Shown: positions 1 to 63,069 of the stretch, piece after piece
How positions within the stretch are numbered: position 1 is the stretch's first letter
Layout of the letters: each line of letters begins with the position of its first letter
NCBI GenBank assembly: GCA_028282925.1
Contig: JANQGV010000260.1
Span: forward strand, 1 to 63,069
Length of the DNA stretch: 63,069 bases
Source: Thermodesulfobacteriota bacterium
Lineage (GTDB): Bacteria > Desulfobacterota > WTBG01 > CAIYCZ01 > CAIRTM01
Direction of reading: 5' to 3'
The notes under the pieces: model-generated
What the model saw: the letters and a program-made list of their open reading frames with translations, nothing else
Database searches by the model: none
What the model was told of the DNA's origin: nothing
Translations under genes and position numbers: made by a program

Positions 1-438
1 CTTAACGACTATTCTCCCCTCAAACCGGAACCCCTCCGACTTTGCGGTCACGGAAGACGGGCTGCGCTCGATTGAATAGTCATACGTACCGCGTTCGACA
101 AAACAGAGACTCGCCACCGCCCCGAATTCAATGGCATCGGCCACAAAATATCCTTTTTCACTTACCGAGAAATTCACGGGACTTTTACATGCCAGAGTGA
201 CCTTTTTTTCGGGAAAAACAACCTTTACCGTACCCCGGTACTGGTTGAGCCAGATCACGACCGTGCCGGGCTCAATGAACAGGTTCAATGGAGACACCCC
301 CTCATACCCCCTGATTCGAACAACCTTGGATGAGATTGTGAGAACCTCATCCTCTTTTTTTTCAGCGGCGCTTCCCGTACCGGCAGCAAGGCCAAGGACC
401 ACTATACCGGCAAGCACACCCAACAATGTTTTTTTCAT
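1..438 (-). CDS. secreted hypothetical protein, 3' end cut by window edge
   Basis: Absent from the ORF track because there is no stop in the window. ATG at 438-436 (minus) is preceded by AGGGG. Translation MKKTLLGVLAGIVVLGLAAGTGSAAEKKEDE... looks like a Sec signal peptide, and the frame stays open to position 1. It lies 51 nt downstream of the NmrA-like gene on the same strand. Confidence 0.5.
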   Translation of the reverse strand, partial: MKKTLLGVLAGIVVLGLAAGTGSAAEKKEDEVLTISSKVVRIRGYEGVSPLNLFIEPGTVVIWLNQYRGTVKVVFPEKKVTLACKSPVNFSVSEKGYFVADAIEFGAVASLCFVERGTYDYSIERSPSSVTAKSEGFRFEGRIVVK

Positions 439-489
439 GGCATACCCCTATTGTATACAACAAGGTTCCGGCTGCATGCAGCCCACGGC

Positions 490-1377
490 CTACACATCGC
501 CGCCCTGAAGCTGTTCCCGCAACCATGGCTCCAGGCGTTTAAACTCAATGGAAAATGCCCCGGCGATCTCCTGCATGTCTTCATCCGTGCATACGCTGTC
601 ACGGGACATGCGGTAGAGAAAGTCCTTGCCGCCCCGGCTGCCGGTCAGCAGCGCCATCAGGGAAAACAGGGCGTTCATCAGCCACACGGGAATGTGTTTC
701 ACCCGGGCGTCTCTTCCCACAACACCGCCGACCCGGTGAATAATATCCACAAGAGTAAAGACTTCGGGCCCGGCTATTCTGAAGATTCTATTGCGCGCCC
801 TTTCATTATCAAGGGATTGCAGAAATGCTTCTGCCAGGTCGGCGGGATCCAGGGGCTGGATACGGGTCAGGCCGGTACCGATAACGGAAAAGCTGCCCTT
901 CTCTTTAATCTTTGGAGCGAAATGTTCTGCAAAGTCGGTAAAATAGCCCGATGGGCGGAATATCGTATAGGGGATACCGGAGGAGATCACGGCCTGCTCG
1001 GTTTTATATTTTGCCTGCAAGGAGGTTGCCGGCACACCGGCATCCACTCCCAGGGCACTGATATACAGGAGGTGTTTCAGCCCAACCTCTTTCCCGGCGG
1101 AAATGATATTGCGCATTCCGCCGAGTTCAACCATCTCATGGGTCAATTGCTTTGTCTGCCGTTTCAGCCCAATGACAAACAGCGCCGCATCCACCCCCTG
1201 CAGGGCCTGTCTGACCTCGTTGGGGTCGGTAATATCGCCCGAAGCCGCCTCAAGGGTCGGTGCGTCGGTTACAACCGGCGCCTGCAGGTCGAAACACCGC
1301 GCCTTGACATTACGCTCGGCGGCCTTTTTCATAATCTGGCTGCCGACATGACCATTGCACCCTGCGATGAGAATCAT
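490..1377 (-). CDS. NAD(P)H-binding NmrA-like / atypical SDR oxidoreductase
   Basis: N-terminal Rossmann motif MILIAGCNGHVGSQI. Length of 295 aa and overall pattern are typical of the NmrA/NAD(P)-binding family. Confidence 0.7.
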   Translation of the reverse strand: MILIAGCNGHVGSQIMKKAAERNVKARCFDLQAPVVTDAPTLEAASGDITDPNEVRQALQGVDAALFVIGLKRQTKQLTHEMVELGGMRNIISAGKEVGLKHLLYISALGVDAGVPATSLQAKYKTEQAVISSGIPYTIFRPSGYFTDFAEHFAPKIKEKGSFSVIGTGLTRIQPLDPADLAEAFLQSLDNERARNRIFRIAGPEVFTLVDIIHRVGGVVGRDARVKHIPVWLMNALFSLMALLTGSRGGKDFLYRMSRDSVCTDEDMQEIAGAFSIEFKRLEPWLREQLQGGDV

Positions 1378-1445
1378 ATGGCTACCCCCCTTAATAACCT
1401 ATTATACATGTGCGCCGGCACATAGAAACACCCTGCCGCACAAAA

Positions 1446-2777
1446 CTATTCTTCGGAGCCGACCTGTAACGCATCTTCAACAGAGGTGTCATGAAATTTG
1501 TCGAGTTTGGCGCCCAGTTCAGGACGCTCCTTCTTAATCCGGTCCAGATGTCTGAAGATCGCGTTCCTCACGACTCTCGGATCGGAGAATTCATTCACAT
1601 AGCCCTTTCTCGTATCACCACCGGCAAGGCTGAAGAAATAATCAAGCTCCTCGTCTTCCAGGACATGCAGCCCGAAGGCCTGGGTGGCCGCAGCAATCTC
1701 TTTGGGATCATTATACTCAAAGCTTTCTTCCCAAGCGCGTGCATAGGCTTCCAGGCCGGAGCCTGTTTTCAGATACTCGACAATGGCGTTGCCGGCCTGA
1801 AAACCGTACATGACGGCGCCCTGAACATAGGTTTCGATAAACGCGGCCGCATCACCCACAACAACCACATTCCCTTCAACCGGATTGGTCAGGGGTGTGT
1901 GAAAATTAAGAATCGCAGCCCTTTTTTCCACAACGGTGGCCTGTTTGAACCACGGTGAAAAGGCCCCCTGCTGAATAAAGTGCTCAATTTCGGCCCGGGG
2001 CGTATATCCGCCGCCTTCCTGCAGAATAGGGGTCCCGCAGGTAAGCTCATAGACCGGTGGGTCGGTTCGGCCGCCATGGGGCTTGGGACACATATACAGC
2101 TGCCCGCGTCCGCCCATGGTTTGTCCCTTGCCGGCAAAGGTCAACCAGGCATCGGGATAGGGACAGTTCACACCCTCCAGGTGATATGAAGCAACCCCGA
2201 ACCGCGCAAAGAACTTGCGGCGGCTTTTATTCAGCCCGAGACTCTGCACCAGCCGGGAATTGACACCATCGGCGGCAACAGCGACTTTTGCCTGCACCTG
2301 GTACTCGCCGTCGGCATTCTGCAGGGTTACGGTAACGCCGCCGTCAGTATTTTCGACACCCACAGCCTGTGTCTGACAGACTATTGTCACCTGCTCCTGC
2401 TGTACCTGCTGCAGCATATCCTGCAGCAGGGCCTCCTTTTCTATCGACAGGGCCACACACCCGTCCAAACCGGCACCATCAATGACAAACGTTTTGCCGC
2501 CCGGCGAAATCTTTATACTCTTCTTGAGGCCCATTACCTTGCCGCTGTAGGGGATCGAGAAGCCGTTCTCCTTAAAGGTTATCCTGCCGCTATCAAGACC
2601 CACCGCCTCCTTATGCGTACCCGCTTCAATAATAAGGTTGCAACAGCAGGAACGATATACCTTGGCAATCTCCTTTTTCTGCTCAACAAGCAGTACATTC
2701 AGTCCGTTTTTTGAAAGCACGTGTGCCGTCATAAGCCCGGCCGGGCCGGCACCGGCAACTACAACATCATAATCCAT
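1446..2777 (-). CDS. FAD-dependent oxidoreductase, geranylgeranyl-reductase-like (paralog 1)
   Basis: Motifs DYDVVVAGAGPAGL dinucleotide fold, RSCCCNL, AADGVNSRL and VVGDAAAF. C-terminal ERPELGAKL motif is shared with the array at 8.6-17.5 kb. Confidence 0.8.
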   Translation of the reverse strand: MDYDVVVAGAGPAGLMTAHVLSKNGLNVLLVEQKKEIAKVYRSCCCNLIIEAGTHKEAVGLDSGRITFKENGFSIPYSGKVMGLKKSIKISPGGKTFVIDGAGLDGCVALSIEKEALLQDMLQQVQQEQVTIVCQTQAVGVENTDGGVTVTLQNADGEYQVQAKVAVAADGVNSRLVQSLGLNKSRRKFFARFGVASYHLEGVNCPYPDAWLTFAGKGQTMGGRGQLYMCPKPHGGRTDPPVYELTCGTPILQEGGGYTPRAEIEHFIQQGAFSPWFKQATVVEKRAAILNFHTPLTNPVEGNVVVVGDAAAFIETYVQGAVMYGFQAGNAIVEYLKTGSGLEAYARAWEESFEYNDPKEIAAATQAFGLHVLEDEELDYFFSLAGGDTRKGYVNEFSDPRVVRNAIFRHLDRIKKERPELGAKLDKFHDTSVEDALQVGSEE

Positions 2778-2854
2778 AGTTCCGTTACTCCATTCTCTTG
2801 TCTACTGTTTTATTCGCTCCAGTTACGCACACTTTTGCCTGTGCCCTATCTGCC

Positions 2855-4507
2855 TCAGTGACCGCCCATCATCTTCTGCAACTCTTCGGGAGAGAGCACA
2901 TCCGGCCGGGTGGCATAGGGCGGGTTGGAAATGTTGTTCGGGTCGAACTCCCGCTTGATGTCCTTCATAATCAGGTGAATATTGCCGAACGCTTCACCCA
3001 GCATATCGTAGGCCGGTCCCAGCAAATGAATGACCGCCGAAGCCGATTTGCGCTGAAACTGGCTCATGGCGACCCGGCCGATAATCTCGATGGCCTGGTT
3101 GCACTGTTTGGGGTCCTGCTCGGGGAAAACATCCGTTGTATGCAGGCACCAGTAGCCGTATTCCTGGGGACTGATCCAGCCGCCATGCAGGCTCAGGGGC
3201 TGCACAAAATCCTCACCGAGGCCTTCCTCCTTGTGCAATTGACGTCCGATCTCATTGGACTCAAGAATCTCATACACTATTTTATCAATTGAGTCTACAT
3301 TTGATGAACCGATACTGAAATTGTCCGACGGACGGGCCAGGCGCTGGGCATTACCGAACCTGATCCACTCATTTGCGGCCCGTTTGATCCAGGTCTGGTA
3401 GGCGGGCTCATCTTCTTCAACAAAAATCCCGCCCACTTTTTCAACAATTGCCTCGAGCACCTTTTCCTCATAGTCGAGTTGTGCCATTGAGGTTTTTCCG
3501 GACAGGGCGACAACGCAAAAGCCGCTGGGGAACACATCGTTGTTCATATTGTCGTGCAGGTCCTGCTTGGTAACCGAGGAGTAGGTCAGCAGAAACTGCT
3601 GCGCCAGGTGGGTTGCCACCTCACCGATCTCGGCTTTTCCCATTTCGTAGAAAAGTTCGGCCGATTTCTTGAGTTCCAGCTCCTCTTCTTCCGGGTATTT
3701 GAAGGGAAACTTGATCATATACCAGCGCCACAGGTCGCCCAGGGAACCGGAAAACTTCAAGTTGCCGTTACCTTCCGCAGGGAACACCTCCGGCCCGGAA
3801 AAGGGCCACAGCTTACAGCTTATTTTTGTTACGATGCCGATGCCGCCGGCATGCCCGAACATGCCGCCCCGCAGAAAGCCACGCAGGTCGGGCCCCGGGC
3901 CGTCGTTCCAGAACCAGCCCGATTCCGGGCAGGCGGTGGAGCCGCTGCGCACCAGGGTGCCGTCCGGCAGCACCAGCTCAAACCCCAGCAGGTTCTGGGC
4001 TCCGATACCGGTAATCCAGCTGTTGCCGTAGGCGCCGTGCCAGGAATAGTTTGCCAGGCAGGATACCTGACTGCCGGCCAGGGGTGTCGGCGTGTACAGT
4101 CCGTAGCGCATGGCTTCCGCCTGCAACCCGGCAAAGCTGACATAGGGCTCGATTACGGCATACATGTCTTTCTCGTTCAATTCAATAATACTATCCATAC
4201 GCTTGGGGTCGATGACGACCGTACCGCCCTGGGTCGGAAATGCCTGAAACGTGAAACCTGAGCCCCGGGGTATAAAAGGAAATCCGTACCGATTGGCGAT
4301 TTTGACCACCTGTTGCACCTCTTCGACCGACTCCGGCATTACCACGCAGGCCGGACGCATATTGAGGCCGCAGTTCTCACGCTGCATGACCCCGGAGGGG
4401 AGCCACTGCACCCGGGAGTACGACTGGCAAAGCACCGGATCATCGGTTACATTATCCTGCCCCACACAATCCTGTAATGCTTTAAACGCTATATCTGAAA
4501 ATGCCAT
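2855..4507 (-). CDS. FAD-binding oxidoreductase, PCMH/VAO (GlcD-like) family
   Basis: FAD_binding_4-like segment RPACVVMPESVEEVQQVVKIANRYGFPFIPRGSGFTF. C-terminal IKREFDPNNISNP is typical of FAD-linked oxidases. GGAGG RBS lies before the ATG at 4507. Confidence 0.8.
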   Translation of the reverse strand: MAFSDIAFKALQDCVGQDNVTDDPVLCQSYSRVQWLPSGVMQRENCGLNMRPACVVMPESVEEVQQVVKIANRYGFPFIPRGSGFTFQAFPTQGGTVVIDPKRMDSIIELNEKDMYAVIEPYVSFAGLQAEAMRYGLYTPTPLAGSQVSCLANYSWHGAYGNSWITGIGAQNLLGFELVLPDGTLVRSGSTACPESGWFWNDGPGPDLRGFLRGGMFGHAGGIGIVTKISCKLWPFSGPEVFPAEGNGNLKFSGSLGDLWRWYMIKFPFKYPEEEELELKKSAELFYEMGKAEIGEVATHLAQQFLLTYSSVTKQDLHDNMNNDVFPSGFCVVALSGKTSMAQLDYEEKVLEAIVEKVGGIFVEEDEPAYQTWIKRAANEWIRFGNAQRLARPSDNFSIGSSNVDSIDKIVYEILESNEIGRQLHKEEGLGEDFVQPLSLHGGWISPQEYGYWCLHTTDVFPEQDPKQCNQAIEIIGRVAMSQFQRKSASAVIHLLGPAYDMLGEAFGNIHLIMKDIKREFDPNNISNPPYATRPDVLSPEELQKMMGGH

Positions 4508-4566
4508 GTGTTCCTCCTGTCTCTATATGACATGTATCTGTCATGCCGACGGTTGCTGTCGGTCAT

Positions 4567-6054
4567 CTAAAATCCCAGCTTGCCGGGATTCAATATCTTG
4601 TTCGGGTCGAGCAGCCCCTTTATGCGTTTCAGGGTTTCGTGCAGCGTCCCGGTCCGCGGGTACACGAGCCGGTCCCAGTCGCCGTAAATGCGGTAAAAGA
4701 AGGCGCCCTTTTGCACCAACGCCCGGCTGACGGCTTTACACACGGTATCGATCAGCTCTTTTTCTTCCGGGTCTTCCGGGTTAAACGGAAAGCTTGCCTC
4801 CATATGGAAGGCCCTGCCGTTCTGTTTGGGCTGCAGGTACAGGCCGATTTCATCCAATGGATAGCGCTCCTGATGTGCGGTCTCCCGGATAACCTGCAGA
4901 AACTCGGGAGCCCGCTGGAGCTGGGTCAAAAAGAAAATTTCACGCGAAGCCCCCTTTGCCCCGGCCTTCCAGTATGTTGCACCGTCCCAGGGCTGGTAGA
5001 GATACTGAGAAATCGCTGCTGCGGCATCCGGCACATTGGGAAGCGTTTCCATGGGCGTAAAGAGAAAGGTTTTGGCGGCCTCATGCAGGGCCTCTTCCTG
5101 GTAGGCCATCTTTTCTTCCGGGTACCACTCCCCGGCGGTCAGGTTAAGCACAATAACATAGGGCGGCAGTGCTGCGGCAATACCGCCGACATCTTCCGGA
5201 GACGGAGCGAGAATGGAAGCCAGGTAACGGCTGTTCAAAAGAAGGCATTCATCCCCGATCAGTTTCCGCTCGATATGGTACAGGGGGGCAACACAATCTT
5301 CCAGGCGGTCGAATCCCATGAACATCACTTTCCGGGCTGTTGGAACAAAGCCTGCTTTTACGTTCATAACCGTTACAATACCATAGGTACCCAGGCTGCC
5401 GGGCACCAGCCGGAACCAGTCGACGCCCGGGCCCATGAAGTTACATAAATCGCAGGGGACTTCATCGGGTATTTTTTCCGGCGCCATGGGATCAATGGAC
5501 ATAGAACCGGTATGGAACAGGTTGCCGTTGGGCAGCACCATCTCCATCGTGAGTATGGTTTCGTCCAGATGGTGCTTTGGCGTCAGCCGGGGCTCTCTTT
5601 CAAGACAGCTGGTGATAACCGACTTGTCACGATGCGGCAGCAGGGGAATCATGGCCCGCATGCCTTCTTTTCCAAGCTCTGCCTGCAGCTCACCGTAGGT
5701 AACACCGGCTTCAAAAAGGGCCCACTTGTTGCGCTTGTCAATTCGCCGTATTTTTTTCATTCCGCTCATATCAACCACGATACCACCCTGTTCCGGTATA
5801 GCGGCACCGTAAAACCCGACACCGGAGCTTTTCGGCACCACCGGAATGCGGTTCTCGTTTGCGATTGTGACCACCTGCTGCACTTCTTCGGTTGTCAGAA
5901 CCTTCACGGCCATATCGGGCTTCCGGTTCATGGTATAGCTTGTATCTGTTGCGTACCGGGCCAGAAAATCAGGATCAACCGAAATACGGCTGCTGTCGAT
6001 GCTGCCGGCCAGTCTGCCGGTGAGATCTTTCACACTTGTTATTGCCTGTGTCAT
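4567..6054 (-). CDS. FAD-binding oxidoreductase, PCMH/VAO (GlcD-like) family
   Basis: Motifs KPDMAVKVLTTEEVQQVVTIANENRIPVVPKSSGVGF and C-terminal IKGLLDPNKILNPGK. I prefer the ATG at 6054 (AAGGAGGAAGT directly upstream) over the ORF-track start at 6084. Confidence 0.8.
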   Translation of the reverse strand: MTQAITSVKDLTGRLAGSIDSSRISVDPDFLARYATDTSYTMNRKPDMAVKVLTTEEVQQVVTIANENRIPVVPKSSGVGFYGAAIPEQGGIVVDMSGMKKIRRIDKRNKWALFEAGVTYGELQAELGKEGMRAMIPLLPHRDKSVITSCLEREPRLTPKHHLDETILTMEMVLPNGNLFHTGSMSIDPMAPEKIPDEVPCDLCNFMGPGVDWFRLVPGSLGTYGIVTVMNVKAGFVPTARKVMFMGFDRLEDCVAPLYHIERKLIGDECLLLNSRYLASILAPSPEDVGGIAAALPPYVIVLNLTAGEWYPEEKMAYQEEALHEAAKTFLFTPMETLPNVPDAAAAISQYLYQPWDGATYWKAGAKGASREIFFLTQLQRAPEFLQVIRETAHQERYPLDEIGLYLQPKQNGRAFHMEASFPFNPEDPEEKELIDTVCKAVSRALVQKGAFFYRIYGDWDRLVYPRTGTLHETLKRIKGLLDPNKILNPGKLGF

Positions 6055-6099
6055 ACTTCCTCCTTGTTTAACCAGGGTTAACAAACCCGGTGGGTGCGA

Positions 6100-6285
6100 C
6101 TACGATTCCTGTCCCTCCGTTGCATAGGGAGCGCCGACCGGGCACACCTGCACACAGATCATACACTCAACACACTTGTCATTGTCTACGGTTACCGTAT
6201 CGTCAATCATCCGGATAGCCGTTTTCGGACACAGATCGATACAGCCGCCGCACACCAGACACTCTTCAGTATTAATGTGTACCAT
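6100..6285 (-). CDS. 2x[4Fe-4S] ferredoxin (61 aa)
   Basis: Two CxxCxxCxxxCP motifs: CLVCGGCIDLCP and CVECMICVQVCP. Confidence 0.85.
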   Translation of the reverse strand: MVHINTEECLVCGGCIDLCPKTAIRMIDDTVTVDNDKCVECMICVQVCPVGAPYATEGQES

Positions 6286-6415
6286 TATCTTCCTCCTATT
6301 TTATACCAACAACTCTTCGCATCATCTCCGTTACAGGAAACTGCTGGGGAATGTTCAGATACAAGGCGCGCGACTTCCTGGGGAGTGAGGCGTACATGTC
6401 TGTACGCCGCAGGGA

Positions 6416-6463
6416 CGAAGGATGAGCGCAACGCAGTAGATGGGCGTTCTCCAGCGGTTTCCT
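6416..6463. repeat. 47-nt intergenic repeat, copy 1 (REP-like)
   Basis: cgaaggatgagcgcaacgcagtagatgggcgttctccagcggtttcc aligns with copies at 27400-27446 and 31806-31852. It contains a short AACGC..GCGTT hairpin. Confidence 0.6.
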
Positions 6464-7007
6464 AATCTTTTTTGCCGACTATGTACTCCCCCTCAAAAGC
6501 AATATACTTAATTGCTATTCCTTTAACCCCGGCATATCCGGGATAGACGTCACCGTATACTTCAACGGTTCTGCCCACCATGGGCACCATGGTGGCCCAG
6601 GTAAAAAGACCTTCACGTTTCTGCTCGGGCGTTAAAACCCGTGGCATACGATATGCCTGGGCGCTCTGGGTAACGGCTTGGCCCCTTGGTAGTGTGGGGT
6701 AATAGAGTGTGCCGTCGCCTGCCAGCAAAAATATCTTGCTGTTGCGCTCGGCGCTTCGCTTTGCATTTTCAAGTTCTTCAGCGGTATAGGGCCTCTCCTG
6801 GGGCACCGTAGTTCCGTTGAAAAGAGAGTTTCCTTCCACAAACACCCCTTTAATGGTCTTACCGTCCCGGGAAGCGGCGAAAAACACCTCTTCCATGTTT
6901 TTTACCTTTTCCGCATGCTTTTCCTTATAGTTCTTGTCTTCGGCCCGGGTTGTTCCAGCCAGGAGTACTGCAAAAACAATACAGCATAGTATAAGTACCT
7001 GTCGCAT
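6462..7007 (-). CDS. secreted hypothetical protein
   Basis: ATG at 7007 is preceded by GGAGG. MRQVLILCCIVFAVLLAGTTRAEDK looks like a signal peptide. I recognise no family. Confidence 0.55.
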   Translation of the reverse strand: MRQVLILCCIVFAVLLAGTTRAEDKNYKEKHAEKVKNMEEVFFAASRDGKTIKGVFVEGNSLFNGTTVPQERPYTAEELENAKRSAERNSKIFLLAGDGTLYYPTLPRGQAVTQSAQAYRMPRVLTPEQKREGLFTWATMVPMVGRTVEVYGDVYPGYAGVKGIAIKYIAFEGEYIVGKKD

Positions 7008-7055
7008 AGCGTATTCCTCCTTACGCATATCCATAACGTATGTGGAACGGTTTTT

Positions 7056-7928
7056 TCAGGTAATATCCTTTGACTCGATCATGCCGTCCTTCCGCCGGCG
7101 CAGGTCTTTAACAATCAGATACGTGGATATAACGAATCCGGCGATAATCACCGACATGATGGTCCAGTTGATATGCACCCACGGCTCTTTGAGCATACCC
7201 CATTTGGCCAGAATTTCGATATCGTTCCAGAGAATCGTTACTGTTGGTATGGCATACCTGAGATTTGCCCCGAAGCGGTCATAGCCCAGCAGTTTGTAGC
7301 ACAGGTAAAAAAAGACTGAAAATGAAGCGAAAAAGAGCACATAGATAAACCAGGAGTGAGCCCCGAACAGCTCTTCATCATAGCCGATCATCAGCATGAC
7401 GTAGAAGGTCCAGGTGACCATAATATATTCAAAAGCGGTACGGGGACCGTAGTTACTGATTTTGCCGGTGGCTATCGCACCCCGCATCAGCCGCAGCTTG
7501 CGCCGCAGGAAAAAAATGAAATTACACCGAACGCTCTCCTGGAACAAAAGGTAGACGAAGACCATGATCAGGAGCATAAAGGTCCATTTCATCATCCGGT
7601 ATTCAGGGTAGCTGCCGTTCCAGGTATAGGTTACCCCCAGCCGGTGTCCGCCGTACATGAGGCTGTATTCAAAGGCGAACCAGAGCCCCAGGCCGCCGAG
7701 GCATCCGATGAAGCTCTGCCATCCGTCGGATTTCATAAAACGGGTGGAATAGATTGCGAAAAAGCCGACCAGGGCGGACGTCCAGGCGAAATCATACTTG
7801 ATGCCCGGGTTGTATTTCTCGATCAGCACCATCACGATATGCCCGATGGCTGAAAGTCCGAAAATCCACACCAGGGATATCGTGGTATAAAATATTGCTT
7901 TGAATGAAATCGGTTTCTTTGTAGCCAA
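7056..7928 (-). CDS. polytopic integral membrane protein, unknown family
   Basis: 290 aa with about 8 hydrophobic segments rich in W/F/Y. Same strand as its neighbours and tightly spaced. Confidence 0.6.
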   Translation of the reverse strand: MATKKPISFKAIFYTTISLVWIFGLSAIGHIVMVLIEKYNPGIKYDFAWTSALVGFFAIYSTRFMKSDGWQSFIGCLGGLGLWFAFEYSLMYGGHRLGVTYTWNGSYPEYRMMKWTFMLLIMVFVYLLFQESVRCNFIFFLRRKLRLMRGAIATGKISNYGPRTAFEYIMVTWTFYVMLMIGYDEELFGAHSWFIYVLFFASFSVFFYLCYKLLGYDRFGANLRYAIPTVTILWNDIEILAKWGMLKEPWVHINWTIMSVIIAGFVISTYLIVKDLRRRKDGMIESKDIT

Positions 7929-7984
7929 GTCAAACCCCCTCTCTACGCATTGAGCAGTATGCTGCTCATACGCAAAATGCAGTT

Positions 7985-8455
7985 TTACTTGATTAAAAGA
8001 CTGTCCTTTGCTTTTGATAAAAACCGGGCTACCGTTTCAATCGACTGCACAAACTCCTTGATTTCAGGACTGCTCAACTCCTGGAGGAATTTCTCGAGTT
8101 CCTGACGCCGGACGTTCATCACATGCTTTACCATTTTCATGCCTTCAGGTGTCAGATGCACCCGCACGACCCGTCTGTCTTTGTCGTCCCGCTGCCGATC
8201 GAGCAGGCCGTTTTGTATCAGCCGGTCGACCATGCTGGTCATGGTTGAAACCGAGACGGCATGGGCCCGGCTCAATTCGGTCATGGTAAACTGCTCCTGA
8301 TCGGCAAAACTGGCAAGCACCTTTATCTGGGAAGACGTCAGGTCCACTTTAAGCAACTGGGTGGGGTTGATGCTTCTCGAAATGGCGTTATACGCTTTGA
8401 GAATCCGGCAGATTGAGGCATCCCAGTTGTTTTCCTCCGAGGGTTTCTTTTTCAT
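7985..8455 (-). CDS. MarR-family transcriptional regulator
   Basis: Winged-HTH segment FTMTELSRAHAVSVSTMTSMVDRLIQNGLLDRQRDDKDRRVVRVHLTPEG. ATG at 8455 with AGGAG upstream; the ORF-track start at 8482 is a TTG. Confidence 0.85.
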   Translation of the reverse strand: MKKKPSEENNWDASICRILKAYNAISRSINPTQLLKVDLTSSQIKVLASFADQEQFTMTELSRAHAVSVSTMTSMVDRLIQNGLLDRQRDDKDRRVVRVHLTPEGMKMVKHVMNVRRQELEKFLQELSSPEIKEFVQSIETVARFLSKAKDSLLIK

Positions 8456-8541
8456 ACCCGGCTCCTTTTCATACCCCGGCAAAACAGGTATTTTGTTCTG
8501 CTTTCAAATCATTATTTTATTTAATATTTAGACTATCCAAC

Positions 8542-8570
8542 AATCTACTCCTTTTTCGATCCACTGTCAA
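8542..8570 (-). promoter_or_regulatory. candidate sigma70-type promoter upstream of marR-like gene
   Basis: The minus strand reads TTGACA-17 nt-TAGATT, about 90 nt upstream of the ATG at 8455. Confidence 0.35.
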
Positions 8571-8625
8571 CCCAATACCCGCAAACGGTTGTCTTTCCTG
8601 CGGGCACCGGCCCCGATGAACACCG

Positions 8626-9948
8626 TCACGAAATATCTTCAAGTGTTTCCGCCATAACGTCGGAAGGAAACATCATCATCTTACCCGCCAGTTGCTGGAG
8701 CATTTCGGGCCGCTCCTGCATGATCCGGGGCATAACCCCCTGCAGGCGCGCGCCAAGCAGGCCCACGGCGGTATACGGATTAAAGGTCGGCGGAAACGGC
8801 TCTTTCAGAAGGCTGAAAACATAGTCGATTATTTCTGGTTGCGAAAAGATATAGGCTATCCCGAAAATCGACAGATAATCCTGGTAATCGTACTGCTTGA
8901 TATAGGTATTGAGCCACCAGTCTGAATACTGGTCGACGGCCCGGGGCGGAATACCCAGTTGCTGTTCTTTAAGCGCGGTTGCAATGGCCAGGCCGCCTTT
9001 CCAGCCGGTGAGCATGGCCCCCAGGCACTCCAACTCCTGACAGGCCCCGGCATCGCCCACGATCAGCACATTATTGCGAAACGGCTTTATTATCGGAGAA
9101 AGAATCGACTCTATTGCGGCAAAATCACGGACATTCTCCGCATTTTTAAACCAGTCGGCATAGTTGGGGTGGGTGGTTATGTGCGTGTAGGCCTCCTCAA
9201 GATCAACACTGCCTTCCAGGGTCAGGATCAGAAAATTCCATTCATCATCTTCAGGCCGCGGCAACAGGAAGATATATACCGGTTTATCGTGCAAAAACGT
9301 TACGGCCGTAATAATGGAATTTTTATATGGAGGGTTAAACCCTTTAATGAAGCAGGACTTGACATACAGGTTGGCGATCAGCCGCCGATTTGTATTATAC
9401 CCCAGGGCCTCAACAACCCGTGAATTGGCCCCGTCGGCGGCGATAACGCTGGTGGCTTGAAACTGTTTGTCTCCGGCCACCACCACAACGCTTCCCGGAC
9501 CCGGCTGGAGCATGGTAAATTCCGTCTCAGGGAAAATATCAACATGGTTGCTCCGGACCTCTTCCAGGAGACACTTGAGCATGATTTCCTTGTCGTAGGA
9601 AAGAGCTATGGGAGCACCGTTTTCATCGCCGGAGCCGAACTGCAGCTTGTTCATGCCGGGAGAATGCATATGCCACGTATACAGGTTCTTGACCGCGCCG
9701 GTATACGGAAAGGACAGACCGGTGCTTGCATAGCAAAACCGTTTGTCTTTTTCATTATAGTGAAAAATATCACCGAAAAAATACTCATTGGGCGGCAGCA
9801 GCGACTGACCGCAGGTACGGCTGACACTGCTCAGGTCCTGCTTCCGGTCGATGACGGCAACATCAAACCCGTTTTGAGCAACTGCTTTGGCGGCAAGCAG
9901 GCCTGCCGGACCCGCCCCGACCACCACTACATCATATCGTTCTTTCAT
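8626..9948 (-). CDS. FAD-dependent oxidoreductase, GGR-like (paralog 2)
   Basis: Motifs RYDVVVVGAGPAGL, RTCGQSL, AADGANSRV, VGDAGAC and ERPEMLQQL. ATG at 9948 with AGGAGA RBS; the ORF-track extension to 10026 is unlikely. Confidence 0.8.
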   Translation of the reverse strand: MKERYDVVVVGAGPAGLLAAKAVAQNGFDVAVIDRKQDLSSVSRTCGQSLLPPNEYFFGDIFHYNEKDKRFCYASTGLSFPYTGAVKNLYTWHMHSPGMNKLQFGSGDENGAPIALSYDKEIMLKCLLEEVRSNHVDIFPETEFTMLQPGPGSVVVVAGDKQFQATSVIAADGANSRVVEALGYNTNRRLIANLYVKSCFIKGFNPPYKNSIITAVTFLHDKPVYIFLLPRPEDDEWNFLILTLEGSVDLEEAYTHITTHPNYADWFKNAENVRDFAAIESILSPIIKPFRNNVLIVGDAGACQELECLGAMLTGWKGGLAIATALKEQQLGIPPRAVDQYSDWWLNTYIKQYDYQDYLSIFGIAYIFSQPEIIDYVFSLLKEPFPPTFNPYTAVGLLGARLQGVMPRIMQERPEMLQQLAGKMMMFPSDVMAETLEDIS

Positions 9949-10059
9949 AACATATCTCCTTTCGTATGGACGCACCGCTGAGCGGAAACGCACGCTACGG
10001 TCTACAATTCGTATGGTTACCTGCATGCAGCCCGGTTCACTGCATACCCATCAAAACCG

Positions 10060-11415
10060 TTAATCAAACTCCCGTACCGGTGTGCATGCCTCGGTGGTGG
10101 AAGCCAGTATTTCCGACATTGGCGATGCCATCCGGGCCAGCTTGGCCATCATCTCTGGGCGTTGCTGCTGAATTGCCGGCATAACCTGCTGCATAAGGCC
10201 TCCCAGGTGCTTAATTGCGGCATAGGGATTCCAGCACGGGGGCAGCGGTTCTTTTACCAGGCTGCATAAAAAATTAAAATCCTCAGCCGTGTCCAGCACG
10301 TACGGCATGGCGAAATTCATGATATAGTCCTCGTGAGAGCAGGCGTCCAGGTAAACGGATTTCCACCAGCACACATATTCCTCAAGCGCCCGCTGCTGAA
10401 TACCACCCCCCTCTTCCTTCACCGCTGCGGCCACGGCATTGCCGGCTTTCCAGCCGCTGATCATGGCCCCCGAATTCTCAAGCTCCTGGCAGGCCCCGGT
10501 ATCGCCGGCCAGCAGCACCCTGCCGTGCAAAGGCGCCTCTATCGGGGAATACACATACTGCGCCGATGCAAGCTGCTGCAGTTTTTCAGCTTGGGAGAAC
10601 CAGGGAGCAAAAAACGGGTTGTGGCTCATGAAATAGTCGGCAACATCGTCCAGGTCTACCCTGGGATCAAGGGCCAGAAAGGCCACCGTTGCCTGACCGT
10701 CATATGGACGGGGGAAAATGAACATATACCCCGGCGCCGGGCCTTCATAGCAGATACTGGAAATCAGGATATCGCTGTCGGGAAACCGCACATTGCTCAT
10801 ATACCAGCCCTTGCACAGCAAATAGGAATAGAGTTCCCGCGATGCATTGCAGCCCAGCAGGCGGGCGATACGCGAGTTGGTCCCGTCGGCGGCAACGGCA
10901 TACCGCCCGTTAAACACTTTTCCGCTGCCGGAGACCTGCACCCCATCGGCTGTCTGCTCCACTTCGTCTACATCGATACCGGCAAAAACGTCCACCCCGG
11001 CCTGCTGCACTTCATCAAGCAAATCCTGAAAAAGTATCTGTTTGTCGTAGGCGAGGCCGACAGCGGCATGCACGCCTTTCGTGCGGTTTTCTTCCGGAAG
11101 ACCGAAAGCCAGGCGAGAACCGTCGGGAGAAAAAACATTCCAGGCATACAAGTGTTTTACCGGACCGGAATAAGGAAACGAAAGGCCGCCGGACAGAAAA
11201 GAAATCCGTTTTCCCGCCGGGTTATACTGTATCAGTTCATCGAAGTAATAATCGTTGAGTGATACCAGGGTCTGACCGCACATGCGGTCCAGTCGGGCAA
11301 TATCCGTCTTACGCTCAAGCAGCGCAACGCTGCAGCCGGCAGTGCCGGCCTGCCGTGCGGCCAGCAGTCCGGCCGGCCCGGCACCAATAACAATAACATC
11401 AAATTGTTTAGTCAT
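10060..11415 (-). CDS. FAD-dependent oxidoreductase, GGR-like (paralog 3)
   Basis: Motifs QFDVIVIGAGPAGL, RMCGQTL, AADGTNSRI, AGDTGAC and QRPEMMAKL. GYMFIFPRP resembles the GGR YxWxFP motif. Confidence 0.8.
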   Translation of the reverse strand: MTKQFDVIVIGAGPAGLLAARQAGTAGCSVALLERKTDIARLDRMCGQTLVSLNDYYFDELIQYNPAGKRISFLSGGLSFPYSGPVKHLYAWNVFSPDGSRLAFGLPEENRTKGVHAAVGLAYDKQILFQDLLDEVQQAGVDVFAGIDVDEVEQTADGVQVSGSGKVFNGRYAVAADGTNSRIARLLGCNASRELYSYLLCKGWYMSNVRFPDSDILISSICYEGPAPGYMFIFPRPYDGQATVAFLALDPRVDLDDVADYFMSHNPFFAPWFSQAEKLQQLASAQYVYSPIEAPLHGRVLLAGDTGACQELENSGAMISGWKAGNAVAAAVKEEGGGIQQRALEEYVCWWKSVYLDACSHEDYIMNFAMPYVLDTAEDFNFLCSLVKEPLPPCWNPYAAIKHLGGLMQQVMPAIQQQRPEMMAKLARMASPMSEILASTTEACTPVREFD

Positions 11416-11468
11416 CTACATCCACCATGTACGTCTTTGCGCGAGAGAGGTTGATCTCGCCGGTTTCA

Positions 11469-12827
11469 TTATGTATTGGGAAAACCACTTTCAATAATGT
11501 TCCGCATCTGTTCCTCAATGGGCATGGCACCCAGGCTTTGCAGCTTGGCGATAATATCAGGCCGCTCCCCCTGGATTTTGGGCATATTCCGCATGATGGC
11601 CGCATTGACATTGTTGAAAAGATTGTACGGATTGAGTGAACACGGCAGCGTATCAGTGACAAGGCCGTATAGATAGGTTGCCATGTCCTCTCCAACCAGA
11701 CCTGATGTCAGAACGGTCAGAAACTCGGTATAATCCATTGAATCGGTGAAGTGGTGCTTCCACCAATCGATATAATTCTGCACGCCCTCTTGGTTCGGCT
11801 TATGCTCCCGCAAGGCTTCCGACACGGCATGGGCGGCTTTCAGACCCGACATCATCGACATGGTACACTCGGCCTCCACCGTCCAGCCCGCATCGCCGGT
11901 AATCAGCACGTTGTCCTTGAACGGTGTGGGTGCCGGCGACCAGATGTTGGCGACATGGGCCTGTTTTCGTTGCAGTTCGGCATCGGCAAACCAGTTTGAA
12001 AACGAGCTGTCGGCTATGCAGCGGTCGAGTTCGGCTTTGTAATCGATGTCCGGATGAGAGGGCCCACCGGCATACACCCAGTACTCGTCCTCACCATACG
12101 GGCTGGGCTCAACCCAGATCATGATGGGATACTGGGTGGTTTTGTGAAAAAGCTGCGGAAACAGTATGGCCTCGGGGTGCGGTAGACTCAGCCCCGTCAT
12201 ATAGTAACTGACGCCGACCAGGGTGCCGAAAAATGAGCGTTCCTTATTGAGGCCGAGAAGTTTCATCATACGCGAGTTGATGCCGTCGGCCGCAATGGTA
12301 AAAACGCTCCTGAATTCATGCCCTTCCGCGGTAATGAGATGATTGACGTCGCCCTCGCGCCGGTGATCGATAACGTTTGCACCGGTGAACATCTTTACGC
12401 CGGCTGCTTCGGCATCGGCCAGCAGGTTTTCCAGCAATTCCTTCTTGCTGTAGGTAACCGAAAGACGGCCCTTATTTCCTTTTTGCACATTCGCGTCATA
12501 GTCGCCGACCTTGATATAGTGACCGGCATCCGGTGTATACACGTGCCAGGCGTAAAAGTTTTTGTATGGCCCGGTATAAGGCAATGAAAACCCGGTTACA
12601 GGAAACACCAGCCTGCCCTGCTCCTCGTTAAAGTACATCCGCTCACCGAAGTAATACTCATCTTCGATGGCAAACATCGTGGCACAGCTACGCTGAATCG
12701 CCGTAATATTTTCTTTGCGCTCCAGCAAAGCAACACTCAGCCCGTTTTCCCCTGCAATTTTTGCCGCCATCAATCCGGCCGGTCCACCTCCAACTACTGC
12801 TACATCATATACGTCCGCCATGTTCAT
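11469..12827 (-). CDS. FAD-dependent oxidoreductase, GGR-like (paralog 4)
   Basis: Motifs VYDVAVVGGGPAGL, RSCATMF, AADGINSRM, TGDAGWT and ERPDIIAKL. Confidence 0.8.
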   Translation of the reverse strand: MNMADVYDVAVVGGGPAGLMAAKIAGENGLSVALLERKENITAIQRSCATMFAIEDEYYFGERMYFNEEQGRLVFPVTGFSLPYTGPYKNFYAWHVYTPDAGHYIKVGDYDANVQKGNKGRLSVTYSKKELLENLLADAEAAGVKMFTGANVIDHRREGDVNHLITAEGHEFRSVFTIAADGINSRMMKLLGLNKERSFFGTLVGVSYYMTGLSLPHPEAILFPQLFHKTTQYPIMIWVEPSPYGEDEYWVYAGGPSHPDIDYKAELDRCIADSSFSNWFADAELQRKQAHVANIWSPAPTPFKDNVLITGDAGWTVEAECTMSMMSGLKAAHAVSEALREHKPNQEGVQNYIDWWKHHFTDSMDYTEFLTVLTSGLVGEDMATYLYGLVTDTLPCSLNPYNLFNNVNAAIMRNMPKIQGERPDIIAKLQSLGAMPIEEQMRNIIESGFPNT

Positions 12828-12932
12828 CTCCCTCGTAAACAGTGTTAAAAACGTCCAACTCTTCTTATCTAATAAAAAAAGTGCTTCATCTGCGACATCG
12901 TTGTCAACGACCGTGTACGTGTCACCGCAGCT

Positions 12933-14258
12933 TTAAACCGTTTTAAATCCCCAGCTGATCCGTTCCTTCAAATCATCGTCCATATTTTCACGCACCTTGA
13001 TCATGCGGTCCATGGTGTCCGGCCGCTCATCATAAATACGTGTCAGCAAATCGGCATAGGTTTTACCGATGCAATTCACCACTCTAAAGATATCCATGGT
13101 CTGGGGGAACTCCTCATCGGGCAGTCCGGCCAGGTAGTCGATATCCTCCGGGGTCAGGTACTGGGTGAAATCGCGGCCGCCCTGTTTGCGTTTGCCGAAC
13201 GGACCATAATAGTGCTCCTCATACCAGTCAAGATACTCGCGCAGGCCTTCCTCGTGAATGGCCCCTTCGTTGAGGGCCCGGGCAACAACCGTGCCGGCCT
13301 TCCAGCCGGAACACAACGAACCCACATTACTCATTTCCCGCCGCCAGCATGCATCACCGATAAACAGAATGTTGTCCTGATAAGGGTTTTCCAAAGGGCT
13401 CATGAGGGTGACGACACAGGCGGTCCGGTGTTCGAGCACCCGTGAATTCCGGTACCAGGCGGAAAAGGTCGGGTCTTCATGTATAAAATAGTGCATGAGT
13501 TCCGGCGGTTTCAGGTCCCGGCGATACGTGGAGGCATATATGTGATAGCAGTTCTTTTCAGCCACCGGTATCATCGAATAGATACTTTTGGGGGTGATCA
13601 TAAAGAGGAATCCGTCGGGGTCGGGACATTCCGTTCCTTCCACCATGACCGACACATCCCGGGTCGTTCCGTAAAATTCACGCGCTTTATTGAGCCCCAT
13701 GGCACGGGCTATTCGTGAGTTGATGCCGTCGGCCGCAACAAGAAATGTCCCGAATAGTTCCCGGCCGTCGTCACACACCGCTACGGCTCCCCCCGGTTCC
13801 TTTCGCACGGAAGAAATATTTGTATTCGGAAATACGGAAACGCCGCTCTTTTCGGCTGCTTCAAGCAACCCCCGCAGCAGTTGTTCTTTACTGACCGACA
13901 CACCCAGCCTGTTTTTTGCGGGGTCTTTTCGCAGCTCCCCGAAATTACCGAACTCCAGACGATTTCCTCCGGGAGAGTAAATCTGGAAACCGAACACATC
14001 CTGGTGAGGGCCGTCATACGCTATGTGTGTGCCCAGTTTTTCAAAAGTAATTTCATGACGGTTTTCATCAAACCGGACAATTTCATCGTAGGTCGGCTCA
14101 TTCACATTGAGCACTCCGCCGCATGACCGGTGAATCTTGGGGATATCTTTCTTGCGCTCCACCAGCGCTACCCGCACTCCCTCTTCTCCCAGGGCTTTGG
14201 CCGCCATGAGGCCCGCAGGCCCGGCCCCCACTATCACAACATCATATTTCGACGTCAT
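12933..14258 (-). CDS. FAD-dependent oxidoreductase, GGR-like (paralog 5)
   Basis: Motifs KYDVVIVGAGPAGL, RSCGGVL (closest to the GGR CGG motif), AADGINSRI, IGDACW and ERPDTMDRM. ATG at 14258 with AAGGAGGG RBS. Confidence 0.8.
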   Translation of the reverse strand: MTSKYDVVIVGAGPAGLMAAKALGEEGVRVALVERKKDIPKIHRSCGGVLNVNEPTYDEIVRFDENRHEITFEKLGTHIAYDGPHQDVFGFQIYSPGGNRLEFGNFGELRKDPAKNRLGVSVSKEQLLRGLLEAAEKSGVSVFPNTNISSVRKEPGGAVAVCDDGRELFGTFLVAADGINSRIARAMGLNKAREFYGTTRDVSVMVEGTECPDPDGFLFMITPKSIYSMIPVAEKNCYHIYASTYRRDLKPPELMHYFIHEDPTFSAWYRNSRVLEHRTACVVTLMSPLENPYQDNILFIGDACWRREMSNVGSLCSGWKAGTVVARALNEGAIHEEGLREYLDWYEEHYYGPFGKRKQGGRDFTQYLTPEDIDYLAGLPDEEFPQTMDIFRVVNCIGKTYADLLTRIYDERPDTMDRMIKVRENMDDDLKERISWGFKTV

Positions 14259-14318
14259 TCGAATCCCTCCTTCATCTATGGGTAAACAATTCCGTCTGGG
14301 AACAACCACTGCATAACG

Positions 14319-14771
14319 TTATTTGACTTCATCACTGAACGCTTTGTCCATTATCTGACAAACGGTACTTAACGAAGTCAGCAGGCGTTTACGGTCCCGT
14401 TCATTCAGCTTGGCAAACAACTCACGCGCGATCTCCTGCCGTTCAGACAAAAAGTCTGCCCGCAGTTTCTTCCCCTTGGGCGTCAGCCACACGATAACCT
14501 TGCGACGGTCATGCTCGTCGCGGTCGCGCTCTACGATACCTTCCTGCAAAAGACCGTCGATCATCATGGTCATATTGGGCAGTTTTACCCCGATGTTATA
14601 TGCCAGTTCTTTCATGGACAGCCGGTCCCTGTCGCGAAAAGCATAGAGCGCCTTGATTTGCGAAAGTTTCAAATCGGTTTTCACCTTCGGATTACCGTCT
14701 ATGATCCGGCGTGAATACACTTGTCCGAAATTACGCAACAGGCTCAAATAATTTAAAAGCTCCTTTTCCAT
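14319..14771 (-). CDS. MarR-family transcriptional regulator
   Basis: Segment LSMKELAYNIGVKLPNMTMMIDGLLQEGIVERDRDEHDRRKVIVWLTPKG. Its ATG is only 7 nt after the stop of the upstream GGR-like gene. Confidence 0.85.
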   Translation of the reverse strand: MEKELLNYLSLLRNFGQVYSRRIIDGNPKVKTDLKLSQIKALYAFRDRDRLSMKELAYNIGVKLPNMTMMIDGLLQEGIVERDRDEHDRRKVIVWLTPKGKKLRADFLSERQEIARELFAKLNERDRKRLLTSLSTVCQIMDKAFSDEVK

Positions 14772-14778
14772 GTACCTC

Positions 14779-16107
14779 TCATCTGTATGCAGGAAAGCCT
14801 GCTCGAGTTGCGGGTTTCATCATCGGCACCGCCCGGTCGGGTGAAAACTGCTTGAGTTTGGCGGCAAGCCGGGGCTGCTCCTTTTGTATACGCTCCATAT
14901 GGGGTTTCAGCCCCTGCATAATATGCCCATACAGATTAAACGGGTTCAGCGACCAGAACAGCGGTTGTGTTATCAGTTGATGTACATAATTCAACTCGTC
15001 TTCGGTAAATATCCTGAAGAAAACCGCATAGCAGAGAAAATCCTGATAATTGTGGGTTCCCGGGAAATGGATCCGCCACCAGGAAATGTAATCCATAACC
15101 CCTTCCCGATCGGCCGTGCCGGAGTGCAGGGCTTTACAGACCGCCATGGCCGCCTTGTGCCCGGAAAGAAGCGCGCCGGTATTTTCGGCTTCGGCAAACC
15201 AGCAACTGTCGCCCACAAACAGGATATTATCTTTAAACGGTTCCCGAGCCGGCCCCCAGGCACTGATAACCGCACAGCGTTTGTGCCCGACCTCGACACC
15301 GGAGAACCATTTCCGAAACGTGCTTTTGCGGGTAAAGTAGTCAAGCTTTTCGTCCCCGCCGATGTACAGCCAGTACTCATCCTCATGGTACACGCTGGGC
15401 AGCATGCAAAAGTGTACCGTCCCCAGCCCCCCGTCATCAAAACAGTTGCCCATGCATATCATTTCGGAACGATCAAACGAAACGCCGCTAACATAGTAAC
15501 TGGTCGAACCGGCGGTGAATAAAAAGGTCCTCTCTTCATTCAAACCGCTCAGCCTCGCCAGGCGCGAGTTGATACCATCGGCGGCGATACAAAAGGTACC
15601 GGTGCAGGTATCACCTTCACTGGTCTTAATGGTAACACCACCCCGGTCGCTGCTCACGGTTGTTACATTTCGTTCCAGGAAGAAATCCACACCCGCCGCC
15701 AGTCCGCCGTCATACAGTCCGCGCAACAGGGCGCCTTTATCGAATACCACTGCCGCGGTACCGCCGTCGGATGCGTTTTTTTCATAGTCGCCGATTTCAA
15801 TGCGGTCTTCGGCGTTCGGGGCGATAAAATGACACCCGTAGAACTCCCGGTAGTCCCCGCCGTAGTCAACGGTGAAATTGTTCACAGGGAATACCCATTT
15901 CCGTTGCTCACGCGAAAAATACATCCGCTCGTTATAAAACGAGTCCATATTCATCAAAAACATCTGGGCGCAGGCACGCTGGATCTTCGCCGGGTCGGTT
16001 TTGCGCTCGAACAAGGCAACGCGCAATCCGTTTTCCGCCGCTGTTTTGGCTGCCTCAAGACCGGACGGCCCGCCTCCCACAACAATAAGGTCATATTTCT
16101 TCGTCAT
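14779..16107 (-). CDS. FAD-dependent oxidoreductase, GGR-like (paralog 6)
   Basis: Motifs KYDLIVVGGGPSGL, RACAQMF, AADGINSRL, VGDSCWF and EQPRLAAKL. I chose the ATG at 16107; the ORF-track start at 16116 is a GTG. Confidence 0.8.
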   Translation of the reverse strand: MTKKYDLIVVGGGPSGLEAAKTAAENGLRVALFERKTDPAKIQRACAQMFLMNMDSFYNERMYFSREQRKWVFPVNNFTVDYGGDYREFYGCHFIAPNAEDRIEIGDYEKNASDGGTAAVVFDKGALLRGLYDGGLAAGVDFFLERNVTTVSSDRGGVTIKTSEGDTCTGTFCIAADGINSRLARLSGLNEERTFLFTAGSTSYYVSGVSFDRSEMICMGNCFDDGGLGTVHFCMLPSVYHEDEYWLYIGGDEKLDYFTRKSTFRKWFSGVEVGHKRCAVISAWGPAREPFKDNILFVGDSCWFAEAENTGALLSGHKAAMAVCKALHSGTADREGVMDYISWWRIHFPGTHNYQDFLCYAVFFRIFTEDELNYVHQLITQPLFWSLNPFNLYGHIMQGLKPHMERIQKEQPRLAAKLKQFSPDRAVPMMKPATRAGFPAYR

Positions 16108-16161
16108 GGAAATCACTCACAACCGTATAGTGTTTATTCACCGTCAGTCACGTTTCAGGCC

Positions 16162-17487
16162 CTACCTGTTCGGAAATCCCATCCGGGCTGCAGGCTTAAT
16201 CAGGTCCAAAACCAGTTCGGGACGAAACATGCCGATTTTCTTTGCAAGCGCGGGGCGCTCCCTGCCGACCTGTTGCATGTGCGGTTGCAAACCACGCATA
16301 ATGCGGTCGTACAGTTTGAATGGATTCAGGGTCCATGGAAGCGTCGCCTTCACAAGGCCGTGCAGATAGTTGTACTCTTCCTCATTAAACATCCGGTTAA
16401 ACAGCGGGTAACACAGAAAATCGCGGTAATCATGGGTTTCGGTCCAGTTTTGCCGCCACCAGGATATATACCCCTCCACACCGTTTCGGTCCGGCAAACC
16501 CCGGTGCAGTGCTTCGCTTACGGCGCAGGCAGCCCGGTGTCCCGAGAGCAGCGCGCCTGAGTTTTCCGCTTCCGAAAACCAGCAACTGTCACCCACAAAC
16601 AGGATATTCTCCTTGAACGGCTCCCTGGCCGGGCTCCAGTTGTTCACCACGTTTACCCGGGTATGGGTAATTTCCAGGTCTGGAAACCAGTGCCGAAACG
16701 AACTTTCCCGGGTGAGAAAACGAAACTGCTCATCCCCGCTCACAAACAGCCAGTATTCATCGTCACGATACACACTGGGCAGCAGGCAGAACGGCACCGG
16801 ACCGAGACCGCCCCGGTCCCAGCTCATGCCGAGGAAGATTGCTTCCGAACGGTCAAAGGAGATTCCGGTGACATAGTGACTGATTGATTTACGGGTATTG
16901 ATAAATCGGCGCTCCCGGTTCAGCCCGGACACTTGTGCCAGGCGGGAATTTATACCATCGGCTGCGATGCAGAAGGTGCCGCGCAAATGGTCCCCTTCGG
17001 CGGTCTTCACGCTGACCCCGCCGTTTTCCCTGCTGGCGGAAACAACATTCCGCTCAAGAAAAAAGTCGACTCCGGCCCGTTCACCCTCTGAGAACAACCC
17101 TCCGAGCAATACGCCTTTATCAAAAACAACAGCGGCCGTGCCATGGCCGGATGCGTTCTTTTCGTAATCGCCGATCTCGATGCGGTCCTCGGCATTGGGG
17201 GAGATAAAATGACAGGCGTAAAAGTCGCGGTACGGCCCGTTGTAGTCGACGGTAAAATTGTTGACGGGGAAGACCCACTTGCCCTTGTTCGGTGCAAAAT
17301 ACATCCGCTCGTTATAAAACGAGTCCATGTTCATTAAAAACATCTGGGCGCAGGAACGCTGAATTTTTGCCGGATCGGTCTTGCGCTCCAGCAACGCTAC
17401 CCGCAGCCCGTTCATGGCCGCGGTCTTTGCCGCCTCGAGCCCGGCCGGCCCGCCTCCCACAACAATCACATCATACACGGCACTCAT
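16162..17487 (-). CDS. FAD-dependent oxidoreductase, GGR-like (paralog 7)
   Basis: Motifs VYDVIVVGGGPAGL, RSCAQMF, AADGINSRL, VGDSCWF and ERPALAKKI. About 75-80% identical to paralog 6 by hand alignment. Confidence 0.8.
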   Translation of the reverse strand: MSAVYDVIVVGGGPAGLEAAKTAAMNGLRVALLERKTDPAKIQRSCAQMFLMNMDSFYNERMYFAPNKGKWVFPVNNFTVDYNGPYRDFYACHFISPNAEDRIEIGDYEKNASGHGTAAVVFDKGVLLGGLFSEGERAGVDFFLERNVVSASRENGGVSVKTAEGDHLRGTFCIAADGINSRLAQVSGLNRERRFINTRKSISHYVTGISFDRSEAIFLGMSWDRGGLGPVPFCLLPSVYRDDEYWLFVSGDEQFRFLTRESSFRHWFPDLEITHTRVNVVNNWSPAREPFKENILFVGDSCWFSEAENSGALLSGHRAACAVSEALHRGLPDRNGVEGYISWWRQNWTETHDYRDFLCYPLFNRMFNEEEYNYLHGLVKATLPWTLNPFKLYDRIMRGLQPHMQQVGRERPALAKKIGMFRPELVLDLIKPAARMGFPNR

Positions 17488-17543
17488 AATCCCTCATCAT
17501 AAATCAGTAACGAGCAGATGACCTTTTTTCTTTGTCGTCGGAT

Positions 17544-18614
17544 TTAAAAATCCGCAAGTCCGAACTCCTCCATATCATACCTGAAGCCCGAAAGCAGATC
17601 CCATGCCCTTCCGCCGCTCTCAGTCCGGGCAATTGCGCCCTGGGCACCGACGATCAATCCGTGCTGCTCATTATTAAAAGCCACTTCGCGCAGCCAGAAT
17701 TTCGTCTTTATCAATCCGTCCCTGACCGACCAGGTTTCGCCGCCGTTGTCTGATTGCAGATATACTCCCTTGTTTCCCACAATCCAGCCCCGATTGCCCT
17801 GTACCGCCAGCGAATACAACGGCTTATCCGTACCTGATTCGATTTTTTCCCAGTTGACACCTCCGTCAACAGTCTTGAGGATGACCCCGTCCATCCCCAC
17901 AATCCAGCCCCGTCTGCGATCGAGAAAATACAAACCGTATAAAGCCGGCAGCGGGCGCTCCCATTCAAATGCACCGGCCTGCGGCACAATATCCCGGCAC
18001 TCCTGGGGAGTCCAGGTTGCGCCATCGTCGGTTGTGTGCAATATGGTACCGAACTCTCCCACGATCCAGCCGAATGACTCGTCGACAAAAAACACATCAT
18101 TATAGAGCGTGTCCTGGGGCTCTCGCTGCTCGGACCAGGTAGAACCCCCGTCCGCGGTATGAATAACGGTACCGAATTCTCCTACCGCCCACCCTTTCTT
18201 TGCATCGAGAAAGAACAGATCCAGAATATTACTGTCGGTCCCGGTGTTCTGCTCCTGCCAGGTAGTACCGCCGTCAACGGTGTGCACGACCCTGCCGCCT
18301 ACCCCGCCGGCCCATCCCCGCTGCCGGTCTACAAAGGTAATCGTGCACAGCAAAAAATCAGATATACCGCTTTTTTGCGGCTGCCAGTTTTTGCCCCTGT
18401 CGGCACTGAACAAAATAGTCCCGTAATTTCCACAGACCCAGATATGCTCGGCATCTACATAGGCAATGCTGTGCAGATTTTCCGTGGTCACAAAATCAAA
18501 TTCGGGCATTTTGATCTTGGAACGGTCGAATTTCCCGCAGCCGGTCATACACATTATGGCCTGAAAAGCCAGGACCCAGCCGATAGCCGCGAAGAGGTTG
18601 TTGTACTTTATCAT
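17544..18614 (-). CDS. BNR/Asp-box repeat lipoprotein, Ycf48/HCF136-like beta-propeller
   Basis: Seven (D/S/N)GGxTW-like repeats: DRGKNW, DGGTTW, DGGSTW, DDGATW, DGGVNW, NGGETW, SGGRAW. The signal MIKYNNLFAAIGWVLAFQAIMCMTGC carries a Cys lipobox. ATG at 18614. Confidence 0.75.
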   Translation of the reverse strand: MIKYNNLFAAIGWVLAFQAIMCMTGCGKFDRSKIKMPEFDFVTTENLHSIAYVDAEHIWVCGNYGTILFSADRGKNWQPQKSGISDFLLCTITFVDRQRGWAGGVGGRVVHTVDGGTTWQEQNTGTDSNILDLFFLDAKKGWAVGEFGTVIHTADGGSTWSEQREPQDTLYNDVFFVDESFGWIVGEFGTILHTTDDGATWTPQECRDIVPQAGAFEWERPLPALYGLYFLDRRRGWIVGMDGVILKTVDGGVNWEKIESGTDKPLYSLAVQGNRGWIVGNKGVYLQSDNGGETWSVRDGLIKTKFWLREVAFNNEQHGLIVGAQGAIARTESGGRAWDLLSGFRYDMEEFGLADF

Positions 18615-18648
18615 ATGGCTACTTTCCACGTTGCGGTCGCGCATATAA

Positions 18649-19905
18649 CTAATAGCTTCTCACCTTCAGGCTTTTCACCTGAAACAGGGTCAGGGGTATC
18701 TCTATGCCGATACCCTTGATTTCCCGGTTACCGGGACTTCCATGGTGCCGGATAAAATCAACAATATGCTCACCGTTGAAAAGGGCTGTTTGCTCCCCGC
18801 CGTATGACGGATAGACATTGGTATACATCTCATACATCTTCCAGAGCTGGCCCTGGCGGTTGTACATTACTTTAAAATTCATCTGCCAGGTCTCCGGGTC
18901 GAGATACCAGACCTGCTTGCTGTAAACATAGTCCGGCTCTTTACTGACGACCTCCACCACCCAGTGATTGACGCGCTCCCGCTGGACACCGCTCCAGAAT
19001 CCCTGGCCGGTAATGCGCTCCAGTTTTGCCGGGTCCTGGTGGCGGGCAAACAGCAGGTCTTTTCTTCCCAGGTATTTATATGTATTATGGCCAAGGTGAG
19101 TATACCAGCCGTCCTGATCGTCATAAATCATATCGGTTCCGTCGATCGTGTCGGTCCGCTGGCTGGTGGCATAGCGCCTGATACGCCGAAACATGGCGGT
19201 ATACACCCATAAATCGGTTGCCCGTGTCAGGTCCTTATATTTCAGCTCGAGCATGGTGGTGTCCACAAAGTCGGCCGGGGCGGCATGCCGCTGAAAAAAC
19301 GAAAGAGTGATATCCCGGGGGTTGTCCTTTTTGCTGAATTTCGGTACCGGCGGAACATCATAGCGTCCCATCCAGCGCATTTCCCAGCGCAGCTGTTTTG
19401 CATCACGTTCGTGCCTGGTACGACAATCGACAACCGTGCCGGTATGTATGATGTGATGGCTGTCTCCTTTGGTATTGGAATCGAAGTTCCATGCCATCTC
19501 AGCCCCGGTTGTGGGCTGGGGAAAAGGGATACCGGCAACGTCGCCATACCCCACCAGGTCGTTGTTAACATCCAGGCTCCCCGGGGCGTGCTTTTTGGTG
19601 GCCGCGATCATGCCCTTTGTTACCGGGAGGGGCTTATAGGGGACGATCTCAAACCAGATGGATTCGGCGCCGAAGATCGACGGCTCTTTAACAGCTTTAT
19701 ATACCGCTTCATGCAGATACTCCTTTACCTGGTCGACATTCTCGGCCGTGATTTTTTTACCGGCCCATGTTTTTTCCCATTCCCTGACGTTCCGCAGTTC
19801 ATCGCCTTCATATGAGGGCACGGGGAAACGAACTTCGCCGGCGTGCACCAGCGACACGCATACGACTCCCAGGATGCAGCTGCTGAAAATGCGAAATAAT
19901 TTCAT
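18649..19905 (-). CDS. DUF1329-family (LolA-like, outer-membrane lipoprotein-sorting-like) periplasmic protein
   Basis: Signal peptide plus AGIPFPQPTTGAEMAWNF and FRRIRRYATSQRTDTIDGTDMIYDD, which resemble DUF1329 signatures I recall. It holds the canonical position next to a DUF1302 gene. Confidence 0.65.
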   Translation of the reverse strand: MKLFRIFSSCILGVVCVSLVHAGEVRFPVPSYEGDELRNVREWEKTWAGKKITAENVDQVKEYLHEAVYKAVKEPSIFGAESIWFEIVPYKPLPVTKGMIAATKKHAPGSLDVNNDLVGYGDVAGIPFPQPTTGAEMAWNFDSNTKGDSHHIIHTGTVVDCRTRHERDAKQLRWEMRWMGRYDVPPVPKFSKKDNPRDITLSFFQRHAAPADFVDTTMLELKYKDLTRATDLWVYTAMFRRIRRYATSQRTDTIDGTDMIYDDQDGWYTHLGHNTYKYLGRKDLLFARHQDPAKLERITGQGFWSGVQRERVNHWVVEVVSKEPDYVYSKQVWYLDPETWQMNFKVMYNRQGQLWKMYEMYTNVYPSYGGEQTALFNGEHIVDFIRHHGSPGNREIKGIGIEIPLTLFQVKSLKVRSY

Positions 19906-19953
19906 AAAAACATCTCCTCATCATAAGGTGAGTGTAAACGGCTGACCATTGTC

Positions 19954-21579
19954 TTAAAACTCATACCCGATCCGAAAATAGATCGAATCTTTGTTTTCGG
20001 CATAGGCCTCCTTGGAATCATGCGGGTCCCGGGCAAAAAACCAGAGGTAGCCAAGCTCATAGCGCATATGTTTTCCGGGCGTATACCGCATGGCAAATAC
20101 ACCGTAGCCCCAGTTGCGGGTATTATACAGGAACCGCATCGTGGGCCACAGCTCGTTATGCCGCAGTTTGCCGCGAACCGTCAGGGTGAAGTTACACTGC
20201 GAGCGGTCCTGGTAGCCGAAGGTCGACCGCCAGCGGGTTACATTCCCGAGGCGCCACTGCCCGAACCAGCCCATGGTCACATCAAGCACTCCGCTTGAGC
20301 CCCAGCGCTGCGCCAGCCAGTTCCAGCGCACCGGCCGGTCAAAGGTGATACCGACATTGATCTGGTCGCGCTCGCTGGTGCCGGTAATCGGCTTTTCACC
20401 GCCGGGTGTCGGATCGATGTGCAGCGGATACGCCTTGTTGATCGGCAGCCCGATTTCATAGGAGAACTCGCCGCGCACCACTCCTTTCAGGGCCGGAACA
20501 AAGGTCTGGCAGCTTGCGCCGACAGCGTCAAAAAACTTGTAGCGCCAGAAACTGTCGTGGGTAAGGTGCGGCAGTGCGAAGCCCAAAACCCGGCTGGGAA
20601 ATGCGTTGCGGGTGAGATACCCGTTGAGGGTGCGGATGTTGAAATTGCCGGTGGGGTTGCCGCGGGTTTTATTGCGGGCGACCGGGGTGCTGTTCATGCC
20701 GTGATACCAGCTCACCGTCCAGTCCAGCAGATATATTTCGCCGAACAGCGACACTTCCGAATTACCGCGGATCCTGAAGGCCCATTGGGAATTACGCAGC
20801 GTAAAGGCCGGCCGGGCCCGGTGAAACATGCGGTTTACCGCCGCGCTCTGGCCGAAAGGCCGGGGGCGCCGGTACTTGGGGCCCTGCGGCGCAGGGATGG
20901 CACCCATGCTGGTTCCTTCCATCGGGGAACGCACCTGCTCGAAATCTCCCGGAATCCAGATCCACTCAAACACGAGCTGGCCGGGCAGGTTGGAGTTGTA
21001 AAACCCCCGCATCATCCACAGCCCCAGCTTCATCTCATCCCAGGGGTCGATTCCCGGGGTGGTGTAGCGCAGATCGAGTGGGTTGATCCGGTCGATGGTG
21101 CGCACCATTTCAACTTCACTCCAGAAAACGATCTGCTTGCCCAGTCGGATATTCCAGTTGCCGAAATAAATGTCGGCATAGAGTTCATTGATCCAGTCAT
21201 CCTGGTCATAAAACGGCCCCTGGTACCGTTTATGGTTGCGCCGCTCGATGCTCCGTTTATATTCCTGGTCAAAATCGGGAACCCCCTCATGCCACCACTG
21301 GAAAAAACCGAACAGGTTGATCATGACATCCTTGTTTTCAACCGCTTTGTACAGCAGCTCAAGGGTACCCTTTGTGCGCATCAGCCCCCAGTCGGTATCG
21401 CGGTACTGACGCTCTTCACGCTTCAGGTCGGTACGATACATCATAAATTCGTACAGACTGCCCTTTATCCTGAGTTTGCCGTCCAGCACGTGGTATGCGG
21501 CATCGCTCGGTTCGGGAACGAGCACATACCCTGCGGCAAGAGCGGCCAAAAACAAAAACCAGGTATATTTTTTCATCAT
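19954..21579 (-). CDS. DUF1302-family outer-membrane beta-barrel protein
   Basis: Signal peptide MMKKYTWFLFLAALAAG. Alternating aromatic/hydrophilic pattern and C-terminal ...YFRIGYEF (terminal Phe, as in OM barrels). Confidence 0.65.
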   Translation of the reverse strand: MMKKYTWFLFLAALAAGYVLVPEPSDAAYHVLDGKLRIKGSLYEFMMYRTDLKREERQYRDTDWGLMRTKGTLELLYKAVENKDVMINLFGFFQWWHEGVPDFDQEYKRSIERRNHKRYQGPFYDQDDWINELYADIYFGNWNIRLGKQIVFWSEVEMVRTIDRINPLDLRYTTPGIDPWDEMKLGLWMMRGFYNSNLPGQLVFEWIWIPGDFEQVRSPMEGTSMGAIPAPQGPKYRRPRPFGQSAAVNRMFHRARPAFTLRNSQWAFRIRGNSEVSLFGEIYLLDWTVSWYHGMNSTPVARNKTRGNPTGNFNIRTLNGYLTRNAFPSRVLGFALPHLTHDSFWRYKFFDAVGASCQTFVPALKGVVRGEFSYEIGLPINKAYPLHIDPTPGGEKPITGTSERDQINVGITFDRPVRWNWLAQRWGSSGVLDVTMGWFGQWRLGNVTRWRSTFGYQDRSQCNFTLTVRGKLRHNELWPTMRFLYNTRNWGYGVFAMRYTPGKHMRYELGYLWFFARDPHDSKEAYAENKDSIYFRIGYEF

Positions 21580-21654
21580 ACCCCCTTTACATCAGGCAGA
21601 AGTGCCCCCTGCACTTGTGCTCTCGGGTTCACAAACGTCATGCACATCGGCTTT

Positions 21655-21710
21655 AATACGGTTAAGTAAAAACTTCGGCTTTAATACGGTTAAGTAAAAA
21701 CTTCGGCTTT
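21655..21710. repeat. perfect 28-bp tandem duplication (2 copies plus 8-nt partial third) across the RND gene stop
   Basis: aatacggttaagtaaaaacttcggcttt occurs at 21655-21682 and again at 21683-21710. tcggcttt at 21647-21654 is a partial copy. Confidence 0.95.
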
Positions 21711-24007
21711 ATAATGCAGATAAGCGTCGGTACCAGTAACAGGGCACCCAGCATATTTAAAAACAGCAGGATAGCCAGCAGGACACCCATTTCGGCTTGA
21801 AACTTCAGAGACGAAAAAATCCAGATCACCAGGCCGATGGTAAGCGTGGTGGCGATCTGGATGATTGCCTTGCCATTTGACCGCAGAGTTCTGTAAATTG
21901 CCTGGGACAGCGAATCGGCTCCCTTGCACTCTTCGCGCAGGCGGCTCATAAAATAGATACCATAGTCCACACCGAGACCGATGCCCACCGATGAAACCGG
22001 ATAGGTATTGACCGTCAGCCCGATATGGTAGGCGCCCATCAGGGCAAAGGTGAGAACGTTGGAGATCGCAAGCGGAATGGTCAGGATAAAACCGGCGGCA
22101 AGCGATCTGAAATTCAGAGCACAAAATATAAAAATACCACCTAAAGCAAAAACAAGGTTCCAGATCTGGGCGTCGGCTATCACCTCTCTGACACCGGCCT
22201 GAACGCCGACGGCCCCGCCGGCAAGAACATACTTCCCTCCCGGCGGACCGGGGTTTTTATCGATATAGCTGCGGATATAGCCGATAACGTCCTCAACGGT
22301 TTTGGGCATTTTGTCCCGGCAGTAGATGACGATATTGGCGGTAGTGTCTTTCATATCGACATAGCGGTCCCACGTGCCGGGTTCCCCGGTATACAGCAGC
22401 TTGCGCGCGCAAAAACTCATAACCCGGTCCTCTTTGGGCAGATGATACCATTGCGGATCATCCTCATAGGAAGCCATCAGAAAGCCGGGCAGGCTGTTGA
22501 CGATGGAATAGGTAAACATTACCCGATCATGCTGCATCATATAGCGCTGAAAGGTGTTCATCTCGCGCAACGTCGACCCCTTGGTCACGAACCCGCCCTC
22601 ATCTCCTTCCAGGATCACATACAGCGGGTTGAGCAGCGGGATGCTGAAGGTGATACGAAATGCGTCTTTATTATAACGGTGGAAAGGCCACAAAATCGAG
22701 GAGCCGGGCAGAAAATCACCCACTTGAATCCGGCCGGCATAGTTCCATCCCACGCTGACAATGGCAATGGTAACAACCAGTACATACCATTTACCCCGGC
22801 CCGGTATCCAGTTGCCGATAACGCCCAGGAAGCGGTCGCGATACGTGCCCCCCTGGCTGCGCTGCCGTTCCATTAAGCGCTGCATGCGTTTCGAATCCGG
22901 CAGGCAGGCCAGCAGCAGCGGAGACAGCACGACCGATAGAATAATGGTGGCGACACACCAGAAGCTGCAGGATATTGCAATGTTCATTAAAATGGGAATG
23001 GTTGCGATTGCCACCAGCGCAATACCCAGGGCATCGGTTATAATGCTGGTAATGCCCGGCATGAACATGGTTTCAATCGTGGTGACCGATGCGGCACGGA
23101 TATCCCGCACGGTTTCATATTCTTCAATATAGCGGCTGATACACTGCATGGAATGCCGGGCGGTCATCAGGGATATGAGGAACGGCAGCACCAGGATGAG
23201 TGGATCGAGGCTGAAACCGACAATCGACATGAAACCCAGGCCCCACACCGCACTCAAAGCGGCCGACAACACCGGAATCAGCACGGCGCGAATGCTTTTA
23301 TAGTATAGAAAAAGCATGATGATAATACCCAGGACCGTAATGCCCAGCACACCCACCACCTGTTTCGTGTGGTGATCGATGTACCCCAGGTGCATGGGCT
23401 CGCCTGCGATATTTATAATATGGTTGTCGTCTTCAGTATGCTCCCGTATCCGGCTGAACTCGTTGAAAACCGCTTTGTAATCGATATCATCCTCGAAAAA
23501 ATCAACCATGATCAGGGTTTTTTTGCTGTCATAGGAAACATACTGGCCGTAATAGCGGGGATTGCTGTAAATCTTGTCCCGCAACTCCTGCATTTCCTTT
23601 TCATCAGACGGAACATTCGGATACATCAGGGGGGTAATGGACATGGTCCCGGAAGTAAACTTAAAGTCCTTCATTTTGGAAATGGCAATCGACCTGATCT
23701 TGTAGGGGTCAACACCCGGAATCTTTTCCAGCTCACGGGTTATCCATTTTACTTTTTCAAGGGTTTGGGTATTGAAAATATCGCCGTCGCGGACCTGCAC
23801 CATAAGCAGAACCTGGTTGGCTCCCCCGAAGATGTTGCGGATTTTATTATGTACCTTGATAAACGAATGTTTTTGCGGAAGCAGATCGCTGAAGCTGGTC
23901 CGTATGGGCAGTTGCAGACAGTGATAGAAAAAAAAGAGTGTAATAAGGCCGATAATTCCGATTACGGCCAGGCGATATTTTACAAGCGTTTGTGCAAAAT
24001 ATTTCAC
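21662..24007 (-). CDS. RND-superfamily (MMPL-type) membrane transporter
   Basis: About 780 aa with two 6-TM bundles and large loops, as in HpnN/MMPL-like exporters. I prefer the GTG at 24007 (AGGAGAACAGG upstream) over the ORF-track start at 24088. Confidence 0.75.
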   Translation of the reverse strand: MKYFAQTLVKYRLAVIGIIGLITLFFFYHCLQLPIRTSFSDLLPQKHSFIKVHNKIRNIFGGANQVLLMVQVRDGDIFNTQTLEKVKWITRELEKIPGVDPYKIRSIAISKMKDFKFTSGTMSITPLMYPNVPSDEKEMQELRDKIYSNPRYYGQYVSYDSKKTLIMVDFFEDDIDYKAVFNEFSRIREHTEDDNHIINIAGEPMHLGYIDHHTKQVVGVLGITVLGIIIMLFLYYKSIRAVLIPVLSAALSAVWGLGFMSIVGFSLDPLILVLPFLISLMTARHSMQCISRYIEEYETVRDIRAASVTTIETMFMPGITSIITDALGIALVAIATIPILMNIAISCSFWCVATIILSVVLSPLLLACLPDSKRMQRLMERQRSQGGTYRDRFLGVIGNWIPGRGKWYVLVVTIAIVSVGWNYAGRIQVGDFLPGSSILWPFHRYNKDAFRITFSIPLLNPLYVILEGDEGGFVTKGSTLREMNTFQRYMMQHDRVMFTYSIVNSLPGFLMASYEDDPQWYHLPKEDRVMSFCARKLLYTGEPGTWDRYVDMKDTTANIVIYCRDKMPKTVEDVIGYIRSYIDKNPGPPGGKYVLAGGAVGVQAGVREVIADAQIWNLVFALGGIFIFCALNFRSLAAGFILTIPLAISNVLTFALMGAYHIGLTVNTYPVSSVGIGLGVDYGIYFMSRLREECKGADSLSQAIYRTLRSNGKAIIQIATTLTIGLVIWIFSSLKFQAEMGVLLAILLFLNMLGALLLVPTLICIIKPKFLLNRIKAEVFT

Positions 24008-24102
24008 CCTGTTCTCCTGTGAGGGATAGGAAGGCCATGTTACGGGAAGCCGAGCTATGGATTCACCCCCATGCAAATCCATACACAAGTTATACAGACA
24101 CG

Positions 24103-24116
24103 TTCTTGCGCAAGAA
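24103..24116. promoter_or_regulatory. perfect 14-bp palindrome TTCTTGCGCAAGAA (candidate operator)
   Basis: Read directly from the sequence. It lies between the candidate promoter (24149-24177) and the RND start. Confidence 0.3.
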
Positions 24117-24148
24117 AAATAGTTAGACAGTCAAACTATTTAAAATTT

Positions 24149-24177
24149 AAACTATTATATTTTTTTATTATTGTCAA
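24149..24177 (-). promoter_or_regulatory. candidate sigma70-type promoter for the RND/DUF1302/DUF1329/BNR operon
   Basis: The minus strand reads TTGACA-17 nt-TAGTTT in a very AT-rich 260-nt intergenic region. Same architecture as the 8542-8570 candidate. Confidence 0.3.
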
Positions 24178-24197
24178 GAATTTAATACAGGGCAGAT

Positions 24198-24233
24198 GAA
24201 AAAACATTGGGCACGGAAACCTGATGTTTTTTC
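24198..24233 (-). terminator. AT-rich hairpin downstream of the aminotransferase gene (weak terminator candidate)
   Basis: GAAAAAACAT-16 nt-ATGTTTTTTC, a perfect 10-bp inverted repeat. The stem is AT-rich, so support is weak. Confidence 0.3.
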
Positions 24234-24352
24234 CAAAGGGAACAACCGTTATTCCATTCTTTTCCTTTGCATTATTCGGTGTATCCATCTGCCCAAAGCA
24301 GTAACAAAGGGGGAAAACCACGCAGGAGACGGCGTTTTCCGACAGCCTTCCA

Positions 24353-25654
24353 TCAGGCAGATGCAAGATACTGTTGAATACTGTCCGCCAGTGTTTTCCA
24401 GATCCATTCCGCTTTTGCATCATCGGTTTCCAGCATGGTAAGCCGGAACCCCTGGCGATTACAACAAAACCCCGTAAGAGGAACAACGCAGATACCGGTA
24501 GCGCCAAGCAGATAATAGACAAAGCGTTTGTCGGCTTCAACATCTTTTACCTGACCGGCAATAATCCGCTGCGCTTTCGCATTGTCAATGGGCAGGGTCT
24601 GACGGTCGTTGAGAACACCTTCATCAAAAAGAACCGTCATGTAAAAAGCGCCGCGCGGCCGGACCACATGGGTCCCGGGAACCTCCGAGAGAATGTCATA
24701 GGCGGTGTTGACCCTCTTTTCAAACATGGTATTGCGTTCGTCAAGGTGCCCCTGATAGCGCGGATCTCCCATGATCCGGGGAATGGAAAACTGGGGCAGG
24801 CTTGTCGAGCAGACTTCCAGCATTTTCGCCTTCACCATACTCTGGATATAGGTTTTAAATTCCGGATACTTGTCCTGGTTATACACTTCAATCCAGCCGC
24901 ACCGGGCTCCCGGCCATGGAAACTCCTTGGATATGCCGCGCAGGGCGATACCGGGGCGGTCTCCGATCACCTCGCTCAAGCTGGCGGTTTCGGCTCCATT
25001 ATAGACAATGTTGGCATAGATTTCGTCACATATAATAAACACGCTGTGCCGCCGGGCAATATCCACCATGCCCTCCAGGATGTGCCGCGGATACACGGCG
25101 CCGGTCGGGTTGTCGGGGTTGATAATGAGCAGCCCGGAAATGGAATCGTTATATTTTATTTTATTCTCCAGATCTTCCAGATCCGGCATCCAGTTGTCCA
25201 GGGGGTTCAATTCATAGGTCAGATGTTCATAGCCGGAATGGGCGGCTTCGGCCGATGAATGGGTCGAATATGCCGGCGACGGGCCGATTACCCGGGCTTC
25301 ACGACGCATGTAGCCGAAGATCCGGGCCACCGCATCTCCCAGCCCGTTAAACATGATGATATCATCCTGGGTTATACGGCACCCGCCCCGCTTGTTGACC
25401 AGTTCGGCCAGAAAAGCACGGGTCTCCGGAATCCCCTGGGTATCGATATACCCGTAGGTACGGTCGTCTTTTACCAGATCGCTGACAATATCTTTAATCC
25501 ACTGGGGCAGTATTTCGCCCTTGCTGATCGGGTCGCCGATATTCTCCCAATACACCTCGACACCTGAGCGCTGAAGCTCCTGGGCAAGGGCAACAATGCC
25601 CCTGATCTCATAGGTGAGCTGGTCTACACCTTCATGTACAATAGAACGCCTCAT
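24353..25654 (-). CDS. pyridoxal-phosphate aminotransferase, class I/II (alanine-aminotransferase-like)
   Basis: Segments LTYEIRGIV and GISKEFPWPGARCGWI (PLP-lysine region). ATG at 25654 with GGAGG RBS; the ORF-track N-terminal extension is unlikely. Confidence 0.8.
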   Translation of the reverse strand: MRRSIVHEGVDQLTYEIRGIVALAQELQRSGVEVYWENIGDPISKGEILPQWIKDIVSDLVKDDRTYGYIDTQGIPETRAFLAELVNKRGGCRITQDDIIMFNGLGDAVARIFGYMRREARVIGPSPAYSTHSSAEAAHSGYEHLTYELNPLDNWMPDLEDLENKIKYNDSISGLLIINPDNPTGAVYPRHILEGMVDIARRHSVFIICDEIYANIVYNGAETASLSEVIGDRPGIALRGISKEFPWPGARCGWIEVYNQDKYPEFKTYIQSMVKAKMLEVCSTSLPQFSIPRIMGDPRYQGHLDERNTMFEKRVNTAYDILSEVPGTHVVRPRGAFYMTVLFDEGVLNDRQTLPIDNAKAQRIIAGQVKDVEADKRFVYYLLGATGICVVPLTGFCCNRQGFRLTMLETDDAKAEWIWKTLADSIQQYLASA

Positions 25655-25837
25655 GTACGCCTCCGTATACAAAAAAAGAATAATTACACAGTAAAATTGG
25701 AAGTTTACCTGCTTTAGGCACACTTGTCAATCCATTGTCTGCCCCGGCTGCCGCTCTATTTATGGATTGAACATACGGCTTCATAAGGCTGGCCTGGAAC
25801 ATACACTATCGAGAACCGGTTCGGGTGTGCCGTTCAT

Positions 25838-26911
25838 CTAACAGCCACCCTCCCCGGCATACCGCTTTTTATAATATGCCCGCGCGACCAGCAGGAGCAG
25901 AACCACCGCCGTTATCGCAGCAGGAAGCTCCCGGTGGCTTTCAGCCCCCACGGCTACCCAGTTGGTGGTACCCAGTGCCAGTGATACGTATAATGTATTA
26001 ATGCATATCCCCAGCAACAGGGAAACGACCGCTATCGTGCCGACGTAGACCACTGCCACGCGCTTGCCCATAAGCCTGCTTACAACCGTTATGGTCGTCA
26101 CATTTGTAGCCGGCCCCACCAGCATGAAAACAAGCGCTGCCCCGGGAGACAGGCCCTTCAAAGCCAGGGCCGCCACAATGGGCGTAGACGCCGTGGCGCA
26201 CACGTAAAGCGGAATTCCGGCGACCAGCATAATCAGCATGGGAACAATGCCTGCCCCGAGGTGCCGTTCAATAAAGCCACCGGGTATGCTGTAGCCGATG
26301 ACCCCGGCAATGCCCACTCCCAGCAAAAACATTGGGCCGATATCGCCCAGAAGCTCGGTAAAGGAAAACCCGATGCCCTGTTTGACTTTTCGCAAAAATG
26401 TCGGGGGGACACTCTGACACCCGCAGGCGCTCCCCGCACCTTCTTCGCACCCGGTCCGACACCCGCAACCGTTATTGATGTCGGGAACCCCGCCGCCATC
26501 CGGCAACACATTTACCAGGCTGCCTGCCGTAAGGGCGGTAAAAAAGGCTGCAACGGGGCGCACGAGGGTCATGAGCGGATCAAGCAACGCGTAGGTAATT
26601 GATATGGAATCGACTCCTGTTTCCGGCGTCGAAATGAGAAAAGCGGTTGTGGCCCCTTTGCCGGCCCCTTGCTTGCGCAGGCCCATTGCAATGGGAATGA
26701 CGCCGCATGAACAGACCGGCAGGGGAACACCCATAAGCGCCGCCTTTACAACAGACACGAAGCCCTTACCGCCCAGATGGCGGTCTACAAACCCGTCCGG
26801 GATTACCGCCTTCAGGACACCGGCAACAAAAAGCCCCATAACAATGAAAGGGGCCGATTTTACCAGGACATGCCAGCTCTCATTAAAAATACCGGCTACC
26901 ATTTCAATCAT
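25838..26911 (-). CDS. metal/metalloid permease (DUF318/ArsP-like, SO_0444-type) with Cys-rich loop
   Basis: Motif PVCSCGVIP, central loop NNGCGCRTGCEEGAGSACGCQ, about 8-10 TM segments. It starts 2 nt after the ArsR gene stop. Confidence 0.7.
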   Translation of the reverse strand: MIEMVAGIFNESWHVLVKSAPFIVMGLFVAGVLKAVIPDGFVDRHLGGKGFVSVVKAALMGVPLPVCSCGVIPIAMGLRKQGAGKGATTAFLISTPETGVDSISITYALLDPLMTLVRPVAAFFTALTAGSLVNVLPDGGGVPDINNGCGCRTGCEEGAGSACGCQSVPPTFLRKVKQGIGFSFTELLGDIGPMFLLGVGIAGVIGYSIPGGFIERHLGAGIVPMLIMLVAGIPLYVCATASTPIVAALALKGLSPGAALVFMLVGPATNVTTITVVSRLMGKRVAVVYVGTIAVVSLLLGICINTLYVSLALGTTNWVAVGAESHRELPAAITAVVLLLLVARAYYKKRYAGEGGC

Positions 26912-26913
26912 AG

Positions 26914-27276
26914 CTACTTTTCCTTCACATGCTCGATCCCCTGGGTGAAAAGCGTATACACATGGTCATCATCAAGGGCGTAATATACAATCTTGCCCTC
27001 CTTACGGTAGCGCACCAGTTGAGCGGCCCGCAGCAGCCGCAGTTGATGCGACACCGCCGACTGACTTAAATCCAGCAGTGCGGCAATATCACACACACAG
27101 AGCTCCTCAATCGAAAGCGCCTGGAGAATGCGCACCCGCGTAAAATCTCCAAGGGTTTTAAACAGTTCCGCAAGGCGGGCAAGCCGTTCATCCGGCTCCA
27201 TAGCTTCCCGTGCTTTATCGAGCTTCTCCGGGTGAAGACAATGAGTTTGACAAACCGCCTGTTTTCCCTTTTCCAT
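26914..27276 (-). CDS. ArsR/SmtB-family metalloregulator
   Basis: Segment ELCVCDIAALLDLSQSAVSHQLRLLRAAQLVRYRKEGKIVYY. ATG at 27276; the ORF-track start at 27282 is a TTG. Confidence 0.85.
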   Translation of the reverse strand: MEKGKQAVCQTHCLHPEKLDKAREAMEPDERLARLAELFKTLGDFTRVRILQALSIEELCVCDIAALLDLSQSAVSHQLRLLRAAQLVRYRKEGKIVYYALDDDHVYTLFTQGIEHVKEK

Positions 27277-27292
27277 ATTCAATAGCTCCTAC

Positions 27293-27312
27293 ATATGAAC
27301 ATATATTCATAT
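27293..27312. promoter_or_regulatory. candidate ArsR/SmtB operator (ATATGAA-N6-TTCATAT)
   Basis: A 7-bp inverted repeat 17-36 nt upstream of the arsR-like ATG. The TGAA..TTCA core matches SmtB/CzrA-type operators as I recall them. Confidence 0.45.
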
Positions 27313-27399
27313 ATTAACACGAACGTTTTCTCAATGCAACTTCTACCTGTTCTTGCTGCATGGTGATATTAAAAAAATCTCTGAACACAGACAGAGTAA

Positions 27400-27446
27400 C
27401 GAGGGTCGAGCGCAACGCCGGAGATGGGCGTTTTCCGCTGGCCTCC
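27400..27446. repeat. 47-nt intergenic repeat, copy 2 (REP-like)
   Basis: cgagggtcgagcgcaacgccggagatgggcgttttccgctggcctcc, with internal hairpin AACGCC-ggagatg-GGCGTT. Confidence 0.6.
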
Positions 27447-27454
27447 AATGTGGT

Positions 27455-27754
27455 TTATTTTTTAAAGAGTGAATCCAGGGGATTTTCTTTTTTCTTCGAT
27501 TTTTTCTTGGGAACTACTTCGATTTCTTCGGTATCCGATGTTTTAAAAACAAAATAGTCGCAGAAATTCGACCGGTCTTTATCAAGCACACGTTCCGCCT
27601 GACTTTCACGGCATTCATTATAAATATTGGGGTCGTAAAATACACAGTTCAGACAACAGTGCAGATCCGCATCACATGACGGGCAGGTATCTGTACGGCC
27701 CGGCTTACCATCCGTTTCAACTTCCTGTTTACAGTTATTACAGCTATATACCAT
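27455..27754 (-). CDS. small Cys-rich (zinc-ribbon-like) protein with basic tail
   Basis: CNNC...CPSC pair, then HCCLNC and further Cys residues, and a C-terminal KKKSKKKE tail. Confidence 0.55.
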   Translation of the reverse strand: MVYSCNNCKQEVETDGKPGRTDTCPSCDADLHCCLNCVFYDPNIYNECRESQAERVLDKDRSNFCDYFVFKTSDTEEIEVVPKKKSKKKENPLDSLFKK

Positions 27755-27791
27755 ACCGTCTCCTGATTGTTACTTTGCACATATCCCGGCT

Positions 27792-29993
27792 TTAACCGGT
27801 GATGGATTCGGCAAGGGTTGCGGCCCGGGACGTCAGTTCCTGCTTTGCCCGGGCAAAAAAGGCGTCGACCTCCCGACGGTCCTCATCAAAGTCTTTGTCG
27901 GAACCGCCTGTTCCCTTGGCCAGAACATAGAATTTTATTTTCGGTTCTGTTCCCGACGGACGCACAATAATCTTGGAACCGCCGTCCAGAACATACATCA
28001 GCACATTGGAATCACCCAGTTTTGCCTTGCCCCCGATAAGCCCGTAATCGCCATGCCAGAAGTGGGGGACCCGTACTCCTTCAATGTCGACATATCCGGT
28101 ATGCTCGTCGGCGTTGCCGGGCTCTGCATCATCAAAGAGAACACACCCGGATGGATCAACAGCAACCCTGCATCCGCCTTTTTCCGGTGTCTGATAATCT
28201 ATTGCGGCTATCACCCCCGTACCGGCGAACTCTGCAGGAGGCGTTTTCCTGAAGTGCTGCATAATCGCCCTGATAACATCATTGCCGGAGGCCCCTTCGA
28301 ATGTAAGCGATATTGTCTCCTCGCGGCAATAGCCGTACTGCTGCCAGATTTCCTCCAGCCGTTGCACCAGCGTTTTGTTCTGTTTTTTGTAAAAACCGAC
28401 CATTTCAACAAACATGGCGCCGACCGTGACCGCATCTTTGTCCTTGACATAATCGCCCACGAGGGAGCCGTAGGACTCCTCACCGCCGAACAGGCAGCAG
28501 AGGCCATACGACTCGAGCAGCCGGATGCGCTCATTGCGGCTCAGCCCCTGATACTCCCGGTCGATTCCGGCTTCCGCCTGCTGCGCCCGTGCACATGCTT
28601 CCCTGGCGTACAGATCCAGTTTTTCTCCCAGGAATTTAAACCCCACATGGGGCTCAATCGTCATGACCCCGTATGCATCGGCAACCAGCCGGGCCAGGTC
28701 GGTCGACACCAGGGTTTTGGAGACAACACTGTTTGCGGGGAGTTTGCCGTCCCGGGCAATGAGTTGTCCAAGAATGTAGTCCGTGAGCAGGACCAGTTGC
28801 TGGTTGCCGCTCAGCAGATAATATCCGTCTTTAACCGTTGCGTCATTCTCAAAAACAGCCCTGTCCCGGTCGGCAAGACGGATACCCACTCCCAGCCGGT
28901 CACTGTCGGGGTCGGTAGCCACCAGGATATCGGCCGCCACGGTATTTGCAAGCTTGACCGCCTCGCTCAGGGCCTCCTTTTCCTCGGGATTCGGCTTCGG
29001 GCAGGTAGGAAAATCGCCGTCGGGGCGGCACTGTTCTTCAACCGGGAAAAAATTGGCGGAAACATCAAACCCCCGACGCTCGAGCACCCTGGACACCAGA
29101 CGCTGCGATGTACCGTTCAGTGCCGAAAATACAACCTTCACCGTATCGGCAATTGTGTCGCTGCGGAAATGCCCCTGGTTATCGGTCCAGATGGCGGTCT
29201 GATTCTCTTTTTCAATATACGCCGCATCAATATCGGCGCCCACAATACGGATGAGCCCGTTCCGCAATCCCTCCGCATACGACCCGGTTTTTACTTCACC
29301 GTAGTCGGTGATACTGTCGGCTATGGACTGCACGCCTTTATGAACAATCTGCCCGCCGTAAAAATCATAGGGTTTAAAGCCGTTATCGGATGCGGGGTTA
29401 TGTGAAGCGGTAAAAACACCCCCGGCATACGGGCGTATATCGTCAAGCTCTGCTATGGCAAACGACAACTCAGGGGTTGGGGCGACACTGTCGAAAAGAT
29501 AGACCGTTATTCCATGGGCCGCATAGATTGAAGCCGCTTCCTGCACAAGATACCCGGGACCGTCGTTTTCAGGATCATACGATCCCTTTCGTGAATCGTA
29601 GGCCAGCACGACCGCCTTTTCCCGGTTCAGGTCACGACCGTTTTTTTCATATTCACGGCATATATAGCGGGCATGCGCTTCAACGCCCAGCCCTAAAATA
29701 ATCTTGTTAAAATGGGCCGTTCCAATGGCCAGGCGCCCCCGCACACCGGCCGTGCCGAAACTGTTCATCTTGAAATACCCGTCATCAAGCGCACTCCACT
29801 GCTGACCGGCCACGAGCTTCTCGATATGAGCGCCTACCGTTATGCCGTTTATTTCAACTCCGGCAAAGGACGGGGCCAGCCATTTACAGGCATTGGCGCA
29901 CGTGCTGTCTTTAATGTCTCCACGGTCCCGGGCATCGGCCAGCTTGTTCTTTACTTCGGCATACGAATTGTGCACCTCATCCTCCCCATACAT
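27792..29993 (-). CDS. phosphoglucomutase/phosphomannomutase-family phosphohexomutase
   Basis: Active-site loop TASHNPASDNGFK. ATG at 29993; the ORF-track start at 30008 is a TTG, so the start is uncertain. Confidence 0.8.
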   Translation of the reverse strand: MYGEDEVHNSYAEVKNKLADARDRGDIKDSTCANACKWLAPSFAGVEINGITVGAHIEKLVAGQQWSALDDGYFKMNSFGTAGVRGRLAIGTAHFNKIILGLGVEAHARYICREYEKNGRDLNREKAVVLAYDSRKGSYDPENDGPGYLVQEAASIYAAHGITVYLFDSVAPTPELSFAIAELDDIRPYAGGVFTASHNPASDNGFKPYDFYGGQIVHKGVQSIADSITDYGEVKTGSYAEGLRNGLIRIVGADIDAAYIEKENQTAIWTDNQGHFRSDTIADTVKVVFSALNGTSQRLVSRVLERRGFDVSANFFPVEEQCRPDGDFPTCPKPNPEEKEALSEAVKLANTVAADILVATDPDSDRLGVGIRLADRDRAVFENDATVKDGYYLLSGNQQLVLLTDYILGQLIARDGKLPANSVVSKTLVSTDLARLVADAYGVMTIEPHVGFKFLGEKLDLYAREACARAQQAEAGIDREYQGLSRNERIRLLESYGLCCLFGGEESYGSLVGDYVKDKDAVTVGAMFVEMVGFYKKQNKTLVQRLEEIWQQYGYCREETISLTFEGASGNDVIRAIMQHFRKTPPAEFAGTGVIAAIDYQTPEKGGCRVAVDPSGCVLFDDAEPGNADEHTGYVDIEGVRVPHFWHGDYGLIGGKAKLGDSNVLMYVLDGGSKIIVRPSGTEPKIKFYVLAKGTGGSDKDFDEDRREVDAFFARAKQELTSRAATLAESITG

Positions 29994-30249
29994 ACCGTCA
30001 TCGTACAAGTGCGCTGCTGGAATGGTTATCTGTTGGTTAAAAAACTATACGACATTTTTTTTCATACGGCAATCAAGAAAATGGCTCAAACCGGCCACCC
30101 CGGAGCAGAATAAATGACAAGCTCACCGATGAATTATTCCCTTTGTAATAATACACCATAAGTGATATACTTATATATTACACAAACGCGCACGAAATCT
30201 CAAACAGGGGTGGTTCATACAGCTGCTCTCGACGGAAAAAGATCGGAAA

Positions 30250-31749
30250 ATGGGTTTTACCAAACTGCAACTCAACGAAAATCTGCTTAAAGGCATTATC
30301 GACACCGGCTTCACAACCTGCATGCCGGTCCAGGAAGAAACGCTGGCCCACACACTTCACGGCCGGGACGTCTATGTGCAGTCTCAAACCGGTTCCGGCA
30401 AAACAGCGGCCTTTCTCATCTCCATATACCAGATACTCCTTCATGACGAAACCCTGCACCGCAGGAAAGCCCTGATTATAGCGCCGACACGTGAACTGGC
30501 CCTTCAGATTGAAGCAGAGGCCAAACTTCTGGGCCGCTATCTTGATTTTAGAACCGGATGCTTTTACGGGGGCGTCGGGTACGGCAGCCAGGAAAAGCTT
30601 ATCGAACGCGGCGTGGATATCATCATCGGCACACCGGGAAGGCTTTTGGACTTCAACCACCAGGGCAAACTGAATTTCAAAGATATCGGCCTTTTGGTAA
30701 TCGACGAAGCGGACCGGCTTTTCGACATGGGGTTCCTGCCGGATATTCGCAGGATGGTAAAAAAAATGCCGCCCTTTCATGAACGCCGCAGCATGCTTTT
30801 CAGCGCCACCCTTGATTATCGCGTCCGCGAGCTGGCCTGGGAATACATGAACGACCCGGAGGAAATCGAGCTGCAGCCTGAGCAGAAAACGGTTCAGCAG
30901 GTAACCCAGGAGCTGTACCACGTGGCCCGGGAAGAAAAAATGGGGCTCATGCTCGGCATTCTCAGGAACGAACAGCCGGCCAATGCCCTCGTATTCACCA
31001 ATACGAAACATACCGCCGTTGAAATAGCAAAACGAATGGAAATCAACGGCTACGCCTGCCAGTACATCATGGGCGACCTGCCCCAGAAAAAAAGGCTGCA
31101 GGTAATCAACGATGTAAAGGACGGGAAGATACAGTACCTTGTCGCAACCGAGGTGGCCGCCCGCGGGTTGCACATCGATGATCTGGAGATGGTTATCAAC
31201 TATGATTTGCCCACCGATGGCGACAGCTATGTGCATCGCATAGGACGCACGGCCCGTGTCGGTAAAAAAGGAAAAGCCGTTTCGCTTGCCTGCGATAAAT
31301 ATGTCTACAGCCTTGAAACAATTGAGGCCTATATCGGACAAAAAATACCCCTGGCAAACCTGAATGAAAGCCTGCTTGAAGAGGACAAAAGCGCCGGCAT
31401 GCGTATTCGGGTTGAGAGAAACGGACGTGCATCGTCCCGCGGCAAAAAAGAGGGCCCTCGCACCAGACCCACAAAACCCTCCCGGCGAAAAACCCCGGAT
31501 GCACCCGCCCCGGCCCCGCAGCCCGGTGAGCCTAAAGAAACCGGCAAAAAGAAGCGCCGGGGCAAAAAGACGGCCAAACGCAAAGAACCCCAAAAACGGA
31601 CGCAACCCAGATCCCGGGAAGACCGCCTGGAATACTACAAAAAGAAATACGGCGAAACGTTTACCACCAAGGAAGCACGACCCCCCGAGCAGAGCAAAAC
31701 GGAGAAAAAATCCCTTTTCAAAAGAATTGTCGATTATTTCTTAACCTAG
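30250..31749 (+). CDS. DEAD-box ATP-dependent RNA helicase with basic C-terminal tail
   Basis: Q motif GFTTCMPVQ, motif I SQTGSGKT, motif II VIDEAD, motif III SAT, motif VI HRIGRTAR, and an R/K-rich tail. Confidence 0.9.
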   Translation: MGFTKLQLNENLLKGIIDTGFTTCMPVQEETLAHTLHGRDVYVQSQTGSGKTAAFLISIYQILLHDETLHRRKALIIAPTRELALQIEAEAKLLGRYLDFRTGCFYGGVGYGSQEKLIERGVDIIIGTPGRLLDFNHQGKLNFKDIGLLVIDEADRLFDMGFLPDIRRMVKKMPPFHERRSMLFSATLDYRVRELAWEYMNDPEEIELQPEQKTVQQVTQELYHVAREEKMGLMLGILRNEQPANALVFTNTKHTAVEIAKRMEINGYACQYIMGDLPQKKRLQVINDVKDGKIQYLVATEVAARGLHIDDLEMVINYDLPTDGDSYVHRIGRTARVGKKGKAVSLACDKYVYSLETIEAYIGQKIPLANLNESLLEEDKSAGMRIRVERNGRASSRGKKEGPRTRPTKPSRRKTPDAPAPAPQPGEPKETGKKKRRGKKTAKRKEPQKRTQPRSREDRLEYYKKKYGETFTTKEARPPEQSKTEKKSLFKRIVDYFLT

Positions 31750-31805
31750 ATCCTATCCAACTGCCGCACACATTCACAAGAGGCTGCAGAAATTGAGCGT
31801 GGTCG

Positions 31806-31852
31806 CGAAGGATGAGCGCAACGCAGAAGATGAGTCGTTTCCGCCGGCCTCC
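31806..31852. repeat. 47-nt intergenic repeat, copy 3 (REP-like)
   Basis: cgaaggatgagcgcaacgcagaagatgagtcgtttccgccggcctcc. It is enclosed by the 9-bp inverted repeat CAAGAGGCT (31767-31775) / AGCCTCTTG (31854-31862). Confidence 0.6.
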
Positions 31853-31994
31853 TAGCCTCTTGATTTACGCTACAGGTATGCTACTATAAAACAACTTTGC
31901 CACAGGGGTTCCAGGCCCACCGGGCTCTGCAGCACCTGTTTCATATCAACGCATACAAACCGGCCGTTCCAGAGGCCGGTCAGGGAATCGTACG

Positions 31995-33083
31995 ATGAAT
32001 ACTTTCACACGTTTAGTGTGCGGCGTTATGCTGCTTGTGCTTTTCACCGGTGTCCGGTCCGATGCAGGCTGGTCCAGATCCGATATTGAATTCAAGGACC
32101 ACCAACTGCCCAAATCACTCACCCTCTGCAACGAACCGGTTCCCCTTGAAGACCGCGTGGTCAGGGAGATGCTTGAACGCGAGTTTATTATCTCCGTATG
32201 GGACCCGGCCCAGGTTATTCTCTGGCTGAAGCGGGCAAACAGATACTTTCCCTATATTGAGAAAAAGCTGGCTGAAGCGGGCATGCCCGATGATTTAAAG
32301 TATGTTGCGGTGGCTGAAAGTGCGCTCCTCACCCACGGGCGTTCCAGCAAGGGGGCGCTTGGTCCCTGGCAGTTTATGCGCCATACCGCTCATCGAAACG
32401 GTCTGCGTAAAAACAGGTCGCTTGACGAGCGGCTTAATTTTGAGTTGTCTACACAATCGGCGATTAACCATCTCAAACGCTTACATAAAATGTTCGACTC
32501 CTGGACCCTGGCCCTGGCGGCATACAACTGCGGTGAGGCCCGACTGAAAAAAGAAATCCGGCACCAAAAGGTCACCGACTATTTCCGCTTGAACCTTCCC
32601 CTGGAAACCGAACGCTACGTGTTTCGGATTGCAGCCGCAAAAATCATCATTGAAAACCCGGAGCTGTACGGATATCGTCTTCCCCCCCAGAGTCTTTATG
32701 AACCGATTGAGTGCGACACCATTGAGATTACAATCCATACCCCGCTGCATATAACCGATATAGCCCAGGCCCTGGGTACCGATTTTAAGGTTATCAGGGA
32801 GCTCAACCCGCAACTGCTGGGCTATTATCTGACATACGGTAAACATGGTCTTAAAGTGCCTCCCGGCATGGGGCCAAAAGCCCTGGAAGTCATTTCAGGT
32901 CTTTCCCGCACGGCCCTGAGCAAAAAAGCAAAAACATCCTCGGACCACTACATTGTCCAGCCGGATGACACCCTGAGCCACATATCTATCAGGACCGGTG
33001 TTTCGGTTGACGCGCTTCAGGAACTCAATGATCTCAAGAACTCCGTTATCTATGTCGGCCAGAAACTGCGCCTGCGCCCTTAG
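31995..33083 (+). CDS. membrane-bound lytic transglycosylase (SLT domain) with C-terminal LysM
   Basis: SLT motifs VAESALLTHGRSSKGALGPWQFM and AAYNCGE. LysM segment YIVQPDDTLSHISIRTGVSVDALQELNDL. Signal peptide present. Confidence 0.8.
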   Translation: MNTFTRLVCGVMLLVLFTGVRSDAGWSRSDIEFKDHQLPKSLTLCNEPVPLEDRVVREMLEREFIISVWDPAQVILWLKRANRYFPYIEKKLAEAGMPDDLKYVAVAESALLTHGRSSKGALGPWQFMRHTAHRNGLRKNRSLDERLNFELSTQSAINHLKRLHKMFDSWTLALAAYNCGEARLKKEIRHQKVTDYFRLNLPLETERYVFRIAAAKIIIENPELYGYRLPPQSLYEPIECDTIEITIHTPLHITDIAQALGTDFKVIRELNPQLLGYYLTYGKHGLKVPPGMGPKALEVISGLSRTALSKKAKTSSDHYIVQPDDTLSHISIRTGVSVDALQELNDLKNSVIYVGQKLRLRP

Positions 33084-33309
33084 GGAACCCCTCTTGCATG
33101 AGGAGCACACCATGTTGCCCCCAAAAGCCTTCGTTGATATTTTAAAGATAAATCAGGCTGTTATCAAAGCACGGGGCTAATCATCCGGTGTGCCGTCCGG
33201 TATGCAAAAAAAACATGTGCTTTAATAAAAAAAATGCTACAAAAACATGCGAAATCAAACGATAATATAAGTAGAGCATGAAAATTTTCTAAATAGAGGC
33301 ACAGATATA

Positions 33310-33762
33310 ATGTATACCTACAGCCTGGGGCTCATGGTCGGAAAAAAGATTCAGCATGCGCTGAAAGTGCAGGCCGAGAACATTCAGGAAGCCATTGAAT
33401 CATGGGCGTTCAACAAAAGAGTACTGCATTCCGGCAACTGGAACCACGAAAAAAAGACCTATAAAGGCTATACCCTCATCTGTTTTGAAACCAACGATCC
33501 CCGCGTTGATGTAAAATTCAAGGTCAAGGGAAAACACCGGAAAGAACAGGAAAAAAAGGCTGCTATCCCAAAACCGGCGGAAACACCCAAAGAGCAGGAA
33601 TACCAGGGCCAATCACTGATGCCCGACGATGAAGCGGCTATGTCCGTAAATTTAACCCCGCCGTCCGATGTGCCCAACTTCAAGTTCCAGAAGACCTGGG
33701 TGGCGGATGAAAAAGAAAAGAAAAAAACCCATGTGGGGTTTGATGACGATAAACCGATATAG
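33310..33762 (+). CDS. hypothetical K/E-rich protein
   Basis: 150-aa ORF with an AGAGG RBS. I recognise no family. Confidence 0.45.
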   Translation: MYTYSLGLMVGKKIQHALKVQAENIQEAIESWAFNKRVLHSGNWNHEKKTYKGYTLICFETNDPRVDVKFKVKGKHRKEQEKKAAIPKPAETPKEQEYQGQSLMPDDEAAMSVNLTPPSDVPNFKFQKTWVADEKEKKKTHVGFDDDKPI

Positions 33763-33800
33763 ATCATAGAACCGGACAAGGTGTACATCACATAGTTTTA

Positions 33801-33834
33801 AAAAAGAGCACGTGGAGAACGCGGCTCTTTTTTT
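33801..33834. terminator. candidate bidirectional intrinsic terminator between convergent genes
   Basis: AAAAAGAGC-14 nt-GCTCTTTTT followed by extra T residues. It sits between the convergent genes ending at 33762 (+) and 33947 (-). Confidence 0.45.
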
Positions 33835-33946
33835 ATGCCTTTCTCAAGCCCTGCTGTGCCGGGCTCTCGTCCGATATTATTTCCCTCCCCACAAAAAAGG
33901 CCGGCTGTCGGGCCGGCCTTCTAAACATTCACATGCTGTCCTCTAT

Positions 33947-35239
33947 TTATTGCAACAGGCCTTGGAGCAGTCCGCTGCACATTTTCTGAAGCGTGCTGCT
34001 TGAGGAAACGGCCTTCAGCATCGCATCGCCGTGCTGATAATAGAGCCGCACCAGGGTTCTTCCCATGCTGGAACGTGAAAGCACGGTGTCTCTGAACACC
34101 CGCAACGCCTGCAGGGCCCCGGGGCTGTTCCTGAGCATATACGATGCGGCACATGATGAGCCTCCCCCCGGCTGGGCGATAAAATCGATATTGGAAACGG
34201 TCTGTCCTGCAGCCACCGTAACTTCGCTGCCGTAACCGGCCGCCAGTACAGGATTGGTAAACGATTCGTCCCAGAGCGAGCCGCTGTAAGGCCCCACGCT
34301 GGAACCACCCGTAAAGGACGTGTTGATCGGCTCGATCATCAGCTTGTAGGTGCCGGGAAGCACCAGCATTTCAAACTCGCCGGTGTTCTGCCGAAAATAG
34401 TCGGAAACACTTGAAAACTGGGTGAAAAACTGGTCGTCGGTTTTCATGGCCACAACATTGGCCCCCAGCACCGCTCCGCCCGTGTCCCAGGTAACCGTTC
34501 CTTTAATCTTGCCGTAGGTGGCGTTTGTCACACTGTCACTGACCGGGTACAGCATGGTAAGGGCTGCTTCATCATCCGGGTTCAGGTTGCCCAACGCCGT
34601 ATCATCATCGGTGGCGGTGGGAAACATGGTGGGTATATAGATATCATCCGAGGTGTCCCCGTTGCCGGCAAACGATGAATTGATCTGGCAGTGGTCAAGT
34701 CCGAAGAAGTGGCCGAACTCATGCACGAAAGTCGCCCGGAACTGCTCGTAGTTAAAAACACTGGTAAACCTTCCGTTCAGGAGCGCCATGCCTTCGGTAT
34801 ACTCGCAGGTGGCTTCATTCGCCATAGAACCGGCAAAGCCGATTATACCGTCGCTTGCTCCCGACCCATAGAGAGAGTCGATAATCGACCCGTCTTCGTC
34901 AAAAATAATCGGGTTGATGCCGTCGTTGGCGTTATCATAGGTGTTGAAATTTGAGGCGACAACGTCTTCTGAAAGGCTGCCGGCATTTTGAAAGGTGATT
35001 GCCGATGTACCGACGTTTCCCCAAACAGCAAAAGCCTCATCCACAAGGGATGCCGCCTCGGCGTTGGACAGATTTCCCAGGCCCCCAAGGTCGGGACTGT
35101 ACTGCAACGGCAATGAACTGCTGCCGTAAACAATCATTTTTCCATTACTGCATGTGCCCAGCGGCCCGCCGGCATAACTGTTTGCCGCCACAAACACCGG
35201 CAATAAAAAAAGGATCAGTAGTGCATATGTTTTCTTCAT
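33947..35239 (-). CDS. secreted metzincin-type zinc metalloprotease
   Basis: HEFGHFFGLDH (HExxHxxGxxH). Signal peptide MKKTYALLILFLLPVFVAANSYA. ATG at 35239 with AGGAGGGAGC RBS. Confidence 0.8.
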   Translation of the reverse strand: MKKTYALLILFLLPVFVAANSYAGGPLGTCSNGKMIVYGSSSLPLQYSPDLGGLGNLSNAEAASLVDEAFAVWGNVGTSAITFQNAGSLSEDVVASNFNTYDNANDGINPIIFDEDGSIIDSLYGSGASDGIIGFAGSMANEATCEYTEGMALLNGRFTSVFNYEQFRATFVHEFGHFFGLDHCQINSSFAGNGDTSDDIYIPTMFPTATDDDTALGNLNPDDEAALTMLYPVSDSVTNATYGKIKGTVTWDTGGAVLGANVVAMKTDDQFFTQFSSVSDYFRQNTGEFEMLVLPGTYKLMIEPINTSFTGGSSVGPYSGSLWDESFTNPVLAAGYGSEVTVAAGQTVSNIDFIAQPGGGSSCAASYMLRNSPGALQALRVFRDTVLSRSSMGRTLVRLYYQHGDAMLKAVSSSSTLQKMCSGLLQGLLQ

Positions 35240-35296
35240 AGCTCCCTCCTGCAGGATAAAGTTATACAGGAACAATAACATTTCTCGTTGTCGTTT

Positions 35297-35878
35297 TTAC
35301 TGTAGGATTGTTTCGATGAGCGACACAAATACAGCGTGCTCTATCGCTCCGGCTGCCTGTGTCATTATACTTTCAAGGGCGGCTGTGGATTGCACACCGG
35401 CAACCCGGCCCGCGTACTGCTGGGGGGCCATTCCCTTGAACAGGTTTATATTATTGCGCTCATTGACAACTGTCTTGAAACCCTGTGGTGAAGTTTTAAC
35501 ATAAAACTTGCCCTGTCCGAACCCGACCGGGGTCGTAAAACCTTTATCGCTCTCCGGATACAGAAACAGCACCACTGAATCACCCACGTTGAATTTGGGA
35601 GCCCGCGCAAAGGTAATGGCGGATGCATGGACTTTCATTGTAATAATGTCGGACTGATCACCTTTAAAAATACGGCTCGGCTTGAAGGAATAGAGAAAAA
35701 CAGGACTTCCGGTGGCATCATCATATTCGGAGGTACTGCCGACACAAACCCCGGCAAAAATACGCCCGGCACCGGCGCACAGATATTCAAGGTTCACCTC
35801 CTTTACTACCGCACCGAACGCACCTGTTGTCCAGGCACATACCAGTAGCATACCAACTACCGCACATAATCGTTTCAT
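35297..35878 (-). CDS. secreted hypothetical protein
   Basis: Signal peptide MKRLCAVVGMLLVCAWTTGAFGA and AAGGAGG RBS. Probably co-transcribed with the metalloprotease gene. Confidence 0.55.
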   Translation of the reverse strand: MKRLCAVVGMLLVCAWTTGAFGAVVKEVNLEYLCAGAGRIFAGVCVGSTSEYDDATGSPVFLYSFKPSRIFKGDQSDIITMKVHASAITFARAPKFNVGDSVVLFLYPESDKGFTTPVGFGQGKFYVKTSPQGFKTVVNERNNINLFKGMAPQQYAGRVAGVQSTAALESIMTQAAGAIEHAVFVSLIETILQ

Positions 35879-35980
35879 AGCATCCTCCTTTAAAAAGGAA
35901 TTTAATAATAGTAACTAGTACCCTCTACTTTTCGGCCCAAAAAAGAAATTATTAAATCATTTTTTCATTCCGATCACATA

Positions 35981-36006
35981 AAAAAAGGCAGGAATTTCCT
36001 GCCTTT
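35981..36006 (-). terminator. rho-independent terminator after the flavodoxin-like gene
   Basis: The minus strand reads AAAGGCAGGAAATTCCTGCCTTTTTT, a GC-containing stem followed by a T run, 31 nt after the stop at 36037. Confidence 0.65.
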
Positions 36007-36036
36007 ACAAAAAACCTCTCTCATCTCCTCTTTGTA

Positions 36037-36711
36037 TCAGTCAATGAGCGTACCGACCTCCTCGGCCCAGCCGGTTATTTTATCCCAATTGCGAAAATCA
36101 CCCTCTTCAAAGCCGGCCAGCAGCATGCTGATCAACTCATACGGATAGAGCTCGGCATACTCGAATTCTCCCGACAAAATGCCGCTGGATTCAGGCTCAA
36201 TACCGAACCGGTCGATAATGGGCTGCACATACAGCTCAACCGCATGCTCACGGCGTTCACGGGTATCGTTTTCATCTTTCAGGTACGTACAGGTTATGAA
36301 ATAGAAAATCTGCTTTTCTGCAAGGACGTTTTCGTGTTTACGTAAAAACAGTGTAGCCCCGGGAAGCCAGAAAAAATTATATACCGGGCTGCCCACTACC
36401 ACAGCATCATAGGCTGAAACATTGTCGACATTACGGGCCATCATGTAATCAACCTGGAAGCCGTCCCGGCAAAGCACTTCGGCGATCTTTTCCACAACTT
36501 CCGCCGTTGAACCGTGCTTGGTATCATAGGCGATTAAAATGCTTTTTCCTTCCGTATTGTTATCGCCGCAACTGCCTTCAATCACATCGTCGGGCCGCTC
36601 GAGAAACGCTCCCGCTGTTCCGGGAAACGCTCCCGTGAAACAAACAATCGCACATAAAAGGGCCGTGCCCATGACTACCGTATTCATTTTCCTGTCCTTC
36701 TGCACTTTCAT
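36037..36711 (-). CDS. flavodoxin-domain protein (Flavodoxin_5/HemG-like) with N-terminal signal/anchor
   Basis: Segments ILIAYDTKHGSTAEVVEKIAEVL and YDAVVVGSPVY. The N-terminal hydrophobic segment ends in GTAGA. Confidence 0.6.
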   Translation of the reverse strand: MKVQKDRKMNTVVMGTALLCAIVCFTGAFPGTAGAFLERPDDVIEGSCGDNNTEGKSILIAYDTKHGSTAEVVEKIAEVLCRDGFQVDYMMARNVDNVSAYDAVVVGSPVYNFFWLPGATLFLRKHENVLAEKQIFYFITCTYLKDENDTRERREHAVELYVQPIIDRFGIEPESSGILSGEFEYAELYPYELISMLLAGFEEGDFRNWDKITGWAEEVGTLID

Positions 36712-36986
36712 ACATATTCCTTTCTTCTCTCAATAAACTAATACCGCGCTCGTTTTTGCGTTCAGAAAGAACTTTTTTCCGCAAAGCGTGGTGGCTGGTA
36801 CAAATTATTATGTTTTCACGGACATTTTGTCAAGGTGCAATGAGATATCCTTATGTACCGCTTCGATACACCTATAGCACAAAACCGGTATTGACAAATC
36901 AAGGGATACCCGGTAACAGTAGCTGTAACGCCGCCATGCAAAGGCGATACAATACCGAAAACCTTATATCCAGAAAGGAACCTCCG

Positions 36987-37523
36987 ATGAAAGCACACTT
37001 GGCACCTCTGTTTTTTCTTCCTTTACTGTTCGTTATCCTACTCTGCAGCGCATGTGAACAACCGGCTGAAATGACGCTTGAAAGCACTGCTGTTTCTGAA
37101 GGCGACACCGTCCCCACCGAATACACCTGTGACGGCGAAGACACGTCACCGGACCTTTCCTGGTCGGACATTCCGGAAGGCACTGAAAGCTTTGCCCTTA
37201 TTATGGACGACCCCGACGCTCCCTCCGGGACCTTTACCCACTGGCTTGTATTCGACATCCCCTCCTCAACCACGAACCTCCAGGAAAACTTCCCGGAAAA
37301 ATTAACGATTAATGCAAAAGAGGGTCTCAACGACTTCTCCGAAAGCGGCTATGGCGGCCCCTGCCCTCCGGAAGGCCAAAACCATCGGTATATTTTCACC
37401 CTGTATGCTCTTGACCTTGAAACCCTGGGCCTTGCAGAAGGTGCTTCCCGCGCCGAGATAGAGGCGGCCATGCTGGGTCATGTTATCGGAAGAGCAACAC
37501 TTACGGCCATGTACGGACGTTGA
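36987..37523 (+). CDS. YbhB/YbcL-family PEBP (Raf-kinase-inhibitor-like) lipoprotein
   Basis: Motifs DDPDAP, HWLVFDIP and GPCPPEGQNHRYIFTLYALD. Lipoprotein signal ...LLCSAC. I chose the ATG at 36987 over the ORF-track start at 36756. Confidence 0.8.
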   Translation: MKAHLAPLFFLPLLFVILLCSACEQPAEMTLESTAVSEGDTVPTEYTCDGEDTSPDLSWSDIPEGTESFALIMDDPDAPSGTFTHWLVFDIPSSTTNLQENFPEKLTINAKEGLNDFSESGYGGPCPPEGQNHRYIFTLYALDLETLGLAEGASRAEIEAAMLGHVIGRATLTAMYGR

Positions 37524-37631
37524 TTCCGGCGAAGCATCCGGGAAACCGACATTGACATCACACGCTGTACATTGTTAAAATGAGTCGGTATATGTAATAG
37601 AAACCGCGTAACCTCACCAAGGAGAATGACC

Positions 37632-38045
37632 ATGATACTTCGATGCCTGTTCGCCGTTATCGCCTGTTTAGCAATAAGTCTCCCCGCATACGCCGGTCCC
37701 GATATGCAGGAAGGCCGCTGGGAGGTTACCTCCCGCATGGAAATGCCCGGCATGCCGGTTAACATCCCCCCCATGTCACATACCCAGTGTCTCACCAAAG
37801 AGGACATGGTGCCGACCAGTTCAGGTCAAAACCAGGACTGCAAAGTAACCGATCAAAAAATCAGCGGCAATACCGTTTCCTGGAAAATGGAGTGCTCGGG
37901 ACAAGGCGGCACAACAAAAGGCTCCGGGAAGGTCACCTATAACAAAAACAGCTTCGCCGGGAAAATTACAACAACATTGCCTTCTCAGGGTAATATGCAA
38001 ATGATCAGCCACATCAGCGGCCGCAGGCTGGGTCCGTGCAAATAA
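37632..38045 (+). CDS. DUF3617-like periplasmic protein
   Basis: Signal peptide, then GRWEVTSRMEMPGMP...HTQCLTKEDM and NTVSWKMECSG. GGAGA lies 6 nt before the ATG at 37632. Confidence 0.6.
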   Translation: MILRCLFAVIACLAISLPAYAGPDMQEGRWEVTSRMEMPGMPVNIPPMSHTQCLTKEDMVPTSSGQNQDCKVTDQKISGNTVSWKMECSGQGGTTKGSGKVTYNKNSFAGKITTTLPSQGNMQMISHISGRRLGPCK

Positions 38046-38065
38046 AAAAGCACTGTCCGTGAAAA

Positions 38066-38097
38066 GAGGTTCAGAGCGCTTATACCGCCTGAACCTC
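38066..38097 (+). terminator. hairpin after the DUF3617-like gene (no U-tract)
   Basis: GAGGTTCAG-14 nt-CTGAACCTC, a perfect 9-bp stem. The lack of a T run keeps confidence low. Confidence 0.3.
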
Positions 38098-38145
38098 TCA
38101 ACCGTATTCGCTGTCGCTTACAGACATCTCATATGAGGCATGACC

Positions 38146-38370
38146 ATGGACAAAAAAGAACTGCTGCAAGAGCTGATGGATCTCTCAAAAACCACCCCGC
38201 AAAAAACACAGCACGTGTTTCAGTTGTGTCTGGAGCTCTACCGCTGGCAAAAACGTGTGCCCGAGCTTGCGGTAAGCGACGGTGCAGAAGCAGAGAACGT
38301 TCTCCTCCAGGTCCGGAAATTACGAAAAAAGCTTATTGAGCTTGTCGAACCGTCGAGCCGATGCGATTAA
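38146..38370 (+). CDS. small hypothetical protein
   Basis: 74-76 aa ORF with GAGG upstream. No family recognised. Confidence 0.35.
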   Translation: MDKKELLQELMDLSKTTPQKTQHVFQLCLELYRWQKRVPELAVSDGAEAENVLLQVRKLRKKLIELVEPSSRCD

Positions 38371-38555
38371 CACACCATAGAGCTGAATACACAACTGTCC
38401 GGTACTTTTTCACATACATACATCCGGCTTAATGCTGTTTTTATAAATCTTTTTTTATTTTTTCCCCTTGACCTGCCTTCTGTTACATATTACATCCTAT
38501 AGTATACATCCCTATAACCTATTATGGTGTTGCTCACCCGGCGGTACATCTCATT

Positions 38556-41500
38556 ATGAAAGACGAAAAGAAAACCAAGGCCCAGCTCATACGAGAACTG
38601 GCACAACTGCGTCAACAACTAAGCGCCACTGATCAAAAACATCAACGCATCAATCCCTTACCCTCAGGACCCGACCCCTTCCGCGCCCTTGTTGAAACCT
38701 CAAGCGACTTTATCTGGGAAGTAAACAGCAATGGGGAATTCACCTATGCCAGCCCTCAAATAGAGAGCATCCTGGGGTATGCTCCCGCAGATATTATCGG
38801 TAAAACCCCGTTTGAAACAATGCCTCCGGAAGAAGCCGGAAAGGTTTCGGCGGTTTTCGAAAAAGCCTGCCGATCAAAGGCACCCATATCAAAACTACAA
38901 AAAACCGCTTTCCATCGTAATGGAAAGCTTGTTGTCTTGGAAACCAGCGGCATGCCCTTTTTTGACGATTCCGGCACTCTCCTGGGGTATCGGGGTATCG
39001 ACCGTGACATAACCGACCGCAAATCGACTTTAACATCAAACGAGGCCCACTTCCGGGCAACAACCGAATCCACGCCCGACGCGGTGGTGACGACCGACAG
39101 CCGTAACCGAATTACGTATTGGAACAAAAGCGCTGAAAAAATGTTTGGATATACCTCCGACGAAATAATCGACCGAACCGCAACCATACTTCTGCCGGAG
39201 CGCTTCCGCACGGACAACAACAATAGATTCAAGCAGTTGATAACCCAAATCAGCTGTGATTTCACCGGAAAAACATTCGAGGCCACCGGGCTGCGAAAAA
39301 ACGGCGAAGAATTCCCTCTTGAGCAGTCGCTGTCCGCCTGGCAGACGGACAATGAATGGTTCTTCACCAGCATCCTGAGAGATATCTCCGAGCGTAAAAA
39401 AGCCGAAAAGGAAATAGCTCGGTCGGAGAAGATGTATCGAACGATTTTTGAAAACACCGGCACGGCAATGCTCATCATTGATGGTGATTCCAGAATCATC
39501 ATGGCAAACTCCCGGGCCGAAGAAATCAGCGGTTATTCCAGAAACGAGATCGAAAGCAAAAAATACTGGATGGAGTTTGTTTCTCCTGAGGATCTCGACC
39601 GGATGAAACAGTACGAAACCGTGCGAAAGCAGGATCCCGAGAGCGCTCCCGGGAGCTACGAATTTCGTTTCTTAGACCGCCGGGGGGACACCAGGAATGT
39701 ATTCCTGACCGTTGCCCTCATTGCGGGAACTCCCCTGAAAGTCGCTTCACTGGATGACATATCCGAACAGAAAGCGGCCGAAGAAGCCTTACGGTCCAGC
39801 GAGGAGCGGCTCCGGGCTATAACCGAATCCATTCCGGAAGCCATTATATCAACGGATACGCATGGAAAAATAGTTTTCTGGAACAAGCCGGCGGAAAACA
39901 TTTTCGGATATACGGCTGCTGAAATCCTGGGGCAGTCTACCGACATCCTCATGGTCCCGGAAAAACGCGACGAACAGGTAAAAGCCAGTCACACGGCCAT
40001 GTCTACGGGGCCCAAAAGCTTTTCCGGTAAAACCTATGAAACCCTGGCTGTTAAAAAAGACGGCTCGGTGTTTCCTGTTTCCCTCTCGTTTTCTTACTGG
40101 ACCGCCGACGGAAAAACCTATTACACGGCAATTGTTCAGGACATTACCGAACGCAAACATGCGGAACAGGCTCTTCAGGAATCACGTGATTTTCTGGAAA
40201 CCATCTTTAAAGCGTCTCCGGACATGATCATGGTTACCGACAACCGGGGAAACATTACCGCCATTAACGATGTCACCGCATCGATTTTGGGCTATACCCC
40301 CCAGGAAATCATCAACCAACACTGCTCGTTCCTGGCTCCCCCGGAGACTGCAAGCAGGAAAGCGGCCCTGGACATGATGGCAAACCTGTACCAGTCCGGG
40401 ACGACCCGAAACAATGAAATATGCTGGGTCACAAAGTCCGGGGCACCCATCTTCCTGGAGTGCAATGCAATTTTACTCAAGGATACCGCCGGCAATACCT
40501 CCGGCTCGGTTTCGGTACTGAGGGACACCTCCGAAAGGAAAAACATGGAGGAAAAGCTCAGGCAATCTCAAAAAATGGAAGCCATCGGCACACTTGCCGG
40601 GGGTATTGCCCATGATTTCAACAACATCCTGGGCGCCATTATCGGCTTCGCAGAGATGGCCTATGAGGACATTCCCGAAGACAGTCCCACCAGATACGAC
40701 CTGCAGCAGATTCTGCTGTCAAGCATGCGGGCCCGGGACCTGGTAAAACAAATACTTGCATTCAGCCGCAAAAGCGATCAGGAAAAGAAACCGTTGCAAC
40801 TGCATCCCCTGATCAAGGAGTCCATGAAGCTTTTACGGGCATCTCTGCCCACAACCATCGATATCAAACAGCATGTCAGGGCCGATACCGGTGCAGTTCT
40901 TGCCGACCCGACCCAGATACAGCAGGTAATGATGAATCTCTGCACAAATGCCGCCCATGCAATGCAAAAGTCCGGTGGAACGCTCACCATCGGTCTGTGC
41001 CCGGTCGACATAGATACCGAACGGGCGCACTCCCATCCCGACTTAAAGCCCGGCTCCTATGTTGAGTTTTCAGTCGGCGATACCGGCAGCGGAATCAGAC
41101 CTGATATCATTAACCGCATCTTCGAGCCCTACTTCACCACCAAAGAAGTCGGTAAAGGGACCGGCATGGGGCTCGCCGTTGTGCACGGCATCATCAAAGC
41201 CCATGGCGGGGCGATAGTCGTTGACAGCACTCCCGGCCAGGGATCGTCATTTCACATCTACCTGCCGTGTCTCCAGCATACTGTTACGGAACCTGAAGCG
41301 TCTCCTTCGGAGCTTCCACTTGGCTCTGAGCGGGTCCTGTTCATCGATGATGAGGAGGCTCTGGCGCTGGTTGCCAAAAAGATGCTGTCGTCCCTCGGCT
41401 ATGCCGTAACCACGTTCACCGACAGTTTCTCTGCGCTGAAGCAGTTCAAACAGACCCCGGATGCCTACGATATCGTCATTACCGACCAGACAATGCCGCA

Positions 41501-41702
41501 CATGACCGGCTATGATCTGGCAAAGCGCGTCATAGAGTCTCGACCCTCGATTCCCATTATCCTCTGCACCGGCTACAGCGAATCGATTTCTCATGAAAAG
41601 GCAAAAAAAGCAGGAATTAAAGAGTTTGTCATGAAGCCTCTGGAGCGAAAACAGATAGCACACACCATCCGCTCGGTGCTGGATACGCGCCCGGTGCCGT
41701 AA
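38556..41702 (+). CDS. multi-PAS hybrid sensor histidine kinase with C-terminal receiver
   Basis: About five PAS repeats (for example DITERK linkers), H-box GGIAHDFNNIL, G-boxes DTGSGI and GTGMGLAVV. REC segments VLFIDDEE...TDQTMPHMTG...MKP. Confidence 0.9.
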   Translation: MKDEKKTKAQLIRELAQLRQQLSATDQKHQRINPLPSGPDPFRALVETSSDFIWEVNSNGEFTYASPQIESILGYAPADIIGKTPFETMPPEEAGKVSAVFEKACRSKAPISKLQKTAFHRNGKLVVLETSGMPFFDDSGTLLGYRGIDRDITDRKSTLTSNEAHFRATTESTPDAVVTTDSRNRITYWNKSAEKMFGYTSDEIIDRTATILLPERFRTDNNNRFKQLITQISCDFTGKTFEATGLRKNGEEFPLEQSLSAWQTDNEWFFTSILRDISERKKAEKEIARSEKMYRTIFENTGTAMLIIDGDSRIIMANSRAEEISGYSRNEIESKKYWMEFVSPEDLDRMKQYETVRKQDPESAPGSYEFRFLDRRGDTRNVFLTVALIAGTPLKVASLDDISEQKAAEEALRSSEERLRAITESIPEAIISTDTHGKIVFWNKPAENIFGYTAAEILGQSTDILMVPEKRDEQVKASHTAMSTGPKSFSGKTYETLAVKKDGSVFPVSLSFSYWTADGKTYYTAIVQDITERKHAEQALQESRDFLETIFKASPDMIMVTDNRGNITAINDVTASILGYTPQEIINQHCSFLAPPETASRKAALDMMANLYQSGTTRNNEICWVTKSGAPIFLECNAILLKDTAGNTSGSVSVLRDTSERKNMEEKLRQSQKMEAIGTLAGGIAHDFNNILGAIIGFAEMAYEDIPEDSPTRYDLQQILLSSMRARDLVKQILAFSRKSDQEKKPLQLHPLIKESMKLLRASLPTTIDIKQHVRADTGAVLADPTQIQQVMMNLCTNAAHAMQKSGGTLTIGLCPVDIDTERAHSHPDLKPGSYVEFSVGDTGSGIRPDIINRIFEPYFTTKEVGKGTGMGLAVVHGIIKAHGGAIVVDSTPGQGSSFHIYLPCLQHTVTEPEASPSELPLGSERVLFIDDEEALALVAKKMLSSLGYAVTTFTDSFSALKQFKQTPDAYDIVITDQTMPHMTGYDLAKRVIESRPSIPIILCTGYSESISHEKAKKAGIKEFVMKPLERKQIAHTIRSVLDTRPVP

Positions 41703-41760
41703 TCAACCCGCAGATAAAAACACCACAAAGATCGACGCATATCCATCACAAACGGAAGGA

Positions 41761-43431
41761 CTATTTTTTTCCGGCTGTCTTGATAGTTGCAGCAACATGC
41801 CGTGCCAGGAGTTTAACCAATCGTGCATTGGTATTGGGAGGAACGTACATGGCCCAGGTTCCGCTATACTGCTCCTGCACCGGGCGGTCGGGATCCGGCG
41901 GGCCTTTTGCCGGATCGTAGCCCACATTGCCGAAATCGCTCAGGTCAAAAGCCAGCGACGGGTCCATATCTTCCCGCTTTTCATCAAGGGGGGTCTGGCG
42001 CGGCGGCGGATACCCCTCCGCGCCCATGGCAAGACAAACGGTTTTTGTCTCATCATCCCGGCAGGTTATATCGACCCAGTTGCCCCAATAGTCGGCAAAC
42101 GGGTGACCGACCCGCGGAAACTGCTTAAAATCTCCCGTGCCGTAATGCAGCCAGGTTTTAACACCGATCTCTTTCCCGATCTGGTTGTGCAGTTCAACCA
42201 TGGTGAGCACTGAATCGGCCACAACCTGGGGAAAGCCGATCACAATATGCCTGACCCCGCGATTTTTCAAATAAGCCAGCGCCTCCCAGTAGCGGTATCC
42301 CCACTCGCCGGGAGGAAGATCCGAATCACCCCTGAGCAGATAGGCATGGGCAAGGTCCTCCCCCCGCATTGCCCGCGTCCGTTCCAAAAGGCCGTTCTCG
42401 GGGTTTATTTCTTTGACACCACCCCATGCGCCCACAATATTACCGGGGTCCATATCGGGGAACTGTTGCAGCAGTCGCGCTTTAATATTGGTGTTGAGCA
42501 CCACCGTGTCATTGATCTTGGGATCGAAATACCGCCGCTTCGCATCGAACATACCGTGATTGAACAGCACGACACCGGTCTGTGACGCCGGGACATCCGA
42601 CGACATTCCCTCAGTAATGCCTTCCGCGTGGGCTGCGGCCAGTTCGGGGTCGGCAACAACGGGATTGGGACTGTCGACGACCGACACCTCCGGTACGCTT
42701 TCGGGGTCACCAAGCACCGGTGTCCACTCCGGCGGGGCCGTGGGATAGGCCCGTTGCATGAGGCTTGTGGGATCATTGGCCCATACAAGCTCAACGGCAG
42801 TTCCATGTTTGCGGTTCCAGTCGTCAAGGGCTCTCCGGCTCATGTGCACAACGTCATAGGTTTTATAAAAGCGGGTTCCGCCCACGGTCATATCCACCGC
42901 CACAACCAGGCCGACCCCTTTTTTAAGCAACCGTTCAACCGGGCCATCCACATTATACCTCTCCGGATCGCAGTCCTCCCACGGCCCGCCAGGTTCATCC
43001 TGCCCACAGTAGGTACATTTGCCCTGAGCCTCTTCCGGACCGTTATAGACAAAACGCGGATATGGAAATTGGTCCACCTTGTCCCCTCGCATCCAGCACG
43101 CACATTCAACCTCAAACGATATTTCCGGGCAACCGGCTTCAAGCTCAGCCTGCATCATAACCATCTGTTCATCAGATATCCGGTGAAAGGGATCATGCCC
43201 GCCGATACGGTCGTACTCAAAATCATACTTCCGTAAAAATTTCACACCGAATTCCGTCTGCAATACCATTGACCACGCATCGGCATTCCAGATCACCATG
43301 CTGTATACCGGATGATTCGGATCATAGGCAAACATCTGTATCGCCGCATCCCACATATACTGGGGCTTATACGTATCCATTCCGCCGTGCAGCACATACA
43401 GCACACCGATTTTTTGTTCTTGCGTCGCCAT
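41761..43431 (-). CDS. hypothetical two-lobed protein, possibly class II chelatase-like
   Basis: Lobe starts KIGVLYVLHGG and TGVVLFNHGM, plus IVIGFPQVVADSVLTMVELHNQIGKEIG, which resembles the ferrochelatase/CbiK PxGFxxDHxETLxEL region without the His/Glu. Cys-rich insert ECACW...CTYCGQDEPGGPWEDC. Confidence 0.35.
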   Translation of the reverse strand: MATQEQKIGVLYVLHGGMDTYKPQYMWDAAIQMFAYDPNHPVYSMVIWNADAWSMVLQTEFGVKFLRKYDFEYDRIGGHDPFHRISDEQMVMMQAELEAGCPEISFEVECACWMRGDKVDQFPYPRFVYNGPEEAQGKCTYCGQDEPGGPWEDCDPERYNVDGPVERLLKKGVGLVVAVDMTVGGTRFYKTYDVVHMSRRALDDWNRKHGTAVELVWANDPTSLMQRAYPTAPPEWTPVLGDPESVPEVSVVDSPNPVVADPELAAAHAEGITEGMSSDVPASQTGVVLFNHGMFDAKRRYFDPKINDTVVLNTNIKARLLQQFPDMDPGNIVGAWGGVKEINPENGLLERTRAMRGEDLAHAYLLRGDSDLPPGEWGYRYWEALAYLKNRGVRHIVIGFPQVVADSVLTMVELHNQIGKEIGVKTWLHYGTGDFKQFPRVGHPFADYWGNWVDITCRDDETKTVCLAMGAEGYPPPRQTPLDEKREDMDPSLAFDLSDFGNVGYDPAKGPPDPDRPVQEQYSGTWAMYVPPNTNARLVKLLARHVAATIKTAGKK

Positions 43432-43709
43432 AATACCATCTCCCTGAAGGTCTGTTTTTATTGTTCCGACACTGTTTCATTATATAACGAATGAAACGGA
43501 GCGGGTCAAGCAAACCGATATCGCTTTTCACCTCAATAATAGCTTGTACATATTGTTCATACACCTTAACAAAAAAATCGAAAGATGCATTTTTTGTTTC
43601 TTGACGCAATCAGTTCTCACATATATATAATGAATTATACATCCCCGAAAGACAGGCATGCAAAACAGACACATCCGCTCGACACGTCATATCGAAAGGT
43701 ACTGCACAC

Positions 43710-44426
43710 ATGACAAACCTGGAAATCCAGCAAAAAATCCAAAGCACCGCTGCCGTAAAAAAGGAGTTTATCGCCATAAAACCCCTGCAAACGGAACCGC
43801 ACGATGTGCCCGCGTACGAGGGCAATGCGTTTCCCGGCATGTGCTGCCAGATCGGCGAGGCGCTTGAAGGCGGCAAAACATTTCATACCACCGTAAAGGC
43901 CCATTTCTGTACCGGTGGAGCCCTTGCAACCGGGCTTATTCCCACACCAACACCCGAACAGGCCCTTGGCATCATAAAGTACCACCTCAATCTGACCAAT
44001 GACTATCGTGACCTTGAGACCGCTGAAACCTACTACCGGAAAAAAGAGAGGCTCATCCCTCCGGTCGGACAAAAAAACACCGTTACCCAGATCGGGCCTT
44101 TCAAGGATATCGCAGACCCCGATGTAGTTCTTATTTTCTGCACACCCGGTGCCGCAGATCTTATCAGCCGGGCCTACACCTTTTCAACCGGCAAACCCAT
44201 AACAGGCTTCGGCGGCAACGGCGGCTGCCCGTTTCTGATCCAATATCCGTATACAACCGGCAATCCATCCTTCAGTTACAGCGATGTTGCCTGGCGTAAA
44301 TATGTCGGATTGGCCGAGGAAGAGCTGACCCTCAGCTTCCCGTACAGGTGCCTGGAACCGATAGTTGATGTAATCGAAGAGGTTGCCGGGCGCTACAGAA
44401 AATACGGTGAGCCGCCGGAGGAATAG
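43710..44426 (+). CDS. DUF169-family protein
   Basis: 238 aa with segments GMCCQIGEAL and GGNGGCPFL, which I associate with DUF169 (COG2043). Confidence 0.5.
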   Translation: MTNLEIQQKIQSTAAVKKEFIAIKPLQTEPHDVPAYEGNAFPGMCCQIGEALEGGKTFHTTVKAHFCTGGALATGLIPTPTPEQALGIIKYHLNLTNDYRDLETAETYYRKKERLIPPVGQKNTVTQIGPFKDIADPDVVLIFCTPGAADLISRAYTFSTGKPITGFGGNGGCPFLIQYPYTTGNPSFSYSDVAWRKYVGLAEEELTLSFPYRCLEPIVDVIEEVAGRYRKYGEPPEE

Positions 44427-44480
44427 ACAAACGCACACTATGTCACTCGTGTATGAAGCGGGCATCACATTTTTTATTCC

Positions 44481-44939
44481 ATGGAGGCAGGCATGCCGGA
44501 GATAGGATTCAAACCAACCGGCTGGAACGCCGTACTGTTACTCATTGCCATACTATGCCTGGCGGTTTTTCAGCACTACCGCCTGCGCACTCAGGTGGAC
44601 CGGAAAGCGGCCGATGCCATACGTTCCCACCTCTACAGCACCTATGCCGGCCGGATTTCCGGCATGCTTGACCGGGCACGGGAAGACGGGTTGTGGCAGG
44701 CAGAGGACACAGAAAACATCATATCATATGGAGAGGCCCTCAACGCCATTGACTTCACCTCCCTTACTGCCAGGAAATCGGGAAACGACGTCATGGTAAA
44801 AGCGATTTTCACCCTCGACAGCACCCCACCCCCTGACGGCAAATCCGTACGATATTTTGTTATGCAACCCTCCCTGATCGGCACATGGCGGGTAAAATGG
44901 GAAACAACGGCCTGGAGATATCGCCTGACCCTTTGGTAA
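44481..44939 (+). CDS. membrane-anchored hypothetical protein
   Basis: Single N-terminal TM segment WNAVLLLIAILCLAVF. No family recognised. Confidence 0.45.
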   Translation: MEAGMPEIGFKPTGWNAVLLLIAILCLAVFQHYRLRTQVDRKAADAIRSHLYSTYAGRISGMLDRAREDGLWQAEDTENIISYGEALNAIDFTSLTARKSGNDVMVKAIFTLDSTPPPDGKSVRYFVMQPSLIGTWRVKWETTAWRYRLTLW

Positions 44940-45009
44940 GTATCCGTTGGACGGCACCCGTATCCACCGGGCAGCACGTTGTCCTGCAGCCTATACGCAC
45001 CACGGAAAA

Positions 45010-46485
45010 CTATCGTAACGCTTCAATAATCTGTTCGGCCGCCAGCCGGCCCGCTTCCACTGCGGCTTCAAACGTTGGATAGACCATATAATCTCCGGCA
45101 AGTACCAGCGTTCCTGTTGTACTGGCATGCAGGCGTGTCAACCGGGAATACGCTCCAGGGGTCATGACGGGATAGGCATATAAAAAACGCTGAATATCAT
45201 AGCCGGCCACTTTTTCTTGCGCTCCGGGGAACAGTATTTCAAGGTCCTGGTACACATTTTCAAGCACCTGTTCGTCTGTAAGCTGTAACAGGGACATGTC
45301 GGTATAACTATCGGGTGCAACATAGGCACTCACAATATGTGCATCTATCTGTGCGGCCGACGGATCATATTCGCGCTGGACCCAGGTGCTGTCATACAGG
45401 TCGGTAAAAAAGAGACCGTCCGGAACTGCCAGATCGAATGCCTGATTAAATATCGGATCCAGACTGAACAGGGCTACCGTTATATAGGGGGCGTAGGAAA
45501 TTTGTTTCAGTAGAGACTTTTGCTCCTCTCCCAGCACGCCGTCCGCAACATCGAGCACCACCGGCGACGGCACTGCCAGCACCACGGACCGTGCAGTTAC
45601 CGTCAGTTCTGTGGCGTTATCTCCGGCATAGGTTACGGTATAGTTTTCATCCTCTTGTTCAACACGAACAACCCCTGCATCGGTTTTTACCCGTGCTCCC
45701 AGGTGCTCTGCCAAAGCATCGGTGACTTCGGTGATCCCGGTTACAAAAGAGTAGGTAAAACTGCGTTCTCCGGCGGCCTGTTCCGGGGCGTTTTCAAGGT
45801 CTCCGGTATCGGTAATGGGCGTACTGCCGATATACTGGAAAGCACTTTCGGGTATCATGCTCAGGGCCGAAATTTCATCAAGGCCGGCACCAAACAGCCC
45901 GCGTGATGCAACATTGAACGTTTCACGATAAATATCTGCAAACCCCTGCTCATCGAACCACTCGTCGGCGGTCATGGAATCCAGCACTGCCAGATCCGAT
46001 GTGAGGTCAAAAAAAGGCACGTCTTCGTACCCGACAGCGTACTGCAGCATGGCCGACACAAAGGCGTTATATTCCGCAACACTGCTTTCACTGATATACA
46101 TCAGAGCCAGCCCTTCATCGCTCCAGTAAAATAGACCGTTGCGATAGGTTGCATCAACCGGGAGCGGAATCTCTTTCGGCGTAATCTCCAGATCATTGAG
46201 TATCTCGGCCAATGATCCCGACGGCTTGCCCAGATACTCGGTCCCCTTGGCATATACCAGCCCCTTATGGCTCCCCGACACGGTTCTGCCGCCCGGCCGG
46301 CTTTCCTTCTCCAGCACCAGCACATCAAGGTCATAGTCATCCAGATAGTATCCTGTGGTCAGGCCGGCAATCCCGGCGCCCACTACAATGACATCATACT
46401 GCGTTTCTGTTTCATCACAGCCCTGCAAAAGGATGGCTATAATCCCTAAAAGCCCGACAACAGCAAAAAACATTCGTATTTTCAT
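45010..46485 (-). CDS. flavin amine-oxidase / protoporphyrinogen-oxidase-like FAD enzyme, predicted lipoprotein
   Basis: Segment YDVIVVGAGIAGLTTGYYL...VLVLEKESRPGGR. Signal MKIRMFFAVVGLLGIIAILLQGC. ATG at 46485 with GGAGG RBS. Confidence 0.7.
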   Translation of the reverse strand: MKIRMFFAVVGLLGIIAILLQGCDETETQYDVIVVGAGIAGLTTGYYLDDYDLDVLVLEKESRPGGRTVSGSHKGLVYAKGTEYLGKPSGSLAEILNDLEITPKEIPLPVDATYRNGLFYWSDEGLALMYISESSVAEYNAFVSAMLQYAVGYEDVPFFDLTSDLAVLDSMTADEWFDEQGFADIYRETFNVASRGLFGAGLDEISALSMIPESAFQYIGSTPITDTGDLENAPEQAAGERSFTYSFVTGITEVTDALAEHLGARVKTDAGVVRVEQEDENYTVTYAGDNATELTVTARSVVLAVPSPVVLDVADGVLGEEQKSLLKQISYAPYITVALFSLDPIFNQAFDLAVPDGLFFTDLYDSTWVQREYDPSAAQIDAHIVSAYVAPDSYTDMSLLQLTDEQVLENVYQDLEILFPGAQEKVAGYDIQRFLYAYPVMTPGAYSRLTRLHASTTGTLVLAGDYMVYPTFEAAVEAGRLAAEQIIEALR

Positions 46486-46575
46486 AAGAGTTCCTCCATC
46501 ACTGCCGAAGTGATAATGGTTTCGGCACATTATCGCAGAACAAAAGGGCCGCTCCGTAACCGGACACTCTGTATC

Positions 46576-46840
46576 CTATTCCACATCAAGCCTCTGTCGT
46601 ATCAAGCCTGCTGTCTCACTTTTAACGAAAGGCTTCATAATGAAGGCCCGGATACCGGCCTCGGCGACCCGTTCCATTAACACTGGTAATGACGCCCGTT
46701 CCGTCCGTAGACATAATACTATCGGGCGAGGCTTTAAAAATGTTTAGGAAGTCCCGGGACTCTTTGGGCGCTATTCGGGTCTGCATGCGCTCGTCCCTGT
46801 AGAGCGCCGCCTGATGCGATTCCCCCGGCCGGTTTTCCAC
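46576..46840 (-). pseudogene. decayed sensor kinase/response-regulator remnant (PAS start fused out of frame to REC end)
   Basis: One frame gives ...ESRDFLNIFKASPDSIMSTDGTGVITSVN; compare ESRDFLETIFKASPDMIMVTDNRGNITAIN in the 38556-41702 kinase. From about 46675 a shifted frame gives AEAGIRAFIMKPFVKSETAGLIRQRLDVE*; compare KKAGIKEFVMKPLERKQIAHTIRSVLD. Confidence 0.6.
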
Positions 46841-47102
46841 GCCCGCTGAAAAACCTCAAACAAGCCGCAGTCCGCACTCTCGGAAAAACGTCCGTGACCC
46901 TCCTGCCCATCACCTCATCTTTCGCAACCTTTTTTGCAATTTACATACTGCGGTCGGTATCCTTGAACACAAAACCGGGGAAAACTTTTTGGTACCGGTC
47001 CGGCATTACTACGCAATCTGCATTCCGTCAACGCAAAAATCGTGTTCCGCTTGCATGCAAAATGGTGGCTGCCAAAAGGTATTTTTCATGCTATATACTG
47101 TA

Positions 47103-47167
47103 CCGCTATTCGGTACAGTATAGTATAAATCATGTGAATATGCTTACAATTCCAGGACCATTCCGTA
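47103..47167. repeat. 65-nt direct repeat, left copy (island boundary)
   Basis: 60/65 identical to 59124-59188 by hand alignment. Weaker similarity extends about 35 nt further left. The left copy also forms an 11-bp hairpin at 47094-47122. Confidence 0.85.
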
Positions 47168-47259
47168 TTAAGCTGGCATGCATAGTATCTTTCAAAATAT
47201 ACATTGAAACACCTGTTCCGGAAAAAGCCGATCACCCTGCGCGAGACAATCCGTTTTTT

Positions 47260-48759
47260 CTACGTATTGTTTTTCTTCCACCAGCATGCCCATAACATCC
47301 AAAAACAAAAGAGAGGAAGCAGGCTGAGCAGATGGAAGGGAAACAGCAATTCTCCAAAGTTAAAAGAATTAAAGTTTACAATCTGGGGTGCCTGAAACCA
47401 ATTTTCATCCATAAAAACTGCATTCAAGTCGGGGTAGTTTTCAAAATTTGAAATCGGAACGGGATTAACCGCAACATTGTTTTGCAGAAGCTGATGCAAA
47501 ACCACATCGGTGAGAGGATTTTTGATTAAGTAAGACACCTCGTTTCCAACAGTCGTAATTGCCAGATTGATGACGATTGAAAGAAGGCCGACCACTTTGA
47601 ACGTGGCCGAAAAGCGCTGAAATGCAAAAACAGTCAGGACAAAACCGAAGGGGAAGGCCGGCACAAGGTAGCGCGGGCCGACTGCATTTCCACCATGCCA
47701 GGCATGAAAGCCAGCAATAAAAAGCAACATACTTCCTGAGATGAGCAAACACACAAGCAACTCTGCTGCGAAGCGTCGCTGTTTAATTGTGGAAAAGACG
47801 CCGGGGATGAGCATGATAAAGACCGGCGATGAGCACAGTAATCCCCGATACGGCAAAAACAGTAAGTTCTTTAAATCGTGGGGACCGGGAAGGCCAAAAA
47901 GCCTTCCGTTTACCGGGAAAAGTACGTTAGGATTTGAGTAGCTGTAGCTAACACTGAGAGGACCTCCGAAACAGGCGATATTATACCACACTTGCAGGCC
48001 TCCGGAAGGCAGGCAGCCCAACAGAAACAATAAAAAAAGACTGCGACCCCTTTTAAAACTGAACAGATACAGAGCAACAAAACCAAGGGGGATTATTGCC
48101 GACGGTTCTATCAAGGCCGCCATTGATGCTGCACCGCCGGACAGAACGGCGGCCCACGCTTCTTGCCGGGCTCGCCCATGTTTGATGCGCATAGCCAGCA
48201 CGAATGCAAGGAATGCAAAGCAGGCAGCGGGCACATGTGAATAGAAGGTTGTACTGTAACCAAACACAAGCGTTCCTACGCTGAAAAAAAAAGTCAACAG
48301 CATACTCGCATTGCGGCTGAAATTAAAAAAGGCACAGCACAGGTAATACATGAGCAGGCACAACACAACTGCAGCCAGGACCGTCGTACATAAATGCGCA
48401 CAATAGGTGCTGAACAGAACCTGTTTCTCCTCATTATTTGGAAAAAATTTTTTCGCTGCGTATTCAGCTATGCCGAAAGGCACCACCGCCATAAATGAAA
48501 GTCCGGGAGATTTGTTGCTGTAATAATGTCCGTTATACAGCGCCCAGTCGCCTGCGTTGAGGAAGGTAAAATATGAATAGGGTTTTTCTTTGACGCTTTC
48601 ACGGTAGCGGTCAATCCGAAAGGTCTGTTCATGAATAATAGCCCGGGTTAAACAGATTCGGGTGTTCTGGTTCCAGCCGCCCCCTTGAAAAAAATAGCCG
48701 AAGGTTACAAAAAAGAAAACAAACATCTGAATATAGGGAGTTATTCTACGGGTCATCAT
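47260..48759 (-). CDS. polytopic membrane protein, GT-C-like putative glycosyltransferase
   Basis: 499 aa with more than 12 TM segments. N-terminal GGGWNQNTRICLTRAI...GHYYSNKSPGLS is of a type seen in ArnT/PMT-like enzymes. Its ATG overlaps the upstream stop (ATGA). Confidence 0.5.
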   Translation of the reverse strand: MMTRRITPYIQMFVFFFVTFGYFFQGGGWNQNTRICLTRAIIHEQTFRIDRYRESVKEKPYSYFTFLNAGDWALYNGHYYSNKSPGLSFMAVVPFGIAEYAAKKFFPNNEEKQVLFSTYCAHLCTTVLAAVVLCLLMYYLCCAFFNFSRNASMLLTFFFSVGTLVFGYSTTFYSHVPAACFAFLAFVLAMRIKHGRARQEAWAAVLSGGAASMAALIEPSAIIPLGFVALYLFSFKRGRSLFLLFLLGCLPSGGLQVWYNIACFGGPLSVSYSYSNPNVLFPVNGRLFGLPGPHDLKNLLFLPYRGLLCSSPVFIMLIPGVFSTIKQRRFAAELLVCLLISGSMLLFIAGFHAWHGGNAVGPRYLVPAFPFGFVLTVFAFQRFSATFKVVGLLSIVINLAITTVGNEVSYLIKNPLTDVVLHQLLQNNVAVNPVPISNFENYPDLNAVFMDENWFQAPQIVNFNSFNFGELLFPFHLLSLLPLFCFWMLWACWWKKNNT

Positions 48760-50297
48760 TTTAAAGCCATAAATATTTCAGTTGGATACCGTGTTGGAAA
48801 ACATTTTATGCGTATATGATACGTCTTCAGATGGGCATATATTTTTTCGTGCTCCGGCATTTCGCGGTACAGTGTCCTGTCCTCATGCGCGGGGTGTATC
48901 GCTGGCAGCCAGGCAGAAGTTACACACCATACGGTATCGCGGGTATGCAGCAGTTGCGCAAAGGCCTCAAAAGTTTCCGGGATGATCAGGGGCGCATCCA
49001 GATAATATTGAAAAGAGCTACTACCGTATCCCAGGCCGACAACACAGTCGTTACGATTCGCTTTTAGACGTTCATTAAGGTAACCGGCCGCTTCACGATA
49101 GTTCTGACGGTCCTCAGTAACCGTCTCAACTATCTGCGGAAACTGAAGAGCAGAGAATCCAGCCAGCAGCATCAGCATACCGGTAAACACATACCGCTGC
49201 GGCAGACAGAGCATGACCGGGAGGTACGCTATACCACACCCGATAACCAGCAGCAGCAAGGGCAGCATAAAGATAAAGTACCGTTCGGTTATATATGCAG
49301 GTTTCAGGGCATAGGCAACCAGCAGCGGTAGACACGTCACCCCCAGCAGGTAAAGAAAAACCGTTCTATCCTGTCTGTACAAAAAGAGAAACCCGCACAC
49401 AATAAGCACACCGCTCAATATACTCCCGTAAATTGAGCCTATACCGGGAAGAATCGTCTTAAAATAATCCAGCAGAAACGGGAACGCAGGCAACTCGGGA
49501 GAGCCGGCCAGACGCTGCATCTCATTCAGCACATATGATGCCTGTGCAGGAGATGCAAGAAAACGATATACGGTGGGACTGTATACAAGCAGTGTACCGC
49601 TGAGCGCGAGAGCCAGGCAGATATAAGCATTGTTTACAGCAGTGCTTATTACGCCGGACGGCAAACGTGACGCCCTACCAAGGGATAAATACACTGTAAA
49701 GGCGAGTTGACAGCCAATAACTGCTGCCATGCAGATATGCATATACACCCCCAGGATATTCCATAGAACGTAATATGTCCAGGTGCTTTTGGCATTGGTA
49801 CGCAGGGCCTTGAGAAAACAGTAAGATGACAGCAACGCCAGCAGGGCCAGGCCGCTATAGCCGCGTGCCGACATGGAATGGTCGATATGAACAGCCGAGA
49901 CGGCAAGGAGTCCGGCACCTATAACGCCCTGCCGCGACCCGGCAAACGTTTTACCGAAAAGAAAAAGCATAGGAATCGACAGGATGCCCATCAGGAGTGC
50001 CGGCAGCCGTAAAGCAATTTCGTTTTCGCCAAGCAGGGTAAGCGAGAAGCGGGCCACAAGGGAATAGAGGGCATGGTTATTAAAAAAAGGCCCCAGCCGG
50101 CTAATGGTATCTGAAAGGGGGACAGCATGGGCATAGGCCATGGTTCCTGCTATTTCATCCCACCAGAAGCTTTGGTTTATGTTCCAAATCCGCAGGATAC
50201 TACCGGCACAGCCTATCGCTAGTATAATGATCGTATGTTTTTTCAACAGCAGCTTCTTTTGTTTCATTTGACAATTGGCGGCCCGTATACGCATCAT
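48756..50297 (-). CDS. GT39/GT83-like (ArnT/PMT-type) membrane glycosyltransferase
   Basis: First-loop motif NQSFWWDE and more than 12 TM segments. The start is ambiguous (ATGs at 50297, 50294 and 50267, none with a clear RBS). Confidence 0.6.
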   Translation of the reverse strand: MMRIRAANCQMKQKKLLLKKHTIIILAIGCAGSILRIWNINQSFWWDEIAGTMAYAHAVPLSDTISRLGPFFNNHALYSLVARFSLTLLGENEIALRLPALLMGILSIPMLFLFGKTFAGSRQGVIGAGLLAVSAVHIDHSMSARGYSGLALLALLSSYCFLKALRTNAKSTWTYYVLWNILGVYMHICMAAVIGCQLAFTVYLSLGRASRLPSGVISTAVNNAYICLALALSGTLLVYSPTVYRFLASPAQASYVLNEMQRLAGSPELPAFPFLLDYFKTILPGIGSIYGSILSGVLIVCGFLFLYRQDRTVFLYLLGVTCLPLLVAYALKPAYITERYFIFMLPLLLLVIGCGIAYLPVMLCLPQRYVFTGMLMLLAGFSALQFPQIVETVTEDRQNYREAAGYLNERLKANRNDCVVGLGYGSSSFQYYLDAPLIIPETFEAFAQLLHTRDTVWCVTSAWLPAIHPAHEDRTLYREMPEHEKIYAHLKTYHIRIKCFPTRYPTEIFMALK

Positions 50298-50322
50298 ATA
50301 AAGGGTGCAAAAAAATATAAAT

Positions 50323-50352
50323 TTGTCAATATTTTTCTACTTGTTTTATATA
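50323..50352 (+). promoter_or_regulatory. candidate promoter in the divergent AT-rich intergenic region
   Basis: TTGTCA-18 nt-TATATA(AT), about 100 nt upstream of the ATG at 50451. Confidence 0.3.
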
Positions 50353-50450
50353 ATATTATATTCTATTATAGTTCCTCCATGGGCATTGGTGATTGAGCAA
50401 CTAAAATGCGCCCCCTAAACACCTAAGACTTTTCACACAAAACATTTATT

Positions 50451-51848
50451 ATGCAAAAAGTTTCTGCCGGAAAAATCGTCATTATCGGCGCTGGCATTAC
50501 GGGCCTGGTGATAGCCATGGAACTTTCAAAAAAGTATGGCAAAAATGTGCTGGTGCTGGAACGGGAAGAGTATATCGGCGGCCTCTCTGCCACGGTAAAA
50601 CGGGATGGCCTGATCTATGATTTCGGTTCTCACAGACTGCACCGGGATATACAACAGGACGTGCGGGACTATATTGAGAAGACACTTGGCGTTGAGCTCT
50701 TAAAACGGCAAAGAAATGGAAAACTTTTCTTCCGCGGAAGGTATATCCACTATCCGCCAAACCTGTTCAACTTCCTGAAGCACTTTTCCACCAGCGAAAT
50801 AATGGGATTTATCGGCAGCTATCTGCATAATTTTTTTCAGTCCCCTGCCTCAAACGGGCTTAACTATCACGACGCAATGGTTAAGGCCATGGGTAGTAAA
50901 ATTTACAGTACCTTTTATGAAGGCTATGCCGAAAAACTGTGGGGCAAAAACCCGTGTGACATCTCTGTTGACGGCAAAAGAAAACGCGTGATTGGTGATT
51001 TCAAAACCTTGCGGCGGAGTTTGCATGCCAAAAGCAGTTATTATTATTATCCCCGGGACGGTATCGGCAGCATCCCTGACGCCCTGGCGCGGAAAGCCCG
51101 AGAGAACAAAGCCGAGATCATCACCGGGGCAGCCGTGCGCGCTGTAAAGTTCCATAACAATCGAGTTGCTCAGCTGGTTGTTGAAGACCGGCAAGGTGTG
51201 TGTAGTCACATCGATGTGGGGATGCTCATTTCAACCATGCCACTGGACGATCTTTTTAAGTTAACGCTCGCCGACCAAACGCATGCGCCGCAGCTCGAAT
51301 GGCGCGGAGCAAAGCTCGTTCATGCGTTAACAGACCAGGTCTTAACGTCAGATACGGAAACCTATTATTTTCCGGGTCGGGACATAACCGTCGGCCGGGT
51401 GTCGGATATAACCAAGTATTCGCCCTATCTGCGTGCGGCAACCCCGGGAACAATGCTGACGCTCGAAATTCCCCTCTCGGAAGGTGATGCCCTTTGGAAC
51501 ATGGACGATGCCTCGCTGCTGGATATCTGTCGACACGACCTTATTAAGGTAAATATTTTCAAAAAAGACCCCCGCATTATCAACTACTTCATTACACGTT
51601 TGCTGAAAACATATCCGGTCTATACCCTGGAGTGGAAAAAAACGTTTTACTCGATTACACAGCAGCTCGATCAAATCAACAATATCTACACAATCGGCAG
51701 GGGCGGGCTCTATCTGCACTGCAATATCGATCACTGTATTGAACAGGGGATCGCACTGGCAAAGCATCTTCTTGCTGGTGAATCGTGCGATAAAGATGCG
51801 TGGGGCTCACAAGTGAAAACATTTTTAACGCAGAGCGCCCGGGACTGA
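50451..51848 (+). CDS. NAD(P)/FAD-dependent oxidoreductase (amine-oxidase / HemY / Glf-like fold)
   Basis: Segment KIVIIGAGITGLVIAMEL...VLVLEREEYIGGLSA...DFGSHRL. Confidence 0.7.
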   Translation: MQKVSAGKIVIIGAGITGLVIAMELSKKYGKNVLVLEREEYIGGLSATVKRDGLIYDFGSHRLHRDIQQDVRDYIEKTLGVELLKRQRNGKLFFRGRYIHYPPNLFNFLKHFSTSEIMGFIGSYLHNFFQSPASNGLNYHDAMVKAMGSKIYSTFYEGYAEKLWGKNPCDISVDGKRKRVIGDFKTLRRSLHAKSSYYYYPRDGIGSIPDALARKARENKAEIITGAAVRAVKFHNNRVAQLVVEDRQGVCSHIDVGMLISTMPLDDLFKLTLADQTHAPQLEWRGAKLVHALTDQVLTSDTETYYFPGRDITVGRVSDITKYSPYLRAATPGTMLTLEIPLSEGDALWNMDDASLLDICRHDLIKVNIFKKDPRIINYFITRLLKTYPVYTLEWKKTFYSITQQLDQINNIYTIGRGGLYLHCNIDHCIEQGIALAKHLLAGESCDKDAWGSQVKTFLTQSARD

Positions 51849-53170
51849 TGTCGGTCGAGTTTAGGATTAAAAATTTTCTTCACCCCCTGGCCATTCTGAA
51901 ACTGCGGCGGTTTCTCGAAAAAAGCCAGTGGTTTTCCTTCAAACGTTTGCAGGAGTACCAGGTGGTGCGCCTGCAGCGTATTCTCAATCACGCCTATACA
52001 AACGTTCCGTACTACCACAAGCTTTTTAATCGCATCGGGTTCAAGCCCCATAAAGTTTTCAGCCTGGATGCTTTGCAAAAAATACCCCCGCTCACCAAAG
52101 ATCTTGTAAAAGAGAACAAACACCTCCTTGTAGCACGCAATGCCGCACGATTCAGCCCGGTTAGCTGCCGGACCTCGGGCTCTACAGGCGAAGCGGTTGA
52201 GTTCTATCTGGATCGACCCTCTAATGTACTGGAGTTCTGCTATTACTGGCGCTACTGGTCCTGGGCCGGATACCGGCTGGGCAGTCCTTTTGCGGAACTG
52301 GCAAGCCACTATTTTTTAACCCATCCCCGACGAAAAAACGATGTGTACGTTTTTTACCGCCCCGGGCGGCGCCTGCTCCTCAACAGCATGATGCTATCCT
52401 GTGACCGCATTGATCACTACGTTGCGGCCCTGCGGAAATACCGCCCCCGGTTTTTAAAAGGGCTGGCGTCAACCTTGTACGTTTTTGCCCTGTTGGTTAA
52501 GGACAAGGGCATCGACGACCTTGGTTTTGATGCGGTCTTTTCAACCGGCGAAATGCTGCTCAAGCCGTATCGAAAAACCATTGAAGCGGTGTTTCACTGC
52601 AAAGTGTATGATTCCTATGGCCATATGGAGCGTACTGTTGCCGTTTCCGAATGCCCGTGCGGGGGCTATCATCTCAACGCCGACTACGGCATACTGGAGC
52701 TGCAAAAAGAACCCGGGCAAAATGCGACGGCCAGAGGAACGGTACTGGGCACGGGACTATACAATTTCAGCATGCCGTTAATCAGGTATGCAGTAGGAGA
52801 TGTGATCGAGGCCGACCATGCAAACAGCCTGTGTCAATGCGGCAGAGGGTTGCCGCTCATAAAAAATATTCATGGGCGCAAAGAAGACATCATTGTCACT
52901 CCCGACGGAAGAATCGTGACCTCGGCCTTCACACTGTTTGAACTTGTGCATGGCATTGAGTTGGGACAGATTGTACAGGAACAGAAGGACCGGATTGTCC
53001 TCCGGATTGTACCGTCAGCGGGCTATGGCCCGGAAAGCGAGCAGCAGGCAGTCACCACCCTGCAAAATTTTGTCGGACAGGATATCTGCATTAAAGTCGA
53101 CTACACTACGAAGGAAAAAATCAAAGCCGCTGACGGCCGTAAGTTTAAAACGGTGGTTTCATGCCTTTAG
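51848..53170 (+). CDS. adenylate-forming enzyme, phenylacetate-CoA ligase / coenzyme F390 synthetase (CapK-like) family
   Basis: Segments LQEYQVVRLQRILNHAYTNVPYYHKLF and TSGSTGEAVEF. Its ATG overlaps the upstream TGA (TGATG). Confidence 0.7.
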   Translation: MSVEFRIKNFLHPLAILKLRRFLEKSQWFSFKRLQEYQVVRLQRILNHAYTNVPYYHKLFNRIGFKPHKVFSLDALQKIPPLTKDLVKENKHLLVARNAARFSPVSCRTSGSTGEAVEFYLDRPSNVLEFCYYWRYWSWAGYRLGSPFAELASHYFLTHPRRKNDVYVFYRPGRRLLLNSMMLSCDRIDHYVAALRKYRPRFLKGLASTLYVFALLVKDKGIDDLGFDAVFSTGEMLLKPYRKTIEAVFHCKVYDSYGHMERTVAVSECPCGGYHLNADYGILELQKEPGQNATARGTVLGTGLYNFSMPLIRYAVGDVIEADHANSLCQCGRGLPLIKNIHGRKEDIIVTPDGRIVTSAFTLFELVHGIELGQIVQEQKDRIVLRIVPSAGYGPESEQQAVTTLQNFVGQDICIKVDYTTKEKIKAADGRKFKTVVSCL

Positions 53171-54421
53171 GCTCTGTATTCCGATGAGAAGATACCACGC
53201 CTGCTTCATACTATGTTTTACCTGCAGGCGCACCTGGCGCCACACCTTTACCGCATATGACACTTTATTGTCAAAGGTGCTGGCCGGTGTACCGGGACGG
53301 TCCGAATATTTGAATATCCCAAGCTTATCAAAATAAATCCTGTCGAGCAGGCGCATATTTGCCTGAAACTCAGTTGTGCTTTCCCCCGGGAAACCAACTA
53401 ATAAATGTGATTTTATCGTTATGTCCGGATCGACCGCGTGTATGGCTCGAATACTTTCAATATACGCTTCAATAGTATGGTTCCTTTTCATTCTCGTCAA
53501 AATTTGATTGCTGCCATGCTGAACAGTATATTCAATATTTACAATCCGGCCCGGCTGAACCATCTCCAGAAAGTCGTTTAATTTTGCCATAAAGCGGCTT
53601 GGATTGACATGGCATAAAGAAACGGATAAGGAGCGATTAACTGCAAAAATGTGCCGCAGCAGGGTTGGATAATCGGTGCCGATGTCTACCCCATATGATG
53701 CAAAATCGTCGGCCACCAAAACGAAGTGGGTGTATCCCCTTTGCAGCGCCTGCATAACCTCCCGGACAACCTCGGCAACCGGACGGCTAACGATAGCACC
53801 CCGCGCATGCTTAATAATACAATAGGTGCAGCTGCCGGCACATCCTTTGGCAACACGAATAACGTAACTGTGCGGGGCATATATTTGGGTTGTTTTGAGC
53901 ACGCGCTCGATACGGCTACCCGCCTGCTTGCTGAAAAAAGAAACCAGGCACTTGATTTTTTTTGTGGCCGAAAATACTATTTTGCGAGACCTTGTCCGGG
54001 GGTTCAGGACGTCAATCTGCTGATCGAAAAAAACAGCACCGGGCGATATCGGCTTCAGGTTAAAACGTTCTATAAATGCATCCGTTTCCCGCGGCCCGTA
54101 AAAACCAGCAACCTGGTCCGGAAACAACGTGCTAAGCTTATTTTTATGGGTTTGGGCCATACAGCCGCACACAATCAGCTGTGCATCGGTTTTTTTTACT
54201 TTAACAATGGTACCGATGGTATGGACTGACGCATCTTCGGTCTCCTGCATAGCAATACAGGTACTGACAAGGATAAGGTCGGCCCTGGAAGCTTCATCTA
54301 CCTGGTGATAATTGTTGGACGCAAGAAGGTTGCTGAAGTATTCGAGGTCCACAAGCGAAGAATAACAGCCCGCTTCGCTGAGAGTCAGAAAAAAGGTCTT
54401 TTTAAATCCGTTCATATCCAT
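53159..54421 (-). CDS. radical SAM enzyme, MiaB/RimO-like methylthiotransferase architecture without obvious TRAM domain
   Basis: N-terminal UPF0004-like Cys triad (EAGC...VSTC...VCGC) and radical SAM CAGSCTYC. I prefer the ATG at 54421 (AAGGGG RBS) over 54460. Confidence 0.65.
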   Translation of the reverse strand: MDMNGFKKTFFLTLSEAGCYSSLVDLEYFSNLLASNNYHQVDEASRADLILVSTCIAMQETEDASVHTIGTIVKVKKTDAQLIVCGCMAQTHKNKLSTLFPDQVAGFYGPRETDAFIERFNLKPISPGAVFFDQQIDVLNPRTRSRKIVFSATKKIKCLVSFFSKQAGSRIERVLKTTQIYAPHSYVIRVAKGCAGSCTYCIIKHARGAIVSRPVAEVVREVMQALQRGYTHFVLVADDFASYGVDIGTDYPTLLRHIFAVNRSLSVSLCHVNPSRFMAKLNDFLEMVQPGRIVNIEYTVQHGSNQILTRMKRNHTIEAYIESIRAIHAVDPDITIKSHLLVGFPGESTTEFQANMRLLDRIYFDKLGIFKYSDRPGTPASTFDNKVSYAVKVWRQVRLQVKHSMKQAWYLLIGIQSLKA

Positions 54422-54444
54422 CTTTACCCCTTGTTTTTTTAACC

Positions 54445-55623
54445 TTAGTAACCGTCGCATTCATACAGGCTGCAGCAGCGTGTACAATAGGGAAAAGTGC
54501 CTTTGCCCGCCAGATGCTGTCGGAAGCTGCGGTATGTCTGATTGCACCAGACAACATCAAAATCAGTATCCATAAGGTTGCCAGCAATAATATCCGGCAG
54601 GTCGTCGCAGGTAGCAACATCACCGTTTGGCAGGATGTGGGAGGTAAGCCGGCCCACCGCACAGCGCTTGCCCCCTAATACCCTTTCAGGCTCACTGAAA
54701 TAATCGTGAAAATCAACGGGGAACCGAGGCAGTTGGTTATACTGCCCTCCTAAAAGCTCTTTTGCAGCTAAAATCTGCTTCCAGATTGTCTCACAATGCA
54801 TTCCGGTCTTGTCGCTCACGAATCCTTTCCAGTACCGGGGAGTACAGGCGAAGTGCTCTTCTATGATGCTCGATGAGCGCATGCCCAAATCCTCTGTTGT
54901 GAACATCCCCAGCTGGACCAAAAAAACATCCACTCCCAGACCCTTGACAAGCTGTGCCGTTTCAAGAATGTGGTCTTGATTTTCAGGAGTCAAGGTGAAG
55001 CATATCTCAACAATGGGAAAACAGGTTCGATATTGTTTTTTGGCGGCAACCAGTTCCTGCACTGCGCTGATCACCTTTGCATAGCTGTTGCCGGAACCAA
55101 TGCGGATGTTGTTATTGATCTCTTCGGGTCCATCCAGGCTGACAATAATATAATCGAGACCGGAGGCAATCAAGTTGTGTGCCTGGCCCTCCAGGAGTGT
55201 CCCGTTTGTATTAACGCCGGTAATCATGAAACGGTCCGAGGCGTACCGGATCAGCTCAAAGATGTCCTTTCTCAGAAATGGCTCTCCGCCGAAAAAATGA
55301 ATATGGGGACAAAAAAAAGAGTTTCGACTGAGCTGATCGACAACGAGCTTCCACTGCTCGGTCGACAACTCCGAGAACAGAGTGCTGTTTTCTTCGCTCT
55401 GCTTATGGTGCCCGCTAAGGCCCCACTGCCCGCACTGGCGGCATCGCAGGTTGCAGCGGTTTGTCAGCCGGGCAATTACTCTGCAGGGAGGGTCTGCCGT
55501 GCCGGGCGAGGCCGAATATTTCCTGCAGCGCCACTTGCGCAGGGCTATCTGCAAAAGGCCTGCAATTTTGCGCGGGCGCTCACGTACAAATCTCAGTAAA
55601 AAAACTAGTTTCCTTGTGAACAT
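54445..55623 (-). CDS. radical SAM / SPASM-domain protein
   Basis: CNLRCRQC cluster motif, GGEPFL, and a Cys-rich C-terminus (CAVG...CDDLP...CTRCCSLYEC). Confidence 0.75.
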   Translation of the reverse strand: MFTRKLVFLLRFVRERPRKIAGLLQIALRKWRCRKYSASPGTADPPCRVIARLTNRCNLRCRQCGQWGLSGHHKQSEENSTLFSELSTEQWKLVVDQLSRNSFFCPHIHFFGGEPFLRKDIFELIRYASDRFMITGVNTNGTLLEGQAHNLIASGLDYIIVSLDGPEEINNNIRIGSGNSYAKVISAVQELVAAKKQYRTCFPIVEICFTLTPENQDHILETAQLVKGLGVDVFLVQLGMFTTEDLGMRSSSIIEEHFACTPRYWKGFVSDKTGMHCETIWKQILAAKELLGGQYNQLPRFPVDFHDYFSEPERVLGGKRCAVGRLTSHILPNGDVATCDDLPDIIAGNLMDTDFDVVWCNQTYRSFRQHLAGKGTFPYCTRCCSLYECDGY

Positions 55624-55644
55624 GGATCTATCCGTGTGTTTAAC

Positions 55645-56415
55645 CTATTCTTTGTATCCGTGCATGATAACGTATGAGCTTAGTTTGCGTAGAAACGGCA
55701 AGTATTTCAGCAGGCCTGCATCCAGCGTGCCCATATACGGCAAAATTTTTTTCAGCCCCGCTTTATACAGCACATACATGATTGATTCGCGCATTATAAA
55801 ATCGGCAAAATAAAAGCCGACATTGTTAAAAGAGGCGGCTATCTGATCGAGTTCCTTTGAACTGAACTCAAACTCATCTTCCGTAAAACACAGCGGTTCC
55901 GGATGGAACGGTACTTTTTCATGGAAGAAGCGTATAAAACCGGTCAAGCAGACAGGCTCTTCAGCGATAAAATATCCCCCGGGGGCTAATGCCTCCTTTA
56001 TGGCGGTCAGAGCCGATGCGAAGTTCATGTGGTGCAAGGCATGGCGTGAAACAACAACATCAAACAGACCACTGAAAACCATGTCTTCGCAGTTGAGAGT
56101 AAGGGCCTGCACCTTGTTTTCAAGCCCGTTTTCTCTTGCCAGCCGCATGGTTGTCCGTCCGGCTTCATGCGAAACATCGATGCTGGTCACCTCATTATTG
56201 TTTTGGGCCAGAAAGAGCGCATACCGGTCAACACCGCCGCCGACGGAAAGAACCCTTTTATTCTGTATGCCGGACAGCATTGAAATAAAGTACCGCGTGG
56301 TATAGCGATAGTCATCAATACAGGCCGGAAAAATATCGATGGCTGCATTCCGGGTTGTTGTCCGTCGATACGTATTATTCCAGTAGCCGGCTTCGCGTAA
56401 GGCCTTAGGTTTCAT
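55645..56415 (-). CDS. class I SAM-dependent methyltransferase
   Basis: Motif I-like VLSVGGGVDRYALFLA and a downstream acidic loop. It overlaps the upstream gene by 11 nt. Confidence 0.7.
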   Translation of the reverse strand: MKPKALREAGYWNNTYRRTTTRNAAIDIFPACIDDYRYTTRYFISMLSGIQNKRVLSVGGGVDRYALFLAQNNNEVTSIDVSHEAGRTTMRLARENGLENKVQALTLNCEDMVFSGLFDVVVSRHALHHMNFASALTAIKEALAPGGYFIAEEPVCLTGFIRFFHEKVPFHPEPLCFTEDEFEFSSKELDQIAASFNNVGFYFADFIMRESIMYVLYKAGLKKILPYMGTLDAGLLKYLPFLRKLSSYVIMHGYKE

Positions 56416-57442
56416 GGTCGGTCAGACACCATTGTGAAAAATTATCTACTGTAAACCGTTGGGCGCCAAAATACCGGATAGCATAATCGGCATTGTGATC
56501 CTCGGCTACCGGCATGCCCTTAAGGAGAAAGAGCTTCCGCCCGGCATGGTGGGTCTCCAGTACCGTTGAAATACCGGGCTTACTAATGATGCTGGCACAT
56601 TCCCCCATCAAGCCTGTCAGGCTTGCAAGCTGGCCATGTACGATAACTTGCGGGTGATTTTGATAGCGCGTGCTCAGCCGTTCAAAAATCGTCTTGTTTT
56701 CTCCGCAAACGACATGTATGTGGAGTTTCGGCAGCCGCCTGCTCAAGCTGTTGATAATTTTCACAAAAGAACCCTGGCCCCAATATCCCGCCACCAGGAG
56801 TGTTTTATTAATGTCCCCGGCAGATTCAGCAAGTTCCCGGTAACCGGACCTGACCGGCAGCTTAATGTGTACGTAGTCCAAATGAGCGGGAAAAGGGAAG
56901 TCGCGCTCTCTTTCAGCCAGCGGAGAAAGATATCCGTCCATAACATCCCAGAAGATATATTTCCAGCCCAGGGTGCGGCCATATTCCCCCAGCAGACCCC
57001 AGAGCTTAAAATCGCCCCGGGTACGGCGCTTAAAGGCGGAAAACCAGAACGCCGGGCGATGGCTGATGCATATGACCGATTTGATCTTGAGCGCCTCCAT
57101 TTTGTCCTGAATGCGGTGCAGATCGGAACCGGCAAAATATTTCTCCCGCACCAGCTTGCGGTAATAAAAAAACGGGATAGTATATACAAGGTTCAAGAGA
57201 AATGGCGCCCTGTTGGAAATCAACTGATAGCGTTTAAAATCTTCATTGAAAGCTCCAGGGTTCATCAACTCCTCAATCGGCACGTGGTAGACCTCCCCCG
57301 AATCATCCAGCATCTCCTTGACTGCATCACCGATACTGTACATGCCTCTGCCGACAATAGTGCTGACGATTAAAACCGGCGGCTCAAACTTTTGTAGAGC
57401 TGCGACCAGGCCACAGCAAAAATTTTCGGTATGGTTACGCAT
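56405..57442 (-). CDS. GT28-family glycosyltransferase, MGDG-synthase/UgtP-like
   Basis: N-terminal VLIVSTIVGRGMYSIGDAV and C-terminal SKPGISTVLETHHAGRKLFLLKGMPVAEDHNADY, resembling diacylglycerol glycosyltransferases. ATG at 57442; the ORF-track start is a TTG at 57475. Confidence 0.55.
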   Translation of the reverse strand: MRNHTENFCCGLVAALQKFEPPVLIVSTIVGRGMYSIGDAVKEMLDDSGEVYHVPIEELMNPGAFNEDFKRYQLISNRAPFLLNLVYTIPFFYYRKLVREKYFAGSDLHRIQDKMEALKIKSVICISHRPAFWFSAFKRRTRGDFKLWGLLGEYGRTLGWKYIFWDVMDGYLSPLAERERDFPFPAHLDYVHIKLPVRSGYRELAESAGDINKTLLVAGYWGQGSFVKIINSLSRRLPKLHIHVVCGENKTIFERLSTRYQNHPQVIVHGQLASLTGLMGECASIISKPGISTVLETHHAGRKLFLLKGMPVAEDHNADYAIRYFGAQRFTVDNFSQWCLTDHET

Positions 57443-57504
57443 AACATCGACTTTCAACAAACAAGGTGCTCGCAATGCAGGTAATTGCCGGACAGCCTTC
57501 TCAA

Positions 57505-58680
57505 CTATAAGTATTTTCTATTGGCGTCATACAAATATATATTGTTGCATTTGCTGCATACCGGTAATGGTTCCCGGCGAATTACACTTCTGAACCTTTG
57601 ATACGCAGGACTGTTCCATACGTCTGGAAGTGTTTCGCTGGTTACGTTCCCAAACGTCATGTCCGGGAACTGGACACAGGGGGTTACCGTACCATCCGGT
57701 AAAATATCGATCCGGAGCCACTGCTTCGCGCACACGTCATTGCCGATCAACTTCTGGGGATCATCAATAAATGGGTATATTGATTCGGGATCTTTTAAAT
57801 AACAGGAAATCTGGATCGGCCAGCGGTCACGACGGATTTTTTCATATTCCGCTATAAAGGTTTCCTTATCGATCGGGAATGGTGCCAGGTAGCCGAGATG
57901 AGTCTTCGGCATAATGTTGAAGCGATCCTGCATGAAACGCTCATACGAGCACGCCTGTTTCTCCGATACAAACCAGGTCGGGTTCAGCAGAATCCAGTCG
58001 ACTCCCAGCTTAACCATCTCTTTGCAGAAGCGGCGCATGACATGAACATTATCCGGGCGTACTGTAAATTGAATGCCAAGATAGGGAGGACGCTTTAAGG
58101 CTTTCAAGTCTTGAATGCTTTGCACCACCCGGGCAAAAACCCCTTTACCCCGGATGGCATCATTTTCCGGTTCCAGCCCGTCAAGGGAGACTAAAAAGGT
58201 CGGATAGGGATTGCCGTCGAGGGCCTTACTTAAGGCATGCAGGCGCGTGCCGTTAGTACAGATGGTAGCAAAGGTCTTGTGCTTTTGCAGGAGGCTCAGC
58301 AACTGCTCCATCTGGCTGTACAGCAACGGTTCGCCACCTGACAAAACAAAAGATGCATTATAGGGCAACTGCCGGAATACTCTTTCGATAACTTGCCAGG
58401 ACATTTCTTCATTCATGCCCGCAGGGTTCTTTTTTTTCCAGCCGCTATTGCCCCAGAGCATGCACATCCGGCACGAAAGATTGCATTTCCACGTAAGGAT
58501 AAGTTTATACACCAGCGGCGCCGGAACAACTGCATGCCCGGAAGACTGCCGGTACATCCAGCGATAGCGCTGCCTGAATTGAATCTTTTTAATAAGAAGG
58601 TGCTTGAAGTAGCGAGGATGGTGCGCAAGCAGTTGCAGAGCCGGTGTAAAAATTGCCATAGGAAAATAATATTTTTTCAT
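57505..58680 (-). CDS. radical SAM / SPASM-domain protein (paralog of 54445-55623)
   Basis: CNLSCRMC, SGGEPLL, and C-terminal CAKQ...CVQFPD...CSKC. An alternative upstream ATG lies at 58722. Confidence 0.75.
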   Translation of the reverse strand: MKKYYFPMAIFTPALQLLAHHPRYFKHLLIKKIQFRQRYRWMYRQSSGHAVVPAPLVYKLILTWKCNLSCRMCMLWGNSGWKKKNPAGMNEEMSWQVIERVFRQLPYNASFVLSGGEPLLYSQMEQLLSLLQKHKTFATICTNGTRLHALSKALDGNPYPTFLVSLDGLEPENDAIRGKGVFARVVQSIQDLKALKRPPYLGIQFTVRPDNVHVMRRFCKEMVKLGVDWILLNPTWFVSEKQACSYERFMQDRFNIMPKTHLGYLAPFPIDKETFIAEYEKIRRDRWPIQISCYLKDPESIYPFIDDPQKLIGNDVCAKQWLRIDILPDGTVTPCVQFPDMTFGNVTSETLPDVWNSPAYQRFRSVIRREPLPVCSKCNNIYLYDANRKYL

Positions 58681-58687
58681 TTTCTTT

Positions 58688-58716
58688 ATATTATTGACAA
58701 ATTGATCACATGTCAA
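58688..58716 (-). promoter_or_regulatory. candidate sigma70-type promoter (TTGACA-17-TAATAT)
   Basis: Read on the minus strand. The -10 element ends 7 nt before the ATG at 58680, implying a leaderless or very short-leader transcript if it is used. Confidence 0.35.
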
Positions 58717-58786
58717 TTGCATTATGCTTTTTTATGCTATTTGGTTATTTTTAGTTTTACAATAATAAATATTATACTATCTATGT

Positions 58787-58975
58787 CTAATCGTGGGACA
58801 TAGTAATTGATACAATCACTGCCTGGTATGCTTTCTCATTAGCTTCAAACGATTTTTTGTAGGTATAGAATCCAACCACGACGGAAAAGACAACCGAAAA
58901 AGCCGCCAGGAACATGGCTATAGGAGGCATTTTCCTGGATAGATTTAATTTGGAAGACTCCAACCCTCCATTCAT
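58787..58975 (-). CDS. small single-pass membrane protein
   Basis: MNGGLESSKLNLSRKMPPIAMFLAAFSVVFSVVVGFYTYKK..., one TM segment, GGAGG upstream. The start is uncertain. Confidence 0.35.
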   Translation of the reverse strand: MNGGLESSKLNLSRKMPPIAMFLAAFSVVFSVVVGFYTYKKSFEANEKAYQAVIVSITMSHD

Positions 58976-59123
58976 ATACCTCTTACCTCCGCCGCCATAG
59001 AGGGAACACAAAAACCAATGTCTTTCTGTCAAAAATCTGCACATATATAAAATGGATACTGTCAGAAATATTTTTTCATGCTATATCTTCTTTCTATATT
59101 CGCCTGTTTAAAAAAAACCATAA

Positions 59124-59188
59124 CCGCTATTCGTTACAGTATAGTATAAATTATGTGAATATGCTTACAACTTCAGGATCATTCCGTA
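59124..59188. repeat. 65-nt direct repeat, right copy (island boundary, overlaps start of GH gene)
   Basis: See the left copy at 47103-47167. This copy contains GTGAATATGCTTACAACTTCAGGATCATTCCGTA, the start of the 59161 CDS. Confidence 0.85.
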
Positions 59189-61410
59189 GCTTTTTGATAT
59201 CCGTATTGCTTTTCACTTTGACCTGTACCGGCGGGTGCGACCGGTCATCCTCCCTCTCCTGCCGGACTCAATTGCAACTCATCAAAACCTGCACACCCGT
59301 ACTGCGCACCCGCCTTGATACGCTGCAAAACCAAGGCGCCGATGTGGCATATCCTCTTGTGTACCTGACCGTTCTGGAACAGTTTGCGGACCTTGCGGCC
59401 CATAGTTTTGATATCGGCAAAACCGAGCGCGGCTGCCGGGAAGTAGCGGAGTTGCAGGACATTGCCCTGAAATGTGCAACCGAGCTGGATGCCCTTGAAG
59501 CGGGAACCCTGTTGCCGGATGTGCCTCGTTATATATCCTCATCGAGGAGTATCAGCGGGGGGGCATTTAAGGCCACGGTACGCTGGCCGGACGGGTCGGA
59601 AACAACAGACTGGCCGGTAATTTTCAGCGGGTACGGCCATTTTGAAACCCTCATAGCCGATATTGAACTCATGCCGGATTACGGCACGCATATCATTCAG
59701 ATAGAGGTCGGTCCGTCCAATGTTCTGGTTGCCGACAATGAAACCGATTTGACCCATATACATGAAGTGCTGATTGATGCCCTTGACCGGGCCTGGGATG
59801 CAAACATCGTTGTCGACCTGCTGCTTTCACCGGATTACCTTCCCGGTTGGGTATTTGAAACGTGGCCCGAAATCATCATTAATGCCGGAGAGTACATTCC
59901 CTTTTCCGTCGATTCCCCGACCAGCCTTTCATTTTTTAAAAAATACCTTGAAGCTCTTGTTCCTGAAATAGCCGACCATCCGGCCCTCAACGGCTTGTGT
60001 TTAACCAATGAGCCGAGCTATTTTGATGCCACCCGCGACAGCGAAAACCGACCGGCATACACCTCCTGGCTGTTGGAAACCTACGGCAGTCTCGATGCCG
60101 TTGCCGCCGCCCATGGTGAAGACTACTCTTCGTTTGCTGATGTTCCGATATTTTATGTAGACACAAAAGGGTTTATTCTCTATCCCCTGAGCAACACCAG
60201 TCTTCCCCAGCGTTACGATTATTACCGGTTCAACGACTATCGTTTCGCCGCTTTTCATCAATGGATGGCCGACACCATTCACGCCCTGGCCCCCGACGTC
60301 CCCGTGCATGTCAAAATATCCGACTATTCTCACAGAGACCCCTTCGAGGGTATCGATCCTGAACAGTTTATGGCTTTTTCCGGCATAGCCGGCCATGACT
60401 CGGCAAACTATTACACCGCAGATGACCCTGAAGAGGTCTATGCCAACCAGTGGCTGTTTCAAAACATGTTCTTTGACCTGCTGCACTCCCTTTCAGGGCT
60501 ACCCCTTTTCAACTCTGAAAACCACATCGTGCGCGATTTTGAAAAACAGATGCCGCCTGCGGCCCATATCCGTAACGTCCTCTGGCAATCGGCCGTTCAC
60601 GGGCAGTGTGCTTCAACGGTGTGGGTCTGGGAGCGGTACGGTGATAATGAAACTATCGGCTTGTCCGATTTTACGGCAGTTAAACACAGCCCGGCCCTGG
60701 TTGTGGAACACGGCCGAACGGCCCTGGATCTGTTGCGCCTGGGCCGGGAAATCAATGCCCTGCAACAGGCCCCGGCCCGGGTTGCCATCCTCTATTCGCC
60801 CACATCCCTTATCTACGATCTGGAAAACTATACGGATCTGATGACCGCAACCTACGAAGCCCTTTCCGGTATCGGAGAAAAAATTGCGTTTATTACCGAA
60901 CAGGGAATTGCCCGGCTCAACACCCCCTATCCCCTGATTATTGCCCCCGGGGTAACCCACATACCGGATGATGTTTTTACAGGGCTTCAGCAATTTGTTG
61001 CGGACAACAACACCCTGGTGCTTATCGGTGATAAAAGCCTTGCCTACGACCAGTTGCATAACTTGCGCACTGAAACGCTCCCGATGGCGGTGCAAATGGA
61101 AAACGGCATCTCCGAAGAACTGCACGCCGGCATTCTGCCATTTCTCGACTCACTTCCCGGTGGCCGCCCCTTGAAAATCATCGATACGGCTACCGAGGTT
61201 GAACCCTGGGGAGTTGAATGGCGCTGGGTTGAGTACCATGGAAAGTACCTGATTTCCGTCACCAATTACAACAAATCGAACGTCTCGATCCGTTTTGAGG
61301 GAATCCAGACCAGGGACCTGCAGGATTTAATCAGTATGCAACCCGTTAACGAACCCCTGCAGGTTGCTCCCCTTGCAACCTATTTAATAGCTGTTCCCAA
61401 AAGCAGCTGA
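59161..61410 (+). CDS. exported glycoside hydrolase, clan GH-A TIM-barrel (GH42/beta-galactosidase-like)
   Basis: Signal with Cys (LFTLTCTGGC), LNGLCLTNEPSYF (NEP acid/base-like) and NSENHIV (candidate nucleophile region). The family assignment is tentative. Confidence 0.5.
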   Translation: MLTTSGSFRSFLISVLLFTLTCTGGCDRSSSLSCRTQLQLIKTCTPVLRTRLDTLQNQGADVAYPLVYLTVLEQFADLAAHSFDIGKTERGCREVAELQDIALKCATELDALEAGTLLPDVPRYISSSRSISGGAFKATVRWPDGSETTDWPVIFSGYGHFETLIADIELMPDYGTHIIQIEVGPSNVLVADNETDLTHIHEVLIDALDRAWDANIVVDLLLSPDYLPGWVFETWPEIIINAGEYIPFSVDSPTSLSFFKKYLEALVPEIADHPALNGLCLTNEPSYFDATRDSENRPAYTSWLLETYGSLDAVAAAHGEDYSSFADVPIFYVDTKGFILYPLSNTSLPQRYDYYRFNDYRFAAFHQWMADTIHALAPDVPVHVKISDYSHRDPFEGIDPEQFMAFSGIAGHDSANYYTADDPEEVYANQWLFQNMFFDLLHSLSGLPLFNSENHIVRDFEKQMPPAAHIRNVLWQSAVHGQCASTVWVWERYGDNETIGLSDFTAVKHSPALVVEHGRTALDLLRLGREINALQQAPARVAILYSPTSLIYDLENYTDLMTATYEALSGIGEKIAFITEQGIARLNTPYPLIIAPGVTHIPDDVFTGLQQFVADNNTLVLIGDKSLAYDQLHNLRTETLPMAVQMENGISEELHAGILPFLDSLPGGRPLKIIDTATEVEPWGVEWRWVEYHGKYLISVTNYNKSNVSIRFEGIQTRDLQDLISMQPVNEPLQVAPLATYLIAVPKSS

Positions 61411-61597
61411 ACCTTCCTTATACTAATATGTTTATCAATTAATCACTTCAGCCCGATTCCAATGTGTTCCTTCACGGCGTAGCGCAATCCCGGCCGGTCT
61501 GCGGTATCAGTGCACCCTCCCGGGCAGAAGGAATATTTGTCTTTTTCCGTAAAATTTTTTATACTGTGGCAAAATTTCAAACACAGGAGACCAATCC

Positions 61598-63069
61598 ATG
61601 CACAGGTATTCATATCTTGCTCTTCTTGTATTACTGCTCACTATGCTTTCAGGCTGCCGCCCCTCGGCACATATTGAATCACCGGATGACGGCGATACTT
61701 TCGATTCCGGCGAAACCATTTACTTCAGCGCTTCTGCAACGGATATTGAAGACGGTGACCTGCCCGACTCGGCTCTCGTGTGGACCTCGGACATTGACGG
61801 TACAATCGGCCGGGGGGTCTCATTTTCAAGCGATAATCTGACCGCGGGAGCACACACCATCACCCTGACCGCAACGGACTCCGACGGCGAAGAGGATACC
61901 GATATAATTGAGATTACAATTGAACCGGCCGACAACCAGACCGGCACGGGCAGACGGGCCCGCCTGAAAGCGGCCGAAACCTGGATGTATCAGATAGGCA
62001 TGCTGGACGAAAGCGGCGCCGTGGAAGCTCTAGCCGTCACAGACTACCCCCTGCTGGTGCTGGAGCCGGGGCACAACCACCGCCCCTGCAGCGATGATTT
62101 TACGCCGCAGGATTTCGGCATACCACAGGAAAACAGGGACGATGCCTGCGCCGACGTCTACTCCACCCGATCGATGCTCTCCGCACTGCGTAAAACCCCT
62201 GCCGGAGACGAACGGCTGCTGATTGCCTATATCGACATCGGCCAGGCCGAATGGTACCGCGACTACTGGATTGAAGGCTGGGCTCCGCCCACCGCAACCT
62301 CCGCCGGCACCCCCGACTTTATCCTGGCAGCCGACCCTGACGGCTGGCTGGGAAACTTCGTGGTACGATACTGGGACACGGCCTGGCAGGACATCTGGCT
62401 CGGCACCCAAACCTCGGACGGCATCATAACCGAGCTTGCCCGGCTGGGTTTCGACGGCGTCTACCTCGACTGGGTTGAAGCCTATGATGATGATCGGGTT
62501 CAGGATGAAGCCCTCAAAGACGGTGTAGATGCCGCAGAAGAGATGGGTGCTTTCATTAAGGAAATCGGCGACACCGGCCGCGCCGTAACACAGGAATTCC
62601 TGGTTATTGCCCAGAACGCCACCTTCCTTATCGACGAATTTGATGATCCCACCGAGTACACCGACACGATTGATGCCCTGGCAGTGGAAGACACATGGTA
62701 TTACGGAAACGGCAGTTCCGAAAACTGGAACGACGGCGACGGTGATGTGGGCCCCTGGGACATATCGGACCGGCTGACATGCGAGCAACAAAACTGCACC
62801 GCCGAAATCACCGGACTGGATACTGTGTGCCCCAATGAGGACGAAACCGAGACGTGTCTTGAAACCTATCCGGTATCGGGTGACCTTCACGGCGGAACCC
62901 GCCACACCTGTCCCGAAGGCACAGACGGCACTCCGAACTGCTGGTCCACCGAAAACCGGCTGTCGGCATACGAACGGTATCTGGCCCAGGGCGTACCGGT
63001 TTTTACGGTTGATTATTGCATTTCCGAAGACAAAGCCGACCGGGTGTACAAAACCGCCCGTTCAAAGGG
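61598..63069 (+). CDS. lipoprotein with Ig-like domain plus MJ1477/TM1410-type (GH114-related) putative glycoside hydrolase, 3' end cut by window
   Basis: Absent from the ORF track because there is no stop in the window. ATG at 61598 after AGGAGA. Signal MHRYSYLALLVLLLTMLSGC, segment TAGAHTITLTATDSDGEEDT, then LIAYIDIGQAEWYRDYW...VVRYWDTAWQDIW. Confidence 0.65.
   Translation, partial: MHRYSYLALLVLLLTMLSGCRPSAHIESPDDGDTFDSGETIYFSASATDIEDGDLPDSALVWTSDIDGTIGRGVSFSSDNLTAGAHTITLTATDSDGEEDTDIIEITIEPADNQTGTGRRARLKAAETWMYQIGMLDESGAVEALAVTDYPLLVLEPGHNHRPCSDDFTPQDFGIPQENRDDACADVYSTRSMLSALRKTPAGDERLLIAYIDIGQAEWYRDYWIEGWAPPTATSAGTPDFILAADPDGWLGNFVVRYWDTAWQDIWLGTQTSDGIITELARLGFDGVYLDWVEAYDDDRVQDEALKDGVDAAEEMGAFIKEIGDTGRAVTQEFLVIAQNATFLIDEFDDPTEYTDTIDALAVEDTWYYGNGSSENWNDGDGDVGPWDISDRLTCEQQNCTAEITGLDTVCPNEDETETCLETYPVSGDLHGGTRHTCPEGTDGTPNCWSTENRLSAYERYLAQGVPVFTVDYCISEDKADRVYKTARSK

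Follow-up and report, generated by a model that had tools for sequence, protein, structure and literature searches.

The stretch of DNA analysed here (63,069 nucleotides, hereafter the window) stems from an uncultured sulfate-reducer-type bacterium of oxygen-free lake mud. Positions 1-24007 of the window contain 20 coding sequences, all located on the minus strand, and both this number and the domains attributed to them in an earlier note were borne out by the open reading frame calls and the Pfam matches. The cluster opens with four envelope genes, which encode an inner-membrane RND transporter of the MMPL/HAE3 type (21662-24007; PF03176, 114 bits; TIGR00921 HAE3, 179 bits, below the cut-off of 351.9), a DUF1302 outer-membrane β-barrel with an N-terminal signal-like sequence (19954-21579; PF06980, 44.9 bits for a cut-off of 23.2), a DUF1329/LolA-like periplasmic protein with a signal peptide (18649-19905; PF07044, 132 bits; PF17131, 40 bits) and a BNR/Ycf48-like β-propeller, probably a lipoprotein with a lipobox-like MTGC (17544-18644; PF14870, 144 bits), resembling AmeD, AmeA, AmeB and AmeC, respectively. 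The RND gene starts with a GTG codon served by an AGGAGA ribosome-binding site, within a longest open reading frame extending to 24088. The flavoenzyme array comprises GGR-like flavoprotein 1 (16162-17487; TIGR02032, 68.9 bits), GGR-like 2 (14779-16116; 66% identical to GGR-like 1), the regulator MarR1 (14319-14771; PF01047, 42.6 bits), GGR-like 3 (12933-14309, with a likely start at 14258, MTSKYD; TIGR02032, 84.7 bits), GGR-like 4 (11469-12827) and 5 (10060-11415), both recognized from their Pfam domain and paralogue alignment, GGR-like 6 (8626-10026, likely start at 9951; TIGR02032, 75.1 bits) and MarR2 (7985-8482; PF01047, 52.3 bits). The remaining genes encode two proteins unassigned to any family, the multi-TM membrane protein TMunk (7056-7928; no Pfam match at E<=10) and the secreted protein secUnk (6462-7034) which always accompanies it, a 61-aa 2x[4Fe-4S] ferredoxin (6100-6285; PF00037, PF12838), two VAO/PCMH-type flavoproteins, VAO1 (4567-6084; PF01565) and VAO2 (2855-4507; PF01565), GGR-like 7 (1446-2777; TIGR02032, 99.6 bits), an NmrA-like atypical SDR of the NAD_binding_10 type (490-1377; PF13460, 74.8 bits) and sec20, a small secreted protein of 146 aa cut by the window edge (1-438).

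Intergenic gaps across the cluster range from 4 to 176 nt. The gaps of 7 nt (14772-14778) and 4 nt (18645-18648) given previously are exact, but the 45-111 nt given for the others has to be widened to 9-176 nt, the two widest occurring before MarR2 (143-170 nt) and before the ferredoxin gene (176 nt). Terminator-like sites do not exceed the background (22 found for 21.1 expected), and the genes located beyond 24.1 kb (an aminotransferase, ArsP and ArsR) are unrelated neighbours which mark the boundary of the cluster. Nineteen same-strand choices in succession have a chance probability of about 2e-6; more weight is nevertheless carried by the conservation of the gene order among relatives.

The same order occurs in at least nine species-level Thermodesulfobacteriota MAGs and in 11 metagenome contigs, the succession RND-DUF1302-DUF1329-BNR-GGR1-6 (with MarR)-ferredoxin-VAO1 being found in the loci L001/L005, L004, L006, L009, L012, L013, L016, L021 and L023. 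Among the 17 loci with a DUF1329 protein at least 57% identical and enough flanking sequence, all but one (16/17) carry a partner family, which consists of a GGR array in 10 of them. The pairing of envelope module and GGR-like array, far from being unique to this genome, is thus recurrent. An accidental juxtaposition of envelope module, reductase array and VAO block, as mere neighbours under separate regulation, could be read from the two wider gaps, the one before MarR2 containing a promoter-like site, and from the variable content of the block among relatives, where TMunk/secUnk, the Fe-S subunit CCG, GGR7 and NuoEF are present or absent. In addition to the conserved order and partners, the short, promoter-free gap between GGR6 and MarR2 in relatives, the operator motif common to both promoters of the window and the background level of terminator-like sites argue against this possibility, which appears largely refuted by the comparative data and is highly improbable. 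Part of the conserved order could, however, reflect vertical inheritance, since all these relatives belong to a single lineage of uncultured MAGs.

The upstream region of the RND gene contains a promoter-like element on the minus strand (24149-24177), consisting of TTGACA (24177-24172), a 17-nt spacer and TAGTTT, and a CTTGACA + 17 nt + TAnTTT-type arrangement is found 5' of the RND gene in 9/9 syntenic MAG loci. A 25-nt palindrome, AAATAGTTTGAC-T-GTCTAACTATTT (24117-24141), for which zero chance matches are expected, overlaps the putative transcription start and represents a candidate MarR operator; palindromes of the TTTGA-n3-5-TCAAA type occupy the equivalent site in orthologous loci. The palindrome proposed earlier as a MarR target, at 24103-24116, does exist as the perfect 14-nt TTCTTGCGCAAGAA, but it is the adjoining 25-nt palindrome that is conserved, TTCTTGCGCAAGAA not being kept in the upstream regions of the orthologous loci. 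A second copy of the operator motif, TTGGATAGTCTAAATAT (8524-8540), accompanies an internal promoter-like site on the minus strand (8511-8570; TTGACA-17-TAGATT, 10/12 matches). The motif has only these two matches in the 63 kb, both just 3' of promoter-like sites, in a search with a pattern itself derived from the two sites. At the GGR6-MarR2 junction of the relatives the internal promoter is absent, and MarR1 orthologues hold the same position in L001, L004, L016 and L023. As a part of the preferred interpretation, and with the same reserve, the cluster may tentatively be regarded as a MarR-repressed operon, with its main promoter/operator at the RND gene and, in this genome, a second operator copy before MarR2. 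Together with the synteny, the conserved promoter/operator favours the earlier view of envelope module and flavoenzyme array as a single, co-regulated unit.

With respect to its family content, the envelope module is assignable to the AmeABCD/"Nanopod"-type tetrapartite HAE3-RND systems. The same four families are encoded together in Castellaniella defragrans (AmeABCD), in the co-fitness unit of Shewanella and Pseudomonas and in the "Nanopod" cluster of Delftia Cs1-4 and "Ca. Anaerobenzenivorax" ORM2a, which all represent the same type of unit; the likeness rests on family membership, on an RND protein of the HAE3/MMPL branch and on a common setting, in an anaerobe and among genes by which a hydrophobic compound is transformed. 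The window cluster differs from AmeABCD by its gene order (D-A-B-C), its regulator (MarR instead of LuxR), its partners (GGR-like, VAO and ferredoxin genes instead of ctm, mrc and geo) and its host, an uncultured Thermodesulfobacteriota lineage. The statement that the function of such modules had not been established experimentally is outdated, since genetic or proteomic data connect them with monoterpenes, phenanthrene and benzene: AmeABCD deletion mutants are impaired in dye efflux and in their growth with unfunctionalised monoterpenes (PMC6394551), deletion of the DUF1329 gene hampers growth with phenanthrene, and in a benzene degrader the "Nanopod" cluster belongs to the top proteins (PMC13101534). 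The DUF1302/DUF1329/BNR/RND genes show co-fitness in Shewanella and Pseudomonas, and p-cresol is an inducer of DUF1302/DUF1329 genes in Thauera (bioRxiv 072470). Signal peptides occur in the module proteins and are missing from the enzymes, which agrees with an envelope-located module, as proposed earlier, and with cytoplasmic enzymes. The proposed uptake finds no precedent, however: every relative of the RND protein that has been solved or characterised (MmpL3/4/5, HpnN and AmeD) is an exporter, so that tolerance or the export of an endogenous lipid would fit equally well.

The seven GGR-like paralogues form a small uncharacterised clade, restricted to one lineage (150 clusters among 1.84 billion), in which the GxGxxG and R-x-C motifs are invariant across 41 sequences. 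Their family relation, as named in the earlier note, is supported by sub-cut-off TIGR02032 scores (69-100 bits), by the best PDB profile match, the Thermoplasma GGR (3oz2, full length, E 3e-21), and by the AF2 model of GGR-like 1 (pLDDT 89.4), for which Foldseek ranks 3oz2 first (E 1.2e-23, TMt 0.72), four orders of magnitude ahead of the next match, with flavin halogenases, monooxygenases and FixC as close structural runners-up. The resemblance to archaeal GGRs (Thermoplasma Ta0516, 3oz2; Sulfolobus GGR, 3atq) includes the C-terminal helical domain, the FAD Rossmann motif and, close to the position of GGR Cys47, an invariant Cys, but identity amounts to only 14-16% and TM-scores to 0.58-0.72, and the proteins further differ by the occurrence of seven diverged paralogues per operon, a bacterial host, the lack of a lipid-biosynthesis context and, in sister loci, a connection to NuoEF-like modules. 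Their identification as bona fide GGRs was rejected, all scores lying below the curated TIGR02032 cut-off (158.8) and the PxxYxWxFP motif being degenerate. The sub-cut-off scores, the degenerate motif and the structural seconds (halogenase, monooxygenase, FixC) were counted against the best explanation.

The possibility that the GGR-like enzymes saturate an isoprenoid made by the cell itself (a squalene/hopanoid precursor, a polyprenol or the menaquinone side chain), which the RND/DUF1302/DUF1329/BNR module would carry to the outer membrane, is improbable. It agrees with the nearest solved structures of the RND protein (MmpL4/5, HpnN and MmpL3), whose proteins export endogenous lipids or siderophores, with the export of a cell-wall component suggested for the module by Price et al., and with the biosynthetic role of known GGR-family members, such as MenJ and BchP. 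In L003, moreover, squalene-hopene cyclase and squalene synthase genes are found 8 kb away from a GGR-like gene of 68% identity, but this is a single case with PadR genes in between, and genes for a prenyltransferase, a terpene synthase or lipid assembly are absent from the cluster and its orthologues. The operator and the pair of MarR repressors suggest inducible rather than housekeeping expression, the module exchanges partners with catabolic-type enzymes, and the GGR-like clade is tiny and restricted to a single lineage.

As for electron supply, the GGR of Methanosarcina acetivorans requires the ferredoxin encoded beside it (PMC10821996), a precedent correctly invoked before, and the window cluster similarly encodes a ferredoxin, orthologues of which hold the same position in L001, L009, L013, L016 and L023. 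In other loci (L003, L007, L010, L014, L025) a block Fd96-unk299-NuoE-NuoF-Fer2Fer4-Fd77 lies between GGR-like genes, and its beginning (Fd96-unk299, then NuoE and NuoF where the locus extends) directly follows the supercluster in L004, L006 and L012. GGR-like 7, 44% identical to a 433-aa protein of L003, belongs to the type that pairs with ferredoxin and the NuoEF-like module in other loci. Compared with HydBC/NuoEF-type (Bfu-like) modules, the sister loci encode, between two GGR-like genes, NuoE-like and NuoG-N-terminal-like proteins as well as a NuoF-like protein carrying additional Fer4 domains; the window contains neither such a module nor a hydrogenase or formate-dehydrogenase catalytic subunit. 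Electron bifurcation at the GGR-like/NuoEF loci would be purely conjectural.

VAO1 and VAO2 have 4-phenol-oxidising enzymes as their nearest structures, and phenolics are common ligands of MarR regulators. Ferredoxin-dependent resorcinol reductase is a FAD protein of roughly 50 kDa. Such relations could point to a hydrophobic phenol as the cargo, i.e., a 4-alkyl- or alkenyl-phenol, lignan, alkylresorcinol or prenylated quinol, on which VAO1 (with VAO2 and, in relatives, CCG) would perform an oxygen-independent para-alkyl hydroxylation or dehydrogenation, and of which the GGR-like flavoproteins would reduce the side-chain C=C bonds or the ring, as does the resorcinol reductase (mentioned in PMC10470551). 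In the alignment to vanillyl-alcohol dehydrogenase (8s7t), VAO1 keeps a Tyr (GFYG) and a Tyr-Arg pair (FFYR) at the positions of the phenolate-binding triad, residues conserved in its orthologues, but the C-terminal alignment holding the Tyr-Arg pair is weak (11 bits) and VAO2 is devoid of the triad. The medium-quality AF2 model of VAO2 (pLDDT 68.7) barely allows Foldseek to distinguish 4-phenol oxidases (EUGO/VAO/PCMH, 1e-17) from D-lactate dehydrogenases (1e-16). With p-cresol methylhydroxylase, eugenol oxidase and vanillyl-alcohol dehydrogenase both proteins have the FAD_binding_4 fold in common, whereas identity falls below 20% outside the FAD domain and the cluster lacks a cytochrome c subunit. 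In a second clade, a VAO1-CCG-VAO2 triad directly follows DUF1329 in 5/5 loci (among them L069, L070, L074 and L076), as one of the partner swaps of the envelope module; it resembles GlcD-GlcF-GlcE, and a GlcDEF-like FAD/Fe-S/FAD complex ("Magic" proteins 24-26 of ORM2a) accompanies the "Nanopod" cluster among the top proteins of the benzene degrader, although identity between the ORM2a proteins and their relatives in this kind of MAG is only about 30%. The CCG subunit, which goes with VAO1/VAO2 in relatives, was not found in the window. The p-cresol induction in Thauera also suits a phenolic substrate, but ring-cleavage, CoA-ligase and β-oxidation genes are missing from the cluster and the seven paralogues are structurally nearest a prenyl reductase. 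This reading is rather unlikely.

Another partner swap in sister loci involves a ferredoxin-dependent bilin-reductase homologue (Fe_bilin_red, PF05996; 53.1 bits for a cut-off of 31) and the 579-aa protein unk579. The homologue directly follows BNR-unk579 in L058, L059, L062 and L081 (after unk219/unk244 in the latter), lies just 3' of BNR on the short contig L061, and occurs with two GGR-like genes in L082; its presence in sister loci is counted against the best explanation. It could suggest tetrapyrrole or pigment catabolites (chlorophyll-, bacteriochlorophyll-, bilin- or haem-derived) as cargo, with a BchP-like action of the GGR-like enzymes on prenyl tails or on double bonds of the macrocycle or vinyl groups. 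A GGR1-like+MarR+MarR+sec20 group following an Ahb-type haem/sirohaem operon (L022, L032, L027), a faint resemblance of unk579 to ferrochelatase (E 0.11) and the origin of the MAGs from stratified lakes rich in phototroph detritus point in the same direction. However, none of these bilin-reductase, unk579 or haem-operon genes occurs in the window cluster, the resemblance to a chelatase falls short of significance, the haem-operon adjacency is confined to one closely related set, the bilin-reductase loci are devoid of GGR arrays except for the distant L082, and structure comparison reveals no specific relation of the NmrA-like protein to BLVRB/ChuY. A tetrapyrrole cargo is quite improbable.

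The best reading, which nevertheless falls somewhat short of an even chance, is that a hydrophobic, C=C-rich compound of exogenous origin is handled under MarR derepression and then undergoes ferredoxin-driven hydrogenation. A multiply unsaturated compound, most likely of the isoprenoid type (terpenoid, prenyl chain or polyene), would enter the envelope and, as such or as a derivative, free the MarR repressors from their operator. [quoted passage not shown] With electrons drawn from the co-encoded 2x[4Fe-4S] ferredoxin or, in sister loci, from the NuoE/NuoF/NuoG-N-like NADH module, the seven GGR-like flavoproteins would hydrogenate non-activated C=C bonds, each paralogue dealing with a different bond or substrate. 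VAO1/VAO2 and the NmrA-like SDR could add an oxygen-independent hydroxylation, dehydrogenation or keto-reduction, the net effect being detoxification of the compound and/or its service as an electron sink. Since a single archaeal GGR saturates all bonds of its substrate, seven paralogues are not obviously needed, and the phenolate triad of VAO1 fits a phenolic substrate better than a purely isoprenoid one. It is also doubtful that the system is self-contained, as formerly supposed, without CoA-ligase/β-oxidation genes and the CCG Fe-S subunit.

Among the minor components, the NmrA-like SDR has SimC7, NDUFA9 and triphenylmethane reductase as its nearest solved structures, and TMunk, represented by 99 clusters in 5.8 billion proteins, is 76-89% identical in relatives. 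The last conserved gene of the cluster, sec20, is 64% identical to a 150-aa orthologue which, in L122, comes after the NmrA-like gene.

Between positions 1 and 24007 the ORF listing and the translated products give 20 consecutive genes on the minus strand, and the labels assigned to them in the earlier note from the sequence alone were all reproduced by Pfam and NCBIfam. The products comprise an MMPL/HAE3 RND pump, a DUF1302 protein, a DUF1329/LolA-like protein, a BNR/Ycf48-like protein, seven flavoproteins of PHBH fold that match TIGR02032, the 'geranylgeranyl reductase family', best among curated families, two MarR regulators, a 61-aa 2x[4Fe-4S] ferredoxin, two FAD_binding_4 (VAO/PCMH) flavoproteins and one NAD_binding_10/NmrA-like protein, together with three proteins devoid of any family, one multi-TM and two secreted. 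A kinship of the NmrA-like protein with biliverdin/anaerobilin reductases was considered and discarded, its nearest solved proteins being generic atypical SDRs. The 7-nt and 4-nt gaps reported between neighbouring genes are exact, but the other gaps extend from 9 to 176 nt and exceed the range previously quoted for them; the two widest occur ahead of MarR2 and ahead of the ferredoxin gene. Beyond 24.1 kb, the genes encoding an aminotransferase, ArsP and ArsR are unrelated to the cluster, and the small secreted protein sec20, cut by the edge of the window (1-438), is encoded by the final conserved gene of the orthologous cluster L122, so that the window holds essentially the entire unit.

The best-supported reading of this ensemble associates four elements, namely MarR control, an Ame-type envelope system, GGR-like flavoproteins, and a VAO pair with an SDR. 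The cluster would form an inducible, MarR-controlled system devoted to an exogenous hydrophobic compound rich in C=C bonds, in which the Ame-type machine would transport this compound, or a product made from it, across the envelope, the seven GGR-like flavoproteins, supplied by the ferredoxin, would hydrogenate the double bonds, and the VAO pair and the SDR would carry out further redox steps. Within this scheme we infer the substrate class, the direction of transport and the physiological role, either detoxification or electron sink. Since no CoA ligase or β-oxidation genes, the known catabolic follow-up genes, occur in the system, it would correspond to a transformation or electron-sink module rather than to a complete degradation pathway. 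It is a combination of an Ame-type envelope system with a GGR-like clade lacking prior biochemistry, both parent kinds being known.

Judged by its family content, the envelope module is a known kind of system. The families PF06980, PF07044/PF17131, PF14870 and PF03176 all score above their cut-offs in adjacent genes (17544-24007), which encode the RND pump (21662-24007), the DUF1302 protein (19954-21579), the DUF1329 protein (18649-19905) and the BNR/Ycf48 protein (17544-18644). These are the four co-encoded families by which the AmeABCD-type tetrapartite HAE3 RND system is defined, i.e., a DUF1302 outer-membrane protein, a DUF1329 LolA-like protein, a COG4447 BNR/Ycf48 protein and an RND pump (PMC6394551). 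The window RND protein has TIGR00921 (HAE3) as its best NCBIfam match over its full length (E 1e-52), with 179 bits for a cut-off of 351.9. According to a simple hydropathy scan, distinct from a SignalP prediction, the three accessory proteins possess N-terminal hydrophobic signal segments, accompanied by a lipobox-like sequence in the BNR protein. The function of such modules had been considered as not established experimentally, a statement that is now outdated. AmeABCD of Castellaniella defragrans is encoded within an anaerobic monoterpene island, and its deletion results in poorer growth on unfunctionalised monoterpenes and in a higher accumulation of Nile red (PMC6394551). Units built from the same four families include the four module genes that display cofitness in Shewanella, Kangiella and Pseudomonas (bioRxiv 072470; bioRxiv 2020.07.04.188060) and the 'Nanopod' cluster, in which deletion of the DUF1329 gene hampers the growth of Delftia on phenanthrene and whose proteins rank with the most plentiful ones of ORM2a, a degrader of benzene under anaerobic conditions (PMC13101534). 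For the 'Magic' and 'Nanopod' proteins of ORM2a, an identity of only ~23-36% to distant MAGs from wastewater and freshwater sediments is reported (PMC13101534). With respect to the direction of transport, the nearest solved relatives of the window RND protein, MmpL4/5, HpnN and MmpL3, are all exporters, which argues against the simple uptake formerly proposed. DUF1302/DUF1329/BNR/RND units occur widely and have important phenotypes with hydrocarbons; a 2026 paper still reports no solved DUF1302 structure, and puts forward a complex of DUF1302 with DUF1329 as a prediction. The fixation of the module in one operon with its presumed enzymes and sensor-regulators renders the identification of its cargo testable.

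The seven flavoproteins (encoded within 1446-17487) share 26-42% pairwise identity, versus 66% for paralogues 1 and 2. Four motifs, GxGxxG, R44-x-C46, ADGxNSR and GD...E, are invariant in 41 sequences, including the glycines G11, G13 and G16 of GxGxxG, and R44-x-C46 is kept in all seven paralogues. A profile built from the seven paralogues matches the Thermoplasma GGR (3oz2) over its full length with an E-value of 3e-21, ahead of FixC and flavin monooxygenases. Similarly, the AF2 model of GGR-like 1 (pLDDT 89.4) has its best Foldseek match in 3oz2 (E 1.2e-23, TMt 0.72), four orders of magnitude ahead of halogenases, the Sulfolobus GGR and FixC; the proteins display the FAD Rossmann motif and the PHBH-type fold with a C-terminal helical domain. 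The conserved cysteine was compared to Cys47 of the Sulfolobus GGR, a catalytic residue located beside the flavin, and the profile alignment with 3oz2 runs without gaps as far as R44, where it ends, short of C46. TIGR02032 (GG-red-SF) is the best NCBIfam match for all four paralogues tested, with 68.9-99.6 bits, below the cut-off of 158.8. Moreover, the PxxYxWxFP motif of the catalytic cavity is not kept in the paralogues, which exhibit VPFCLLP, IMIWVEP, GYMFIFP, VYIFLLP and GQLYMCP in this region, with only the last proline (P237) invariant; according to a review, the archaeal GGR paralogues likewise show little conservation of this motif. Owing to the scores below the TIGR02032 cut-off and the degenerate motif, the flavoproteins are filed, on these sequence criteria, as GGR-like rather than as GGRs. 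They form a small bacterial clade related to GGR and untouched by biochemistry, with 150 clusters at 50% identity and E<=1e-30 among 1.84 billion representatives. The isoprene reductase of Acetobacterium, tried as a relative, belongs to a GltD/NfnB-type family and thus offers an analogy only.

The electron partners encoded around these flavoproteins are of low potential, and for this reason the reductase direction is favoured for the GGR-like proteins. A clostridial-type ferredoxin is encoded within the cluster, and the GGR of M. acetivorans requires a ferredoxin encoded beside it (PMC10821996). In the sister loci L003, L007, L010, L014 and L025, a conserved block located between two GGR-like genes has the order Fd96-unk299-NuoE-NuoF(+Fer4)-Fer2/Fer4-Fd77; in full, a GGR-like gene is followed by genes for a 96-aa ferredoxin, a 299-aa protein of no known family, NuoE-like, NuoF-like and NuoG-N-like proteins, a 77-aa ferredoxin and a GGR7-like protein (L003 copy, 11531-17640). 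Its start, Fd96-unk299, continued by NuoE and NuoF in loci long enough to include them, comes immediately after the supercluster in L004, L006 and L012, and in L025 the block is preceded by VAO1-CCG-VAO2-EtfB-EtfA. Judged from its domains, the block corresponds to an Fe-S flavoprotein module linked to NADH, of HydBC/Bfu type and devoid of a known catalytic subunit. As a separate observation, L003 also harbors squalene-hopene cyclase and squalene/phytoene synthase genes (1-3194), ~7-10 kb upstream of a GGR-like gene with 68% identity; sugar-modifying and PadR genes occupy the interval.

The association of the module with the flavoproteins is by no means restricted to a single genome. A scan with GGR-like 1, using one genome per species and mapping the loci by matching their ORFs to the window proteins, yielded 30 loci, all of them in MAGs that were assigned to uncultured Thermodesulfobacteriota or 'Deltaproteobacteria' and come from anoxic lakes, sediments and soils. 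The order RND-DUF1302-DUF1329-BNR-GGR1-GGR2-(MarR1)-GGR3-GGR4-GGR5-GGR6-MarR2-(TMunk-secUnk)-Fd-VAO1, where TMunk and secUnk designate the multi-TM protein and its secreted partner, occurs in L001/L005, L004, L009, L012, L013, L016, L021 and L023, and in a truncated form in L006. The syntenic proteins are 55-85% identical to those of the window, each GGR-like paralogue is matched by its own orthologue at the same position, and the upstream aminotransferase is also common to L023. Conversely, a metagenome scan with the DUF1329 protein disclosed 11 further contigs with the GGR array directly after BNR. The earlier note had named a juxtaposition unique to this genome as grounds for refuting the linkage of module and array, and this conserved synteny thus contradicts such a uniqueness. 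Among loci with enough flanking sequence, a partner family accompanies DUF1329 proteins at least 57% identical to that of the window in 16 of 17 cases (GGR array in 10, the group of the 579-aa protein unk579 in 5, TMunk/secUnk in 4, sec20 in 3, VAO in 2); at 46-56% identity VAO1-VAO2 directly follows DUF1329 in all five loci, and at 45% identity or less a partner family is present in 10 of 13. TMunk (7056-7928, minus strand) is the most conserved product of the cluster, with 76-89% identity, and belongs to a rare unannotated family of 99 clusters in 5.8 billion proteins; the 190-aa secUnk (6462-7034, minus strand) is its constant companion in Desulfobacterota. In Schekmanbacteria, Krumholzibacteria and Phycisphaerales, TMunk has distant homologues with unrelated neighbours and no adjoining GGR-like genes, so they allow no functional inference for TMunk.

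Upstream of the RND gene, a promoter-like element is readable on the coding strand, with TTGACA at 24177-24172, a 17-nt spacer and TAGTTT. Just after it lies a 25-nt palindrome, AAATAGTTTGAC-T-GTCTAACTATTT (24117-24141), and each of the nine syntenic loci carries, at the corresponding position, CTTGACA, a comparable -10 element and a palindrome of the TTTGA-n3-5-TCAAA type. Phylogenetic footprints of this sort are typically left by repressor operators that overlap the transcription start, and the palindrome represents a candidate operator. The 14-nt palindrome formerly designated for MarR binding (24103-24116) does exist but is kept in no relative, and the adjacent site was therefore preferred. 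A second copy of the motif, TTGGATAGTCTAAATAT (8524-8540), occurs in the gap before MarR2 (7985-8482), just after TTGACA-17-TAGATT, the best promoter-like site of this region; the 63 kb contain no further match to the pattern, which was itself built from these two sites. In the relatives, the GGR6-MarR2 gap is short and contains no promoter, and the whole cluster looks like one operon, whereas the window probably contains two or three units under the same candidate operator. The Rfam scan found no family in the whole 63-kb window, so the ~135-nt leader is devoid of any known riboswitch, and terminator-like sites inside the cluster do not exceed the shuffled control. A GC-rich hairpin without T-run, TGAGGCGTACA-n4-TGTACGCCGCA (6363-6411), resides inside the 176-nt gap before the ferredoxin gene; the gap at this position is short in the relatives.

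The two VAO/PCMH flavoproteins, VAO1 (4567-6084) and VAO2 (2855-4507), keep a rival reading alive, in which the substrate would be phenolic. Both contain the FAD_binding_4 domain (PF01565, 84 and 76 bits, respectively) together with a VAO-type cap, and their FAD domains are closest to 4-phenol-oxidising enzymes. Foldseek places EUGO, VAO, 4-ethylphenol oxidase and PCMH on top for the VAO2 model with TM-scores of ~0.6, but the medium quality of this model (pLDDT 68.7, with long low-confidence stretches) means that 4-phenol oxidases and D-2-hydroxyacid dehydrogenases cannot be told apart. The phenolate-binding triad Tyr/Tyr/Arg corresponds to Tyr108, Tyr503 and Arg504 in VAO numbering. The GFYG tyrosine and the FFYR Tyr-Arg pair of VAO1 align with AYGG and EYRTH of the vanillyl-alcohol dehydrogenase 8s7t, at the triad positions, with a C-terminal alignment of only 11 bits, which makes the triad a lead rather than a proof. 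These residues are conserved in the VAO1 orthologues and missing from VAO2, and the cluster contains no gene for cytochrome c, the partner of PCMH. In L122, L016, L076 and relatives, and L025, a CCG Fe-S protein is encoded between VAO1 and VAO2 (L122, 8556-9851); this triad is alike GlcD-GlcF-GlcE and similar in architecture to the 'Magic' proteins 24-26 of ORM2a. In the window, the VAO1/VAO2 gap measures 59 nt (4508-4566), no CCG homologue occurs anywhere in the 63 kb, and GGR-like 7, absent from L122, is inserted instead.

Tetrapyrroles represent the other rival substrate class, owing to the partners found in sister loci. In close paralogues of the module (58-63% DUF1329 identity), the GGR array is replaced by the cytoplasmic protein unk579, which follows BNR in L052, L058, L059, L062 and L081 and follows a GGR7-like gene in the NuoEF-type module of L003, L010 and L025. 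A protein homologous to the bilin reductases that depend on ferredoxin (PF05996, 53 bits versus a cut-off of 31) comes after unk579 in L058 (14561-15268), L059, L062 and L081, lies just downstream of BNR on the short contig L061, and accompanies two GGR-like genes, MFS transporters and a CDF metal exporter in L082. Desulfobacterota MAGs that are not phototrophic thus encode bilin-reductase homologues within their Ame-type envelope loci, beside unk579 wherever the flanking sequence suffices. The window itself encodes a 556-aa cytoplasmic protein (41761-43431, minus strand) devoid of Pfam family and 49% identical to unk579, with two halves each starting with a hydrophobic strand and HG. A search with unk579 gave no PDB sequence match and, as its sole hit, a faint resemblance to ferrochelatase (E=0.11); a role as chelatase is no more than a hunch. 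In L022 (816-9971), L032 and L027, a GGR1-like gene, two MarR genes and a sec20 homologue come after an Ahb-type haem operon. The set is located 30 nt downstream of the operon, a complete haem/sirohaem biosynthesis operon with HemD/CobA, HemB, HemL, HemA, two radical-SAM proteins, an NirDL-like decarboxylase and SirC. Taken together, these results reveal a toolkit of exchangeable modules grouped about a single envelope machine.

Extended to the hosts, the modular idea leads to a view that we consider rather improbable, in which lake and sediment Thermodesulfobacteriota would carry modular 'hydrophobic-substrate loci', the version in the window performing the hydrogenation of isoprenoids and pigments as an electron sink, an 'alkene respiration'. 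One Ame-type machine would serve interchangeable sets of ferredoxin-dependent reductases, namely GGR-like arrays, VAO-CCG-VAO triads, or a bilin-reductase homologue with a chelatase-like protein, the hosts being uncultured anaerobes of the Thermodesulfobacteriota that inhabit stratified lakes and sediments. Polyunsaturated detritus (carotenoids, phytol or farnesol chains, prenylquinones, terpenes) would be the substrate, and energy could be conserved via NuoEF/Bfu-like NADH-ferredoxin modules. Early-diagenetic isoprenoid hydrogenation is usually credited to abiotic sulfide chemistry, and alkene respiration, if true, would provide a biological route. Should ferredoxin-driven hydrogenation of unactivated C=C bonds, as in the preferred MarR/Ame/GGR-like reading, hold for the seven flavoproteins, they would constitute anaerobic alkene reductases of a new kind, attractive for biocatalysis, and would reveal which organisms saturate the isoprenoid lipids and pigments of anoxic sediments; with the NuoEF-like modules, they could represent a new electron sink that conserves energy.

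Other genes of the window deserve mention in their own right. Two Amino_oxidase-family flavoproteins of the CrtI/phytoene-desaturase/HemY-like type (45010-46530, minus strand, and 50451-51848, plus strand) flank a PMT_2 glycosyltransferase-like gene and a 499-aa gene of no known family; they add to the flavoenzymes of the window, yet lie 20 kb from the cluster. A Flavodoxin_5 protein (36037-36711, minus strand), a PEBP-family protein with an N-terminal extension (36756-37523, plus strand) and a 1048-aa hybrid histidine kinase with five PAS domains and a receiver domain (38556-41702, plus strand) are also encoded. Finally, a run on the minus strand (53159-58722) consists of three radical-SAM genes, one MiaB-like with UPF0004 and two with SPASM, a methyltransferase gene and a 356-aa gene of no known family, and may represent a peptide- or cofactor-modification cluster.

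Follow-up and report, generated by a model that had tools for sequence, protein, structure and literature searches.

The island and its seven flavoprotein genes

The window, i.e. the whole stretch of DNA analysed (63,069 nucleotides), carries a co-directional gene island of 23.6 kb, in which 20 genes lie on one strand (the minus strand, like every feature described below) with gaps of 4–176 bp. A sequence-only reading had singled out an array of seven paralogs resembling geranylgeranyl reductases (GGRs), and an ORF check of the window found all seven where they had been placed: paralog A (1446..2777, 443 aa, RSCCCNL), B (8626..9948, 440 aa, RTCGQSLLPP and PVYIFLLPRP), C (10060..11415, 451 aa, RMCGQTL and GYMFIFPRPY), D (11469..12827, 452 aa, RSCATMF and MIWVEPSPY), E (12933..14258, 441 aa, RSCGGVL), F (14779..16107, 442 aa, RACAQMFLMN) and G (16162..17487, 441 aa), giving a length range of 440–452 aa. 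The mechanical ORFs of B, E and F extend upstream to 10026, 14309 and 16116, respectively; the shorter starts chosen in that reading fit the lengths of the orthologs (439–442 aa). The reading missed the island context, namely an RND cassette, MarR regulators, the unk290/unk190 genes and a VAO/PCMH-type pair.

Over about 440 residues, pairwise identity between the paralogs is 26–41% (E-values of 1e-42 to 1e-52), which confirms a similarity far above chance; F and G share 67% identity and, judged by that figure, G is a recent duplicate of F. The motifs listed earlier are all present: a dinucleotide-fold motif, YD(V/L/I)xV(V/I/A)G(A/G)GP(A/S)GL; an R-x-C in all seven copies, within heptads exactly as quoted in the earlier reading; AADGxNSR and GD(A/T/S); and, close to the C-terminus, (E/Q)(R/Q)P...K(L/I). 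The invariant columns include R42, C44, the AADG.NSR block, G308–D309, E315 and P419 (paralog A numbering).

Family placement of the paralogs

HMM, PDB profile and Foldseek searches bear out the assignment of the paralogs to the PHBH-fold flavoproteins and, among these, to the GGR/FixC branch. The superfamily model TIGR02032 (GG-red-SF) is the best NCBIfam HMM for every one of the seven paralogs, with scores of 69–100 bits that all lie under the family cut-off of 158.8. In the PDB, the top match to a profile built from the seven sequences is 3oz2, the GGR of Thermoplasma (E 3.5e-21, residues 88–391 aligned). Foldseek ranks that structure first for paralog E as well, starting from an AF2 model with pLDDT 88 (E 6e-24, TM 0.75), and places Sulfolobus GGR entries next. 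The models for narrower families score far under their cut-offs, whether MenJ, DGGGPL-reductase or BchP (26–39 bits against 343 for BchP-ChlP). Only 151 clusters (50% identity) among 1.84 billion representatives reach E ≤ 1e-30. By sequence, then, the seven paralogs form a small, distinct and uncharacterised clade of the GGR superfamily.

As had been supposed, the R-x-C cysteine corresponds to that of the GGRs: it aligns with the R-C-G-E-G segment of the Thermoplasma enzyme. Archaeal GGRs retain this Cys, and the Sulfolobus enzyme depends on it (PMC10821996). Across the wider clade the Cys is not universal. A single-copy sister clade has R-x-D at this place, and an Asp instead of the Cys fits an acid/base role of the position. 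Other elements of the GGR interpretation fared less well. Paralog C does contain GYMFIFPRP, but YxWxFP, the substrate-positioning motif of GGRs, is degenerate in most array paralogs. Likewise, most of the proposed C-terminal extension of about 100 aa is ordinary, aligning with the C-terminal helical domain of the Thermoplasma GGR up to residue ~391/397; only the last ~30–40 residues, with ERP(D/E), are clade-specific. In sum, the branch, the cysteine and the sub-functionalisation discussed below are supported, whereas family-level membership, the YxWxFP motif and the extension as described are not, and an isoprenoid is one candidate substrate among others.

Halogenases (CtcP, PltA, Bmp2), UbiI and FixC rank just under GGR in the Foldseek and PDB lists, and AADGxNSR doubles as the DG fingerprint of flavoprotein hydroxylases, so one may ask whether the paralogs are O2-dependent PHBH-type hydroxylases, flavin halogenases or FixC/ETF-QO-like electron-transfer proteins rather than reductases. 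This is highly improbable: models for FixC, Ubi hydroxylases and halogenases stay far under their cut-offs, most of their matches covering just the N-terminal dinucleotide fold; motif comparison finds no WxWxIP halogenase motif in the paralogs; a Pfam search finds no ETF genes in the island; and the array occurs in Desulfobacterota MAGs, with low-potential ferredoxins as partners.

Orthologs and gene partners

A neighbourhood search found the same array, with gene order kept, in other Desulfobacterota MAGs, where each paralog has a 1:1 syntenic ortholog (61–76% identity). Orthologs of A, which follow the VAO550 gene in other clusters, are 57–64% identical. Conserved motifs that differ from one ortholog group to the next occur at the R-x-C segment, at the YxWxFP-equivalent position and in the GDxxWxxE block; because each copy combines syntenic orthologs with a motif signature of its own, the copies are old and sub-functionalised, as had been proposed. 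Paralog number differs among genomes, from four to seven, with a core set E-D-C-B and further copies F/G and A. The homologs with names found were all MAG proteins, and no cultured host of the array was found; a literature search likewise agreed with the earlier statement that the array has no described pathway.

The island context is the strongest constraint on the function of the array. The locus ferredoxin (6100..6285, 61 aa) carries two CxxCxxCxxxCP motifs, as expected of a 2x[4Fe-4S] protein; an ortholog (61–65% identity) occurs in every array cluster, and one related cluster carries additional NuoE/NuoF/Fer2 modules. Single-copy family members, which make up ferredoxin–flavoprotein modules widespread in Desulfobacterota MAGs, have a 54–69 aa ferredoxin directly upstream. 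Since the Methanosarcina GGR requires a ferredoxin from its own locus (PMC10821996), we infer that the 61-aa ferredoxin is the probable electron donor to the paralogs.

Two MarR-family regulators lie in the island. The first (7985..8482, 165 aa, Pfam MarR 5e-14), with a promoter-like site at 8570–8542, immediately precedes unk290 or the ferredoxin gene in all array clusters; the second (14319..14771, 150 aa, Pfam MarR 6e-11) sits between F and E, as it does in L001, L003 and L131. The gene unk290 (7056..7928) encodes a polytopic membrane protein and unk190 (6462..7034) an exported or membrane-anchored one, neither with a Pfam or NCBIfam match. The two, a strongly conserved membrane/periplasmic pair, stand together in 67 of 78 metagenome loci, and unk290 is 65–87% identical in 80 such loci, even where other genes are only 40–46% identical. 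Some unk290/trimer/RND clusters (type III loci) show no GGR-like gene within view, so that these flavoproteins may belong to an accessory layer of the system and not to its core.

At the edge of the window, an NmrA-like/NAD_binding_10 atypical SDR taken as an NAD(P)H reductase (490..1377, 295 aa, Pfam NAD_binding_10 1e-20 and NmrA), syntenic in L086, L092 and L097, has SimC7 ketoreductase, NDUFA9, quinone reductase YtfG and triphenylmethane reductase as its closest PDB sequences. It is followed by the 5′ part of a gene for a 150-aa protein with no assigned function (1..438, truncated by the window start), whose product is 64% identical (tblastn) to that of the 150-aa gene after the NmrA-like gene in L086.

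Several of these partners would suit a stress regulon for quinones, electrophiles or aromatic xenobiotics, in which membrane-active aromatics are detoxified and C=C saturation is not the main chemistry. Across related clusters the unk290/unk190 genes are immediately preceded by MarR or PadR regulators, FMN_red, flavodoxin-like, PNPOx-like and nitroreductase genes recur as neighbours, the nearest solved relatives of the NmrA-like protein include YtfG, triphenylmethane reductase and an angucyclinone ketoreductase, and the VAO-type proteins are similar to 4-alkylphenol oxidising enzymes. We nevertheless regard this reading as quite unlikely, since the nearest fold and the aligned catalytic Cys favour GGR-type alkene reduction, and the four to seven strictly conserved ortholog groups suggest a defined multi-step pathway, not generic detoxification.

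The first of the VAO/PCMH-type flavoproteins (2855..4507, 550 aa, 61.2 kDa) has, by Pfam, a FAD_binding_4 domain only. Its PDB sequence matches are vanillyl-alcohol dehydrogenase, PCMH and eugenol oxidase, its AF2 model (pLDDT 68) resembles VAO, PCMH and D-lactate dehydrogenase in Foldseek (TM ~0.6), and its orthologs are 80–84% identical. The second (4567..6084, FAD_binding_4 + FAD-oxidase_C) is an ORF of 505 aa that, by comparison with its 495-aa orthologs (60–68% identity), probably starts at ATG 6054. They match the third and first subunits, respectively, of a GlcDEF-like trimer, which both proteins form with a CCG Fe-S subunit in sister clusters; no CCG subunit was found within the window, so this island copy may be partly defective. 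A GlcDEF-type trimer was proposed in 2026 for anaerobic benzene activation, and the island pair is laid out like it.

Upstream of the array lies a cassette resembling the AmeABCD/"Nanopod" type: an AmeC-type BNR/Ycf48-like beta-propeller (17544..18644, Pfam PSII_BNR 8e-42; AmeC in PMC6394551), an AmeB-type DUF1329/LolA-like periplasmic protein (18649..19905, DUF1329 3e-38), an AmeA-type DUF1302 outer-membrane protein (19954..21579, DUF1302 1e-11) and an AmeD-type MMPL/HAE3 RND inner-membrane transporter (21662..24088, MMPL 7e-33; HAE3 TIGR00921 179 bits, under cut-off). Cassettes of this kind have been connected with tolerance of monoterpenes (PMC6394551) and, as a proposal, with the transport of benzene (PMC13101534); by analogy, this one is a candidate envelope-spanning system for the uptake or efflux of apolar compounds.

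These partners bear on whether the paralogs have a biosynthetic housekeeping function, the saturation of endogenous isoprenoids (the side chain of menaquinone, polyprenols, isoprenoid lipids), like MenJ, archaeal GGR paralogs and BchP. Membership in the GGR superfamily and the wide spread of the single-copy modules are compatible with that, and the several GGR paralogs found in archaea are believed to differ in the terpenoids that they saturate (PMC10821996). However, Pfam and NCBIfam searches of the island find neither prenyltransferase nor men nor lipid-synthesis genes, the paralog content varies among genomes, the MenJ, DGGGPL-reductase and BchP scores are low, and the presence of two MarR regulators and of an RND system for apolar substances speaks for a response that an external compound induces. 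A housekeeping role is thus decidedly unlikely.

A proposed role in transforming an exogenous compound

The explanation that we prefer, and to which we give an even chance, is that the array consists of sub-functionalised ferredoxin-dependent FAD reductases acting on C=C bonds of an apolar substrate, within a MarR-controlled island for an exogenous compound. Electrons would reach the enzyme-bound FAD from the ferredoxin or, in related clusters, from accessory Fe-S/flavodoxin-like proteins; the reduced flavin would pass a hydride on to a C=C bond that is not activated, with the Cys next to the flavin (Asp in the sister clade) as the putative proton source or relay. Each paralog (the E-D-C-B core, plus F/G and A) would take a separate double bond, intermediate or congener, and the island would carry out the inducible transformation, in catabolism or detoxification, of a hydrophobic, multiply unsaturated compound. 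The sequences and models show the family placement, the fold, the conserved motifs, the orthology with synteny and the gene associations; the reductive direction, the C=C target and the nature of the substrate are what we infer here, along with the electron donor; the candidate substrate classes would be isoprenoid, hydroaromatic and tetrapyrrole.

The last of these classes has a case of its own, in which a hydrophobic tetrapyrrole such as chlorophyll, pheophytin, haem or a bilin would be taken up in anoxic sediment and reduced at its vinyl groups, its methine bridges or its isoprenoid tail. BchP/ChlP, the canonical bacterial GGR-family enzyme, acts on the chlorophyll tail, and tetrapyrrole-type genes recur beside family members. 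In the L007 operon, an E-like gene and a ferredoxin are accompanied by three nitrogenase-type subunits resembling BchB/BchN, two chelatases resembling CbiX/CfbA and a ferrochelatase-like membrane protein of 479 aa, orthologs of which lie downstream of a full array cluster (59% identity) and, in 15 of the 80 metagenome loci, close to unk290. A HemF-like Coprogen_oxidas gene directly follows an A-like gene in L095, two A-like genes in tandem have an Fe_bilin_red gene next to them in a MAG of Bacillota, and PCP_red + NIR_SIR + Fer4 multidomain proteins occur within or beside arrays. Against this, the enrichment comes mostly from L007, whose relative is only 42% identical; the ferrochelatase-like match of the 479-aa protein is weak (26–29 bits, under cut-offs), with no PDB sequence match; the PCP_red and Flavodoxin_5 matches are graded merely 'weak' or 'faint'; the BchP-ChlP scores are those given above; and Pfam and NCBIfam searches find no tetrapyrrole-type gene in the island of the window. 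We therefore consider a tetrapyrrole-directed array unlikely.

Whatever the compound, in uncultured relatives of sulfate reducers a conserved island joins GGR-like flavoenzymes to a transporter of the type used for oily compounds and to flavoproteins of the benzene-associated type.

Seven flavoproteins related to geranylgeranyl reductase

The open reading frames A–G lie on the minus strand of the 63,069-bp window (A, 1446–2777; B, 8626–9948; C, 10060–11415; D, 11469–12827; E, 12933–14258; F, 14779–16107; G, 16162–17487) and encode proteins of 440–452 aa. Coordinates, strand and paralogy stand as first proposed from the sequence alone: over their full length, the proteins are pairwise 26–41% identical, or 67% in the case of F and G, with E-values from 1e-42 to 1e-52. 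Their alignment contains 39 invariant columns, including the G.GP.GL dinucleotide fold, R42-x-C44, AADG.NSR, G308-D309, E315 and P419. The N-terminal GxGxxG FAD-binding fold takes the form G(A/G)GP(A/S)GL in all seven. The R-x-C heptads quoted in the sequence-only reading are exact; this motif is invariant in the seven paralogs, and sequence alignment pairs its Cys with that of R-C-G-E-G in 3oz2, the Thermoplasma geranylgeranyl reductase (GGR) structure. In archaeal GGRs, this Cys is conserved, and it is essential in the Sulfolobus enzyme (Cys47; PMC10821996).

The proposed likeness to archaeal GGR motifs holds for the Cys but only in part for the substrate-positioning motif YxWxFP (PxxYxWxFP), which is recognisable in C (PGYMFIFPRP, with the GYMFIFPRP that had been noticed) and B (PVYIFLLPRP) only, D, E, F, G and A keeping little beyond the Pro. 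PxxYxWxFP is poorly conserved also in a survey of archaeal GGR paralogs (PMC10821996). The equivalent of LxGD is an invariant (V/I/A)GD; in that of RxxFD, the Arg position is an invariant Lys and FD becomes L(L/F), giving KxxL(L/F). The C-terminal extension, previously put at about 100 aa, proves shorter: only the last 30–40 residues, which bear ERP(D/E), are specific to the clade, the remainder aligning with the ordinary helical C-terminal domain of GGRs.

Pfam returned generic FAD folds for A–G, mainly FAD_binding_3. In keeping with the suggested placement in the GGR branch, TIGR02032 (GG-red-SF) is the top NCBIfam match of each of the seven, albeit at 68.9–99.6 bits, below the curated cut-off of 158.8 bits. 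A profile of the seven paralogs retrieved 3oz2 first from the PDB (E 3.5e-21), the alignment reaching residue ~391 of 397 and thus taking in the C-terminal helical domain. An AlphaFold2 model of E built from 21 orthologs (pLDDT 88.2, pTM 0.88) likewise had 3oz2 as its best Foldseek match (E 6e-24, TMt 0.75), ahead of flavin halogenases, FixC and Sulfolobus GGR, and displays the GGR fold with its C-terminal helical domain. The family models with known roles all lie below threshold: (i) BchP/ChlP (TIGR02023), MenJ (NF045655) and the DGGGPL reductases (NF041080, NF041160) gave 25–47 bits, against cut-offs of 343–780; (ii) the equivalog or subfamily models of BchP/ChlP, MenJ and FixC gave 24–39 bits, against 343–700, with at most 32 bits for NF007542 (FixC), whose cut-off is 610; (iii) with the DGGGPL-reductase and Ubi-hydroxylase models included, all scores fall within 24–57 bits. 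A–G share with BchP/ChlP, MenJ and FixC the superfamily and the N-terminal FAD fold, whereas no photosynthesis, menaquinone or ETF genes lie near them. We therefore rejected membership in FixC/ETF-QO, given the score and an island in which domain searches found no ETF genes (the FixAB partners), and in BchP or MenJ, given scores far under the cut-offs and the lack of photosynthesis or men genes nearby. Membership among O2-dependent hydroxylases or halogenases was rejected from the HMM scores.

Compared with the archaeal GGRs (Thermoplasma Ta0516/3oz2, Sulfolobus 3atq/4opc and the Methanosarcina enzyme), which are their best HMM and structural match, A–G have the same PHBH-type fold with one FAD and a helical domain at the C-terminus, a Cys that aligns with the flavin-adjacent one and a GD...D/E motif; they also occur as several paralogs, as discussed for archaea (PMC10821996), and, as with Methanosarcina GGR, their locus encodes a small ferredoxin of its own. 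Unlike the archaeal enzymes, to which they are only 16–20% identical, they fall below the TIGR02032 cut-off, have a degenerate PxxYxWxFP, KxxL(L/F) in place of RxxFD and ~30–40 more C-terminal residues with ERP(D/E), and are bacterial, forming 4–7 tandem orthologous groups in a regulated island, alongside genes for transport and of the VAO type and without lipid-synthesis genes.

A HMMER scan of 1.84 billion representatives yielded 151 clusters at E <= 1e-30, compared to 2,590 at 1e-10 and 25,224 at 1e-3; judged by these searches, A–G thus belong to a small, well-separated clade. R-x-C is retained in most of its members; R-x-D, R-x-N or R-x-S takes its place in some. In a single-copy sister clade, 40–44% identical to E, the Cys is replaced by Asp (R-x-D-G-G), as seen in an alignment and in the loci L088, L090 and L007. 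A ferredoxin of 57–66 aa is always encoded immediately upstream of the more distant single-copy R-x-D relatives (42% identity), so the minimal module is a ferredoxin plus a flavoprotein.

A conserved island of co-directional genes

The paralogs belong to a run of 20 co-directional genes that starts at 24088 on the minus strand and ends at 490, the intergenic gaps measuring 4–176 bp. The first block, identified by domain searches, encodes an MMPL/HAE3 RND pump, DUF1302, DUF1329 and BNR/Ycf48-like proteins. It is followed by G, F, a MarR regulator (14319–14771), E, D, C, B and a second MarR regulator (7985–8482), in this order. The third block comprises unk290 (7056–7928) and unk190 (6462–7034), a membrane protein and an exported or membrane-anchored protein, and the locus ferredoxin already spotted in the sequence, a 61-aa 2x[4Fe-4S] protein (6100–6285). 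The last contains the VAO/PCMH-type flavoproteins VAO505 (4567–6084) and VAO550 (2855–4507), A and an NmrA-like reductase, past which one more conserved gene (150 aa) is truncated by the contig end. Promoter and terminator scans gave nothing above shuffled expectation. Domain searches found no CoA-ligase or beta-oxidation genes in the island, nor does the rest of the window contain aromatic-CoA or beta-oxidation genes able to name a pathway. A regulon responding to quinone or electrophile stress is one possibility for the function of the island.

Just upstream of the island lie an ArsR-family regulator and an ArsP_1-type permease (25838–27282), alongside a class I/II aminotransferase (24353–25723). 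Further along are an unusually long (738 aa) phosphoglucomutase/phosphomannomutase-family protein, whose domain III match is split in two stretches (27792–30008), and a hybrid sensor kinase of 1048 aa, in which five or more PAS domains accompany HisKA/HATPase and a receiver domain (38556–41702). A separate region (45010–58722) looks like one for envelope or glycolipid biosynthesis. Glycosyltransferases, PMT_2 among them, are encoded there together with three radical SAM proteins (one MiaB/RimO-like, two SPASM/twitch), two flavoproteins of the Amino_oxidase family that weakly resemble PPO/HpnE/CrtI, a methyltransferase and a PaaK/F390-synthetase-like ligase.

A neighbourhood search recovered the same array in other Desulfobacterota MAGs, where each paralog has a 1:1 ortholog (61–76% identity) in the same gene order. 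One of these contigs, L091, carries E-D-C-B only; these four are therefore the core set. F is single or duplicated (F/G) across clusters, A mostly follows the second VAO-type gene with its own 54-aa ferredoxin before it, and an eighth orthologous group, H, comes after a NIR_SIR/Fer4 protein in contigs L092 and L097. Each group has a strictly conserved signature of its own, examples being RTCGQSLLPP / PVY(I/V)FLLPRP / GDAG(A/S)CQELECLGA in B, and RSCGGVLN / I(Y/F)SMIP / GDACWRREMSNVGS in E. When aligned to GGR, such segments fall in the regions that face the flavin and position the substrate. Syntenic orthology and group-specific signatures both back the earlier idea of sub-functionalisation, and the copies appear to be old and sub-functionalised. 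Large homolog searches with E, VAO550 and A returned unnamed MAG proteins only, with no functional name and no isolate, and a scan of GTDB genomes with the alignment of E orthologs did not identify a cultured host, the generic GxGPAGLMA pattern dominating and returning mostly unrelated flavoproteins. Literature searches found no description of this array and, as the sequence-only reading had anticipated, no pathway to which it could be mapped. The GGR-type reductases of the island are thus found in a new, conserved genomic setting.

Partners shared with known systems

VAO505 (FAD_binding_4 plus FAD-oxidase_C) and VAO550 (FAD_binding_4 only) resemble PCMH, VAO, eugenol oxidase and D-lactate dehydrogenase in sequence and fold. 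In every orthologous cluster (L001, L091, L092, L094 and L097), a CCG (HdrD/GlcF-like) Fe-S protein of 431–435 aa is encoded between the two. Tblastn and Pfam found no CCG homolog anywhere in the window, where only 59 bp (4508–4566) separate the VAO-type genes; of the GlcDEF-like three-gene layout, the first and third genes alone are present. The ~1.3-kb CCG gene missing at 4508–4566 could reflect a real deletion or an assembly artefact.

The trimer of the sister clusters is arranged like BzS1_12970/80/90, which are very abundant proteins, and to ORM2a 'Magic' #24–26, both proposed to carry out anaerobic benzene activation. The likeness is one of layout, domains and sizes: FAD_binding_4 plus FAD-oxidase_C (~495 aa), CCG (~431 aa) and FAD_binding_4 only (550 aa) occur in the same order, the proteins in both cases being relatives of VAO/PCMH and GlcD. 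Both kinds of cluster are from Desulfobacterota and include a DUF1302/DUF1329/RND cluster. However, the benzene clusters contain CoA ligase, hydratase, CoA-transferase and BamQ genes, which the island does not, and a CCG subunit, which the window lacks; conversely, neither benzene paper mentions GGR-like flavoproteins. Distant syntenic homologs (23–42% identity) in NaphS2 and Desulfosarcina variabilis, which do not degrade benzene, 'likely serve other metabolic functions' (Musat et al.). The accession prefixes of three orthologs or cluster relatives are absent from the top-100 BLAST tables of the BzS1 paper, and the D. variabilis proteogenomics paper does not mention the relevant genes. An aromatic or hydroaromatic hydrocarbon is one candidate for the substrate of the island, consistent with the benzene-type trimer, the transporter cassette described below and the relatives of the NmrA-like protein.

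This cassette is a complete AmeABCD-type set, with adjacent, co-directional MMPL, DUF1302, DUF1329 and PSII_BNR genes (17544–24088, gaps of 4–82 bp). The type is linked to monoterpene tolerance in Castellaniella, where AmeABCD was defined (PMC6394551), and is also associated with the 'Nanopod' cluster of ORM2a, for which a role in moving benzene has been proposed (PMC13101534). As in C. defragrans, the components are a DUF1302 outer-membrane protein, a DUF1329/LolA-like protein, a COG4447/Ycf48-like BNR protein and an HAE3-type RND pump, and the cassette lies inside an island for an apolar substrate, presumptively so in our case. It differs in its gene order (D-A-B-C) and in its partner enzymes, which are CtmAB-type (phytoene-desaturase-like) in Castellaniella. 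The monoterpene precedent, together with the GGR family itself, fits the isoprenoid or polyene substrate envisaged at the outset, another candidate.

A metagenome scan with unk290 retrieved 80 loci (65–87% identity), in which unk190 almost always comes directly after it. The polytopic unk290, which has no Pfam or NCBIfam match, is conserved far above its neighbours. Four contexts recur: (i) the full array island; (ii) flavodoxin-like, FMN_red, a 479-aa ferrochelatase-like membrane protein, PadR, unk290/unk190, NuoE/NuoF/Fer2-type proteins (assigned by length and order, as in contig L094), ferredoxin and one GGR-like gene; (iii) unk290/unk190 with MarR, the VAO-CCG-VAO trimer and the RND cassette, GGR-like genes being absent from view; (iv) unk290/unk190, a Kdo/WaaP-like kinase and F/G-like genes. 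From these associations, unk290/unk190 look like a hub joining flavoproteins, trimer and transporter. Recurrent neighbours of 604, 106 and 139 aa have no Pfam match. In L094 (1403–16637; GCA_024276465.1), two NuoE/NuoF/Fer2_4 sets alternate with the genes of the trimer and a pair of GGR-like genes, which suggests an NADH-linked, possibly bifurcating electron supply.

The 479-aa membrane-anchored protein, a weak ferrochelatase match with no PDB sequence match, also lies downstream of a full array cluster (L086:14338–15777) and occurs near unk290 in 15 of the loci L098–L177. An operon of a Danish 'delta proteobacterium' MAG (L007:873–15540) combines it with three BchB/BchN-like nitrogenase-type subunits, two CbiX/CfbA-like chelatases, FMN_red, a ferredoxin and an E-like flavoprotein, and may represent a new tetrapyrrole-modifying pathway. 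In a Bacillota MAG (L009:6179–9758), two tandem A-like flavoproteins (32–33% identity) are adjoined by an Fe_bilin_red-like gene in divergent orientation and a nitroreductase. A hydrophobic tetrapyrrole is suggested as the substrate by the BchB/BchN-like, CbiX/CfbA-like and ferrochelatase-like neighbours of family members, as well as by a HemF-like gene, the Fe_bilin_red gene and PCP_red/NIR_SIR proteins, although several of these matches are weak and most come from the single L007 operon.

Candidate chemistry and its implications

GGRs, as a family characterised by reduction of prenyl C=C bonds and a hydrophobic tunnel at the flavin, are the classic enzymes for the reduction of unactivated C=C bonds. 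Methanosarcina GGR requires the ferredoxin encoded at its own locus (PMC10821996). For these two reasons, the most economical reading of A–G is a transfer from ferredoxin through FAD to an alkene. Electrons would pass from the ferredoxin, the probable donor, to the enzyme FAD, which would pass a hydride onto an alkene carbon, the Cys (or Asp) acting as proton donor; both the direction of the reaction and its C=C target are presumptive. The orthologous groups would differ in the double bond or intermediate on which they act, all within the conversion of a single apolar compound. This compound would be sensed by the MarR proteins, and the RND system would carry it across the envelope. Oxidations or reductions that go with these steps would fall to the trimer and the NmrA-like enzyme.

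Taken as a whole, the island has a modest chance of encoding a new pathway. We think it rather unlikely that it is the basis of an undescribed anaerobic pathway in sediment Desulfobacterota, in which abundant natural products, hydrophobic and polyunsaturated, would be hydrogenated and then converted further by regiospecific ferredoxin-driven reductases of unactivated C=C bonds acting together with a BeDH-like VAO/PCMH-HdrD-type complex and an envelope system of their own. The substrates might be pigments derived from chlorophyll or other tetrapyrroles, carotenoids, squalene, phytadienes or hydroaromatic hydrocarbons. The hydrogenation of such natural products is usually treated as abiotic and 'diagenetic'. 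If this pathway exists, it would be the enzymatic counterpart to that process, and the benzene-associated flavoprotein family would have a wider role in the metabolism of apolar compounds.

Few enzymes reduce isolated, unactivated C=C bonds; GGRs are the principal case and are in demand as biocatalysts. With 4–7 diverged syntenic paralogs and its own ferredoxin, this compact clade of bacterial proteins offers a natural panel of specificities, and the MarR regulators provide a practical handle, as what they bind should be the substrate itself or a closely similar compound. The island ties this clade to the GlcDEF-like trimer and the DUF1302/DUF1329/RND 'Nanopod' cluster, both central to anaerobic benzene degradation in the 2026 proteogenomic studies, and may help define the roles of the GlcDEF-like flavoprotein family beyond benzene. 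Finally, the island recurs in uncultured Desulfobacterota of many metagenomes, and its substrate could matter appreciably as a sink for carbon or electrons where sediments are anoxic.

Follow-up and report, generated by a model that had tools for sequence, protein, structure and literature searches.

A cluster of biosynthetic genes in the window analysed here (the whole contig of 63,069 nt) is bracketed by two direct repeats, one of which contains the start of an adjacent glycoside hydrolase gene. The locus thus raises the question of whether the repeats are attachment sites left by an integrated island, as proposed first in the original prediction, or the trace of another kind of event.

Repeat copies and the hydrolase gene

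Comparison of the two copies confirmed the proposed 65-nt direct repeat (47103-47167 and 59124-59188), with 61 of 66 positions identical between 47102-47167 and 59123-59188 at a spacing of 12,021 nt. The weaker similarity thought to extend leftwards is also present, as is an insertion in the right copy (about 35 nt had been suggested). The 29-nt repeat core, allowing up to three mismatches, occurs at only two sites in the window (0 expected from 100 shuffles). A search for further copies of the repeat, as had been suggested, retrieved none beyond these two in the window, in 1.4 Mb of related loci or in public collections, and the 23-mer of the repeat had no match in genome, metagenome or viral collections. 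Independently assembled Logan contigs contain the two junctions at 100% identity (the left one in L010 and L011, the right one in L012), and an assembly artefact is therefore excluded.

The left copy had been described as a dead duplicate of the hydrolase 5' end that then runs into unrelated sequence. The former claim is supported by three collinear blocks, A, B and C, whereas the latter does not hold, because 19 nt after the repeat homology resumes with hydrolase codons 260-277. The features of the two copies are as follows.

47059..47096, plus strand: block A, left copy, corresponding to the region upstream of the hydrolase (29/38 identical to 59049-59086)
59049..59086, plus strand: block A, right copy
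59087..59122, plus strand: 36-nt segment of the right copy only (the left counterpart is the 5-nt ACTGT)
47102..47167, plus strand: block B, left copy, 32 nt directly 5' of the start codon and hydrolase codons 1-11 (61/66)
59123..59188, plus strand: block B, right copy, 32 nt directly 5' of the start codon and the first 11 codons of the intact hydrolase
47187..47240, plus strand: block C, left copy, remnant of codons 260-277 of the hydrolase (FKIYIETPVPEKADHPA), sharing the frame of block B
59931..59984, plus strand: block C, right copy, codons 260-277 of the hydrolase, shortly before the NEP motif
47094..47122, unstranded: perfect 12-bp palindrome with a 5-nt loop, left copy only, spanning the A/B indel junction (by folding)
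59155..61410, plus strand: intact GH42-like glycoside hydrolase (PF02449) with a lipoprotein-type signal peptide; likely start ATG 59161

The two copies of block C share 42 of 54 nucleotides and 12 of 17 amino acids. The nucleotide local score of this match, 30, compares with 10.6 +/- 1.3 (maximum 17) in 3,000 dinucleotide shuffles; in 475 real-sequence controls, too, the highest score was 17. At the protein level the match scores 61 versus 26 +/- 3.7, and none of 2,000 shuffles reached this value. The family profile alone did not score the 17-residue fragment significantly. All three blocks retain the strand and order that they have in the parent hydrolase locus. The gap between blocks B and C is 19 nt in the left copy and 742 nt in the right one, and this difference of 723 nt (241 codons) is in frame, which identifies the left copy as an eroded GH42-like pseudogene. 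The relic keeps only hydrolase codons 1-11 and 260-277 within an open frame of 53 codons; homology ends just short of the NEP motif, and the catalytic motifs are lost along with most of the other coding sequence. By eye, the relic peptide is closer to the hydrolase of the window (12/17) than to homologues that are 48-52% identical. In agreement with the pattern expected under relaxed selection, mismatches in block C affect first, second and third codon positions alike, and block B has three coding changes, none of them synonymous. Taken together, these data make it highly probable that the left copy is what erosion has left of a hydrolase gene, rather than an att site.

The copies diverge by 16% overall, by 8% in block B and by 22-24% outside it, the identities being 76%, 92% and 78% for blocks A, B and C, respectively. 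Block B is more conserved than A and C together (61/66 versus 71/92, Fisher p = 0.016), which needs either constraint by a promoter still in use or heterogeneous divergence of orthologues. The hairpin ascribed to the left copy alone is slightly longer than the 11 bp proposed, and the DNA fold z-score of the left copy is -4.15, that of the right one +0.27.

The intact hydrolase matches PF02449 with 45 bits versus a cut-off of 21, and full-length homologues carrying the same domain were found, the closest of them, among 5.8 billion clusters searched, being 52% identical and lacking synteny. The public gene call (P0001, 738 aa) begins at TTG 59194, just past the repeat. Translation from ATG 59161 yields a proper lipoprotein-type signal peptide, as in the homologues, and thus the start originally placed inside the right repeat copy is the more plausible one.

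The enclosed cluster and its edges

The bracketed interval contains the following genes and signals.

47260..48759, minus strand: GT-C-like integral membrane protein (499 aa), first gene of the cluster; weakly LA_3751/LA_3752 putative glycosyltransferase-like
48756..50297, minus strand: PMT_2-type membrane glycosyltransferase (Pfam PF13231, 7e-8)
50451..51848, plus strand: FAD oxidoreductase (Amino_oxidase, PRK07208-like)
51800..53170, plus strand: adenylate-forming enzyme, F390 synthetase/PaaK-like (NCBIfam, all hits below cut-off)
53159..54460, minus strand: radical SAM protein of MiaB/RimO type (Pfam UPF0004 and Radical_SAM)
54445..55623, minus strand: radical SAM/SPASM protein
55645..56415, minus strand: class I SAM methyltransferase
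56405..57475, minus strand: glycosyltransferase-like C-terminal half (compare the C-terminal half of diglucosyl-diacylglycerol synthase; below cut-off)
57505..58659, minus strand: radical SAM/SPASM protein (384 aa), first gene of the minus-strand operon
58688..58716, minus strand: promoter-like TTGACA-17-TAATAT, proximal site of the radical SAM operon, within the stretch shared with L006 and L009
58787..58975, minus strand: orphan small ORF (62 aa) with one hydrophobic helix

In metagenome-assembled genomes of Thermodesulfobacteriota the gene of the 499-aa membrane protein pairs with the PMT_2 gene. The TIGR00089 score of the MiaB/RimO-type protein, 249 bits, lies just under the cut-off of 251. 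Relatives of the first radical SAM protein of the operon are 75-77% identical and show the same gene order; the module has different neighbours in these relatives (FGE-sulfatase-like in L006, LPG_synthase_TM in L009), and across 24 metagenome loci it occurs in varied orders and contexts, a pattern in favour of acquisition.

The edges of the cluster do not coincide with the repeats. On the right, nucleotide homology with L006 and L009, both of which have sequences resembling the TTGACA-17-TAATAT site, stops at 58780-58786, 260 nt before the right repeat; the following 262 nt (58787-59048) are part of neither the conserved cluster nor the repeat, and the orphan ORF matched only itself among 1.84 billion representatives. 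On the left, the true edge of the cluster DNA lies at about 47241-47259, 75-90 nt past block B and not at 47167, and 19 nt separate the end of the hydrolase relic from the stop codon of the first gene in the cluster.

The interval had appeared AT-rich by eye, and the composition of its genes bears this out. The enclosed genes have a GC content of 0.487 versus 0.529 (Mann-Whitney p = 3e-4) and a GC3 of 0.551 versus 0.612 (p = 9e-4); its tetranucleotide usage correlates with that of the remaining contig at 0.824, versus 0.89-0.96 for 24 control segments of equal length. No other stretch of the contig deviates as strongly in composition as the enclosed DNA, in support of the earlier view of it as a distinct biosynthetic gene set, and the deviations in GC, GC3 and tetranucleotides point to a foreign origin of the cluster.

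Attachment sites and regulatory elements

Pfam scans covering every large ORF in the 63-kb contig detected no integrase, recombinase or transposase domains, as had been noted originally, and no tRNA was found in the contig. Inverted repeats of at least 9 nt linking the two ends, and thus terminal inverted repeats, are also absent, the best direct match between the interval ends being a single 10-mer. Insertion of a transposon or IS was rejected on the lack of a transposase and of terminal inverted repeats; moreover, the repeat is far longer than any known target-site duplication.

An att-flanked island would account for the host-deviant composition, which was indeed found, but the contig encodes no recombinase, and in place of a single core at both edges there are three collinear pieces of the hydrolase locus, which differ between the copies by a 31-nt indel and are offset from the cluster edges. 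The proposed att-type target duplication is thus unsupported. In its most explicit form, blocks A and B would represent attL and attR, an integrase having joined the element-borne and chromosomal 5' ends of the hydrolase, and the integrase gene would later have been lost or would lie beyond the contig ends; this reading is very improbable. As in known integrase islands, direct repeats here flank compositionally deviant accessory genes beside a gene end, and some gene-integrating elements do bring a substitute gene end. Unlike such islands, the locus lacks an integrase, a tRNA and any mobility gene, its cargo being purely biosynthetic; its repeat is a three-fragment composite with the 31-nt indel and 8-24% divergence; and the edge of the insert is not the edge of the repeat. 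Site-specific integration also leaves unexplained block C, a mid-gene segment that is collinear and in frame past the left repeat. The locus is most probably an ordinary recombination scar, not a mobile-element attachment site.

The left flank contains two further features.

45010..46485, minus strand: amine-oxidase-type flavoprotein with a lipoprotein-like signal peptide (Pfam Amino_oxidase, 1.8e-29)
46582..46825, minus strand: eroded relic of a hybrid sensor kinase, paralogue of the 38556-41702 gene (tblastn)

The long ORF of the flavoprotein reaches 46530, the start at 46485 being deduced from the gene call on L010. Of the kinase, just two stretches survive, now adjacent to each other: residues ~519-571 at the PAS boundary (51% identity, 53 aa, E 1e-7) and ~1000-1044 at the C-terminus of the receiver (37.5%, 48 aa, E 4e-4; both E values on the scale of the window). 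This relic adjoins that of the hydrolase and shows that the left intergenic region accumulates eroded genes.

The excess conservation of block B could reflect selection and not shared ancestry alone if the block were a functional bidirectional regulatory module, duplicated and kept at both places, the minus strand of which would drive the small ORF and the cluster on the right and the flavoprotein gene on the left. Such a role, which would fit an origin by either acquisition or tandem duplication, seems rather doubtful to us. Both copies contain a minus-strand TTGTAA-16-TATACT, the sole minus-strand sigma-70-like match upstream of the flavoprotein gene in 46400-47400, and the operator-like palindrome overlaps the left copy. 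However, this promoter match is weak (9/12) and the density of such matches is near the shuffle expectation, the right copy has no palindrome and the palindrome half-site is found nowhere else in the window, the left site implies a 5' UTR of ~630 nt, and the radical SAM operon owns a proximal promoter-like site inside the sequence shared with its relatives. The absence of other block B copies from the related loci and public collections likewise speaks against a regulatory module.

Origin of the cluster

The best overall explanation, and on balance a probable one, is that the cluster of ~11.8 kb was acquired via homology in the hydrolase gene; for the particular route, homology-facilitated illegitimate recombination (HFIR) or, equivalently, circularisation followed by a single crossover, we consider the chances about even. 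Both are documented routes of foreign DNA uptake (PMC3240628), and orphan gene fragments that incoming modules displace and leave beside them have been described (PMC5361080). The original descriptions of HFIR, as cited within PMC5361080, come from Acinetobacter, Streptococcus and Pseudomonas. Of the two options originally offered, a duplication-mediated insertion comes close to the anatomy observed, while the att-type one is not supported.

According to this scenario, foreign DNA (47241-59048) would have arrived from a related organism on a fragment that also bore the donor's own hydrolase upstream region and 5' part. The right end of the fragment would have recombined homologously within the resident hydrolase, at or past codon 277, and its left end would have been attached by an illegitimate join at codon 277 of the resident gene. 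This would strand the resident copy of the upstream region and 5' part as a truncated duplicate, from which later erosion may have removed the 723 nt in frame between the two coding pieces, and the donor-derived 5' copy, fused to the resident 3' part, would stay functional. The 8-24% divergence of the copies would then mostly be pre-existing divergence between donor and recipient. The illegitimate junction itself is visible at 47241-47259, where codon 277 of the hydrolase meets the 3' flanking sequence of the 499-aa gene and no similarity continues across.

Several observations weigh against acquisition. The compositional shift is modest, and the resident left neighbour (45010-46530) shares a low GC3 (0.538). 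The higher conservation of block B relative to A and C calls for an extra explanation. The right-hand crossover is invisible: GC3 of the hydrolase rises from 0.56 (codons 1-375) to 0.61 (codons 376-750), a trend that fits a crossover near codon 375 but lies within the estimated sampling noise. Finally, no donor-like arrangement was seen, a weak negative given that the databases lack close relatives: a GH42 gene stands beside the cluster homologues in 0 of 57 GTDB loci with a homologue of the 499-aa membrane protein, and beside the radical SAM module in 0 of 24 longer metagenome loci.

The main rival, which we regard as unlikely though less so than a regulatory role of block B, is tandem duplication in situ followed by deletion. 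The native order would have been cluster, small ORF, upstream region and hydrolase, and a 12.7-kb unit that begins just beyond the stop codon of the 499-aa gene and reaches codon 277 of the hydrolase would have been duplicated, creating the junction between codon 277 and the end of the 499-aa gene; a later deletion would have taken the first cluster copy and most of the neighbouring kinase, leaving the stranded piece to decay. Tandem duplications are common in bacteria, and this one would give exactly the observed junction and block order with no donor required. Deletions in the left intergenic region are indeed large, the kinase relic having lost >2.7 kb and the hydrolase relic 723 nt internally. 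On the other hand, duplication requires at least one event more than acquisition and leaves the compositional distinctness of the cluster unexplained. Since its copies would have begun identical and now differ by 16% (22-24% outside block B), a long time is implied, over which a 180-nt relic would usually be deleted and the compositional deviation of the cluster would probably have faded.

Acquisition by homology-anchored recombination has parallels in known systems. As in HFIR and single-crossover events (PMC3240628), there would be one homologous anchor here, with an illegitimate join at the other end, a dedicated recombinase is unnecessary, and resident sequence may be lost or stranded. The locus differs in being one natural scar, deduced and not observed experimentally, in an insert of ~12 kb that is above typical laboratory events, and in a donor arrangement that was not found. 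In the effector-immunity arrays of the Vibrio cholerae T6SS and the orphan 3' regions of Rhs genes (PMC5361080), the 5' region is the constant one, and 3' ends or immunity genes stack downstream as orphans. In this locus, by contrast, an upstream region with a 5' gene part was stranded, on the upstream side of the insert, and no toxin or immunity logic is involved. Nevertheless, in those arrays, as proposed for this locus, a module with a homologous anchor displaces part of a resident gene, and a non-functional remnant in the same orientation adjoins the new DNA.

Repeats at the edges of the gene cluster

The cluster is bracketed by direct repeats, the right copy of which belongs to an intact GH42-like glycoside hydrolase gene. 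Three pieces of this hydrolase locus, here called blocks A, B and C, recur at the left edge.

Features of the cluster edges
45010-46485, minus strand: flavoprotein gene of the left flank
46582-46825, minus strand: fragments of a sensor kinase gene
47059-47096 and 59049-59086, plus strand: block A, left and right copies; hydrolase upstream region; 76% identity
47102-47167 and 59123-59188, plus strand: block B, left and right copies; 32 nt directly 5' of the hydrolase start codon and codons 1-11; 92% identity
47187-47240 and 59931-59984, plus strand: block C, left and right copies; hydrolase codons 260-277; 78% identity
47260-48759, minus strand: first cluster gene, a GT-C-like membrane protein of 499 aa
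58787-58975, minus strand: small ORF
59155-61410, plus strand: intact hydrolase gene, likely start ATG 59161

Block B, seen by direct reading and with a repeat finder, is identical at 61 of 66 positions with a spacing of 12,021 nt, which confirms the 65-nt direct repeat that the original prediction placed at the edges. The weaker similarity noticed to its left is likewise present, as block A (29 of 38 positions identical), and between the two blocks the right copy has 36 nt (59087-59122) and the left copy just ACTGT. A hairpin had been described for the left copy alone; it is found there as a perfect palindrome (47094-47122; DNA fold z-score -4.15, versus +0.27 for the right copy), of 12 bp and not 11 bp as claimed, and its half-site has no second occurrence within the window.

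The repeat is real and non-random. A 29-nt core of block B, with up to three mismatches allowed, occurs at two sites only in the window, the chance expectation being 0. The window corresponds to one complete NCBI MAG contig. The organism is present in the Logan runs SRR20820740 and SRR20820733, and Logan contigs from an independent assembly of two sequencing runs pass through both junctions at 100% identity (L010 and L011 on the left, matching 45979-52096 and 46762-48746, and L012 on the right, matching 57190-59426); these three independent contigs rule out an assembly artefact. The repeat 23-mer AGTATAGTATAAATNATGTGAAT had no match in genome_contigs, metagenome_contigs or viral_contigs, and further copies were found neither in 1.4 Mb of related loci nor in plasmids.

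No integrase, recombinase or transposase domain was detected in any large ORF of the window, as originally noted, and the search for tRNA or tmRNA genes in the window and for terminal inverted repeats at the insert ends was also negative. Structured RNAs and riboswitches were rejected for both intergenic regions, which match no Rfam family at the gathering threshold or at E <= 1. For the cluster, homologues on plasmids were rejected as well, the matches amounting to generic radical SAM similarity of 26%. In the searchable data no close relative turned up: exact-protein look-up gave no match for the left-flank flavoprotein or for either of two start variants of the hydrolase, whose best homologue shares 52% identity, and no synteny was observed at five hydrolase-homologue loci.

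Gene relics in the left intergenic region

Comparison of all window proteins with the left intergenic region by tblastn gave two unexpected matches. The first, block C, starts 19 nt past the left repeat, shares its reading frame and encodes FKIYIETPVPEKADHPA, which corresponds to hydrolase residues 261-277 (FKKYLEALVPEIADHPA) with 12 of 17 amino acids and 42 of 54 nucleotides identical. Its protein score of 61 was reached by none of 2,000 shuffles (26 +/- 3.7). The pairwise comparison of nucleotides decides the matter: against a local score of 30, the 3,000 dinucleotide-preserving shuffles gave 10.6 +/- 1.3 and never more than 17, and 475 real 93-nt control segments likewise peaked at 17. When the left region was translated in six frames and searched with a hydrolase family profile, the same fragment came out on top, with a score that is not significant, the fragment being too short. 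By eye, the relic peptide is closer to the hydrolase of this window than to homologues of 48-52% identity.

Together with blocks A and B, this match means that the left locus holds three pieces of the hydrolase locus, collinear and all on the same strand, and the left copy is most plausibly what erosion has left of a partial duplicate of that locus. The suggestion of a dead duplicate of the hydrolase 5' end thus stands, whereas the left copy does not run on into unrelated sequence, as had been thought, since block C resumes after 19 nt. The spacing from B to C is 19 nt on the left and 742 nt on the right, a difference of 723 nt or 241 codons. Homology on the left stops at 47240, just short of where the NEP motif would lie; from there to the stop codon of the 499-aa gene (47260) it is 19 nt. 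An att-type target duplication, proposed originally, cannot account for a piece from the middle of the gene, collinear and in frame, beyond the left repeat.

The second match (46582-46825) consists of two fragments of a hybrid sensor histidine kinase, paralogous to the product of gene 38556-41702: residues 519-571 at the PAS boundary (51% identity, E 1e-7) and residues 1000-1044 at the receiver C-terminus (E 4e-4). Since the fragments are now adjacent, more than 2.7 kb of the kinase gene has been lost, and with the hydrolase relic the 729-nt gap 46531-47259 contains two eroded genes. The kinase relic is unannotated and lies directly upstream of the flavoprotein gene, which implies a former kinase-flavoprotein operon, now lost. 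Region 46826-47058 and the small ORF were rejected as further relics, having no similarity to the kinase or the hydrolase.

The public call of the hydrolase gene (738 aa) begins at TTG 59194. With ATG 59161 as the start, the protein gains a signal peptide of lipoprotein type, MLTTSGSFRSFLISVLLFTLTCTGGC, resembling the signal peptides of homologues; the deposited version therefore probably lacks the first 11 codons. The gain for annotation is two unannotated pseudogene relics and this probably mis-called start.

Origin of the arrangement

The layout of truncated copy, insert and intact copy is the product expected of a single-crossover or one-sided homologous insertion. The relic is best read as created upon insertion of the 11.8-kb cluster by recombination without an element-encoded enzyme, and we favour a donor fragment with a homologous right end and an illegitimate left end. 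Besides the cluster and the stretch with the orphan ORF, such a fragment from a related organism would have brought part of the donor hydrolase locus, namely its upstream region and the 5' part of the gene. The right end of the fragment would have undergone homologous recombination inside the resident hydrolase gene, no earlier than codon 277, and its left end illegitimate joining at resident codon 277, after which the stranded resident copy would have lost 723 nt. This route would amount to homology-facilitated illegitimate recombination, to which a single crossover after circularisation would be equivalent, and each of the two is documented (PMC3240628); orphan fragments stranded beside incoming modules are a described outcome (PMC5361080).

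The enclosed interval had looked AT-richer by eye, and its gene GC (0.487 versus 0.529 for the rest of the contig, p = 3e-4) and GC3 (0.551 versus 0.612, p = 9e-4) bear this impression out; its tetranucleotide usage correlates with that of the remaining contig at 0.824, versus 0.89-0.96 in all 24 equal-length controls. The shift is modest, and GC3 of the resident left neighbour is also low (0.538). The cluster is probably of foreign origin. The two copies of the hydrolase pieces are identical at 132 of 158 positions, that is, about 16% diverged. The main rival explanation, tandem duplication in situ of a 12.7-kb unit with later deletion of the first cluster copy, yields the same junction, but requires at least one extra event and a long decay time. 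Under the donor-fragment route, the divergence would mostly be that between donor and recipient, which would explain how a compositionally distinct insert coexists with a relic diverged by 16%. The GC3 step along the intact hydrolase gene (0.56 in codons 1-375, 0.61 in codons 376-750), which is not significant, fits a crossover inside the gene.

Conservation is higher in block B than in the other two blocks (Fisher p = 0.016), and both copies of B contain a weak minus-strand sigma-70-like site, hence a possible promoter role; speculatively, the left copy may still serve as promoter for the flavoprotein gene.

The locus is a further example of an already known scar type and raises no new biological question as such. 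It offers a clean natural case of a biosynthetic cluster entering a chromosome without mobile-element machinery, and illustrates that direct repeats flanking an island can pass for att sites though they are eroded gene duplicates. The cargo, a widely conserved module of radical SAM, glycosyltransferase and adenylating enzymes, is more intriguing than the scar.

The enclosed cluster and other features of the window

The repeats enclose nine genes: two for GT-C/PMT_2-type membrane glycosyltransferase-like proteins, two for radical SAM/SPASM proteins, and one each for an FAD oxidoreductase, an adenylating enzyme (F390 synthetase/PaaK-like), a MiaB/RimO-like radical SAM protein, a SAM methyltransferase and a protein with a glycosyltransferase-like C-terminal half. 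No curated NCBIfam model scored above cut-off for the cluster proteins. Conservation at 57 GTDB loci is limited to the two genes for membrane glycosyltransferase-like proteins; the closest loci, about 50% identical, are all from Thermodesulfobacteriota, probably the source phylum. Across 24 longer metagenome loci the radical SAM module occurs widely, with variable gene order, and in none of them does it adjoin a GH42 gene or a sensor kinase.

Two loci with a related cluster, L006 and L009, have proteins 75-77% identical and the gene order of the window. Their nucleotide homology extends from within the cluster to 58780-58786 and ends there, before the small ORF and 260 nt short of block A; the neighbour on this side is an FGE-sulfatase-like gene in L006 and an LPG_synthase_TM gene in L009, with no GH42 gene. 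A proximal promoter-like TTGACA-17-TAATAT (58716-58688) lies within the common sequence. The repeat-bracketed unit is therefore a composite of two conserved modules and 262 nt of unique sequence. It is very improbable, in our judgement, that the 11.8-kb cluster is an integrase-free cassette that travels with a captured homology arm from a conserved hydrolase gene (its first ~277 codons and the region upstream of them) and is inserted by a RecA single crossover. Such a cassette would insert wherever a related hydrolase exists, via host RecA, one side regaining an intact gene and the other keeping a truncated copy, and would constitute a self-targeting route for biosynthetic clusters among uncultivated Thermodesulfobacteriota.

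The small ORF (62 codons) has a GGAGG resembling a Shine-Dalgarno sequence and encodes a single hydrophobic helix; among 1.84 billion representative proteins it matches itself alone, and it is missing from L006 and L009. The alternatives are a very young orphan gene and non-coding filler. A RiPP precursor upstream of a radical SAM/SPASM gene was rejected, the ORF being an orphan missing in both relatives.

The module at 50451-58659 is also kept, in varied gene orders, in soil and sediment metagenomes (L006, L009, L070-L116), as two radical SAM/SPASM, glycosyltransferase-like, methyltransferase, F390-synthetase/PaaK-like and FAD oxidoreductase genes with or without the MiaB-like radical SAM gene. 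In L006, the spacer that separates the radical SAM operon from the FGE-sulfatase-like gene (~600-830, minus-strand reading) has a GC-rich hairpin with a T run after it, and two direct GTTTGTATACTC motifs beside a TATAAAT box, features that may belong to an operator or promoter or else to a small RNA.

Elsewhere in the window, seven paralogous FAD-dependent oxidoreductase genes (1446-17487, minus strand; mutual identity 26-67%), one at 1446-2777 and six in tandem at 8626-17487, are interspersed with MarR-family regulator genes (7985-8482 and 14319-14771), and look like a lineage-specific expansion. A 56-nt sequence (CGAAGGATGAGCGCAACGC...) has three copies, 70-77% identical, in or near intergenic regions (6416-6471, 27400-27455 and 31806-31861) and may be a small dispersed repeat or terminator-like element. 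Finally, a 28-nt unit is repeated twice in tandem with 96% identity (21644-21699) at the junction of genes 19954-21579 (DUF1302) and 21662-24088 (MMPL family).
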